Of a stretch of 32,000 nt of DNA, positions 1 to 32,000 are shown one piece after another. Where the stretch lies: NCBI RefSeq assembly GCF_000012925.1, contig NC_007517.1, positions 2,070,001 through 2,102,000 on the forward strand, in the 5' to 3' direction. The DNA is from Geobacter metallireducens GS-15. Its GTDB lineage: Bacteria > Desulfobacterota > Desulfuromonadia > Geobacterales > Geobacteraceae. A program made the position numbers and the translations under genes. How positions within the stretch are numbered: the stretch's first letter is position 1; each line of letters starts with the position of its first letter. The notes under the pieces were generated by a model, which was not told the origin of the DNA, did no database searches, and saw only the letters and a list, made by a program, of their open reading frames with translations.

Positions 1-166
1 GCGAGGGGGAAAGCGCCCCGTAGACCAGTTTCAGGAGGGTCGATTTTCCCGCACCGGAAGGGCCGGTAACAAAAACAAAGTCCCCTTTGGGGACCTTGAG
101 GGAAACGTCGTTCAAAGCTGCCGCGTCGCTCTGATACGACAGGAAAACATTGTGGAACTGAATCAT
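1..166 (-). CDS. ftsE: FtsE-like ABC-transporter ATPase, N-terminal fragment (gene continues beyond left edge)
   Basis: Hand translation of the minus strand from ATG 166-164 gives [55 protein letters not shown]. It has Walker [10 protein letters not shown] followed by LLKL, a layout typical of FtsE. An AAGAGGA SD-like motif lies just upstream. It is absent from the ORF track because it is truncated. Confidence 0.75.
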
Positions 167-217
167 CGTATCCTCTTTCCTCGTCACTGCCTCCGTGCGG
201 TTGTTACCCGCAACGCG

Positions 218-622
218 TTACCATTCTTTATACGGTTTCCCGTCAGTTCCCACCAGATCAGAACCACTATGGACATCGTAGACATTACCGGTTTCCTGTT
301 TACCGGCGTCCGCCCCGCCAGTCGGAGCCGGGGGGGCGATAGTTTCCCAGCTGTCAGTTTTCCTGGTAAAGGGATCCGTCGGTAAACCGTGGATATATTT
401 CTTGTCGACAAGATCTTGAAGCGTATCGGGATACTTCCCCTGGTCGGCGTAAAATTGGTCTATGCTGCTTCGGATGCTGTAGAGGTTCTCCCGCAACACT
501 GCCTCTCTCGCCTTGATGAGGCTCCACTTGTAGCTCGGCACAGCAATGGTGGCCAGGATGCCGATGATGGTCACAACAATCATCAACTCCACAAGCGTAA
601 AGCCTTTGCTTTTTGTTAGCAT
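218..622 (-). CDS. gspG: GspG-family pseudopilin (type II secretion major pseudopilin-like)
   Basis: Prepilin signature MLTKSKG|FTLVELMIVVTIIGILA: short basic leader, Gly-1, Phe+1, Glu+5, hydrophobic helix. There is no Cys pair. The tail VYDVHSGSDLVGTDGKPYKEW is GspG-like. The track ORF starts at GTG 640, but ATG 622 gives a canonical 7-residue leader. The start is uncertain by 18 nt. Confidence 0.85.
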   Translation of the reverse strand: MLTKSKGFTLVELMIVVTIIGILATIAVPSYKWSLIKAREAVLRENLYSIRSSIDQFYADQGKYPDTLQDLVDKKYIHGLPTDPFTRKTDSWETIAPPAPTGGADAGKQETGNVYDVHSGSDLVGTDGKPYKEW

Positions 623-641
623 TTTTCGGAAGCTCGGCACG

Positions 642-1157
642 TTACCAGTCCTTGTATTTTGTCCCGTCGATGGCCGTACCCTCGCTCAGGGAATAGACGT
701 CATACACGTCCGAATTGTCCCACGTCGTGCTATCGGGCTCGTCCTTGTAGGAACGCAGACCCCATTCGGGCTTTTCCCCTGACGCGGGACGGTTGAAGGG
801 ATCTACGGGAATCCTCCGGAGGAACTTTTTCTTGGTCGACTTCGCTTCGCCGCCGAAATCGGTACCCGTAACCAGAACCTCCAGGGTTTCGGGATATCCT
901 GTCTCGTTCAGGATCTGTTTCCCCTTGTGGGCGTCGTCATAGGCTTTTTTGTACTCGTCTATGGCAGTGCGGATCTCCCTGAGGGATCTGCGCAGCTCAA
1001 GCTCCTTGTTCCGCTTGACGGTCATCTGGGTAAAGGGAACTATCACTGTCGCCAGTATACCGAGAATGGTTACAGTCATTATGAGCTCAATAAAGCTCAA
1101 TCCCTTACGGTTTCGTATATACCTCACTGTCGAGACACCGATAAACTTCACGCTCAC
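642..1157 (-). CDS. Second GspG-like pseudopilin (paralog, longer leader and Lys-rich insert)
   Basis: RNRKG|LSFIELIMTVTILGILATVIV has Gly-1 and Glu+5. GYPETL and IPVDPF motifs are present. The tail DVYDVYSLSEGTAIDGTKYKDW is paralogous to that of 218-622. GTG 1157 overlaps the secretin stop (GTGA). An in-frame GTG at codon 11 would give a 9-residue leader, so the start is uncertain. Confidence 0.8.
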   Translation of the reverse strand: MSVKFIGVSTVRYIRNRKGLSFIELIMTVTILGILATVIVPFTQMTVKRNKELELRRSLREIRTAIDEYKKAYDDAHKGKQILNETGYPETLEVLVTGTDFGGEAKSTKKKFLRRIPVDPFNRPASGEKPEWGLRSYKDEPDSTTWDNSDVYDVYSLSEGTAIDGTKYKDW

Positions 1158-3739
1158 TTAACTTCGACAACCGTATTGTAGGGTACGACATCAATCGGCT
1201 TATTTGCCTGGTCAGTGAAGTTCACGCTCTGGAGGCCGAGGCTGGCCGGCCCCTTGTTCTTGGCAGTGAAGGTCGCGGTGAGGAGCGAACCGGCACCGTC
1301 GATGCCTTCGGCACCGGTTCGCGCCAATGTAATGGTCACCCTTCCCTTCGCCTTATCTACCTGGGCGTTGAAGCTGGTCGGCTTGCCATCCCGATTCAGG
1401 AACGTCCCTTCGACTGCCCCCACATAATCTATGAAAATCGGATCGTAGATAAGGACAAAGGGCGCCTTAAGGAGGCCCTTGACGTCGGAGACCCTGATCT
1501 CGACCTTGAACTGGGAGCCGAGATTCACAGCTGCCGGTGCAGATATATTAAGGCTTCCGCGCACGGCTGGCGCAGGTGCTGCAGCAACAGGGACGGCAGA
1601 CGCTGCTGCCACCGTCGCGGCAGGAGCCGCAGGAGAAGCCGGTACGGGAAGGGGCGCAACCGCCTGGGATTGCGCTGTGGACGGCGGGGCAGGCTGCTGA
1701 CCTGGAGCCGGCGCCGCCGATTGTTTGACTTCCGGGGAAGTCGTTGTCTGCGGGGCTGCCGTGGGTGCCGGACTACCGGGAACGGGTTGTAGAGGCGCAA
1801 CTCTCTGGGCAGGTGCAGAGACAGAAGCAGGAACCGGTGCAGGCGATGCTGCCGGCTGCTTGACGGTTTTGGGTTGGCCGATGGCAAACTCCGGCTCAAG
1901 CTCAAATGAAGCGAATGGTTTGACAACCGAGGGATCGTCCTCCTTGCCCGACCAGAAGGAAACAAGATCAGGCTCGGGAACGGTGACGGAACGGACCAGA
2001 CGCGGAGTAATGGCGAGAATCAGTTCACGCTTCTGGTTATCGTTGGAGTTGTTGGATAGAAGCGGGCCAATGATGGGGATGTCACCCAGCAAAAAGATTT
2101 TCTGCTTTCCCTTCTGCTTGTTGTCTTCAATCAATCCACCAATGACACTTGTTTCTCCATCCTTGAGGTTCAAGACCGTATCGAGGTTACGGGTTCCGAT
2201 GGTTACGACCGTTGTCGCAGAGTCCGTTCCGCCCACTGTCTGCTTATCGATAATCGAACTGACCTCAAGTCCCAGCTTGATAGAGACCTCGTTATTGAGC
2301 ATGATGGTCGGTTCAGCGTTCAATTTGACGCCGACATCCACGTACTGGACGTTCACACTGAAGCCGCCGGTTGTGCCGGTTGTTGACGTGGTTGTAATCG
2401 GCACGCGGGTACCAACGGTGAACTTGGATTTTTCCCGATTCTTGACCCTGATTTTCGGATTGGCAAGCACCTCCGCGTTGGTAATGCTCTTGCCAAAACT
2501 GTACGAGGCACTGGGGACCGTCATAAATCCGCTGTAACCGTTCCATGAGAACGTCTGCAACAACTCACTCCCAGCTGTTCCCTGTATAGTAGTTCCTGTG
2601 CTTGAACTCACCGATGCCCTTGAAAATGTATCATTCAGGAACCCCCCGCCCGGTGTCTGGGTATTCAGGGACACGGCATATTTGCTCAGGGCGAGGCCAA
2701 AGTTCTCTATGTTCCGTTTCGACACCTCGATGACCTCAACGTCCAGCAGCACCTCGGCATCGGGAACATCATTGGCTTCGAGAATCTTGCCCGCCACATC
2801 GACCAGTTCAGACGTATCACGCACAACAATAGCATTCAACTCTTCGTTAACGTAAACCTTGCGAACCTGAAGCATCGTCCGGAGAAGGTTCACCGCCTTC
2901 TTGGCATCGAGGGTGTTCAGGAAAAACGTCTTGACGACCAGATCTTCATACTGCTTTGATTTCTCGGGTGTTTTAGGAAAGATGAGTATGGTGCTCTCGT
3001 TCAGCACTTTCTTACCGAGCTTGTTCATGTTGGTCAACAGGTCGAGGGCCTGCTGGAAATTTGCATTTTCCAGATAAATCGTTACTTTTTGGTCCTTGAT
3101 TGTGTCATCAAAGATAAAGTTGATTCCGGAAAGTTGGGTAACTATGTAGAAGACGTCTTTCAGGTTTGCGTCTTTGAATTTCAGGGTAATTGGCTTTGTG
3201 GACTTCAGATTCAGCTCATACCCTTCCAGTCGGGTTTTTTTTGTGCTCAACAGACGCTCAAGGGCTTCCTTTGCCTCTTTGTTTTGCCCGTCGAGGTCAA
3301 GTGCCTTGCGATAGGCCTGGAGTGCTTCTCTTGGTTTGTTACCCCGTTCAAAATCCTGTCCTTCTTTGAAATAGGTTCTCGAATTCTTTTGGCGAACGAG
3401 CTTGTCGCTCTCCTGTTTCGCCCGTTGAAGCGACGGATCGAGGGCAACTGCTGCCTGGTACTCGACAAGCGCTGCATCGTAATTCTTGAGGGCAATGAAC
3501 TCATCTCCCTTGCTCAGATGCCGAAGCGCCGCTTCCTCGCTCGTCTTGAGGAGCCTCATGCGGTATTCGTTCATCTCCGGATTGGATGCGACCGCCTCGG
3601 AATACTTGATGACAGCCTCGTCGAGCTTTCCTTCCCGCTCAAGCCGCTCTCCCTTGCTGAATGCAGTTAGTCCGGCCCCACACCCTGACAGGAAAGCAAA
3701 AAAGGACAAGAAAGCTATTATCTTGAAGATGATCCTCAT
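1154..3739 (-). CDS. Secretin (GspD/PilQ family) lipoprotein with N-terminal TPR module, C-terminal Pro/Ala-rich linker and cohesin-like domain
   Basis: 861 aa. Lipobox FLSGC (Cys20). About 150 aa of TPR-like repeats (EAVIKYSEAVASNPEMNEY, YDAALVEYQAAVALDPS, REALQAYRKALDLDGQN). Two secretin-N type domains. Secretin core ending GDIPIIGPLLSN...RELILAITPRLV. Then a 106-aa P/A/S/T/Q linker and a 134-aa cohesin-like end. AAGGAG SD lies 8 nt upstream of ATG 3739. Confidence 0.9.
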   Translation of the reverse strand: MRIIFKIIAFLSFFAFLSGCGAGLTAFSKGERLEREGKLDEAVIKYSEAVASNPEMNEYRMRLLKTSEEAALRHLSKGDEFIALKNYDAALVEYQAAVALDPSLQRAKQESDKLVRQKNSRTYFKEGQDFERGNKPREALQAYRKALDLDGQNKEAKEALERLLSTKKTRLEGYELNLKSTKPITLKFKDANLKDVFYIVTQLSGINFIFDDTIKDQKVTIYLENANFQQALDLLTNMNKLGKKVLNESTILIFPKTPEKSKQYEDLVVKTFFLNTLDAKKAVNLLRTMLQVRKVYVNEELNAIVVRDTSELVDVAGKILEANDVPDAEVLLDVEVIEVSKRNIENFGLALSKYAVSLNTQTPGGGFLNDTFSRASVSSSTGTTIQGTAGSELLQTFSWNGYSGFMTVPSASYSFGKSITNAEVLANPKIRVKNREKSKFTVGTRVPITTTSTTGTTGGFSVNVQYVDVGVKLNAEPTIMLNNEVSIKLGLEVSSIIDKQTVGGTDSATTVVTIGTRNLDTVLNLKDGETSVIGGLIEDNKQKGKQKIFLLGDIPIIGPLLSNNSNDNQKRELILAITPRLVRSVTVPEPDLVSFWSGKEDDPSVVKPFASFELEPEFAIGQPKTVKQPAASPAPVPASVSAPAQRVAPLQPVPGSPAPTAAPQTTTSPEVKQSAAPAPGQQPAPPSTAQSQAVAPLPVPASPAAPAATVAAASAVPVAAAPAPAVRGSLNISAPAAVNLGSQFKVEIRVSDVKGLLKAPFVLIYDPIFIDYVGAVEGTFLNRDGKPTSFNAQVDKAKGRVTITLARTGAEGIDGAGSLLTATFTAKNKGPASLGLQSVNFTDQANKPIDVVPYNTVVEVK

Positions 3740-3767
3740 GTATGCGGCTCCTTAAACCATCGGACGT

Positions 3768-4382
3768 TCATCGTATCTGGCCGGCGAGAGGCCGGTTCTC
3801 GACAAGGGGAATCACCATCTCGCTTCCGTCGGTAAGAGAGCGGATTGACAGCGCCTCATCGGTGATGGTTGTCGCTTCGTAGTTCCCGGCAATTTTGTCG
3901 CCCTGGCGTACCAGGATAATCTCCTTGTCACGGGCAAGGAAGATGGTTTTGTGGTTATCCTTCTTGAGAAACCCCAGGAAGGTGAATTTTGCCATGTCCC
4001 GCACCACCTGCGGCGGTTGCGGTGCGACCGGCATCGGGGGCGGCAGCGCCACTGGAGCTGCAGGCGGAGGAGGAAGCGGAACGGCCTTCGGCAAGGTCAA
4101 CGGCAACGGACGCGATTGCTGCGTTTCGCCGCGGAAAATAGGACGGAATATATTTCGTCGAAAACCGGCAAACCGGTTTGAAGTACATTCAAGAAGATCA
4201 AGCCTGAGTTTTCTATCGTCGGTTGCAGCCGCTCCGTTAGGTTTTGGGGAACGGCTGACCTTCGTCGGGGGGGATGTCACCTTCGATACCGTCTGCTGAC
4301 ACGGCATTCTGATGTAGCTCACGATGGCGGCGACCACGAGCACCACAAGGAGAATGGAAAGAATGAGCCTCTGACGGTTCAT
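3768..4382 (-). CDS. PilP/GspC-HR-like bitopic protein with proline-rich spacer
   Basis: ATG 4382 overlaps the upstream stop (ATGA). The product starts MNRQRLILSILLVVLVVAAIV (one TM). Pro-rich PLPPPPAAPVALPPPMPVAPQPP follows. The C-terminal beta-domain FLGFLKKDNHKTIFLARDKEIILVRQGDKIAGNYE resembles PilP. The track ORF extension to 4496 overlaps the previous gene. Confidence 0.6.
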   Translation of the reverse strand: MNRQRLILSILLVVLVVAAIVSYIRMPCQQTVSKVTSPPTKVSRSPKPNGAAATDDRKLRLDLLECTSNRFAGFRRNIFRPIFRGETQQSRPLPLTLPKAVPLPPPPAAPVALPPPMPVAPQPPQVVRDMAKFTFLGFLKKDNHKTIFLARDKEIILVRQGDKIAGNYEATTITDEALSIRSLTDGSEMVIPLVENRPLAGQIR

Positions 4383-4924
4383 TTCCCCTCCGGACGCAGA
4401 TAGGCGGAAAGTTGCATCTTGAGAGAAACCGCCTCCTCGATCATGCTGGTGTTTGAGAGGGAAATCGAGTCTATCGTCAAAAGACCTCCGTGACACTGAA
4501 GATCGGAAATGAAACTCTTTATGCCGGCGTATTGGCCATCGAGACTCATTGTCACACCATAGACGACCAGATTTGCCTCCTTCTGGGCCTCGGGTTTATA
4601 GGTGATTCCCTTGACCTTCAACCCATTGTTGGCAGCTATTTCAAAAACTTCCATCATCTGCCGGGTAAAATCCCGCTTCAGAGGTATACGCTCCTGAAAC
4701 GCTGCAAGGTCGGCTGTCCCCTGACGATAAATCGTCCCTAGGTCCCCACCACCCGTCACGAGACGACGCTTCTCAGTCCATTCATTCTGGAGCTTGACGA
4801 GTTTCGGCTCCTGAACCAGCTGGGAGTACATCACGATCCCCATATTCACCAGAATGAGAACGAGGATCACGGCAATTGACATCCGCTTGGCCTTAAGGAC
4901 CTCCAGAAACTGATTTCTGGTCAT
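4379..4924 (-). CDS. PilO/GspM-like bitopic inner-membrane protein
   Basis: ATG 4924 overlaps the upstream stop (ATGA). MTRNQFLEVLKAKRMSIAVILVLILVNMGIV gives a short cytoplasmic N-terminus and a single TM. A coiled-coil-like segment and a C-terminal alpha/beta region follow. Its position between the PilN-like and PilP-like genes fits PilO. Confidence 0.65.
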   Translation of the reverse strand: MTRNQFLEVLKAKRMSIAVILVLILVNMGIVMYSQLVQEPKLVKLQNEWTEKRRLVTGGGDLGTIYRQGTADLAAFQERIPLKRDFTRQMMEVFEIAANNGLKVKGITYKPEAQKEANLVVYGVTMSLDGQYAGIKSFISDLQCHGGLLTIDSISLSNTSMIEEAVSLKMQLSAYLRPEGK

Positions 4925-5460
4925 AGGAAATCCACCTTGCACGTAACGGTGAATCCCACGCCCCTCTGATCAGTTCCCTCTTTGACTTCTGTCTGGCTCT
5001 GGAGAAACACGTCGGAAAACCGGGGGGCTCCTTCGAGATTTTCCACAAAGGTCCTCAAATTGCGAAATTCCTTCGCAGTTCCAGCGAGCGTCAGGGTCCC
5101 CTCTTTGAGTTTCGGCTCTATGGATGAAAGAGTAACGCCATCGGGCACTACAGACTCCAACTGATCGAGCAGAAGGAGCCAATTAAGCCCTCTTTTCTTG
5201 AGGATTCCATTGGCGACTGAAATTTTCTTTATGATTCCCTGATACTCCTGCTCTGTCACTCCCTTGGCCGATGTCGCAAATCGTTCCTGAAGTTTCGCCA
5301 GTTCACCTTCAAGTTGCTTTGCCTGACCGGCGTTCGTGGCGACCCCTTTGACAACGAAGAACAGGACCAGCACCAGCAGGGCGACAGCAGCGGCCAATGC
5401 AGCATTCAATTTCCGCGTATCAATAAAATAGCGAGTCGAAAGATTGATCTTCAGATCCAT
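4921..5460 (-). CDS. PilN-like bitopic inner-membrane protein
   Basis: ATG 5460 overlaps the PilM-like stop by 1 nt (TGATG). The N-terminus MDLKINLSTRYF resembles the conserved PilN INLLP motif that binds PilM. TM AALAAAVALLVLVLFFVV and a periplasmic domain follow. The track extension to 5589 overlaps the upstream gene. Confidence 0.7.
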   Translation of the reverse strand: MDLKINLSTRYFIDTRKLNAALAAAVALLVLVLFFVVKGVATNAGQAKQLEGELAKLQERFATSAKGVTEQEYQGIIKKISVANGILKKRGLNWLLLLDQLESVVPDGVTLSSIEPKLKEGTLTLAGTAKEFRNLRTFVENLEGAPRFSDVFLQSQTEVKEGTDQRGVGFTVTCKVDFL

Positions 5461-6389
5461 CAGAGATTCCTCGTTGCAGCACCAAGGGCAGCTGCCAAGG
5501 AAGCCAATGGCACCCCACCACCCCCCACGGAAGAGGCCGGATTGCCAACGAACGTATCCGGCAAAAGCATGAAGGGCTCCAGACCACACGCTTCGGTAAT
5601 GACTGTCCTGAACAACTCACCATCCCCGGCGGGCGCCAGACAGAAGGCTTCGCGAAACTCCCGCCCAGGATTCTTGTCACGATAAAAAAGGAGCGAATTA
5701 TTGGTTTCCATGAAAACACGGTTCATATCAAGATCAGAGCCCGGCAGTTCCTTTGCCCGGTAGAACTCAAGTACATCTTGATGAAATATAAGTATGCTCA
5801 ACACATTATCATGACATGCAACAAACAGGGAACTTTCGCTCATGGCTATCCGCGGAGAGAAAAGCCGATAGAGGTTAAATGAGGTGAAATCGATGTGAGC
5901 CGGCTGAATTCCCGCTTCGGCCAGCAGTTCTTCGTACTGGCTGACCACTTGCCGTGCAATGATTGCCACAAGAACCGATATCTCGCCGTTCTCTTTCTCT
6001 CGCAGCAGCTGATAATCAAGATGCATTTCGTTTACGTCGAAAGGAAGACTCTTTTTGAGCTTCCACCGGATAATGTCATATCCCTCGTCACGATTCTTAA
6101 AGCGAGTCTCCAGGTCAAGGATGACCACCCGCCCGCAGGCGTCGGGCAGTGACACCGAGACAAGGCCGGTACGGTGAAGAAGCTTCAGGTACGCCTCTTT
6201 CACCTCCTTCACGAAAAGAGCCGGCTCCACAACGTTCGGCTCCCGATGAACGAGTCTAACGGTTCCGGCCGGGAACTGGGCGGTTTCACAGGCGAGCAGC
6301 TTCGGACGGTTCTTGCTTCCGCCAACCGCTGCCATCCTGACCCCATGCTGGGTTATCTCCATCCCCACTGCATTACGGGAAAAAAACAT
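5460..6389 (-). CDS. PilM-like (or GspL cytoplasmic-domain-like) actin-fold assembly protein
   Basis: 309 aa, soluble. N-terminal VGMEITQHGVRMAAVGG is typical of PilM-type actin/HSP70-fold proteins. It sits directly upstream of the PilN-like gene and is coupled to it. AAAGG SD lies 5 nt before ATG 6389. Confidence 0.7.
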   Translation of the reverse strand: MFFSRNAVGMEITQHGVRMAAVGGSKNRPKLLACETAQFPAGTVRLVHREPNVVEPALFVKEVKEAYLKLLHRTGLVSVSLPDACGRVVILDLETRFKNRDEGYDIIRWKLKKSLPFDVNEMHLDYQLLREKENGEISVLVAIIARQVVSQYEELLAEAGIQPAHIDFTSFNLYRLFSPRIAMSESSLFVACHDNVLSILIFHQDVLEFYRAKELPGSDLDMNRVFMETNNSLLFYRDKNPGREFREAFCLAPAGDGELFRTVITEACGLEPFMLLPDTFVGNPASSVGGGGVPLASLAAALGAATRNL

Positions 6390-6421
6390 GAAAGCCTTTC
6401 ATCGATAAAGTGGACCAAGCG

Positions 6422-8143
6422 CTATTCAACAAAGGTGACGCGATTGATTTCCCGCAGAGACGTCTCTCCGGCCAAGACCTTTTCCACAGCCGACTCGCGA
6501 AGGAAAACCGTTCCCGCTTCCCGGGCGGCCACCTTGAGTTGGGCAGCCGGCGTCTTAGACATGATCAGTTCACGGATGTGGTCGTTGAGATCAAGCAGCT
6601 CAATTATGGCGGAGCGACCGCGATAACCAGTGCCGTTACACTCGTCGCACCCGCGCGCATCGAAAAAGGTTACGCTGCGACACTGCTCCGGGTCAAGTCC
6701 TGATTCAATGAGTACCGAATCAGGATGCACAGTCGGCAACTTGCAGTGGGAGCAAAGCTTGCGCACCAATCGCTGGGCCATGACGCAGTTCAGGCAGGAA
6801 ACGAAGTTGTAGGGGTCGATACCCATGTGAATAAAACGACCGAGAACGTCAAACACGTTATTGGCGTGTACCGTGGTGAATACCAAGTGTCCCGTCAGTG
6901 CGGATTGCACGGCGATCTGAGCAGTTTCAGGATCGCGGATCTCCCCCACCATGATCTTGTCAGGGTCGTGCCGAAGGATTGAGCGCAATCCCCGGGCAAA
7001 GGTCAGCCCCTTCTTCTCGTTGACCGGAATCTGGACAATCCCCCGCAAGGCATACTCAACAGGATCCTCGATGGTGATGATCTTTTCCTCACCGGTATGA
7101 ATCTCGGTAAGAGCAGCATACAGGGTCGTGGTCTTGCCTGACCCGGTTGGTCCGGTTACTAGCACCATCCCGTAGGGCTCGCGGACCTTTTTCCGCAGTC
7201 TTTTCATCTCCCGCGGGTTCATGCCAAGGGTTTCAAGGGTCAGCCCCTTGAGATCGGAGGCGATGCTCTCCTTGTCGAGGATACGGATAACAGCGTCTTC
7301 TCCGAAGGCGCTCGGCATGATAGAAACGCGGAAATCGATGGCCTTGTCGGCAATCCGGACCTTGAAACGTCCATCCTGGGGAATGCGCCGCTCTGAAATG
7401 TCGAGCTCGCTCATGACCTTGAGGCGTGAGATGATCGGTGCCTGGAAATGGACGTCGAGTGTCTCCGTTGCTCGGTAGAGAACCCCATCGATCCGGTATT
7501 TGATGACAACCCCTTCCAACGCCGTTTCGATATGGATATCGCTTGCCCTTCGCGTCAGGGCATCCATGACGGTAGAGTTGACCAGCTTAATGATCGGGCT
7601 CGTATCGGCGGAGATCTTCTCCATGGAGAGGATCTCCTCACCCGTCTCGTTCTCCCGCACGAGTTGGAGCATGAAGTCCTCGGAAACTTCCTTGAGGACC
7701 CGGCTCGTGGCCTCTCCTTTTTTCAGGATGGCGGAAATCGCCGATTCAGTGGCCAATTTAATGATAAGAGGCCGATCGAGGAGCAGTTCAAGCTCGTCAA
7801 GTTTTATGACATCGGTGGGATCAGAGATGAGGATGACAAGGCTGTTGTCCTGCTCCTCCAAGGGAACAAATCGGAACCGGTAAATGGCATCGGGAGGAAG
7901 CGCGTTGAGAATTGCCTCGTTGGGGCGCAGTCCCCGGGCATCGACGTACTCCAAGCCGAATTGCTCCGCCAGGGACTCCGCCAGGGACTCTTCGGTAATG
8001 AAGCCTTCCTCGACACATATCTCCCCGAAACGCTTTGCGGTCGCCTTCAGTCTTTCGACGACGAAGGGAAGGTCATCGGTTCTCAATGACCCGCGTTCGA
8101 TAAGAATTTCGCCGATATTCTTCCTTTTAAAGACATGCTTCAT
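6422..8143 (-). CDS. gspE: GspE/PilB-family secretion ATPase with N-terminal MshEN-like domain
   Basis: 573 aa. Walker [10 protein letters not shown]. The conserved VGEIRD and TGHLVFTTVHAN boxes are present, as is the tetracysteine zinc motif CSHC...CDEC. The N-terminal tandem 24-residue repeats resemble the MshEN/T2SSE_N domain. Confidence 0.95.
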   Translation of the reverse strand: MKHVFKRKNIGEILIERGSLRTDDLPFVVERLKATAKRFGEICVEEGFITEESLAESLAEQFGLEYVDARGLRPNEAILNALPPDAIYRFRFVPLEEQDNSLVILISDPTDVIKLDELELLLDRPLIIKLATESAISAILKKGEATSRVLKEVSEDFMLQLVRENETGEEILSMEKISADTSPIIKLVNSTVMDALTRRASDIHIETALEGVVIKYRIDGVLYRATETLDVHFQAPIISRLKVMSELDISERRIPQDGRFKVRIADKAIDFRVSIMPSAFGEDAVIRILDKESIASDLKGLTLETLGMNPREMKRLRKKVREPYGMVLVTGPTGSGKTTTLYAALTEIHTGEEKIITIEDPVEYALRGIVQIPVNEKKGLTFARGLRSILRHDPDKIMVGEIRDPETAQIAVQSALTGHLVFTTVHANNVFDVLGRFIHMGIDPYNFVSCLNCVMAQRLVRKLCSHCKLPTVHPDSVLIESGLDPEQCRSVTFFDARGCDECNGTGYRGRSAIIELLDLNDHIRELIMSKTPAAQLKVAAREAGTVFLRESAVEKVLAGETSLREINRVTFVE

Positions 8144-8195
8144 AATGGTTTGATCCGATCAGGCCCTGTGCCCGCAATTAGTCTCCGACCCTTGA

Positions 8196-9404
8196 TTATC
8201 CAACTGTCCCAGCGATCTTGAATACCGGAAGATACATGGTAATGATGATGACGCCGACCACCAGCCCCATGACAATCATAATGGCGGGTTCGATGGCAGT
8301 GGTAAGGAGATGAAGCCGTGCATCGATATCACTTTCAAAATATTCCGAGATGTCGCTCAACATCTCCTCCAGAGATCCGGTCGTCTCTCCTACCCCGAGC
8401 ATGCGGAGCGCCAGAGGTGGCATGAATTTTACCGACTCGATGGCATTGGAGAGGCTCATCCCCTCCTCCACCTTAACAACCGCCTGGAGAAGCCTTCTTT
8501 CGAGAACCACATTATTAAGCGTGCCGACCGACATCTTCAGCGACTCCACGATAGGAATACCGCTGCCGATGACCGTTGCGAGAGTGCGGGTAAAGGAAGC
8601 AACGGCAAACTTCGAGAAAACCTCACCAATAAAAGGGAGGCGAATCCTGAGATCGTCAACCCAGAAGCGCCCCCGCTCGGTTGCGGCCCATCGACGCAGG
8701 GCCATGACAACGGCACCGATCAATGCAATAACAAAGAGAATGTAGTGTTTGAGTGTTGAGGAGAACGAGATCAAAATCCTTGTGGGGAGCGGCAATTGCG
8801 AACCGGCATCGGCATAAACCTGGCTGAAGGTCGGGACCACGTACACCAGCAGGAAAGCAATCGCGATGGTTGCCACGGTAACAAGAATCGATGGATAGAC
8901 GAGGGCTGAGACGAATCTTTTCCGCACTTCCTCTACCCTCTTCAGAAAAGCGATGTAACGCCTGATGGTAAGGGGAAGGTCTCCTGTCCGTTCGCCGGCC
9001 CTGACGGAAGCAACATAGAGATGGGGAAACGCCTTAGGATACTTTTCCAAGGCATCGGAAAGAGCCATGCCTCCTTTGACGTTCTCGCGGACTTCCTTGA
9101 GAATATCCGCGAGTTGCCCTCGATCAAAGCGCTCTAGAATGGTATCCAGTGCTTGTATGATTGGTAGGCCGGCCTTGATGAGAACCAGCAGTTCCTGGTT
9201 CAAGGTCAGAAGGGTCTTGTTGTCCACCCTCCTATTGCGTCCGCCCCTTTCCCACAAAAACTGCAACGGCTTTTTTTTTACTTCAAAGACAAAAAAACCC
9301 TGTTCCTCCAGACTGACGCGAAGGATTTCGGGATTTACCGCTTCAAATTCCTTGACAATGATTCTGCCTTCTGTGGAGCCAAGCTTGCAAGTGTAGAGAG
9401 CCAT
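8196..9404 (-). CDS. gspF: GspF/PilC-family inner-membrane platform protein
   Basis: 402 aa. Duplicated T2SSF-type cytoplasmic domains are separated by hydrophobic segments. The sequence ends in a final TM, IEPAIMIVMGLVVGVIIITMYLPVFKI. ATG start at 9404. Confidence 0.95.
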   Translation of the reverse strand: MALYTCKLGSTEGRIIVKEFEAVNPEILRVSLEEQGFFVFEVKKKPLQFLWERGGRNRRVDNKTLLTLNQELLVLIKAGLPIIQALDTILERFDRGQLADILKEVRENVKGGMALSDALEKYPKAFPHLYVASVRAGERTGDLPLTIRRYIAFLKRVEEVRKRFVSALVYPSILVTVATIAIAFLLVYVVPTFSQVYADAGSQLPLPTRILISFSSTLKHYILFVIALIGAVVMALRRWAATERGRFWVDDLRIRLPFIGEVFSKFAVASFTRTLATVIGSGIPIVESLKMSVGTLNNVVLERRLLQAVVKVEEGMSLSNAIESVKFMPPLALRMLGVGETTGSLEEMLSDISEYFESDIDARLHLLTTAIEPAIMIVMGLVVGVIIITMYLPVFKIAGTVG

Positions 9405-9505
9405 AGGTCTTTCTTAACACAACAGAATCAAAACATAAACAAAAAACCAAATAGATACGCAGTTTTAGCGTATTCTTAACATTCCGTGGCATCAACTATT
9501 GCAGT

Positions 9506-9934
9506 TCATTTTTCGTGACATGATAAACAGATTTTCGACAGGGGAAGACGCAGATGATAACGCTCCTGTTCCTGATTGCCAGGATTCTTAACGTGCATGG
9601 CATGGCAGGTGATGGCACAGGTAATGGTCCCGTCCTCAGCCAAAGGGAGACTTTCTCGGTTCATCTCCGGTTTCATGCCGATGCCGTGGCCGAACTCCAT
9701 GCCGTGACACTGCCTGCAGAGAGCCACCTGGTTGGTGAGGAGCTGTCTTTTGGTTGCATTAGCAACAAAAAAACTTCCCAGTTTTTCCTTGGGGAGTACA
9801 TGGCAGACCCCACAACTCTCGGGAGAGGTGTGGGGATTGACTGCGCCATCCGGAACCTCCGGCGCGGCAATCCCTGTTCCCGAGAGAACAAGCACCGCAA
9901 CGCAAGCCCCAATTCCCTGCTTCACGAATGACAT
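9506..9934 (-). CDS. Small periplasmic/secreted c-type cytochrome, 3 CXXCH plus 1 CX3CH
   Basis: ATG 9934 has a GAGGTG SD 8 nt upstream. Signal peptide MSFVKQGIGACVAVLVLSGTGIA. Heme motifs are CGVCH, CRQCH and CLSCH, plus CAITCH. The track ORF extension to 10003 overlaps the upstream cytochrome gene. Confidence 0.85.
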   Translation of the reverse strand: MSFVKQGIGACVAVLVLSGTGIAAPEVPDGAVNPHTSPESCGVCHVLPKEKLGSFFVANATKRQLLTNQVALCRQCHGMEFGHGIGMKPEMNRESLPLAEDGTITCAITCHAMHVKNPGNQEQERYHLRLPLSKICLSCHEK

Positions 9935-9954
9935 CGCCTGGCACCTCTGTGGGT

Positions 9955-11058
9955 CTAGTAAACCTTGGGATTGTGATCGACACCATGACAGGAAAGGTAG
10001 CATTCGCCCCGGAATGTCGAAATACCCTTCTCTACAAACTTGAGTTGCCCCTGAGAGTTTGGTGACACTACTGATTTATTGAAGGTAATCAGATACTTAT
10101 TATCCGGACTCCCGTGGGAGCTGTGACAGGTATAGCATGAAGTTCCTGAGTCGGCACCGTTTCCACCTCCTCTTCCTTGAATGTGCAAGGCATGGTAACG
10201 GAAGCTCTCGTTTCCGAGAATGCTCGTACGATCGTGACAACGGTAGCAGAGAGCATAGGTATAGGGTGTTTCCGACTGCTTGTCGCTTGTCGAATAATGG
10301 TCCACGAGGATATGTTCATACTGCGAACCATGGGGCCCTCGTGGGGACTCTGGATTCTCGCTCCCATGGCAGTCACCGCATGAAATTGTAGCTACTTCAC
10401 CCGCATTAATTTTCTTTTCTTTGTACGGTTTCAGAAGGCTGATGACCGCCGTATTCTTCCCCTCCCCCTCCACGGGATGAAAGGAAGGATTGGTCAGTGC
10501 AAACTCCATCCGTTTGTTTACTTGCCTCCCTGGCAGGTTGGCACTTTCACCGTGACACTTGTAACAAAGTTCATATTCCTTGTTTACGGACGAAATTACG
10601 TTACCCACCCGCTTTCCCCTGATTCCTGCGAACTTGTTCTCGCTGGTAACGTAATGGGGATTATGGCAATCAACGCACTCGGCGTGGCGTGGGATACGGG
10701 AATCCGTCTCAGGGAGAATCTCGTTGCTTTGGTGAATCCCTCGGGCATCAAACGCCGGATGGTGATAAGTTTTGAGGAACTCCGCTTCAATATTTTTTCT
10801 ATTGCTTCCGGCGGGAGCAAAATTTTTCGGCATATTTTTATATGATTGCTTCAACCTTGAAGGGTCACCATGACAGATTATACAAGTTTCAGGACCACCG
10901 CCCGACTTGAAATTGAAGCTCAGGTGGCAGGTGGAACAACCGGTGGACACCTTATTGGTATCAAGGTGAACTGCATCTTTTGGATAGGATGCAGCGAAAG
11001 GCGCAGGTGACATAAACAACAAAAACGCCAATGTAAGTATAAGATTTTTTATCGCCAT
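9955..11058 (-). CDS. Multiheme c-type cytochrome, 7 CXXCH plus 1 CX3CH
   Basis: 367 aa. Signal peptide MAIKNLILTLAFLLFMSPAPFAA. Motifs are CSTCH, CIICH, CVDCH, CYKCH, CGDCH, CYRCH and CYTCH, plus a terminal CYLSCH. Confidence 0.9.
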   Translation of the reverse strand: MAIKNLILTLAFLLFMSPAPFAASYPKDAVHLDTNKVSTGCSTCHLSFNFKSGGGPETCIICHGDPSRLKQSYKNMPKNFAPAGSNRKNIEAEFLKTYHHPAFDARGIHQSNEILPETDSRIPRHAECVDCHNPHYVTSENKFAGIRGKRVGNVISSVNKEYELCYKCHGESANLPGRQVNKRMEFALTNPSFHPVEGEGKNTAVISLLKPYKEKKINAGEVATISCGDCHGSENPESPRGPHGSQYEHILVDHYSTSDKQSETPYTYALCYRCHDRTSILGNESFRYHALHIQGRGGGNGADSGTSCYTCHSSHGSPDNKYLITFNKSVVSPNSQGQLKFVEKGISTFRGECYLSCHGVDHNPKVY

Positions 11059-11068
11059 TGTTGCTTAC

Positions 11069-11833
11069 TCATGGATTATTCGTGAAATTGTGACAGTTAG
11101 TGCACACCGAGTCGTGGGCATTTGTTGCGGACGTTCCGTCAAGAACCCAGAAAGGCGTGGAAGGATCGTTATACTGCGTCTGATGGGGATCATGACAGGT
11201 TATGCACTGCATCCTGTTTTCTCTATCCAGACGAATTTTAGCATTGGTTGGAAGTTGGTACGAATTACCAGGTCCCTCCAAGACATTGAGCCGATCACGG
11301 ACAGAGGCGTTATACACAAATGAAACCGGATGGTGGGAATTGGTTATCTTTGTTCGGTTAAAAACATGGGTCCCCGACATAACCGTATTGACGTTGTTGT
11401 TCACCTCAATGGCGTCACCGTTCAAAACGGCTCCCAGTGCAGTGACGCCGTCGTGGCAACTTAGACAGAGGCGCGATGAACCATTGGGCTCAGACTTGTA
11501 ATCGCTTGAGGTCTTCGCCGCAGGGTCGGTGTGGATGGCAAGAGTGTTGGATGAATAATGGCCGAAGGTCTGGGTGGTATCGTTACGGTTCCAAAGGACC
11601 GTTTGAGGTTTGGCGTTGTGGGGGGTGTGGCAGAAAATGCAGATTTGCTTGCCCCTTGGATCGGAAGCGTTCGTAGCTTTGTAGTTCACGCCGGTATTGC
11701 TGAACGAGAGGTTATGTTTGTTGCCGCCTTCCGTGAACTTGGGGCCTTGAGCACCAAAACCGGCGCCTGTATCGAAAAAAACAACAATCAGAAACAATAA
11801 AACCGGAAAAAGGTTGTCTGTTTTAACCATCAT
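11069..11833 (-). CDS. Tetraheme c-type cytochrome (doubled-CXXCH style)
   Basis: 254 aa. Hydrophobic signal LFPVLLFLIVVFF. Motifs are CIFCHTPH, CLSCHDG, CITCHDPH and CTNCH. ATG 11833 overlaps the NHL gene stop (ATGA). Confidence 0.9.
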   Translation of the reverse strand: MMVKTDNLFPVLLFLIVVFFDTGAGFGAQGPKFTEGGNKHNLSFSNTGVNYKATNASDPRGKQICIFCHTPHNAKPQTVLWNRNDTTQTFGHYSSNTLAIHTDPAAKTSSDYKSEPNGSSRLCLSCHDGVTALGAVLNGDAIEVNNNVNTVMSGTHVFNRTKITNSHHPVSFVYNASVRDRLNVLEGPGNSYQLPTNAKIRLDRENRMQCITCHDPHQTQYNDPSTPFWVLDGTSATNAHDSVCTNCHNFTNNP

Positions 11834-12891
11834 GGCGTGCCTTGCCTCAGGTACTCAAATATCTGGATACGTTTGTTATACGTGTCGGCAACAAAGATCC
11901 GGTCATGCTTGTCTATGAATAATCCGCTCGGGAGATAGAACTCGCCCGGCCCGTTACCAGGCTTTCCCACGAAAAGGAGGAGTTTCCCTTCCTGATCAAA
12001 TATCTGAAAATTATCGAATGAGGCATCCACAGCATAAACATGAAGTTCGCTGTCCACGGCCACCCCCCGCGGTCGCGCGAATGAACCGGGGGCATCGCCG
12101 ACTTCGCCGAAACTCCTAAGGAAATTTCCATTACGATCATATTTTTTTATAGTGAAGTTCATGGAATCAGTTACGTAGGTGTTTCCTTCCCTATCCACCG
12201 CTACGTTGGACGGCAAGCTGAGTGGCTCGCCACTCCCGTCGCGGGGAAACTCCCCACGATAATGTCCATCCTTGTCAAACTTCTTCAATTTATGTGCCAA
12301 CACATCAACCACATAAACATCACCGTTACCGGCAACAGCAATCCCGGCCGGCCTTTTGAACGTGGTCTCTCCGTTGCCAAACTCCCGAAGGTACTCTCCC
12401 TGGCGCGAAAAAACGTATACCCTGGCATTGATTGAATCAGACACCAGCACATTACCGTTCGAATCAAAGGCCACTCCAACGGGACTTGCGAGCGGCTCGT
12501 CCCCGGCTTGGCGGATGTAGAAAACTTCACGATTATTCAGATCGTAGCACTGTACTACCCGTGTAGAGGAATCCGCAACGCAGAGGAGGGAGCCACCGTC
12601 ACTGGCTAATCCGTATGGCGTCATCAGGGGTATCATCACCCGCTCTTCCCCGGTAACGATTTGCCAAAGGCGCCCAACCTTACTCTGAATCGGCACAATC
12701 TGTTCTGGTCCGGTTATTTCGCGGAGGAATCGGATTCGGGGCGGATTAGGCGGCGGAGGCCAGACAAGGTCAACTGCAGGGTCATGGAGAGCAATGGGGC
12801 TGGTGCCTACTCCAGCACAACCCAGAAGGATGAGACCGAGCAAGAGATATAATAAGTACCGTACAGAACACGAATGAAGAACAGACTTCAT
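11830..12891 (-). CDS. NHL-repeat six-bladed beta-propeller lipoprotein
   Basis: ATG 12891 overlaps the stop of the small upstream ORF (ATGA). It gives the lipoprotein signal MKSVLHSCSVRYLLYLLLGLILLGC. There are six repeats of the type P.GVAVD..GNVYV.D..N.RI..FD: PVGVAFDSNGNVLVSD, PAGIAVAGNGDVYVVD, PSNVAVDREGNTYVTD, PRGVAVDSELHVYAVD, PSGLFIDKHDRIFVAD, plus a degenerate first blade. Confidence 0.85.
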   Translation of the reverse strand: MKSVLHSCSVRYLLYLLLGLILLGCAGVGTSPIALHDPAVDLVWPPPPNPPRIRFLREITGPEQIVPIQSKVGRLWQIVTGEERVMIPLMTPYGLASDGGSLLCVADSSTRVVQCYDLNNREVFYIRQAGDEPLASPVGVAFDSNGNVLVSDSINARVYVFSRQGEYLREFGNGETTFKRPAGIAVAGNGDVYVVDVLAHKLKKFDKDGHYRGEFPRDGSGEPLSLPSNVAVDREGNTYVTDSMNFTIKKYDRNGNFLRSFGEVGDAPGSFARPRGVAVDSELHVYAVDASFDNFQIFDQEGKLLLFVGKPGNGPGEFYLPSGLFIDKHDRIFVADTYNKRIQIFEYLRQGTP

Positions 12892-13073
12892 GCCAGCATC
12901 ATCCCCACAATCCAGATGGTAAAAAAGACGGCCATCGCTCCCCCCCACCCTGCAGCGGCCTTACCGTTCATTGTCCCGCGTTTTGGGAATGCCTTAACAA
13001 TAAGAACCATAGTCGAGGCTATCCATCCCCACAAACCAACCTGACAGATAACTGCCCAGCCATCATGCAGCAT
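12888..13073 (-). CDS. Small two-TM membrane protein (61 aa), function unknown
   Basis: Two hydrophobic helices, WAVICQVGLWGWIASTMVLIV and GWGGAMAVFFTIWIVGMMLA. An AGGGGGGA SD-like run lies upstream of ATG 13073. It overlaps the GT2 stop by 11 nt and the NHL start by 4 nt, so it is embedded in a coupled chain. I recognise no family. Confidence 0.45.
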   Translation of the reverse strand: MLHDGWAVICQVGLWGWIASTMVLIVKAFPKRGTMNGKAAAGWGGAMAVFFTIWIVGMMLA

Positions 13074-13803
13074 GGCGGTCCCCCCTGCGAGTCAGCTTTT
13101 TGACCAATGAACCTAGCTTTAACTTCCAGACCATCAAGACGGCTTCCCGGACAATCTTCTTCGACATTTTGGAACTTCCCGCATGACGGTCAATGAAGAT
13201 AATCGGAATCTCGCCGACACGGAAACCTCGCTCGACGCAACGGTAGTTCATCTCAATCTGGAATGAGTATCCGTCGGACCGTATCGTATCCAAGTCGACG
13301 GATTCAATAACTCGACGTCGGAAGCACTTGAAGCCGCTGGTGCAGTCTCGAAGCGCAAGCCCGGTTACGAATCGTGTGTAGACACTTGCGAAGTAGCTGA
13401 GCATCAGTCGTCTGATGGGCCAATTGACAACACTTACGCCGTTCAGATAGCGAGATCCAACCACAACGTCATACTTGTCCGTAGCGGCAAGGAGCGCTGG
13501 AATAGTTGCCGGGTCGTGGGAAAAGTCGGCATCCATTTCGATGATGAAATCGGCCCCATCCCTCAAAGCCACTCTGAATCCGTCACAATAGGCTGAGCCA
13601 AGCCCCATTTTACCAGAACGGCGGAGCACGTGGATACGTGGATTGTCACTACTCATCCGGGCAGCGATTTCTCCCGTGCCGTCCGGAGAATTATCATCCA
13701 CCACCAGGACATGTATGTTGTCACGCTGAGCCAGTATCTTCTCCATAAGTGCAACGATATTGTCACTCTCGTTATAGGTTGGTACGACGACATATACCTT
13801 CAC
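13063..13803 (-). CDS. Family-2 glycosyltransferase, polyprenol-phosphate mannose/glucose synthase (DPM1/Ppm1)-like
   Basis: VVPTYNESDNI, VVDDNSPDGT and EMDADFSHDP motifs indicate a GT-A fold. I chose GTG 13803 because GGAGGGAG lies 8 nt upstream. The track start is GTG 13821, 6 codons longer. Confidence 0.88.
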   Translation of the reverse strand: MKVYVVVPTYNESDNIVALMEKILAQRDNIHVLVVDDNSPDGTGEIAARMSSDNPRIHVLRRSGKMGLGSAYCDGFRVALRDGADFIIEMDADFSHDPATIPALLAATDKYDVVVGSRYLNGVSVVNWPIRRLMLSYFASVYTRFVTGLALRDCTSGFKCFRRRVIESVDLDTIRSDGYSFQIEMNYRCVERGFRVGEIPIIFIDRHAGSSKMSKKIVREAVLMVWKLKLGSLVKKLTRRGDRHAA

Positions 13804-13973
13804 CTGATTTTCTCCCTCCACAAAATACGCTGGTTCAGATACGTTATTCCCATGCTGCCGCCGCTAGCAAACCGGACGCCCATACAAATAAATTTTGTTT
13901 GCAGGATAGAGAATTATGTTTCAGCAGGTCAACTGAATGAAAATAACACAGGATCTATATAAAAATAAGCAAC

Positions 13974-14007
13974 AAAAAAAGGCCATGCGATGCATGACCT
14001 TTTTTTG
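13974..14007 (-). terminator. Rho-independent terminator after the tRNA-Asp/Val/Asp operon (looks bidirectional)
   Basis: The sequence aaaaaaa-ggccatgc-gat-gcatgacc-ttttttt forms an 8-bp stem with one mismatch, flanked by A7 and T7. It sits immediately 3' of tRNA-Asp at 14012. Confidence 0.7.
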
Positions 14008-14011
14008 CAGA

Positions 14012-14088
<77 letters not shown>

Positions 14089-14149
14089 AAACTATTCAAC
14101 TGTTTACTTCAGTAATGCCGTACTGAATAAGTCTCCTTACGACATTATG

Positions 14150-14225
14150 TGGTGGGCGAAGAGGGGATCGAACCCCCGACATCCAGCTTGTAAGGCTGGC
14201 GCTCTCCCAGCTGAGCTATTCGCCC
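14150..14225 (-). tRNA. tRNA-Val (TAC), encoded CCA
   Basis: The reverse complement is GGGCGAATAGCTCAGCTGGGAGAGCGCCAGCCTTACAAGCTGGATGTCGGGGGTTCGATCCCCTCTTCGCCCACCA. The anticodon loop is CTTACAA. Confidence 0.95.
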
Positions 14226-14232
14226 TTATATT

Positions 14233-14309
<77 letters not shown>

Positions 14310-14388
14310 AAATATAAGTAAGAACAATGAACTAACCACTTAAAATAACGTCAGTTCCGACAACAAAGCCCTTACAAAACGGATTTTG

Positions 14389-14418
14389 TTTATACCAAAC
14401 CACCATACATCCTGTCAA
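14389..14418 (-). promoter_or_regulatory. Sigma70-like promoter for the tRNA-Asp/Val/Asp operon
   Basis: The minus strand reads TTGACA-N18-TATAAA. It lies 16 nt after the lon stop and about 70 nt upstream of the first tRNA. Confidence 0.45.
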
Positions 14419-14433
14419 CCATAATTTTATTTC

Positions 14434-16851
14434 TCAATGGGCAGTAACAATATTTGTTGCTTGACCTTCAGAGACTGTTACGCCAGAGGGAGCAACCACG
14501 GATAATGTGCCTTCAAGAAGAGCCCTTGACAGGACTTCATCCATATGGGAAACGGATGTAATAGTCATTCCCTCATATACTTCCTGGGGAATTTCATGAA
14601 GGTCTTTCTGATTATCTCCGGGGATTATTACTTCTTTAATCCCCCCGCGACGTGCGGCAAGAAGTTTTTCCTTGAGTCCGCCTATGGGAAGCACATTGCC
14701 TCTCAGGGTCACCTCTCCGGTCATGGCGATGTCCCGGCGAACACCTCTACCGGTCAAGGCCGAAGTAATTGCCGTTGCGATGGTGATTCCCGCAGACGGC
14801 CCATCTTTTGGAATCGCACCTTCAGGAACATGGATATGGATATCGATTGCCTGATAAAAATCCCGCTCAAGCCCAAGAATATGGGCACGTGATCTTACAT
14901 AAGTCATGGCCGCCTGGGCCGATTCCTGCATTACCTCACCCAGCTTTCCGGTTATAGTAAGCTTCCCCTTTCCAGGAACAATTGCCACCTCGATGGTGAG
15001 GAGATCTCCGCCGACTTCAGTCCACGCAAGGCCGGTAACGGCACCCGCTGAATCCTTTTCCTCGGCTGTTCCAATCCTGAATCGGGGAGGGCCCAGAAAA
15101 TCCTTGAGGTGCTTGGGCTGGAGTGTAAATTTTTTCTTCTCGCCTCTCACGATGCGGTGGGCAACCTTGCGGCATACCGAAGCTATCTCGCGCTCGAGGT
15201 TCCGCACCCCCGCCTCGCGTGAGTAAAATCTGATCATATCCAAAATTGCTTTCGAGGAAATACTCACCCTCTCCAGGGCAAGACCATTGGCCTCCATCTG
15301 TTTTTTCACGAGGTAACGTTCAGCAATTGCTAGCTTTTCATGCTCGGTGTACCCGTCGAGTCGGATAACCTCAAGCCTGTCGAGCAGCGGGCGTGGTATC
15401 CCATGGATTGAGTTGGCGGTAGCAATAAACATTACCCGTGAAAGATCATACTCAACATCGAGAAAATGATCGCTGAAATGGGCGTTCTGCTCGGGGTCAA
15501 GAACTTCAAGCATTGCAGATGCCGGGTCACCGCGGAAGTCTGAACTCATTTTATCGAGCTCATCCAGCAGAAATACGGGGTTATTGCTCCCCGCCTTCTT
15601 CAGGTTCTGGATAATCTTGCCGGGCATGGCCCCCACGTACGTGCGACGATGCCCGCGAATTTCAGCCTCGTCACGCATGCCCCCCAGCGACATCTTGACG
15701 AATTTTCGGCCAGTCGCTGTGGCAATAGAGCGCGCGAGGGATGTCTTCCCAACCCCGGGAGGGCCAACAAGACACAGAATCGGCCCCCTGATTTTCTTGA
15801 CGAGCGTCTGTACGGACAGGAACTCAAGGATGCGTTCCTTGACCTTGACAAGCCCATAATGATCCTCGTCGAGTATTCTCTCTGCGGCAACAATGTCGTG
15901 CTTTTCCCTGGAGAGCTTTCCCCACGGGAGTGTAGCAAGCCAGTCAACATAGTTTCTGACAACAGCCGCCTCGGCAGAAGCAGGGGACATGAGCTTGAGC
16001 TTTTTCAGTTCGGCCAATGCCTTTTGTTTTGCTTCCTTGGAGAGCTTGCCCTGTGAAACCTTTTCCTCGAGTTCTGCGATCTCCTGCTTGTAGTCGTCCT
16101 TTCCCCCAAGCTCCTTCTGGATCGCTCTCATCTGTTCATTGAGGTAGTATTCCTTCTGGTTCTTCTCCATCTGCTTCTTGACGCGGGTGCGAATCTTACT
16201 TTCAAGTTGCAGGATTTCGACCTCGGACTCCATGAAGGCAAGGAGCCTTTCTAACCGATGACCCGACTCGGCAAGAGCAAGAAGTTCCTGCCGATCACTC
16301 AGCTTGAGGTTGAGATGAGGCGCCAGGGTATCGGCAAGCCTGCCGGGGTCGGTAATATTAAGGGTCGCACTGACGGTTTCCTGCGGTATTCCCTTAGTCA
16401 GCTTCACGTAACTCTCAAAGGTAGAACGGGCGCTGCGTACAAGGGCTTCCATCTCAGAGGTTGTTTCTGACTCGCCAGGAAGAGGCTGCACCTCGACAAT
16501 AAAATGATTCGCTTCAGGGTGATATGACGCAATAACACCTCGCCTTTTCCCCTCAACGAGAACTTTCACGGTTCCGTCGGGGAGCTTGAGGAGTTGGATC
16601 ACCTGAGAAACCGTACCAATCGAATAGATATCCTCTTCATTCGGTTCTTCGGTCTTGGCGTTTTTCTGGGTAGCGAGAAAGATCAGACGGTTATCGTTCA
16701 TGGCTGCTTCCAGGGCAGAAATGGACTTCTCCCTTCCGACAAAAAGCGGAACAACCATGTGCGGGAACACAACAATATCTCTTAATGGTAAAAGAGGGAA
16801 TCTTTCCAGATCCCCTCTCTTGAGCGGTTGACTACCTTGATTATCGTGCAT
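14434..16851 (-). CDS. lon: ATP-dependent Lon protease
   Basis: 805 aa. Lon N-terminal domain ([23 protein letters not shown]). AAA+ Walker [10 protein letters not shown]. Catalytic serine motif [10 protein letters not shown]. Confidence 0.98.
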
Positions 16852-16864
16852 CTAGTTCCTCAGA

Positions 16865-18118
16865 TCAGGCGGATTCCGCCACACTTTCGTAGACTATGAT
16901 CGGTTTTTCCCGGTTATAGATTACATCTTCGCTTATGACTACTTCCTTTACCATGGTTTGAGAAGGAATCTCGTACATGATATCGAGCATGGCATTTTCC
17001 AGAATGGATCGAAGCCCCCGGGCACCAGTCTTGCGCTTCAGAGCTTCACGCGCTATAGCGACGAGTGAACCATCGGTAAATTTGAGCTTCACGTGTTCCA
17101 TCTCGAAGAGTTTCTGGTACTGCTTGACGAGAGCACTCTTCGGTTCTTTGAGAATCTGAACCATTGCTGCCTCGTCCAGTTCGTGAAGCGTGGCAAGCAC
17201 CGGAAGACGCCCAATAAACTCTGGGATAAACCCGAACTTGAGAAGATCCTCCGGGGTAACGTCAGTAAGGAGTTCACCGGCCTTCTTCTCCACCTTGCTC
17301 TTGACGTCGGCACCAAAGCCAAGGGTCTTGACACCAATACGCTGCTGAATGATGTTATCGAGGCCGGCAAAGGCTCCACCGCAGATGAACAGAATGTTTG
17401 AGGTATCAACCTTGAGAAATTCCTGCTGGGGATGCTTTCGGCCACCCTTTGGAGGCACGCTGGCAACGGTGCCTTCAATTATTTTGAGCAACGCCTGCTG
17501 AACCCCTTCCCCCGAGACATCGCGGGTTATGGACGGAGAATCGGATTTGCGGGCAATCTTGTCTATTTCGTCAATATAGATAATGCCCTTCTGGGCACGC
17601 TCCACATCGTAATCGGCAGCCTGCAGGAGGTTGAGGATAATATTCTCAACATCCTCACCAACATACCCGGCTTCCGTAAGATTGGTGGCGTCAGCCATCG
17701 CGAACGGAACCCTGAGAATCCGCGCAAGGGTCTGGGCAAGAAGAGTCTTGCCTGAACCGGTGGGACCCAAGAGGAGTATGTTGCTTTTCTGCATCTCCAC
17801 GTCGCTTGGCTTACCCATGGACTCGATACGCTTGTAGTGATTGTAGACAGCAACGGCAAGGATTTTCTTGGCCCGGTCCTGACCGATGACGTACTCATCA
17901 AGAACATCCTTGATTTCACGGGGCTTGGGAAGTTTCTTTACGTCCGGTCCCATGGCCTCTTCAAGCTTGCTTTCTTCGGCAATAATATCATTGCAGAGTT
18001 CGATGCATTCATCACAAATATAGACCGTCGGCCCTGCGATGAGCTTCTTCACCTCATCCTGGCTCTTGCCACAGAAAGAACAGGTCAGATTTTCGCTGCT
18101 GTCGTTTCTTCTACTCAC
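16865..18118 (-). CDS. clpX: ATP-dependent Clp protease ATP-binding subunit ClpX
   Basis: C4 zinc finger CSFCGK...CDEC. Walker A GPTGSGKT. The GTG start overlaps the clpP stop (GTGA). Confidence 0.98.
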
Positions 18119-18714
18119 CGAGAACCTCCGCTGGTGGGTTTACGCGCTATAATTGCGTCAATAATACCATACGATTTTGCTTCTTCACCAGACATAAAAT
18201 AATCACGCTCGGTGTCAGCTTCAACCTTCTCAAGAGCCTGCCCTGAATTTTCGGCGATGATCTCATTGAGCCTTTTTTTCATCTTCAAAATTTCCTGGGC
18301 GTGGATGTGAATATCGGTCGCCTGCCCCTGGAAACCGCCAAGCGGCTGATGGATCATGATCCGGGAATGGGTCAGGCTGAACCGTTTCCCCTTCTCGCCG
18401 CCGGAAAGAAGAAGAGCTCCCATTGAAGCGGCTTGGCCGACGCAAATCGTGGAGACGGGAGCCTTTATATACTGCATGGTATCGTATATCGCCATACCGG
18501 CAGTCACGACACCTCCCGGAGAGTTGATATAGAGGTGAATATCCTTGTCCGGATCCTCGGCCTCTAAGAAGAGAAGCTGGGCAATCACAAGATTTGCCAC
18601 GTGATCGTCAATGGGGCCGCCAAGAAAAATGATCCGGTCCTTCAGAAGGCGCGAATAGATGTCGTAAGAGCGCTCTCCCCTGCCGGTTTGTTCGACCACG
18701 ATCGGTACGAGCAT
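18115..18714 (-). CDS. clpP: ATP-dependent Clp protease proteolytic subunit ClpP
   Basis: [32 protein letters not shown] and IMIHQP motifs. ATG 18714 is preceded by GGAGGG. The track start 18732 has no SD. Confidence 0.97.
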
Positions 18715-18738
18715 ATTCCCTCCGGAAACCATATGTTA

Positions 18739-20040
18739 TTAGAGTTCGTCCTTGGCCACTTCCGTTACGACAGCATTCTCCAGAAGATACCCCAAGACTT
18801 TTTCCTCGTTCAGATGAGCCACAAGATTTTCCTTGGCATTATGATTCTGCTCGTAGAAGTCCTTTACCCGATCAAAATCCTGTCCGGCCTCTTCGGCCAT
18901 GGCACGAAGCTTAGCCTCGACATCAGGATCATTTACGGTGATTCCTTCCTTTTTAGCCACGGCTTCCAGGAGCAGCGACCCTTTGACCTGACTCTCGGCG
19001 GAATCACGATAATGGGTCTTGAAACTCTCATCGTCCATTCCCATCATCTCCAGGGAAAGGCGCTGTTGAGCAAGGCGGTTTTTCATATTCGACAGCATCA
19101 TTTGAAGCTGCCGCTCCACCAGAGTCGACGGGACTTCAATCTCGTTGTTTCCGATTAGCGCCTTGACGATACGGTCCTGCACATCAGCTTTGATCCTGGC
19201 GGTCTCCTGATCTTTGTGCAACTCGGCAAGCTTGGTTTTCAGTTGCTCAAGAGTCTCAAACTCACCAAACTGCATCGCGAACTCGTCGTCAAGCTCCGGG
19301 AGTTCCTTAACCTTTGCCTCCTTGACCGTAACGGCGAAGCTAGCCGCCTTTCCGGCAAGATCCTTGTTCCCGTACTCCTCCGGGAACGTTACCTCAACGG
19401 TTCTCTGCTCCCCGGCCTTGACACCAACAAGCTGGTCCTCGAAACCAGGAATGAAACGTCCAGATCCAAGTTCGAGTTGATAGCTTTCGGCAGCTCCGCC
19501 CTCAAAGGGTATGCCGTCGACAGACCCGACAAAATCAATCACGACGAAATTGCCAGTCTCGGCGCATTTACCTTCCTCCAGCGGCTTGAGTTCGGCCATC
19601 CCTTCCCGCATCTCGTTGAGGCGAGCCTCCACGGGTGCAACATCGGAAACAAATCTTTCCCTCTTCACCTCGAGACCTTTGTAATCCTTGACATCAATCT
19701 CCGGAAAAACCTCAACCGTTGCTGAATATTTCAACGCTTCACCACGCTTCACTTCATCACTTTCGATGTGAGGATGGGAAACAGGAAATATTTTATGATC
19801 GGCCAAGGCCTTGAAATAGGTTTCGTCGAAAAGGTTCTTGAGAACGTCACTCTCCATCATCGACCGGTAATTCTGTTCCACAAGGGAACGGGGTACCTTT
19901 CCCTTCCTGAACCCTTTGATGGCGGCACGCTTCTGAATCTGACCAAAAACCTTTTCTATCTCGGCAGAAACACGCTCCGCCGGAATTTCGAAAGAAATCT
20001 TTTTTTTCACGCTGCTGAGAGACTCGACAGTACTCGTCAT
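18739..20040 (-). CDS. tig: Trigger factor
   Basis: N-terminal ribosome-binding GFRKGKVP motif, central FKBP-type PPIase region and a C-terminal domain. ATG 20040 has an AAAGGA SD. The track starts one codon earlier at GTG 20043. Confidence 0.97.
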   Translation of the reverse strand: MTSTVESLSSVKKKISFEIPAERVSAEIEKVFGQIQKRAAIKGFRKGKVPRSLVEQNYRSMMESDVLKNLFDETYFKALADHKIFPVSHPHIESDEVKRGEALKYSATVEVFPEIDVKDYKGLEVKRERFVSDVAPVEARLNEMREGMAELKPLEEGKCAETGNFVVIDFVGSVDGIPFEGGAAESYQLELGSGRFIPGFEDQLVGVKAGEQRTVEVTFPEEYGNKDLAGKAASFAVTVKEAKVKELPELDDEFAMQFGEFETLEQLKTKLAELHKDQETARIKADVQDRIVKALIGNNEIEVPSTLVERQLQMMLSNMKNRLAQQRLSLEMMGMDDESFKTHYRDSAESQVKGSLLLEAVAKKEGITVNDPDVEAKLRAMAEEAGQDFDRVKDFYEQNHNAKENLVAHLNEEKVLGYLLENAVVTEVAKDEL

Positions 20041-20155
20041 CACTTATCCTTTCTTTTCTGGATTATTTGAATATCAGACAGAGTTGTTACTGAATGAAAG
20101 GCAGATTGAATTGAATTGAATATCTATCGGGGGGGAATCCTCTGCATGACTGGGA

Positions 20156-20238
20156 TGGTGCGAGAGAGGGGAGTCGAACCCCTACGGTTGCCCGCTGGAT
20201 CCTAAGTCCAGTGCGTCTGCCAATTCCGCCACTCTCGC
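20156..20238 (-). tRNA. tRNA-Leu (TAG), encoded CCA
   Basis: The reverse complement is GCGAGAGTGGCGGAATTGGCAGACGCACTGGACTTAGGATCCAGCGGGCAACCGTAGGGGTTCGACTCCCCTCTCTCGCACCA. It has a long variable arm and anticodon loop CTTAGGA. Confidence 0.93.
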
Positions 20239-20297
20239 AGATGTACGAACTACCCACATACGAAGAAGCCCCGTTTATCACGGGGCTTTGCATTAAT

Positions 20298-20375
20298 TGG
20301 GGTGGCTAGTGGGATTTGAACCCACGAATGCATGAGTCACAGTCATGTGTGTTAGACCCCTTCACCATAGCCACC
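20298..20375 (-). tRNA. tRNA-His (GTG) with G-1, encoded CCA
   Basis: The reverse complement is GGTGGCTATGGTGAAGGGGTCTAACACACATGACTGTGACTCATGCATTCGTGGGTTCAAATCCCACTAGCCACCCCA. The anticodon loop is CTGTGAC. Confidence 0.93.
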
Positions 20376-20387
20376 ATAATTTGGGTT

Positions 20388-20464
<77 letters not shown>

Positions 20465-20467
20465 AGA

Positions 20468-20547
<80 letters not shown>

Positions 20548-20559
20548 CAAGAAGTTGCA

Positions 20560-20588
20560 TTAATAGCACACCCATTGAGGGCATGCAA
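20560..20588 (-). promoter_or_regulatory. Sigma70-like promoter for the tRNA Pro-Arg-His-Leu operon
   Basis: The minus strand reads TTGCAT-N17-TATTAA. It ends about 12 nt upstream of the tRNA-Pro 5' end. Confidence 0.4.
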
Positions 20589-20601
20589 GCTTTTTTCTAC
20601 G

Positions 20602-21192
20602 TCACGCCTTAGATAATTTCCCCTTCAGCAACTCTAAAGCTTTGCCTCGGTGGCTGAGACGATTTTTTCTTTCCAGAGGCAACTCTGCGAGGGACGAACC
20701 TTCTTCCTCCACAAAGAACAGGGGATCATATCCAAACCCACCACCCCCTTGGGGAACTTCAAGGATAGATCCTCTGAGTTCTCCCGAGAAGGTGGTGCAT
20801 GAACCATCAGGCAAACAGAGAGCTATAACGCAATGGAAGGCAGCTCCGCGTCTTTCAGGAGGGGTTCCCCGTAACTCTTCAAGGAGCTTTGCGTTATTCG
20901 TCTCATCAGTGGCGCCAGTCCCTGCATAGCGGGCAGAAAAAACGCCCGGCCTCCCACCGAGAGCATCGACGACAAGCCCTGAATCGTCTGCTAGCGCAGG
21001 AAGTCCGGTTAATTGCGCTATTGCAGAAGCCTTCTTAATAGCATTCTGTTCAAACGTTACGCCGTCCTCCTCAATCTCTGGAAGATCGGGAAAATCAGCA
21101 AGAGAGTATATTCTGCAGTGAACTCCTTCTAGGATCTTTCCAATTTCCAGGAGCTTCCCCTTATTCCTCGTGGCGACAATCAAGTCAGTCAT
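20602..21192 (-). CDS. rdgB: Non-canonical purine NTP pyrophosphatase RdgB/HAM1 family
   Basis: 196 aa. [12 protein letters not shown]-terminus, FGYDPLF and RLSHRGKA motifs. ATG overlaps the rph stop (ATGA). Confidence 0.93.
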
Positions 21193-21905
21193 CGGGAAAG
21201 AGCCTCATTCTGAATCGAGAAAAGCTTTCGTATTCCCTCCACTGCAGCTACACGCATGCCGTCCATCTGTTCAACGGTAAAGGGTTCCGACTCGGCAGTA
21301 CCCTGTACTTCTACAAAACGGTCAGATGATGTCATGACAAAATTCATGTCGACTTCGGCCGCTGAATCTTCCACGTAATTCAGATCCAATAGAATGTTGC
21401 CATCCACTATTCCGACACTGACCGCCGCAACGGCTTCCTTGATGGGGAGCAACGGCAACACACCACGCTCCACAAGCAAGTGCAAGGCATCCACCAAAGC
21501 GACATAGGCTCCGGTTATGGAAGCAGTCCTGGTTCCTCCGTCAGCCTGAATAACATCACAGTCTATGAGGACACTTCTCTCCCCGAGAAGCGTCAAATCT
21601 GTGACGGCACGAAGCGAACGGCCGATCAACCTCTGTATTTCGTGGGTCCTTCCACCGATTTTTCCACGGGCAGCTTCGCGCGAAGAACGCGTGTGAGTCG
21701 AACGGGGAAGCATCGAATACTCGGCAGTCACCCAACCGGTCCCCTTCCCCCGGAGAAATGGAGGGACACTCTCTTCCACCGATGCGGTACAGATGACCTT
21801 GGTGTCGCCAAACTCCACAAGCACAGCCCCTTCCGCATGCTTGATATAATGCCGAGTAATATTTATGCCCCTGAGGCTCCCCGCCTCACGGCCGTCCGAA
21901 CGCAT
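21189..21905 (-). CDS. rph: Ribonuclease PH
   Basis: 238 aa. MRSDGR...[33 protein letters not shown] and [19 protein letters not shown] motifs. Confidence 0.97.
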
Positions 21906-21939
21906 ATTTCACCTCTCTGTGCTAAATTTTAAGCTGCGT

Positions 21940-21968
21940 ACACTAAACGATAGGCTGGAGGATGTCAA
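21940..21968 (-). promoter_or_regulatory. Sigma70-like promoter upstream of rph-rdgB
   Basis: The minus strand reads TTGACA-N17-TAGTGT, about 35 nt upstream of the rph ATG. GAGGTG SD follows. Confidence 0.4.
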
Positions 21969-21989
21969 TCTGCATGACATGACGAGACC

Positions 21990-23072
21990 TTACACCTCAC
22001 GTAGTGGATCGTTAAAATTTCGCTTTTCTCTGAGTTCCTGCAATCTTTGCGGCTTGGTGTCGACAATATGAAGCTCAGCCAGGAGTCTATTGGCAAGGAA
22101 ATCCTCGGCTTCGTGAATTGCCTCCGGTGAAGCGGGCACATTTTCAATCTTTCCCCCTGCCATCATGCCATGACCGCCAGCGTGCCCTCTTCCCTCAACC
22201 AAAACCCCAATAAGAATACCGGCATTCAGATCGTGCCGGATCGTGCGTAACGACAACAGCATCCCATCGCCGTACTGCCCCATTGCAAGCACTAATTCTA
22301 TTCCTTCCAACCTTAAGAAAAAATCTGCCATTTCGGCAACCATTTCGGGAAAATTCATCTGTGCGAGATTAGTTATCAGGAGCTTCCCGTAGATCTTGGT
22401 ATTTTCGAGAGCCCTATTCACCATAAGATAATATTCGACAGGAAGTTTCGGATGAGTGATTTCGTAGAGAAGTTTCTTGTTGGAAAGTGTAAACAGCTTG
22501 AGATAAGCGTCTCGGTCAGGCTTGTTCGCCTCCCTGCCGAGATCCTGAGTTTCTGATTTTATGGCGTAAAAAAGTGCTGTTGCCAGCTTGGTCCCCAGAT
22601 AGACGCCTTGAGTCACGAGGTATTCGTAAAGTATGGTTGCCGTGACTCCGTAATCCTCACGAATATCGACCCATCGGCACTTCTCGCTTGTTTCCCGCAT
22701 CGGATGATGATCGACGAGAATATCAACACTGCTGTCGGCTGGCAGTGAGTTGTTCCCGGTCCCTGGCTGCGTGTCCAGCATGCAGACCACGGAGAACTCC
22801 CGGAAGTTGATAAGCCCTATTGGAGTTAGAGGAATTTCGAGTTCCTTCGCCATGGCAAGATTCTCGCTCCTACTAATCATGCCCGAAAAAGCGATTGTAG
22901 CCTCGCGATTGACCTTCATAACGAAGAGATGGCGAAGCGCTATGGCCGAAGCGAGACAGTCCGGGTCAGGGTTATCATGGATCACTATCAGTATTTTGCC
23001 TCTGCCCCTGACCCAGTCGAGCATTTCATCCGTGAAGCGCTTCGTATCCAGATTCTCTGACCCCAACCCCAT
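21990..23072 (-). CDS. DHH/DHHA1-family phosphoesterase (NrnA-like nanoRNase/pAp phosphatase)
   Basis: 360 aa. IHDNPDPDCLASAIAL, ILVDHHP (DHH motif) and GGHGMMAGG (DHHA1 motif). AGGAG SD lies 7 nt upstream. Confidence 0.85.
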   Translation of the reverse strand: MGLGSENLDTKRFTDEMLDWVRGRGKILIVIHDNPDPDCLASAIALRHLFVMKVNREATIAFSGMISRSENLAMAKELEIPLTPIGLINFREFSVVCMLDTQPGTGNNSLPADSSVDILVDHHPMRETSEKCRWVDIREDYGVTATILYEYLVTQGVYLGTKLATALFYAIKSETQDLGREANKPDRDAYLKLFTLSNKKLLYEITHPKLPVEYYLMVNRALENTKIYGKLLITNLAQMNFPEMVAEMADFFLRLEGIELVLAMGQYGDGMLLSLRTIRHDLNAGILIGVLVEGRGHAGGHGMMAGGKIENVPASPEAIHEAEDFLANRLLAELHIVDTKPQRLQELREKRNFNDPLREV

Positions 23073-23105
23073 AAAAGGACTCCTAAACGTGTCATCATTT
23101 TAGAC

Positions 23106-23141
23106 AAAAAAAGAGAGGAAAGACCATGCTTTCCTCTCTTT
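23106..23141 (-). terminator. Rho-independent terminator after the small zinc-ribbon ORF
   Basis: A perfect 11-bp stem agagaggaaag/ctttcctctct with loop accatg. On the minus strand it is followed by a T-run (the complement of the A run at 23106-23112). Confidence 0.75.
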
Positions 23142-23162
23142 GGATCCTCTTGGGATAACCTA

Positions 23163-23318
23163 TTAGCCCAAGAAGAGGTTATGATTTCTCGCCCGATTGG
23201 CCAGAATTGTCGGGTCTATCACTTCGCCGCAGCAGGTGCATTTCCAAGCGTCGAACGATCTTACAAAATCATAAAACTTTTCAGCAAACATTCTCCCTTT
23301 GCACTTTGGACATTTCAT
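23163..23318 (-). CDS. 51-aa zinc-ribbon protein (CxxC...CxxC), unlisted in ORF track
   Basis: Hand translation gives MKCPKCKGRMFAEKFYDFVRSFDAWKCTCCGEVIDPTILANRARNHNLFLG. GGAGGGG SD lies about 8 nt upstream of ATG 23318. A strong terminator lies 22 nt downstream of the stop. Confidence 0.6.
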   Translation of the reverse strand: MKCPKCKGRMFAEKFYDFVRSFDAWKCTCCGEVIDPTILANRARNHNLFLG

Positions 23319-23444
23319 TTGGAGCCCCTCCACTGCAGAGTTTGATGTGAGTGCAGTGAAGATTTCACCATATGTGCCAAACGGGTCAAGCTCTAATGAA
23401 TGACACTCTCAATCTTGTCCCGATCAATAATTATTATTGATAAT

Positions 23445-24023
23445 TCAATGCGTTACAGTGTTTGGGAAATATCGCTCCAGCTTGTCCACCGTCACTTTCC
23501 CTATGCCTGAAACTCTCTCGAGGTCTCTAATAGACCTGAAACCGCCATTGTATTGACGGTCAAATACAATCCTTCGTGCGAGAGTTGGTCCGATCCCGGG
23601 AAGTAGCTCCCATTCTGATTCGGTCATTGTGGCTGGGTCAAGTGGAATACCTAGAAGTATCCTTTCAGTTGCAGGCATCGTTTTCAACGAAATTTTGACT
23701 GGTTCTGAGGCATCCCTCTCAAACATTACCCAGTCTCCATCTTTGAGACGAGTGGCAAAGTCGGACGATTTTGAAGCATTTGCCGTGAGTCCTCGATACG
23801 CCATAATTATGACGCTCTTTAAGACTGCGTCTTCGGGAAGACAATAAACGCCAGACTTTCCCTGAATACCGGTAACCTTAACCCTAACGCCATTGGAGCG
23901 GTCAAGAAGAAAGGCCGTGGATCCACCCTCAGTGAGTGGCAATCCACGGCCTTTCGTGACTAAAACAGTACTTGCCAGAACTGCTAGGGTCCAGAGCGCA
24001 ATGAGATGCGCCCGTTCCCTCAT
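23445..24023 (-). CDS. comEA: ComEA-like helix-hairpin-helix DNA-binding protein with N-terminal membrane anchor/SLBB-like region
   Basis: 192 aa. N-terminal hydrophobic [17 protein letters not shown]-terminal tandem Hh[14 protein letters not shown]...[15 protein letters not shown] overlaps the cimA stop (ATGA). Confidence 0.8.
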
Positions 24024-25606
24024 TTATTGACGCCCTCCGCATCCTCTGTCCTGTGGAGTTTGTACTCAATACTGTCGATCAGAGCCTGATAGGAGGCATC
24101 GATGATGTTTTCCGAGACACCAACCGTCCCCCACCGCGCTTCCTTGTCGCCCGACTCGATGAGAACGCGAATGGATGAGGCTGTACCCTGCCCTGCCGGC
24201 AGGACGCGAACCTTGTAGTCAAGAAGCTTCACTTCCTTCAGTTTCGGATAGAACTTCTCCAGGGCCTTGCGAAGGGCATTGTCGAGAGCGTTGACTGGAC
24301 CGTTGCCTTCAGCCGCAGTGTGCTCCACCTTGCCGCCAACCTTGACCATGATAGTCGCCTCGGAAAAAGGCTTCTGGTCTTCGTGGCGTTTCTCATCAAT
24401 AACCCGGAAACCGATAACCGAGAAAAACTTCCGATGAGTACCGAGAGCACGCTTCATCAGCAATTCAAATGAAGCCTCGGCCCCCTCAAACTGGTACCCC
24501 CGATTCTCCATCTCTTTGATATTATCGAGGATTTCAAGGGTAACCGGATCCTTGCTGTCCATGTTGATATTGAATTCCTCGGCCTTGGCAAGGATATTGG
24601 AGCGGCCGGAGAGGTCGGAAATGAGCACCCGGGTCATGTTGCCGACCAGTTCAGGCCTCATGTGCTCATAGGTCTCGGGATGGCGCTGAATGGCGCTCAC
24701 GTGGACCCCGCCCTTGTGGGCAAAGGCTGAATTACCCACATAAGGCTGATGCTTGTCAGGGGAAAGGTTCGCCAGTTCGTACACAAAACGGGAGAGATCC
24801 CGAAGTTTCTTCAATTGCTCATCACTCACGCACTCCGCCTTCATCTTGAGCCTGAGGGCAGGCATGATGGAGCAGAGATTGGCATTACCGCACCGCTCAC
24901 CAAAACCGTTGATGGTGCCCTGAACCTGCACAATCCCCTCATTGACCGCATGAAGAGAGTTAGCGACCGCACACTCGGAGTCATTGTGTGTGTGAATGCC
25001 CAAGGGAGCTGAGATGTGCTTGCGAACCTCGCGGATAATCTCGGCAAGCTCGAACGGCATAGTACCGCCGTTGGTGTCACAAAGCACAATGCAGTCGGCC
25101 TTGGCATCCTGAGCAGCCTTGAGGGTTTTGATGGCATAGTCGGGATTGGCCTTGTAGCCGTCAAAGAAGTGCTCTGCGTCGTAGAAAACCTCGGGAACCC
25201 GGGTCTTCAGATATTCAAGAGAATCGAAGATCAGCTCGAGATTCTCCTCGTTGGAAATGCGCAATGCTTCCCGAACATGAAAATCCCAGGTTTTGCCGAA
25301 AATGGTGCAGACATCGGGCTCGGCCTGCACGAGGGTCTTCAGGTTGTGGTCTTTGTCAGGGGTTATCTTGGCGCGGCGGGTCGAACCAAAAGCGGCGATC
25401 TTCGCCTGGGAGAGCTTCTCCTTCTTGATGTCTTTGAAGAAGGCGACATCCTTGGGGTTGCTGCCGGGCCACCCCCCTTCAATGTAATGGATTCCGATCT
25501 CGTCAAGCCTATTGGCGATACGGATCTTGTCTTCAACGAGGAACGATATGTCCTCTGCCTGGGTGCCGTCACGAAGGGTGGTATCGTACAGTTTAACGAG
25601 ACTCAT
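24020..25606 (-). CDS. cimA: (R)-citramalate synthase (LeuA/CimA family)
   Basis: 528 aa. [12 protein letters not shown]-terminus, [14 protein letters not shown] metal site and a C-terminal LeuA-type regulatory domain. The size and N-terminus match the CimA subfamily as known in Geobacter, from memory. Confidence 0.88.
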
Positions 25607-25639
25607 TGATTCACCTTTGAAATGAAGTGTTAGATACGC

Positions 25640-25685
25640 GTATAGCGTTTAGCATGCCGGCGTTGCCGGACACTAGACGCTATAC
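25640..25685 (-). other. Long imperfect hairpin in the lysC-cimA intergenic region
   Basis: GTATAGCGTTTAG pairs with CTAGACGCTATAC (13 bp including one G-T). The inner CCGGC-GTT-GCCGG stem-loop closes it. No U-tract follows on the minus strand. Confidence 0.5.
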
Positions 25686-25711
25686 ACGAATACGCTGAAG
25701 TTAATCTGAAG

Positions 25712-26929
25712 CTATTTGCCGGAAAGGCCGAATGCCTCGTGGAGCACCCTCACGGCGAGTTCCGTGTACTTGGCGTCAATAACGACAGACACCTTGATCT
25801 CGGAGGTGGAAATCATCTGAATATTGATTCCTTCATTTGCAAGGGTTTGGAACATCTTGGTGGCGACACCGGCATGGCTCCGCATGCCGACGCCGACGAT
25901 GGAGACCTTGGAAATGCTTTCATCGGCCGACACGCCCGTTGCCTTGATCTCAGTGGCAATTTCCTTGGTGATGGCAAGTGCCTTTTTGAAGTCGGCCTTG
26001 GTGACAGTAAAAGTGAAATCGGTAAGATCGCCACCACTCACGTTCTGGACGATCATATCGACCGAGATATTGGCATCGGAAAGGGACGACAAAATCTTGG
26101 CGGCAATCCCCGGTTTGTCCGGCACGCCCAGTACGGCAATCTTAGCTTCATTCTTGTCGTAGGCGATACCCGAAACGAGTACAGCTTCCATGTCCTTATC
26201 CTCCTTGGTGACCATAGTCCCTTGATTGTCATTGAAACTTGAGCGGACATGTATGTCCACATTGTATTTCTTGGCAAATTCGACTGAACGAATCTGGAGC
26301 ACTTTCGCTCCAAGGCTCGCCAGTTCCAGCATCTCGTCGTAGGAAATCTTATCGATCTTACGGGCGTCCTCACAGATGTTGGGGTCGGTGGTGTAGACAC
26401 CGTCAACGTCGGTGTAGATCTCGCAGACATCGGCCTTCATGGCGGCAGCCATGGCCACGGCCGAGGTATCGGAACCGCCGCGCCCCAACGTGGTAACGTT
26501 GCCGTCCTTGTCTATCCCCTGGAAACCGGCCACGACAACGATAGTCCCGTCCTTGAGGTCAGCCCTCACCTTTGCGTCGGGAATCTCTTCAATGCGGGCC
26601 TTGCTGAAGACGCTGTCGGTAATGATCGGCACCTGCCAGCCATGGTAGGATTTTGCTTTGTATCCCATGGATTTGAGACACATGGCGAGAAGGGCGATGG
26701 ATACCTGTTCGCCCGAGGCAACCAGAACGTCATACTCGCGGTTATCGGGAAACTCGCACACCTCATTGGCCAGGGCCACGAGCTTGTTGGTTTCGCCGGA
26801 CATGGCCGAAACGACGACCACCATATCGTTGCCCGCGTCGTAGGTCTTGGCGACCCTCTTGGCAACATTGCGGATCCGTTCAATCGATCCCATTGAGGTG
26901 CCGCCGTATTTTTGGACCACCAGAGCCAT
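25712..26929 (-). CDS. lysC: Aspartate kinase (monofunctional, two C-terminal ACT domains)
   Basis: 405 aa. [19 protein letters not shown] and a tandem ACT region. AAGGAGGAA SD lies 6 nt upstream of ATG 26929. Confidence 0.97.
26189..26206 (-). promoter_or_regulatory. Internal Shine-Dalgarno plus in-frame ATG inside lysC (putative beta-subunit start)
   Basis: The minus strand reads AAGGAGGATAAGGACATG. The ATG at 26191 is in frame and would give 159 aa starting [22 protein letters not shown]. Confidence 0.45.
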
Positions 26930-26986
26930 CTACCGTTCCTCCTTTACGTATCGAGTCCTAATGAATACGCCGCTTCGCGTCGTCCC

Positions 26987-27469
26987 TTAATAGCAGGAAT
27001 CCAAACGACGGTCAAAACATTTTTTTAATAATGCCTCATGGTTTGAGCCGTGCGAAATAAAGTCGATACGCCGCTCGGTATCGCTTAAATAATCAAATAT
27101 AATATCAAGACGTTCCGTTAGGATATCAGAACCAAGCCGTTCGGCCCACTCGACGAGGCAGACTCCATTCCCATCGAAGTACTCGTCAAAACCGAGTTCT
27201 GCTGCATCATCGACGCCACCAAGACGGTAGAGATCGAAATGGTAAAGTCTGATTCGTCCCTGGTACTCATTCAGAAGGGTAAACGTAGGACTTGTAATGG
27301 GTACAGAGCTATCAATACCCAGACCGGAGGCTACCCCCCGTACAAACTGGGTCTTGCCTGCGCCCAACTCTCCGGTGAGGGCGATAAAACTCCCCGGCTC
27401 CAGCAGTCGCCCAAGCCGCTCACCCAGCCGGATAGTCTCTTCAACACTGTGCGAAGTAACTGAAACCAC
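26987..27469 (-). CDS. tsaE: tRNA t6A37 biosynthesis ATPase TsaE (YjeE)
   Basis: 160 aa. P-loop GELGAGKTQFVRG and the HFDLYRL motif. GTG start. Confidence 0.9.
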   Translation of the reverse strand: MVSVTSHSVEETIRLGERLGRLLEPGSFIALTGELGAGKTQFVRGVASGLGIDSSVPITSPTFTLLNEYQGRIRLYHFDLYRLGGVDDAAELGFDEYFDGNGVCLVEWAERLGSDILTERLDIIFDYLSDTERRIDFISHGSNHEALLKKCFDRRLDSCY

Positions 27470-27475
27470 AACGCG

Positions 27476-27925
27476 CTACTTCACCATTGTTCTGATGAGG
27501 TCAATGCGGGAAACCATGCCGACGAGCCGTTTTCCCTCCACGACCGGCAAAGCATGGAGCTTCTTGCTGCTCATGATATCGGCCACCTCGCTCACGGGGG
27601 TATCCGGCGTTACCATCTCCGCAGTGTCGGTATAGAGATCCCCGACAGTCTGGCCGGTCATCTTCTGGAGTTCCTTTTCGAATTTTTTCTCGCTCTCAAG
27701 GTAAATAACCCAGTCGAAAAGAGAGATGACCGTAGGTATGTGAAGGCTTTTATCCTGTTCGATAAGGTCCGATTCAGTGACGATGCCGATGAGGTTGCCG
27801 CTCTCATCCACTACCGGTACGCTGCCGACCCGATGTTTCGTGAATATCTCCGCCAACTCCCTGATTGTGGTTTCCCTTTTGACCGACACGACATCAGTCG
27901 TCATTATATCTCGTACTTTCAACAT
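27476..27925 (-). CDS. CBS-domain pair protein
   Basis: 149 aa. Two CBS repeats: VRDIMTTDVVSV...VVDESGNLIGIVTESDL and TPVSEVADIM...LPVVEGKRLVGMVSRIDLI. Confidence 0.85.
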   Translation of the reverse strand: MLKVRDIMTTDVVSVKRETTIRELAEIFTKHRVGSVPVVDESGNLIGIVTESDLIEQDKSLHIPTVISLFDWVIYLESEKKFEKELQKMTGQTVGDLYTDTAEMVTPDTPVSEVADIMSSKKLHALPVVEGKRLVGMVSRIDLIRTMVK

Positions 27926-27945
27926 ATTAGCATCCTTTCTTTCAA

Positions 27946-29490
27946 TTATAGGGTTAGCGTTTTGAATGCCCAGGGGAGTCTTTCCTGAACGTCGACGGCC
28001 GACATGCCGATTTCTCCCTTGTCGGCTGCCACCAAATCTGCGGCGTGACCATGAATGAACACGCCGAGCCGGCAGGCGTCAAAGGGTTCGTATCCCTGCC
28101 CCAAGAGAGATGCCAGGATGCCGGTAAGGACGTCACCCATCCCCCCCGACGCCATACCAGGGTTACCGCTCCCGTTGATGGCGACCCGTCCGTCCGGCGC
28201 AGCAATGACCGTACGGGCACCTTTCAGTATCATATACACGCCATTCTGTTCTGCAAACTCACGCGCCGCAGCAATCCGGTCTGCCTCGATAATCGCGGTG
28301 GAGGTGCCGGTAAGACGGGCCATTTCGCCCGGATGCGGGGTAAGGACGATGCAGTTGCTCCGTTTTCGCTGCAAGATGGCGGGGTCTTCGGACAGGGCGT
28401 TCAGACCATCGGCATCTATCACAAGAGGGGTCTCGATCTTGGTGACGAGATGGCGGATAAGGCGTGCAGTGTCTAAATGCCACGAGATGCCCGGCCCCAA
28501 CGCGACGGCTGATTTGCCGCCAATGGCTTCGAGCAGTGCCGGCGCAGAATCCTGCACCAAGCGTCCGGCACCGCCATCGGGAAGTGGCAGGGTCATGGCC
28601 TCGGTGGTTTTCATTTCCAGAATGGCGTTGAGGCGTTCGGGAACCGCCAAAGTCACCAGTCCCGAGCCGGCACGAACCGCACTGTTTGCAGCCATGGCAG
28701 CGGCACCGGTTTTGCCGGTGGAGCCGGCAACAACAAGACAATGGCCGAAGCTCCCCTTATGGGCGCGACGATCCCGAGGACGAACCAGACGACAAGCCGT
28801 CCCATGGTCGACAAAATCGTACCCTTCGGCATCAGCGGCAACCTGAAGAGGGATGCCGATATCAACTACACGGAGATCGCCACAGAGCTCGGCACCGGGA
28901 TAAAGGACATGGCCAAGCTTGGCAAGGGCAAAGGTAACGGTTACATCAGCCTTGACCGCGACGCCGAGAGTCCGACCGGTCCCTGCGTCTATCCCCGAGG
29001 GAATATCAACGGCCACGACCGGTTTTCCCGCAGCGTTCAGAAGGTTAATCGCCTCGGCAAAGCTACCCTGAACCTCACTCTTGAGACCCGTGCCGAAGAG
29101 GGCGTCTACGATCACCGATGCCCGTTCCAGGTGGGGGGCAAAAGGAGCGAGCCCTGCCGGAGGAGGCGAAAACATGACGGTTTCTGGATCAAGGCGATCC
29201 AGGTTAACCTTGGCATCACCGGCAATCTCTTCGCGCAGGGCAAGGACGACGGTCTGAACTTCCCACCCTTCCTGCTGCAGAAGCCTGGCAATTACATATC
29301 CGTCGCCACCGTTGTTCCCCTTGCCGGCAACAACGAGCACCATCCGTCCCGCAGCCGGTCCGAATCGTTCAATAATGGCCGCAGCGCACCCCTGGCCGGC
29401 ATTTTCCATGAGGTCAATGCCCGGTATGCCGAATTCCTCGATGGAGCGACGGTCCATCCGCTGCATGGTTTCGCCGGTAACAACCTTCAT
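27946..29490 (-). CDS. nnr: Bifunctional NAD(P)H-hydrate repair enzyme Nnr (YjeF_N epimerase + ADP-dependent dehydratase)
   Basis: 514 aa. N-terminal GKGNNGGDG and a C-terminal carbohydrate-kinase-like domain with [11 protein letters not shown] overlaps the acpS stop (ATGA). Confidence 0.93.
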
Positions 29491-29867
29491 ACCCGCTCCA
29501 GAACCACCATGGCGACGGCAAAATTCCCGTCATGGGAAAGGGATACAAATGTCTTCGAGAGATTCATATCAGCGAATAGCTGTTGTGCCTTGCCGTAAAG
29601 TCGCAGGTCCGGCTTGCCGAGGGAGTCGTTGACAACCTCCACGTCATGCCAGGTCAATCCTTCGCGAAGCCCGAGGCCGCACGCCTTGAGAAAGGCCTCC
29701 TTGGCTGCGAAACGAAGGGCATAGTGCTGGGCACTGTGGGCCTTTCCCGCACAGTATTCTTGCTCATGAATGGTGAACAGGCGCTCGAACAGACGCGTAT
29801 TCCTCTCTTCCAGAAAACGCTCGAAGCGGGTTATGTCGACGATATCAATGCCGGTGCCGAAAATCAC
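29487..29867 (-). CDS. acpS: Holo-[acyl-carrier-protein] synthase
   Basis: GTG 29867 gives (M)[17 protein letters not shown], the canonical AcpS N-terminus. GAGG SD lies 5 nt upstream. The track ORF extends to 30161 but that part overlaps pdxJ. Confidence 0.9.
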
Positions 29868-29874
29868 GGATACC

Positions 29875-30594
29875 TCAGGCGTACTTGATGAGATCCACCA
29901 TGTCGCGCACTGCCCGGTCGAGTCCCACAAGGACCGCCCGGGAGATGATGGAATGGCCGATGTTATACTCCTCGATGCCCCCCAGGGCCGCAACCTTCCT
30001 GATGTTGGTGTAATTAAGGCCATGACCGGCATTGATACCGAGACCGAGCTTGGCGCCAAGCTTAATGGCGTTCCCAATCCGCTCCAACTCATCCTGCTCG
30101 GACTTCCAATCCTTTGCGTCGGCAAAGGCCCCGGTGTGTATCTCGATGTAGTCGGATCCAACCTTGCTGGAAGCCTTCACCTGGTCGGGGTCGGGATCGA
30201 CAAAGAGGCTCACCGCGATGCCGCCATTCTGGAGCCTTTCCACCGCTTCAGCAATCCCCTGCATGGCAATTCGCACATCCAGTCCACCTTCGGTAGTGAG
30301 CTCCTGACGCTTTTCGGGAACGAGAGTGCACATGTCGGGCTTTACGGAGAGGGCTATGGCAACCATCTCTGCCGTTGCCGCCATCTCCAGATTGAGCTTG
30401 GTCTTCACGGTTTGGCGAAGGAGTTTCAGGTCCCGGTCCTGGATATGACGGCGGTCTTCCCGCAGGTGAATGGTAATCCCGTCGGCTCCGGCCAACTCCG
30501 CCAGAGCGGCGGCAGCCACGGGATCGGGTTCCACTCCTCCCCTCGCCTGCCTGATTGTTGCCACGTGGTCAATATTTACGCCAAGCTTTGCCAC
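29875..30594 (-). CDS. pdxJ: Pyridoxine 5'-phosphate synthase
   Basis: 239 aa. [16 protein letters not shown] and EIHTG motifs. The GTG start directly abuts the glmM stop (TAGGTG). Confidence 0.96.
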
Positions 30595-31950
30595 CTACTT
30601 CCCTCCGATCTTCTTCTCAACCAGGTCGGCAATCTCCTTGGCCCACCCGGTAATCTGGTATTTGTCCTGACCTTCCAGCATGATCCGCAACAGCGGCTCA
30701 GTGCCGGAATAGCGGATGAGGATGCGCCCCTCGTCCTTCAGTTTATCTTCTACCCCCCGGATGAGTGCAGCCACCTCGGGGATCGTCATGATATCCTTTT
30801 TCTCGGTAACCCGCACATTGACGAGGACCTGGGGAAGCGGAATCATCACCTCGGCCAGCTCGGAGAGAGTCTTGCCGCTTCGACGCATGATGGCGAGGAC
30901 CTGGAGGGCGGAGAGCATCCCGTCCCCCGTGGTGTTGTGATCAAGGAAGATCATGTGCCCTGACTGCTCGCCGCCGAGGTTGTAGCCTCCCTTCAGCATC
31001 TCCTCCACCACGTAGCGGTCCCCGACTGCCGTCTTGATCACCTTCCCGCCAGCCTTTTTCACGGCTATGTCGAGCCCCATATTGCTCATAACCGTTGCCA
31101 CGAGGGTATTCTTGCGGAGTTTCTTATGTTTGAGCATATCTGTGGCGCAGATGGCCATGATGTGGTCGCCGTCCACCTCGTTGCCGAATTCGTCCACAAA
31201 AATGACCCGGTCGGCGTCGCCGTCAAGGGCTATGCCCAGATCGGCCCGGTGCTCCTTGACTGCCTCGCTGATCACCTCGGGGTGAAGCGATCCGAAGCCG
31301 GCATTGATGTTAGTGCCGTTGGGCTTGATGCCGTAGGGAATGACCTCCGCCCCAAGCTCCTCCAGGACTGCCGGCGCCACCTTGTAGGCGGCACCGTTGG
31401 CGCAGTCGAGGACGATCTTCATCCCCGTGAGATCAAGCTCCTTGGGGAAGGTGTTCTTGAGAAAGACCACATAGCGCCCCACCGCATCGTCGATCCGGTA
31501 GGCCTTCCCCACCTCGGTGGCAATGGGGCGCAGGGAATCGATCTTCTTGGAAAAGATCAGCTCCTCGATCTTGAGTTCCATCTCATCGGGGAGCTTGAAA
31601 CCATCCCGGGAGAAGAACTTGATGCCGTTATCCTGAAAAGCGTTGTGGGATGCCGAGATGACCACTCCCGCGTCAGCCCGCATGGACGAGGTGATATTGG
31701 CAATGCCCGGGGTTGGCAGTGGCCCTACCACGAGTACGTCTACTCCCATGGAACAGATACCGGCCACCAGGGCGTTCTCCAGCATGTAACCGGAAAGGCG
31801 GGTATCCTTGCCAATGACGATCCGGTGCCGCCGGTTGCCGTTCTTGAACAGATAGGCTGCGGCACGGCCGATCTGCATGGCCATTTCCGTCGTCATGGGA
31901 TAAACGTTCGCCACGCCGCGAACGCCATCAGTACCGAAAAGCTTCTTCAT
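30595..31950 (-). CDS. glmM: Phosphoglucosamine mutase
   Basis: 451 aa. [10 protein letters not shown]-terminus, active-site loop [16 protein letters not shown] and GDGDADR-type metal loop LDGDADR. Confidence 0.97.
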
Positions 31951-32000
31951 ATAACAACTCCTGGATAGCGAAATTACGGTTTCTGGACTGTTTTGGAACG

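Follow-up and report, generated by a model that had tools for sequence, protein, structure and literature searches.

The window analysed here, 32,000 nt in length, carries fifteen ORFs on its minus strand between positions 218 and 13803, and the locus corresponds to Gmet_1857 to about Gmet_1871 of Geobacter metallireducens GS-15. A first-pass annotation had described these genes as co-oriented, with a set of domains and junctions that our ORF check and profile searches confirmed. The secretin PulQ and the tetraheme cytochrome cyt4 each match a G. metallireducens protein at 100% identity. The features are given below; Gmet locus tags and pul/oxp names are those of a published mLife 2022 supplement.

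13903..13932 (-), sigma-70-like promoter TTGACC-18-TATCCT, heading the block
13063..13803 (-), GT2 polyprenyl-phosphate glycosyltransferase (DPM1/ArnC/AglJ-like), Glycos_transf_2 E=2e-32
12888..13073 (-), orf61, a 61-aa two-helix membrane protein, conserved partner of GT2
11830..12891 (-), NHL six-bladed beta-propeller lipoprotein (Gmet_1869), NHL E=7e-30
11069..11833 (-), cyt4, tetraheme cytochrome Gmet_1868, assigned to the OmcE family, PDB 7TFS (OmcE filament) E=2.3e-17
9955..11058 (-), cyt7, octaheme cytochrome Gmet_1867, seven CxxCH and one CxxxCH
9506..9934 (-), cyt3, small cytochrome (probably Gmet_1866), Sec signal, three CxxCH and one CxxxCH
9405..9505 (-), AT-rich spacer of 101 nt, weak stem-loop and T-run at 9473-9455
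8196..9404 (-), pulF (Gmet_1865), inner-membrane platform protein, T2SSF E=2e-52, two repeats
6422..8143 (-), pulE (Gmet_1864), secretion ATPase, T2SSE E=8e-132, N-terminal MshEN E=4e-14
5460..6389 (-), pulM (Gmet_1863), PilM-like actin-fold protein, PilM_2 E=1e-7
4921..5460 (-), pulN (Gmet_1862), PilN-like, PilN E=1e-18
4379..4924 (-), pulO (Gmet_1861), PilO/GspM-like, PilO E=3e-7, T2SSM_b E=7e-4
3768..4382 (-), pulP (Gmet_1860), PilP-like membrane protein, ATG likely at 4382
1154..3739 (-), pulQ (Gmet_1859), liposecretin with lipobox, TPR, STN/N0, Secretin_N, Secretin, linker and cohesin
642..1157 (-), pulG (Gmet_1858), second pseudopilin, N_methyl E=1e-4
218..640 (-), oxpG (Gmet_1857), prepilin-type pseudopilin, N_methyl E=6e-9
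1..166 (-), start of ftsE, 51 nt past the oxpG stop, reading MIQFHNVF...GPSGAGKST

Computed with the most plausible start codons (for GT2 a likely GTG at 13803, with GGAGG ahead), the junctions comprise overlaps of 11 nt for GT2/orf61, 4 nt each for orf61/NHL and NHL/cyt4, 1 nt for pulM/pulN and 4 nt each for pulN/pulO, pulO/pulP and pulQ/pulG, and gaps of 10 nt between cyt4 and cyt7, 20 nt between cyt7 and cyt3, and 101 nt between cyt3 and pulF. No convincing terminator was found in the interval between oxpG and ftsE, and a terminator called at 98-76 was rejected because it falls within the ftsE ORF. Upstream, the block is flanked by lon, clpX, clpP and tig. As had been noted before, the 32,000 nt hold neither a prepilin peptidase nor a minor pseudopilin gene. 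Since the same gene block was found again in dozens of species, its arrangement is not due to chance.

The Pul/Oxp secretion system

The genes from pulF to oxpG, followed by ftsE, are the known atypical Pul/Oxp T2SS: the order pulF-E-M-N-O-P-Q-pulG-oxpG-ftsE is that of G. sulfurreducens, and nothing sets the machine itself apart. The system was described by Mehta et al. 2006 and its genes were named by Aklujkar et al. 2012 (PMC3543383); the searchable part of the Pul/Oxp literature is silent on the cohesin, on the MshEN motif and on the cytochrome, NHL and GT2 genes alongside. The G. sulfurreducens-type locus has the same flanks as the window and 58-86% protein identity, and the first-pass annotation was right about the Oxp system of that species and its lon-clpXP-tig neighbourhood. 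The T2SS is not new: like the two main cytochromes, it has already been named and genetically studied.

Both pseudopilins scored under the 88.85 cut-off of the GspG equivalog model (48.8 bits for oxpG and 36.3 bits for pulG), and the solved chains nearest to oxpG, Geobacter PilA-N 7TGG and GspG 5WDA, matched in the N-terminal helix only. PulM matched TIGR01175 (E=1e-19) below its cut-off, and PulP, for which Pfam and NCBIfam gave no match, is kept in all Pul loci at 33-91% identity. In PulQ, a Pro/Ala-rich linker of about 130 aa separates the Secretin domain from a C-terminal cohesin (PF00963), which was not reported in the whole-protein scan and appeared when the C-terminal 135 aa were scanned separately (E=3e-14); nearly all of the 120 best relatives of PulQ carry it. 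The N-terminus of PulE aligns with the domains by which Thermus PilF and V. cholerae MshE bind c-di-GMP, that is, with the MshEN receptor of MshE and PilB/PilF-type ATPases (PDB 5HTL, 8PDK), and passes the NCBIfam c-di-GMP motif model NF053729 (42.4 bits, cut-off 38); PulE is a predicted c-di-GMP binder. MshEN was present in all Pul loci inspected and is therefore not a feature of the cytochrome linkage. Cohesin and c-di-GMP motif are thus genuine, but both are family-wide traits of PulQ and PulE, found also in loci that lack the cytochrome cassette described below, and the relation to the cytochromes that had been suggested for them did not stand.

An optional cytochrome cassette upstream of pulF

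The genes upstream of pulF, previously read as a single module, fall into two parts: a GT2-orf61 pair, which 57 of 64 species-level Pul loci contain, and an optional cassette between this pair and pulF that encodes the NHL lipoprotein and the 4-heme, 8-heme and small 4-heme cytochromes. The best NCBIfam matches of GT2 were lipid-phosphate sugar transferases, every one under cut-off; orf61, conserved in 56 loci, matched none of the family models. The promoter ahead of the pair is conserved: the same element, TTGAC(T/C)-N15-19-TAnnnT, was found in 24 of 33 loci, as compared with 0.5 expected. In relatives, the region preceding pulF contains a strong covarying hairpin with a T-run (52/66 loci, independent of the upstream gene), and a TGTGGTA box stands 20 nt ahead of the ATG of pulF. 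The presence of this terminator-like hairpin and of an own upstream element in every architecture suggests that pulF is transcribed at least partly separately.

The cassette was found in 36 of the 64 Pul loci, every time directly upstream of pulF, a count inflated by shared descent, the linked loci probably all being from one order. The separate cyt4 and cyt7 genes preceded pulF directly in every locus with a readable downstream gene, and this adjacency persisted at 60% PulE identity, in the absence of GT2-orf61, and in L082, whose upstream flank differs. Eight further loci with a split cassette, at identities down to 35-45% for cyt4 and 50% for PulF, also had pulF next, GT2-orf61 being missing from two of them (L159 and L161). 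In a PulE+PulF tree, the cassette occurs in both deep branches and its independent losses are many. The linkage proposed in the first-pass annotation is real, old and non-random, with the cassette in the same slot in all of these 36 loci; the other 28 have no cassette.

This absence, repeatedly acquired by loss, indicates that the T2SS works without the cassette and is not dedicated to it, contrary to what had been proposed; the Pul T2SS is a general machine. Pelobacter carbinolicus has it in two copies, and the annotation of that genome gives the same pul gene order and cites OmpB as substrate (PMC3543383), a multicopper protein that is the only substrate cited for the system. As for the cassette proteins, the lipobox Cys of the NHL protein was invariant in 36/36 orthologues, and so were the heme motifs of cyt4 and cyt7 (36 orthologues each) and of the small cytochrome (22 orthologues), which occurs in 21 of the 36 loci with a cassette. 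Cyt7, given as "8 hemes" in a published listing, matched a Pfam domain of MtrC/MtrF domain II/IV type (E=5e-11). The G. sulfurreducens counterparts of Gmet_1868 and Gmet_1867 are GSU1787 and GSU1786.

A split 12-heme cytochrome related to OmcE

Sequence comparisons identified Gmet_1868 as a member of the OmcE (nanowire) family, which is a new finding. In addition to 7TFS, it matched D. soudanensis OmcE (PDB 9YUQ, E=1e-10, residues 39-249). It contains four CxxCH motifs and five further invariant histidines, and keeps the OmcE-type N-terminal KH(N/D)LS histidine plus four other heme-ligand histidines; the Pul-linked subfamily displays a ninth invariant histidine, with HHP replacing the DHP of OmcE. 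The OmcE nanowire cluster (7TFS; 9YUQ, bioRxiv 10.1101/2025.10.22.684050) encodes a tetraheme protein with the same four CxxCH and four distal histidines and, like the window, an adjacent beta-propeller lipoprotein (31% identical to Gmet_1869 in the canonical cluster of L088), as well as more multiheme cytochromes and a nearby GT2. In contrast, the window has no large beta-barrel gene, carries an adjoining T2SS, and occupies a different site, between lon-tRNA and pul, whereas the OmcE cluster extends from purHDE/resB/ccsB to ffh. A further difference is that the tetraheme protein of the window is the split-off N-terminal module of a 12-heme family.

Together, Gmet_1868 and Gmet_1867 represent in two pieces a type of 12-heme cytochrome that other bacteria encode as one polypeptide, the former corresponding to the N-terminal third and the latter to the C-terminal two-thirds of the fused proteins. 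For example, residues 48-212 of the L113 fusion matched cyt4 (E=2e-30) and residues 258-540 matched cyt7 (E=3e-44). Fusions were present in 10 of 70 OmcE-like metagenome loci. The 150 best representatives of the family included 57 long proteins, and 46 of these were colinear fusions, most often with 12 hemes. In metagenome loci L092, L095, L097, L106, L113 and L114, an NHL lipoprotein is followed by the cytochrome, as in the window, and the fused protein is colinear with cyt4 and then cyt7 (33-36% identity, 12 heme motifs in total). These loci differ in that the cytochrome is a single polypeptide, the upstream neighbour is an ORF of 570-680 aa with a terminal Phe and no heme motifs, and T2SS genes are absent within 10 kb. 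We refer to the large heme-less ORFs that adjoin the fused forms, which had no match in Pfam, as putative beta-barrels only on the basis of their size, position, C-terminal Phe and the description in a preprint. Homologues occurred in 19 of the 70 OmcE-like or fused loci, none of which contained pulF, pulE or pulQ, but in none of the 86 loci fetched via a Pul or cassette gene, nor in the window. To our knowledge, the family combining a fused 12-heme cytochrome, an NHL lipoprotein and a putative barrel has no published description. What is new at the locus is that the cytochrome genes beside the known Pul/Oxp operon encode, in two parts, a 12-heme cytochrome related to OmcE.

Export by the Pul system and alternative explanations

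We consider it plausible, if still tentative, that the Pul T2SS exports the linked cytochromes. The three cytochromes would cross the inner membrane by Sec and have heme attached in the periplasm, where Gmet_1868 and Gmet_1867 would associate into one 12-heme unit, possibly helped by the NHL lipoprotein, and the Pul T2SS would move this unit to or through the outer membrane. The secretin would fill the role held by the beta-barrel in related clusters. At the surface, the 12-heme unit would act in the reduction of Fe(III) oxide and in electron transfer between species; c-di-GMP may tune PulE, and GT2 may provide a lipid-linked sugar with which exported proteins are glycosylated in the periplasm. 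A working precedent is the Gsp system of Shewanella oneidensis, a T2SS that carries the decaheme cytochromes MtrC and OmcA, both required for reducing minerals, to the cell surface when they are already folded and loaded with heme (Shi et al. 2008, as cited in PMC4282303). Unlike the window, however, this is a canonical GspC-N system that does not lie beside cytochrome genes, and its cargoes are lipoproteins docking on MtrAB, with no sequence kinship to Gmet_1868. The location of a split 12-heme OmcE-related cytochrome beside Pul makes cytochrome export by this system a directly testable idea.

It seems somewhat unlikely that the arrangement reflects descent only, in which case the cassette would have landed at a permissive site ahead of pulF in a Geobacteraceae ancestor and stayed there since. 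The Pul T2SS would then export other proteins, such as its sole cited substrate OmpB, and the cytochromes would be periplasmic or take another route to the surface, for example a porin-cytochrome complex or, in trans, the beta-barrel encoded by the canonical OmcE cluster. The many losses that left 28/64 loci without the cassette are consistent with this, as are the hairpin and box that pulF keeps regardless of the upstream gene, the cohesin and MshEN domains of cassette-less loci, and the placement of GSU1786, the G. sulfurreducens homologue, among periplasmic cytochromes in a 2024 survey. Yet adjacency to pulF is kept in every readable locus, even with the flank of L082 or without GT2-orf61 (L159, L161), the fused relatives have a putative barrel as their neighbour and in no case Pul, and deletions of oxpG (in G. 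sulfurreducens, as cited) and of Gmet_1867 and Gmet_1868 specifically impair Fe(III)-oxide reduction.

The homology of Gmet_1868 to two solved OmcE filament subunits, which is full-length and includes the conserved ligand histidines, could also mean that it polymerises as an extracellular filament, or caps, initiates or stops OmcE-type filaments, with the T2SS assembling or exporting them. According to a preprint, four hemes and nine histidines would make an OmcE-like protein ideally suited to stop a filament, its candidate being encoded away from the OmcE cluster, and the ninth invariant histidine of the Pul-linked subfamily fits this description. We nevertheless find such a role improbable: outside the subfamily, its nearest relatives are the N-terminal domains of 12-heme fusions and not free filament subunits, a kinship that speaks for a heterodimer with Gmet_1867 and not for a homopolymer, and the extra histidine adjoins a ligand histidine. 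More improbable still is that the cassette proteins are not cargo but accessory or electron-transfer partners at the secretin, for instance held by the PulQ cohesin in a fixed outer-membrane complex. The cohesin is real, the NHL protein is a lipoprotein and the genes are tightly packed, but a dockerin-like domain was not found among the 15 proteins, PulQ of cassette-less loci carries the cohesin equally, and secretin C-termini face the periplasm as a rule.

Published work describes Gmet_1868 as a cytochrome of the outer surface without which neither Fe(III)-oxide reduction nor DIET with G. sulfurreducens takes place, and reports that Gmet_1867, too, is needed for Fe(III)-oxide reduction. The "outer membrane/surface" label of Gmet_1868 may be partly a prediction. 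In one published co-culture comparison, in which very many genes changed, Gmet_1857-1869 were all up, by 1.7- to 4.9-fold.

The gene block and its secretion system

The 15 genes at 218-13803 all lie on the minus strand. When the most plausible start codons are used, their junctions agree with those of the first-pass annotation, and the domain calls made there for the 15 products were borne out by profile scans (Pfam, NCBIfam). For Gmet_1857, 1859, 1864, 1865, 1866 and 1869, no main-text mention was found in the literature searched. The secretin and the tetraheme cytochrome Gmet_1868 share 100% identity with G. metallireducens proteins. The labels below are those of a published supplement (mLife 2022) or of that paper's main text.

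Features of the block and its 5' flank
218-13803, minus strand: block of 15 genes
Gmet_1857: oxpG (locus tag and name from the supplement)
Gmet_1858: pulG (locus tag and name from the supplement)
Gmet_1859: secretin (tag from the supplement)
Gmet_1860: pulP (tag and name from the supplement), the PilP-like ORF, no family match
Gmet_1861-1863: pilO/N/M (so named in the supplement)
Gmet_1864: pilB (so named in the supplement)
Gmet_1865: pilC (so named in the supplement)
Gmet_1867: '8 hemes' (supplement)
Gmet_1868: '4 hemes' (main text of the same paper)
Gmet_1869: 'NHL repeat protein' (supplement)
Three cytochromes: heme motifs 4, 7+1 and 3+1
orf61: 61-aa membrane ORF, two helices
13932-13903: sigma-70-like promoter TTGACC-18-TATCCT at the head of the block
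14008-13972: strong terminator, placed after the first tRNA cluster
14015-14309, minus strand: three tRNA genes, between lon and the GT2 promoter
20159-20547, minus strand: four tRNA genes, upstream of tig

On its 5' side the block is bordered by the terminator and the first tRNA cluster, and then by lon, clpX, clpP and tig.

The secretion genes gave clear Pfam matches to the secretin (E=4e-38), T2SSE (E=8e-132) and T2SSF (E=2e-52) families, but the secretin, the ATPase and the platform protein all fell under the NCBIfam equivalog cut-offs, for Gsp and Pil models alike. The position of GspC/L/M is occupied by PilM_2, PilN and PilO/T2SSM_b-like proteins plus the PilP-like ORF, and neither GspC nor GspL had a match among these proteins in the Pfam and NCBIfam scans. 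In addition, the 32-kb window holds no genes for the minor pseudopilins GspH-K or the prepilin peptidase GspO, and the two N_methyl pseudopilins reached only 48.8 and 36.3 bits against a GspG cut-off of 88.85. Because GspC/L/M, the minor pseudopilins and the peptidase are lacking in the locus and the pseudopilins score below the cut-off, the system does not qualify as a canonical Gsp-type T2SS. A third pseudopilin, TklG, is encoded elsewhere than the Pul locus in related genomes, according to the Pelobacter carbinolicus genome paper (Aklujkar et al. 2012, PMC3543383). Nor does the system qualify as a type IVa pilus, since AMIN domains and PilT are absent from it, though PilMNOP-like genes are present; the secretin carries TPR/STN domains instead, and the pilin-like proteins are short pseudopilins.

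It is in fact a known 'atypical' T2SS variant, the Pul/Oxp system of the Geobacteraceae. The gene order pulF-E-M-N-O-P-Q-pulG-oxpG followed by ftsE is orthologous to that of the G. sulfurreducens locus, and the same order, extending to ftsX, is annotated in P. carbinolicus as the Pul system, which the genome paper describes as 'required for secretion of OmpB' (PMC3543383). The names pulGPQF are also in use for G. sulfurreducens, OmpB again being the sole substrate cited, and papers citing Mehta et al. 2006 state that both Fe(III)-oxide reduction and the export of OmpB require Pul/Oxp. A G. sulfurreducens-type contig carries the whole arrangement, tig-clpP-clpX-lon-GT2-61aa-NHL-cyt-cyt-cyt-pulF...secretin(cohesin)-pulG, so what the first-pass annotation says of the Oxp neighbourhood in that species was right; the T2SS itself is not new, being already named and genetically studied. 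We regard the anatomy of the block, the organism and the identity of the T2SS as solid.

The ftsE gene begins at 166 (window 1-166), 51 nt after oxpG, with a ribosome-binding site GGAAAGAGGA. A terminator-like site at 98-76, after oxpG, was discarded as it falls within ftsE. Given the 51-nt gap and the lack of a convincing terminator in the oxpG-ftsE interval, these cell-division ABC transporter genes may share the T2SS transcript. The closeness of ftsE to the T2SS is remarked on, with no explanation given there, in the P. carbinolicus genome paper (PMC3543383).

Cytochromes of the OmcE family

Gmet_1868 matched the solved OmcE nanowire subunit 7TFS (E=2.3e-17) and, over its full length (residues 39-249), the D. 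soudanensis OmcE bundle 9YUQ (E=1e-10). Its four CxxCH motifs and the distal histidines H40, H72, H168 and H217, by which OmcE homologues are defined, are invariant in 36 orthologues, and its membership of the OmcE tetraheme cytochrome family is solid. A ninth histidine is likewise invariant in these orthologues, in an HHP motif (H167-H168) as against DHP in OmcE. Nine invariant histidines per four hemes are thus a mark of the Pul-linked subfamily, OmcE and most relatives having DHP. Such a four-heme, nine-histidine protein, encoded off the OmcE cluster, was proposed as a possible 'stopper' of OmcE filaments in a 2025 preprint (bioRxiv 10.1101/2025.10.22.684050). An AlphaFold2 model of Gmet_1868, computed without hemes from a 32-sequence alignment, had a mean pLDDT of 48.7, too low for fold matches to carry meaning.

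The relation of Gmet_1868 to its neighbor Gmet_1867 emerged from fused relatives. A metagenome scan with an OmcE fragment as query found 70 loci, ten of which hold a single ORF with 10 to 12 hemes whose N-terminus resembles the Gmet_1868 type (cyt4) and whose C-terminus is colinear with Gmet_1867 (cyt7). In one of these metagenome loci, L113, residues 48-212 align with cyt4 (36% identity, E=2e-30) and residues 258-540 with cyt7 (33% identity, E=3e-44). Against 1.84 billion representatives, a profile search recovered 4463 members of the family at E<=0.001. Of the 150 best, 57 had at least 450 aa, and 46 of these 57 were colinear fusions, most commonly with 12 heme motifs. On account of these fused, colinear relatives, we consider it solid that Gmet_1868 and Gmet_1867 are the two-gene form of one 12-heme protein. 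This agrees with reports that Fe(III)-oxide reduction depends on each of the two: in papers citing Smith et al. 2013, Gmet_1868 is described as an outer-surface four-heme cytochrome that this process requires, and Gmet_1867 is on a published list of Fe(III)-oxide genes. GSU1785, GSU1786 and GSU1787 are given as cytochromes of G. sulfurreducens in the literature; GSU1787, GSU1786, GSU1785 and GSU1788 are the counterparts of Gmet_1868, 1867, 1866 and 1869.

On a short contig, L162, both cytochromes of the split type and a separate OmcE-type subunit are encoded together: at 2501-3253, after NHL, cyt4-like and cyt7-like genes, it encodes a 250-aa OmcE-like cytochrome with 38% identity to G. sulfurreducens OmcE, and it stops before the next gene can be identified.

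Linkage of the cytochromes to Pul or to a putative barrel

Scanning one genome per species, we found 460 secretin relatives and kept the best 80, of which 64 had enough upstream DNA to be counted. GT2-orf61-NHL-cyt4-cyt7(-cyt3)-pulF occurred in 36 of the 64 loci, with the small cytochrome cyt3 present in 21 and absent in 15; GT2-orf61 stood immediately before pulF in 21, and unrelated genes in the remaining seven. A tree of PulE plus PulF placed the cassette (NHL lipoprotein and cytochromes) in both deep branches, mixed among cassette-less lineages, of which an old insertion followed by many losses would be the simplest reading. These counts and the tree show that the single upstream module proposed in the first-pass annotation is two units, GT2-orf61 and an optional cassette, and that the T2SS is independent of the cassette. 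The adjacency of cytochrome and secretion genes across genomes that it called for checking was found, in the 36 loci with the cassette upstream of pulF. From its picture of one linked block, the non-random linkage therefore stands, and a T2SS dedicated to the cassette does not, the T2SS being present where the cassette is not.

Every split cassette with a readable downstream gene was followed by pulF (36 genome loci and 8 look-ups). This held for four cassette relatives with cyt4 identity down to 43%, one of which (L082) has a quite different upstream flank, and for the more distant cassettes L158-L161, where PulF is about 50% identical to that of the window and, in the two loci reaching that far, PulE is 60-62% identical. 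We consider the non-random nature of the Pul-cassette linkage solid. Conversely, no pulF, pulE or pulQ lay within 10 kb in any of the 70 loci of the OmcE-like or fused kind. There, an NHL lipoprotein gene and a heme-less ORF (570-680 aa, last residue Phe) lie upstream of the fused genes. ORFs homologous to these, or to a 746-aa ORF adjoining OmcE in a canonical OmcE cluster (L088), were present in 19 of the 70 metagenome loci; the 86 loci fetched via a Pul or cassette gene had none, and neither had the window. They match no Pfam family, and we take them as putative beta-barrels from their size, their position and the preprint's description of OmcE clusters (10.1101/2025.10.22.684050). The OmcE nanowire cluster and the window have a propeller lipoprotein in common, but the window holds no homologue of the large beta-barrel gene.

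As for transcription signals, TTGAC(T/C)-N15-19-TAnnnT was found in 24 of 33 relatives at a distance of 54-127 nt upstream of the GT2 start (0.5 expected in shuffles), often with CCCTTTCCC ahead of it. Upstream of pulF, at 9405-9505 and equivalent positions in the fetched loci L001-L080, a stem-loop with a T-run and covarying stems was found in 52 of 66 loci (consensus AAACCACAGGC...GCCTGTGGTTTT; the G. metallireducens copy is weak), together with a TGTGGTA(T/A) box whose position, -20 relative to the pulF ATG, is constant (strict box in 37 of 66). Both are independent of the upstream gene, be it cyt3, cyt7, orf61 or an unrelated one. Hairpin and box, which may represent either a leader element or the junction of a terminator with a promoter, indicate that the pul genes own a conserved control region and make read-through from the cassette uncertain. 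No Rfam family matched this element in the window, where the gathering scan returned tRNAs only and, near the block, no riboswitch, whether for c-di-GMP or of another kind; the sigma-54 consensus matched no more often than it did in shuffled sequence, and nowhere usefully placed. In one published comparison Gmet_1857-1869 were all higher, by 1.7- to 4.9-fold (mLife 2022 supplement). We infer that it opposes G. sulfurreducens and M. acetivorans co-cultures, as the main text gives 4.12-fold for Gmet_1868 there; the joint rise is weak support, since very many genes changed in it.

It is known that porin models and pilus/T2SS-like models for the exit of cytochromes from the cell are both in debate, and the 2025 preprint states that secretion and assembly of extracellular, nanowire-type cytochromes 'remains unanswered' (10.1101/2025.10.22.684050). 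The explanation that we put forward, and that we hold at somewhat under an even chance, is that the Pul T2SS may export or anchor the cassette cytochromes, its secretin standing in for the barrel of the related clusters; the constancy of pulF behind split cassettes and the mutual exclusion of Pul and barrel genes in the loci compared are consistent with it. Its main rival, which we think less likely, is that the neighborhood has been kept by descent, the cytochromes being periplasmic or exported by another route. The separate control region of the pul genes and OmpB as the one cited substrate are compatible with such a history; the constant place of split cassettes before pulF, even in distant loci, sits less easily with it. 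As to how a Pul-based export could have arisen, we suggest, tentatively and with some doubt, that a 12-heme protein related to OmcE was split, in Geobacter and related bacteria, into Gmet_1868 and Gmet_1867, and that a secretin-based T2SS took the place of the beta-barrel partner of the fused forms.

What is new here is what kind of cytochromes these are, and that they associate in complementary fashion with either a T2SS or a putative barrel. At this locus a complete T2SS lies beside an OmcE-family cytochrome on which both Fe(III)-oxide reduction and interspecies electron transfer are known to depend, and T2SS and cytochrome can both be deleted in organisms carrying it. If export by Pul/Oxp is true, this system would be the outer-membrane route for an OmcE-type cytochrome, and the first export pathway for that class to be defined genetically, in two organisms amenable to genetics; the inability of oxpG mutants to reduce Fe(III) oxide could then be accounted for as well. 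If the link fails, the locus is a well-conserved neighborhood around an already-named secretion system. The pattern of split halves with Pul and fused forms with a barrel is a comparative rule open to a genome-wide check.

Accessory domains and the glycosyltransferase

PulQ, a secretin of the lipoprotein type, has TPR, STN and Secretin_N domains and ends, beyond a Pro/Ala-rich linker, in a cohesin. This domain (PF00963) scored 53.8 bits against a cut-off of 24.1, with E=3e-14 only when the final 135 residues were scanned alone; the whole-protein scan missed it, probably because of the low-complexity linker. This linker, of about 130 Pro/Ala/Ser/Thr-rich residues between secretin and cohesin, lies at window 1600-2100 (residues about 615-725). 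Stretches of this kind are O-glycosylated in other bacteria. No dockerin was found across the 15 proteins in Pfam scans, nor a dockerin or Ca-loop motif as a cohesin partner in the cassette proteins. PF00963 occurs in nearly all of the 120 best PulQ relatives, and the matches reach residue 861 in cassette-less loci; the cohesin is a family-wide feature of PulQ. The N-terminal MshEN domain of PulE (E=4e-14) aligns to solved c-di-GMP-binding domains and carries the tandem 24-residue receptor motif (RLGxx(L/V/I)(L/V/I)xxG...Q), and the c-di-GMP model NF053729 scored 42.4 bits against a cut-off of 38 (residues 10-61), so that PulE is a predicted receptor. MshEN was present in PulE at every locus inspected. 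The first-pass annotation had counted the cohesin and the c-di-GMP motif among features beyond the known system, but PulQ and PulE carry them family-wide, and a cassette-specific adaptation was rejected because both are also found in Pul loci without the cassette.

GT2 matched Glycos_transf_2 (E=2e-32), and its best NCBIfam matches, all far under cut-off, were AglJ, PpgS, a dolichyl-phosphate hexose transferase and ArnC; by sequence it resembles polyprenyl-phosphate sugar transferases. In another fetched locus, L157, a fused 599-aa 12-heme cyt4::cyt7 gene is followed at 2163-2804 by a multi-pass membrane protein starting ...LNGRFLWDDHILIEKNP..., whose N-terminus, judged by eye, resembles PMT/TMTC-type O-mannosyltransferases. 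This arrangement hints that these cytochromes are glycosylated with the help of the GT2 of the window. According to the preprint, GT2/4/39 genes are present in OmcE clusters of freshwater origin, and OmcE is glycosylated (10.1101/2025.10.22.684050). From the GT2 resemblance, the L157 neighbor and the preprint, a role of GT2 in periplasmic glycosylation of exported proteins, perhaps of the PulQ linker too, is a reasonable guess and no more.

In two of the distant cassette loci a gene for a SurA-like peptidyl-prolyl isomerase replaces GT2-orf61, directly upstream of NHL (L159, 4-1053; L161, 207-1160). Prolyl-isomerase chaperones have reportedly been tied to OmcS nanowire assembly. Another such gene lies directly upstream of GT2 in the fetched locus L086 (6059-7027).

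Follow-up and report, generated by a model that had tools for sequence, protein, structure and literature searches.

The secretin PulQ of Geobacter metallireducens GS-15 ends in a true cohesin, identified by both profile and fold and joined to the rest of the protein by a long Pro/Ala-rich tether; this module may bind a dockerin. The gene lies on the minus strand of a 32-kb window, by which we mean the whole stretch of DNA analysed. The translation of the open reading frame is identical to ABB32088.1 / WP_011365881.1 / Q39UI6 from the same strain, which GenBank and UniProt both name 'type II secretion system secretin lipoprotein PulQ'.

Domain organization of PulQ

PulQ begins with the lipobox, followed by the TPR domain, the N0 and N1 domains and the secretin core; after the core come a brief conserved stretch, the Pro/Ala-rich tether with some 105-125 disordered residues, and the C-terminal cohesin. 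The annotated features, with the evidence for each in brackets, are as follows.

642-1157, minus strand: GspG-like pseudopilin gene, downstream of pulQ (ORF, N_methyl motif)
1154-3739, minus strand: pulQ, complete secretin lipoprotein gene of 861 aa, stop codon at 1154-1156 (ORF list)
1157-1558, minus strand: C-terminal cohesin module, residues 728-861 (Pfam Cohesin, AlphaFold2, Foldseek, homologs)
1559-1876, minus strand: Pro/Ala-rich flexible tether, residues 622-727, 106 aa (composition, predicted disorder)
1880-1990, minus strand: conserved post-core segment, residues 584-620, ...FWSGKEDDPS...EPEF (conservation; helix 590-596 in the model)
1991-2482, minus strand: secretin core, residues 420-583, last motif RELILAITPRLV (Pfam Secretin PF00263)
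2699-3190, minus strand: periplasmic N0 (STN) and N1 (Secretin_N), residues ~184-347 (Pfam)
3230-3670, minus strand: N-terminal TPR domain of eight helices, residues ~24-170 (Pfam TPR_2, TPR_11, TPR_1)
3680-3739, minus strand: signal peptide with lipobox, residues 1-20, ...FLSGC (Cys20 the predicted lipidation site)
3768-9404, minus strand: genes for GspF, GspE, PilM, PilN, PilO and an unannotated Pro-rich, putatively PilP/GspC-like protein, upstream of pulQ (Pfam, synteny)

From its sequence, PulQ appears to be a lipoprotein that would be lipidated at Cys20. This cysteine is invariant in a 50-sequence alignment (A2), and 96 of the 119 PulQ homologs have a lipobox-like motif. The TPR region that follows is modelled with an AlphaFold2 pLDDT of ~89-97 (helices H26-H169) and gives weak NCBIfam matches to TraC (1.9e-9) and Tgl (0.059). 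Pfam matches were found to STN (33.8 bits, residues 206-256) and to Secretin_N (31.9 bits, residues 269-328), together with a weak match of the N0 region to GspD N0. The core matches PF00263 with 131.3 bits (E=3.6e-38), and PulQ thus has both the core and the N0/N1 domains that define the secretin superfamily. Its nearest solved chains belong to PilQ (9sh1, 4av2) and GspD (6i1x, 6hcg), with E values of 1e-28 to 1e-18. The AlphaFold2 model of the full-length protein has a pTM of 0.31.

Post-core segment and tether

Residues 584-620 are gap-free in the alignment with a majority-residue conservation of 0.65-0.75, and seven positions in this segment (F595, W596, S597, G598, E600, D601 and P603) are invariant among the 50 sequences. 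A Pfam scan gave no family match for the segment, and the short helix at residues 590-596 is the only one placed after the core in the full-length model. In pilotin-dependent secretins, the C-terminal S-domain binds the pilotin by a helix, alpha-12, with an Ala-Phe motif. The PulQ segment may be a minimal remnant of an S-domain that packs on the barrel.

The first-pass annotation had placed a tether at residues 622-727 (nt 1559-1876) and a compact domain at residues 728-861 (nt 1157-1558), and this mapping is exact. Its description of the linker as almost entirely P, A, S, T, V and Q agrees with our composition scan, in which these residues make up 0.85-1.0 of 20-residue windows in the linker as against 0.3-0.5 in the flanks. 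Proline and alanine account for 54% of the linker (Ala 29%, Pro 25%), followed by Val (11%), Gln (9%), Ser (9%) and Thr (7%). The GC content of the linker DNA rises locally to 0.64-0.67, and no tandem DNA repeats were found in it. The limits of the linker hold by composition but can be refined, as the disordered stretch runs over ~598/621-724 by the AlphaFold2 model and the conservation profile, preceded by the conserved segment 584-620. Residues 598-724 have a pLDDT of 30-38 and no secondary structure. In the homolog alignment, conservation of the linker is 0.18-0.36 with 22-57% gaps, and its length varies from 73 to 195 residues. The whole tail after the core amounts to 279 residues in PulQ, compared to 3-64 residues in solved secretins.

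The C-terminal cohesin module

The motifs quoted earlier, RELILAITPRLV for the end of the core and KVEIRVSDVKGLLKAPFVLIYDPIFIDYVGAVEGTF...VVEVK for the C-terminal domain, were both found in the PulQ translation, and the proposal of a cohesin-like domain is borne out by the profile and the fold. The C-terminal part of PulQ matches the Pfam Cohesin family PF00963 with 53.1 bits (E=5e-14), well over the cut-off of 24.1. Five C-terminal slices of 134-361 aa scored 50.4-53.9 bits, with the exact slice 728-861 at 53.9, and the match was lost only when the entire 861-aa protein was used as query. Two full-length orthologs (P0002 and P0016) do give the PF00963 match, and the A1 profile matches cohesins in the PDB.

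The model of the domain (pLDDT 93.6, pTM 0.84) is all-beta without helices, and the best fifty matches in a Foldseek search of the PDB are all cohesins, the first being 2xdh (E=4.6e-10, TM 0.79/0.83, rmsd 2.2 A). TM scores to cellulosomal type I and non-cellulosomal cohesins are 0.72-0.83, and the sequence identity of the domain to solved cohesins is only 9-20%. Target TM scores are 0.78-0.83 to type-I and non-cellulosomal cohesins, as against 0.62-0.66 to the larger type-II modules, and the modelled compact, helix-free domain fits the former better than the latter. PulQ does not resemble a cellulosomal scaffoldin, in which several cohesins stand in tandem, usually together with a CBM or an anchoring dockerin or SLH domain; it contains a single cohesin and no match to a CBM, SLH or dockerin domain. 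Cohesins as a family bind dockerin modules specifically, usually in a Ca2+-dependent manner.

A search with the cohesin domain alone returned only ten short fragments, all from the same secretins. In an exhaustive profile search, the nearest relatives outside the secretins were multi-cohesin proteins with a type IX sorting tail, a tail by which they are taken to be surface proteins.

Conservation of the fusion

The cohesin is found at the exact C-terminus in all 119 full-length homologs. A continuous reading frame is present in the finished genomes of G. metallireducens GS-15 (3.99 Mb), G. pickeringii, Geotalea uraniireducens and Geomonas RF6, and the same frame recurs in more than one hundred independent metagenome assemblies. 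A frameshift, mis-assembly or gene-calling error that joined the secretin to an unrelated downstream gene might be suspected from the unusual architecture and from the GC-rich, low-complexity linker, and a break at nt ~1880-1970 had been named as the place to look for one. The frame runs on through this region, and its continuity and its recurrence in 119 of 119 homologs from independent assemblies show that the fusion is not a product of chance, a frameshift or an assembly join; the probability that it is an artefact is practically nil.

Eight positions of the cohesin are invariant and fifteen nearly so among domains that are 38-84% identical to that of PulQ. Conservation in the module is 0.51-0.67, nearly gap-free, and approaches the level of the TPR domain, and the fusion is kept in family members with an overall identity of ~43-51%. 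These patterns suggest that the cohesin module is under selection.

Gene neighbourhood and search for dockerins

The GTG start of the pseudopilin gene overlaps the stop codon of pulQ (GTGA), and the order of these two genes is the same in four orthologous clusters (L001-L004). The genes upstream gave Pfam matches to T2SSF, T2SSE, PilM_2, PilN and PilO and their synteny is also conserved in the four clusters, while the assignment of the Pro-rich protein as PilP/GspC-like is suggested by its position and sequence. The cluster contains the GspE, GspF and GspG-like pseudopilin genes expected of a type II secretion system (T2SSE 439.9 bits, T2SSF 177 bits, two N_methyl pseudopilins), in an order kept in L001-L004. 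In the syntenic clusters examined it always adjoins ftsE-ftsX-M23 peptidase-ctpA, a set of genes for remodelling of the cell wall. The Pul system with its PulG/OxpG/TklG pseudopilins is required for the secretion of OmpB and is also needed for Fe(III)-oxide reduction (PMC3543383), and OmpB is reported to be surface-associated (PMC5566968).

A motif scan of six frames found no dockerin in the 32-kb window, and none was found in the conserved neighbourhood of the four orthologous clusters. The sole dockerin motif match in the window and L001-L004 (six frames) occurs in L004, in a subtilase that ends in a dockerin-like module and is encoded 6.5 kb from the pulQ ortholog; the Pfam score of this dockerin, 17.7, is below the family threshold of 22.9. 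A homology search with this dockerin alone returned no candidates. Relatives of the subtilase-dockerin protein found in a scan of a genome collection do not exceed 45% identity and belong to Desulfobulbaceae, Zixiibacteriota, Ignavibacteria and other groups, with none from a named Geobacter, and their alignments mostly end before the dockerin. The protein was rejected as a conserved partner as it is sporadic and its relatives in other phyla mostly lack the tail. A stand-alone cohesin adjacent to it is 23-26% identical to the PulQ cohesin, which gives no hint of a shared specificity.

The first-pass annotation had also named the cytochromes and the NHL protein encoded nearby as candidates for complex prediction with the domain; they have no dockerin matches and are absent from L001-L004, and we set them aside. 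FN3+Dockerin proteins are given for G. sulfurreducens and G. soli in supplementary file 3 of PMC6199725. The text of that paper implied Geobacter FN3 genes with a dockerin plus laccase and cupredoxin, but its table separates the FN3+Dockerin proteins from the laccase+cupredoxin+FN3 proteins, and the idea of a dockerin on OmpB was dropped for lack of support. OmpB, the only reported cargo, has no dockerin annotation in that source, which counts against the docking of cargo by the PulQ cohesin.

Comparison with known systems

PulQ shares the secretin core, the N0/N1 domains and the adjacent GspE/GspF/GspG-like genes with GspD/PulD (PDB 5WQ7, 6HCG, 5ZDH). GspD/PulD use the extension past the barrel to bind a protein in the periplasm (PMC6532946), and PulQ is predicted to do the same. 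The tail of PulQ is much longer (279 residues, compared to ~50-64 in GspD/PulD) and consists of a disordered tether and a folded cohesin, whereas that of GspD/PulD is a helix-turn-helix S-domain bound by a pilotin. PulQ also scores below the cut-off of the NCBIfam GspD equivalog TIGR02517 (161.5 versus 351.35 bits), and its inner-membrane platform is PilM/N/O-like instead of the GspL/M/C of type II secretion systems.

The closest solved sequences are those of PilQ (PDB 9SH1, 4AV2, 6VE2, 3JC8), at 102 bits, which shares with PulQ the associated PilM/N/O-type genes and the appending of accessory domains to the secretin. PulQ differs from PilQ in its GspG-like pseudopilin neighbours and in the OmpB secretion reported for its system (PMC3543383), and it is below the cut-off of the PilQ subfamily TIGR02515 (153.7 versus 284.35 bits). 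In PilQ, the accessory (AMIN) domains are N-terminal and the chains stop 3-9 residues after the core, so the earlier statement that secretins end in a pilotin-binding S-domain is valid for one class of type II secretins but not for PilQ-type secretins.

Liposecretins such as HxcQ of P. aeruginosa are self-piloting lipoprotein secretins. They share with PulQ an N-terminal lipobox cysteine and perhaps the absence of a recognisable pilotin-binding S-domain, whereas PulQ has in addition an N-terminal TPR domain and a C-terminal tether with cohesin. To our knowledge, neither the TPR domain nor the tether and cohesin have been described as a feature of liposecretins.

The OmpA hinge and the Pro-rich region of TonB are Pro/Ala-rich periplasmic hinges or spacers. 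Like them, the PulQ tether is a low-complexity spacer between a part embedded in the envelope and a binding domain, which in PulQ is probably periplasmic. The tether greatly exceeds the OmpA hinge in length, and the likeness is one of composition alone and not of homology. The cohesin itself belongs to the family of nine-strand beta-sandwiches formed by cellulosomal type I (1OHZ, 1ANU, 1AOH) and non-cellulosomal (2XDH, 2JH2, 2VO8) cohesins. As in A. fulgidus (2XDH) and C. perfringens (2JH2, 2VO8), the module occurs singly and in an organism that does not degrade cellulose, but unlike the solved cohesins it is fused to a Gram-negative outer-membrane channel and is probably periplasmic.

Location and function of the cohesin

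In solved secretins, the beta-lip and an amphipathic helical loop are the only parts inserted in the outer membrane; the C-terminal region is found on the outside of the barrel, in the periplasm (PMC6532946). By analogy, the PulQ cohesins most probably form a ring that extends into the periplasm. A channel of 12-15 subunits would then carry 12-15 cohesins on flexible tethers reaching into the periplasm, each docking a dockerin-type or dockerin-like module of another periplasmic protein. The likeliest target would be folded cargo awaiting export, for example FN3-dockerin or protease-dockerin proteins, which this 'fly-casting' would concentrate at the channel mouth; a structural partner of the machine would be a less likely target. 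Capture of a dockerin-bearing cargo or partner by tethered periplasmic cohesins is quite possible, and we propose it tentatively. It is favoured by the occurrence of dockerin-bearing proteins of a secreted type in the Geobacter lineage, while the dockerin-free window and conserved neighbourhood of L001-L004, and the surface proteins that are the nearest cohesin relatives, speak against it. The narrower version, in which the cohesin is a built-in cargo receptor and a dockerin or dockerin-like tag marks the proteins exported by the Pul system, is unlikely.

The same lack of a dockerin gene in the conserved neighbourhood would suit a structural or assembly role, in which the cohesin would attach to some part of the machine or envelope and stabilise, position or space the secretin; AMIN domains have such a role for PilQ, and GspB/OutB has one for OutD. 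Candidate ligands would be the TPR domain of its own or a neighbouring subunit, the PilP/GspC-like connector, peptidoglycan or another outer-membrane lipoprotein. Such a role is in keeping with the single cohesin per subunit, strictly conserved along with the TPR-lipoprotein N-terminus, and with the constant proximity of the cell-wall remodelling genes, and PMC9239104 provides a precedent for accessory anchoring of a secretin to peptidoglycan and the inner membrane. However, a long tether of variable length suits searching and capture better than a fixed brace, and the match is specific to cohesins and not to a peptidoglycan-binding family, so that we regard this role as rather unlikely, though with a real chance.

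Display of the tail outside the cell, where the cohesin would anchor secreted dockerin-bearing proteins next to the channel, gains from the fact that the cohesin-dockerin pairs known from experiments all work outside the cell (PMC9012536), a point that also counts against periplasmic capture. The type IX sorting tail of the nearest non-secretin relatives and the surface association of OmpB, a cargo of the Pul system, point the same way. Against this, display conflicts with the periplasmic C-terminal region of solved secretins, and the earlier suggestion that a surface-displayed protein is captured at the channel becomes less likely for the same reason. The model places no membrane-crossing element after the core, where residues 598-724 are disordered, and 12-15 tails passing through the gated lumen would be expected to block the channel. 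We consider surface display improbable. An evolutionary relic, gained once by fusion and persisting with no current specific function, would agree with our finding no partner in the searches and no published phenotype for the domain; the retention of the cohesin in every one of the 119 homologs, with its invariant positions maintained while the linker drifts freely, and in family members only 43-51% identical overall, makes this very unlikely.

Novelty and significance

The secretin-cohesin fusion is only partly new, as automatic annotation has given orthologs the name 'cohesin domain-containing protein' and they have precomputed PF00963 matches. PulQ itself has no such label because the Pfam match vanishes in a scan of the complete sequence, and similar fusions may be under-annotated elsewhere for the same reason. 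A literature search for secretin plus cohesin found no paper on the fusion, and several of its matches were to the word 'secreting'. Geobacter secretion proteins may already be included in the 2009 survey by Peer and co-workers, which covered cohesins and dockerins of the non-cellulosomal kind.

No general secretion signal is known by which type II secretion systems choose their folded cargo, and a secretin that brings its own long-tethered docking module points to a concrete way of recognising or recruiting cargo, one open to genetic tests. If the cohesin is indeed a cargo receptor, the dockerin or dockerin-like tag would serve type II secretion as a modular and transferable export signal. 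If cohesin-dockerin pairs work in a Gram-negative periplasm, the role of this module pair would extend beyond the extracellular one known at present. In Geobacter, where the Pul system matters for extracellular electron transfer, the pair could also serve engineered secretion as an orthogonal tag.

Domain organization of PulQ

The secretin gene in this window of Geobacter metallireducens GS-15 and the parts of its product that are discussed here are as follows.

1154-3739, minus strand: pulQ open reading frame, encoding 861 amino acids
3230-3739, minus strand: PulQ residues 1-170, lipobox with Cys20, then a TPR domain of eight helices, predicted with confidence
1559-1876, minus strand: linker, residues 622-727 (29% Ala, 25% Pro)
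1157-1558, minus strand: C-terminal domain, residues 728-861, a cohesin

The encoded protein has the same sequence as ABB32088.1, WP_011365881.1 and UniProt Q39UI6, entered as 'type II secretion system secretin lipoprotein PulQ'. Pfam families found in the protein are TPR repeats, STN/N0, Secretin_N and the secretin core (residues 420-583, 131 bits), while the NCBIfam models for GspD (161.5, cut-off 351) and PilQ (153.7, cut-off 284) both scored below their cut-offs. Weak NCBIfam matches of the N-terminal region were found to two lipoproteins of Myxococcus, TraC (1.9e-9) and Tgl (0.059), the second of which serves PilQ as its TPR pilotin. This end of PulQ has the look of a pilotin-like module joined to a secretin, which would make the protein a self-piloting liposecretin. 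As Cys20 of the lipobox is invariant among the aligned homologs and the TPR domain is confident in the predicted model, PulQ probably arrives at the outer membrane in the form of a lipoprotein, without needing an S-domain or a pilotin. A single substitution between strains was observed at residue 367 (window approximately 2639-2641), which is Phe in GS-15 (GGGFLND) and Val in the RCH3 ortholog P0001 (GGGVLND).

Solved secretins end 3-64 residues past the motif equivalent to RELILAITPRLV, whereas PulQ runs on for 279. The first part of this tail (residues 584-620) is conserved, with an invariant FWSG.ED.P motif and a single short helix at 590-596 according to the alignment and the model. The boundaries given for linker and domain in the first-pass annotation, which had proposed a Pro/Ala-rich tether and a cohesin-like module, were found to be exact in both residues and nucleotides. 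The linker shows a majority-residue conservation of 0.18-0.36 with 22-57% gaps in the homolog alignment, varies from 73 to 195 residues in length among homologs, and no tandem repeats were found in its DNA. In the full-length AlphaFold2 model residues 598-724 have a pLDDT of 30-38 and lack secondary structure; residues 622-727 behave like a flexible tether. The domain that follows, residues 728-861, is conserved (0.51-0.67) with almost no gaps and is confidently folded in the same full-length model (pLDDT 88-96).

Identity of the C-terminal domain

Sequence profile and fold, the two checks proposed in the first-pass annotation, both identify the C-terminal domain as a cohesin, as that annotation had suggested by eye. 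Residues 701-861 match the Pfam Cohesin family with 53.1 bits (E=5e-14; cut-off 24.1), and four other C-terminal slices gave 50.4-53.9 bits. A profile built from 31 domains of the family matched 28 PDB sequences, 26 of them cohesins, the best being 3l8q (1.5e-5) and 2xdh (5.4e-5). Modelled alone, the domain is all-beta (pLDDT 93.6, pTM 0.84) and the 50 best Foldseek matches in the PDB were all cohesins. The top match was 2xdh, a non-cellulosomal cohesin of Archaeoglobus fulgidus (E=4.6e-10, TM 0.79/0.83, rmsd 2.2 A), and cohesins of C. perfringens and type-I cellulosomal ones came next. Insertions of the type-II cohesins are absent from the model, and TM scores normalised to the target were 0.78-0.83 for compact type-I or non-cellulosomal cohesins compared with 0.62-0.66 for type II.

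The Pfam match is lost only when the complete 861-residue protein is scanned, and slices of up to 361 residues retain 50-54 bits; the speed or bias filters of HMMER are most likely responsible. Public names of PulQ omit 'cohesin' because of this missing full-length match. PF00963 is likewise missing from the precomputed Pfam list of P0001, which differs from PulQ by one residue, whereas it is listed for nearly all other homologs, several of which NCBI calls 'cohesin domain-containing protein'. Its absence from the PulQ record is not a biological difference. The secretin-cohesin architecture is thus already visible in automated annotation and the bare observation is not new. No paper discussing the fusion was found in the literature searched, and a 2009 survey of non-cellulosomal cohesins may list it. 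In functional terms, PulQ represents an uncharacterised variant of a machine component that is already known.

Conservation of the fusion

The 120 best homologs (49-100% identity) stem from Geobacter, Geotalea, Geomonas, Geomobilimonas and many metagenome contigs, with several taken from finished genomes. All but one (P0024, a partial sequence) are full length, and in all 119 full-length homologs the cohesin lies at the exact C-terminus, typically ending in ...PYNTVVEVK. When 1.84 billion representatives were searched exhaustively with the cohesin profile, 16,125 proteins bearing a cohesin were found (E<=0.001). Among the 149 best matches, about 30 are single-copy tails of the PulQ secretin family, including full-length members just 43-51% identical to PulQ. 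The fusion is therefore real, and a frameshift or assembly join separating secretin from domain, raised earlier as a possible objection, fails because the same arrangement recurs in homologs and distant family members.

The top-scoring non-secretin matches to the profile (P0131-P0139) carry two to five tandem cohesins each. Of the ones that were scanned, the majority also contain a CarboxypepD_reg domain together with a C-terminal sorting domain for type IX secretion. They are surface proteins resembling scaffoldins, presumably from Bacteroidota or phyla related to it.

Gene neighbourhood

Two further features of the window bear on the surroundings of pulQ.

3768-4496, minus strand: 242-residue ORF between pilO and pulQ, with a TM helix, a linker rich in Pro and, at the C-terminus, a small beta domain
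9506-12948, minus strand: one gene for an NHL-repeat beta-propeller protein and three for multihaem cytochromes, located between GT2 and gspF

Upstream of pulQ lie genes for GspF, GspE, PilM, PilN, PilO and an unannotated Pro-rich protein, and downstream two GspG-like pseudopilins. These genes belong to the Geobacteraceae 'Pul' system, whose pseudopilins are PulG, OxpG and TklG. A passage of PMC3543383 citing Mehta et al. 2006 states that secretion of the multicopper oxidase OmpB requires it, and PulQ and PulE have been linked with electrode biofilms (PMC6013743). Four orthologous clusters from related genomes (L001-L004) share the order lon, HU, GT2, GspF, GspE, PilM, PilN, PilO, unknown, PulQ, two pseudopilins, FtsE, FtsX, M23 peptidase and CtpA. 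In all four, lon, HU and the GT2 glycosyltransferase precede the Pul cluster, and ftsE, ftsX, the gene of an M23 (EnvC-like) peptidase and ctpA come after it. This tight, conserved association with genes for cell division and cell-wall remodelling was noted in PMC3543383 as well.

The TGA stop of pulQ and the GTG start of the adjoining pseudopilin ORF share bases (GTGA, window 1154-1157), an overlap suggestive of translational coupling. Two codons further downstream there is another in-frame GTG, which makes the true pseudopilin start uncertain. The 242-residue ORF gave no match in a Pfam scan and is PilP/GspC-like by position. Orthologs have 188-215 residues and the ORF overlaps pilO, so its translation probably begins at the internal MNRQRL.

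The NHL protein and the cytochromes, one of which matches MtrC/MtrF domain II/IV, are missing from the otherwise syntenic L001-L004 and are thus a lineage-specific insertion of G. metallireducens, which speaks against them as conserved partners of the cohesin, for which the first-pass annotation had named them as candidates. By analogy with MtrC/OmcA of Shewanella, one may speculate that these proteins are cargo of the Pul system.

Search for a dockerin partner

No dockerin-like duplicated Ca-loop motif was found in any frame of the window, no window protein matched a dockerin family in Pfam, and no dockerin gene lies within the shared gene order of L001-L004. A literature lead pointing to OmpB-like proteins with dockerins was not borne out for OmpB, as the supplement keeps FN3+Dockerin proteins apart from laccase/cupredoxin/FN3 proteins. 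Because of its FN3+Dockerin entries (G. sulfurreducens WP_014551707.1 and G. soli WP_039644186.1), we conclude that Geobacter encodes dockerin-annotated proteins, which are presumably exported.

One cluster contains an additional trio.

L004:19177-22657: I9-S8 subtilase with a dockerin-like end, Big_1 Ig-like protein and stand-alone cohesin protein

This trio is a small non-cellulosomal cohesin-dockerin set approximately 6.5-9 kb from pulQ. The subtilase, 6.5 kb away, ends in a dockerin-like module (GDVDGDGKVKVND...DALLILRKTVGL) scoring below the Dockerin_1 cut-off (17.7 bits against 22.9). It is sporadic and its relatives occur in other phyla, which suggests horizontal acquisition. The neighbouring cohesin is only distantly related to that of PulQ.

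Location and possible role of the cohesin

In secretins only the beta-lip and an amphipathic helical loop lie in the outer membrane, and the remainder is periplasmic, including the C-terminal S-domain bound by lipoprotein pilotins of the periplasmic face (PMC6532946). No membrane-crossing element is apparent after the PulQ core in the predicted model, and the solved secretins matched to PulQ have 12-15 subunits. By extrapolation from these secretins, a PulQ multimer would present a ring of cohesins in the periplasm on lines of about 105-125 residues.

We tentatively favour a role in which these cohesins would capture a dockerin-type partner in the periplasm, most plausibly cargo that would be concentrated at the channel entrance. 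That the domain serves instead as a structural or assembly brace is possible and appears rather unlikely, and its display on the cell surface is improbable as this conflicts with secretin topology. The conservation of the domain contradicts an evolutionary relic, to which we give very little credence, and an artefactual fusion is refuted, leaving it a negligible probability. If the cohesin of PulQ is a cargo receptor, type II secretion would gain a defined, modular recognition signal.
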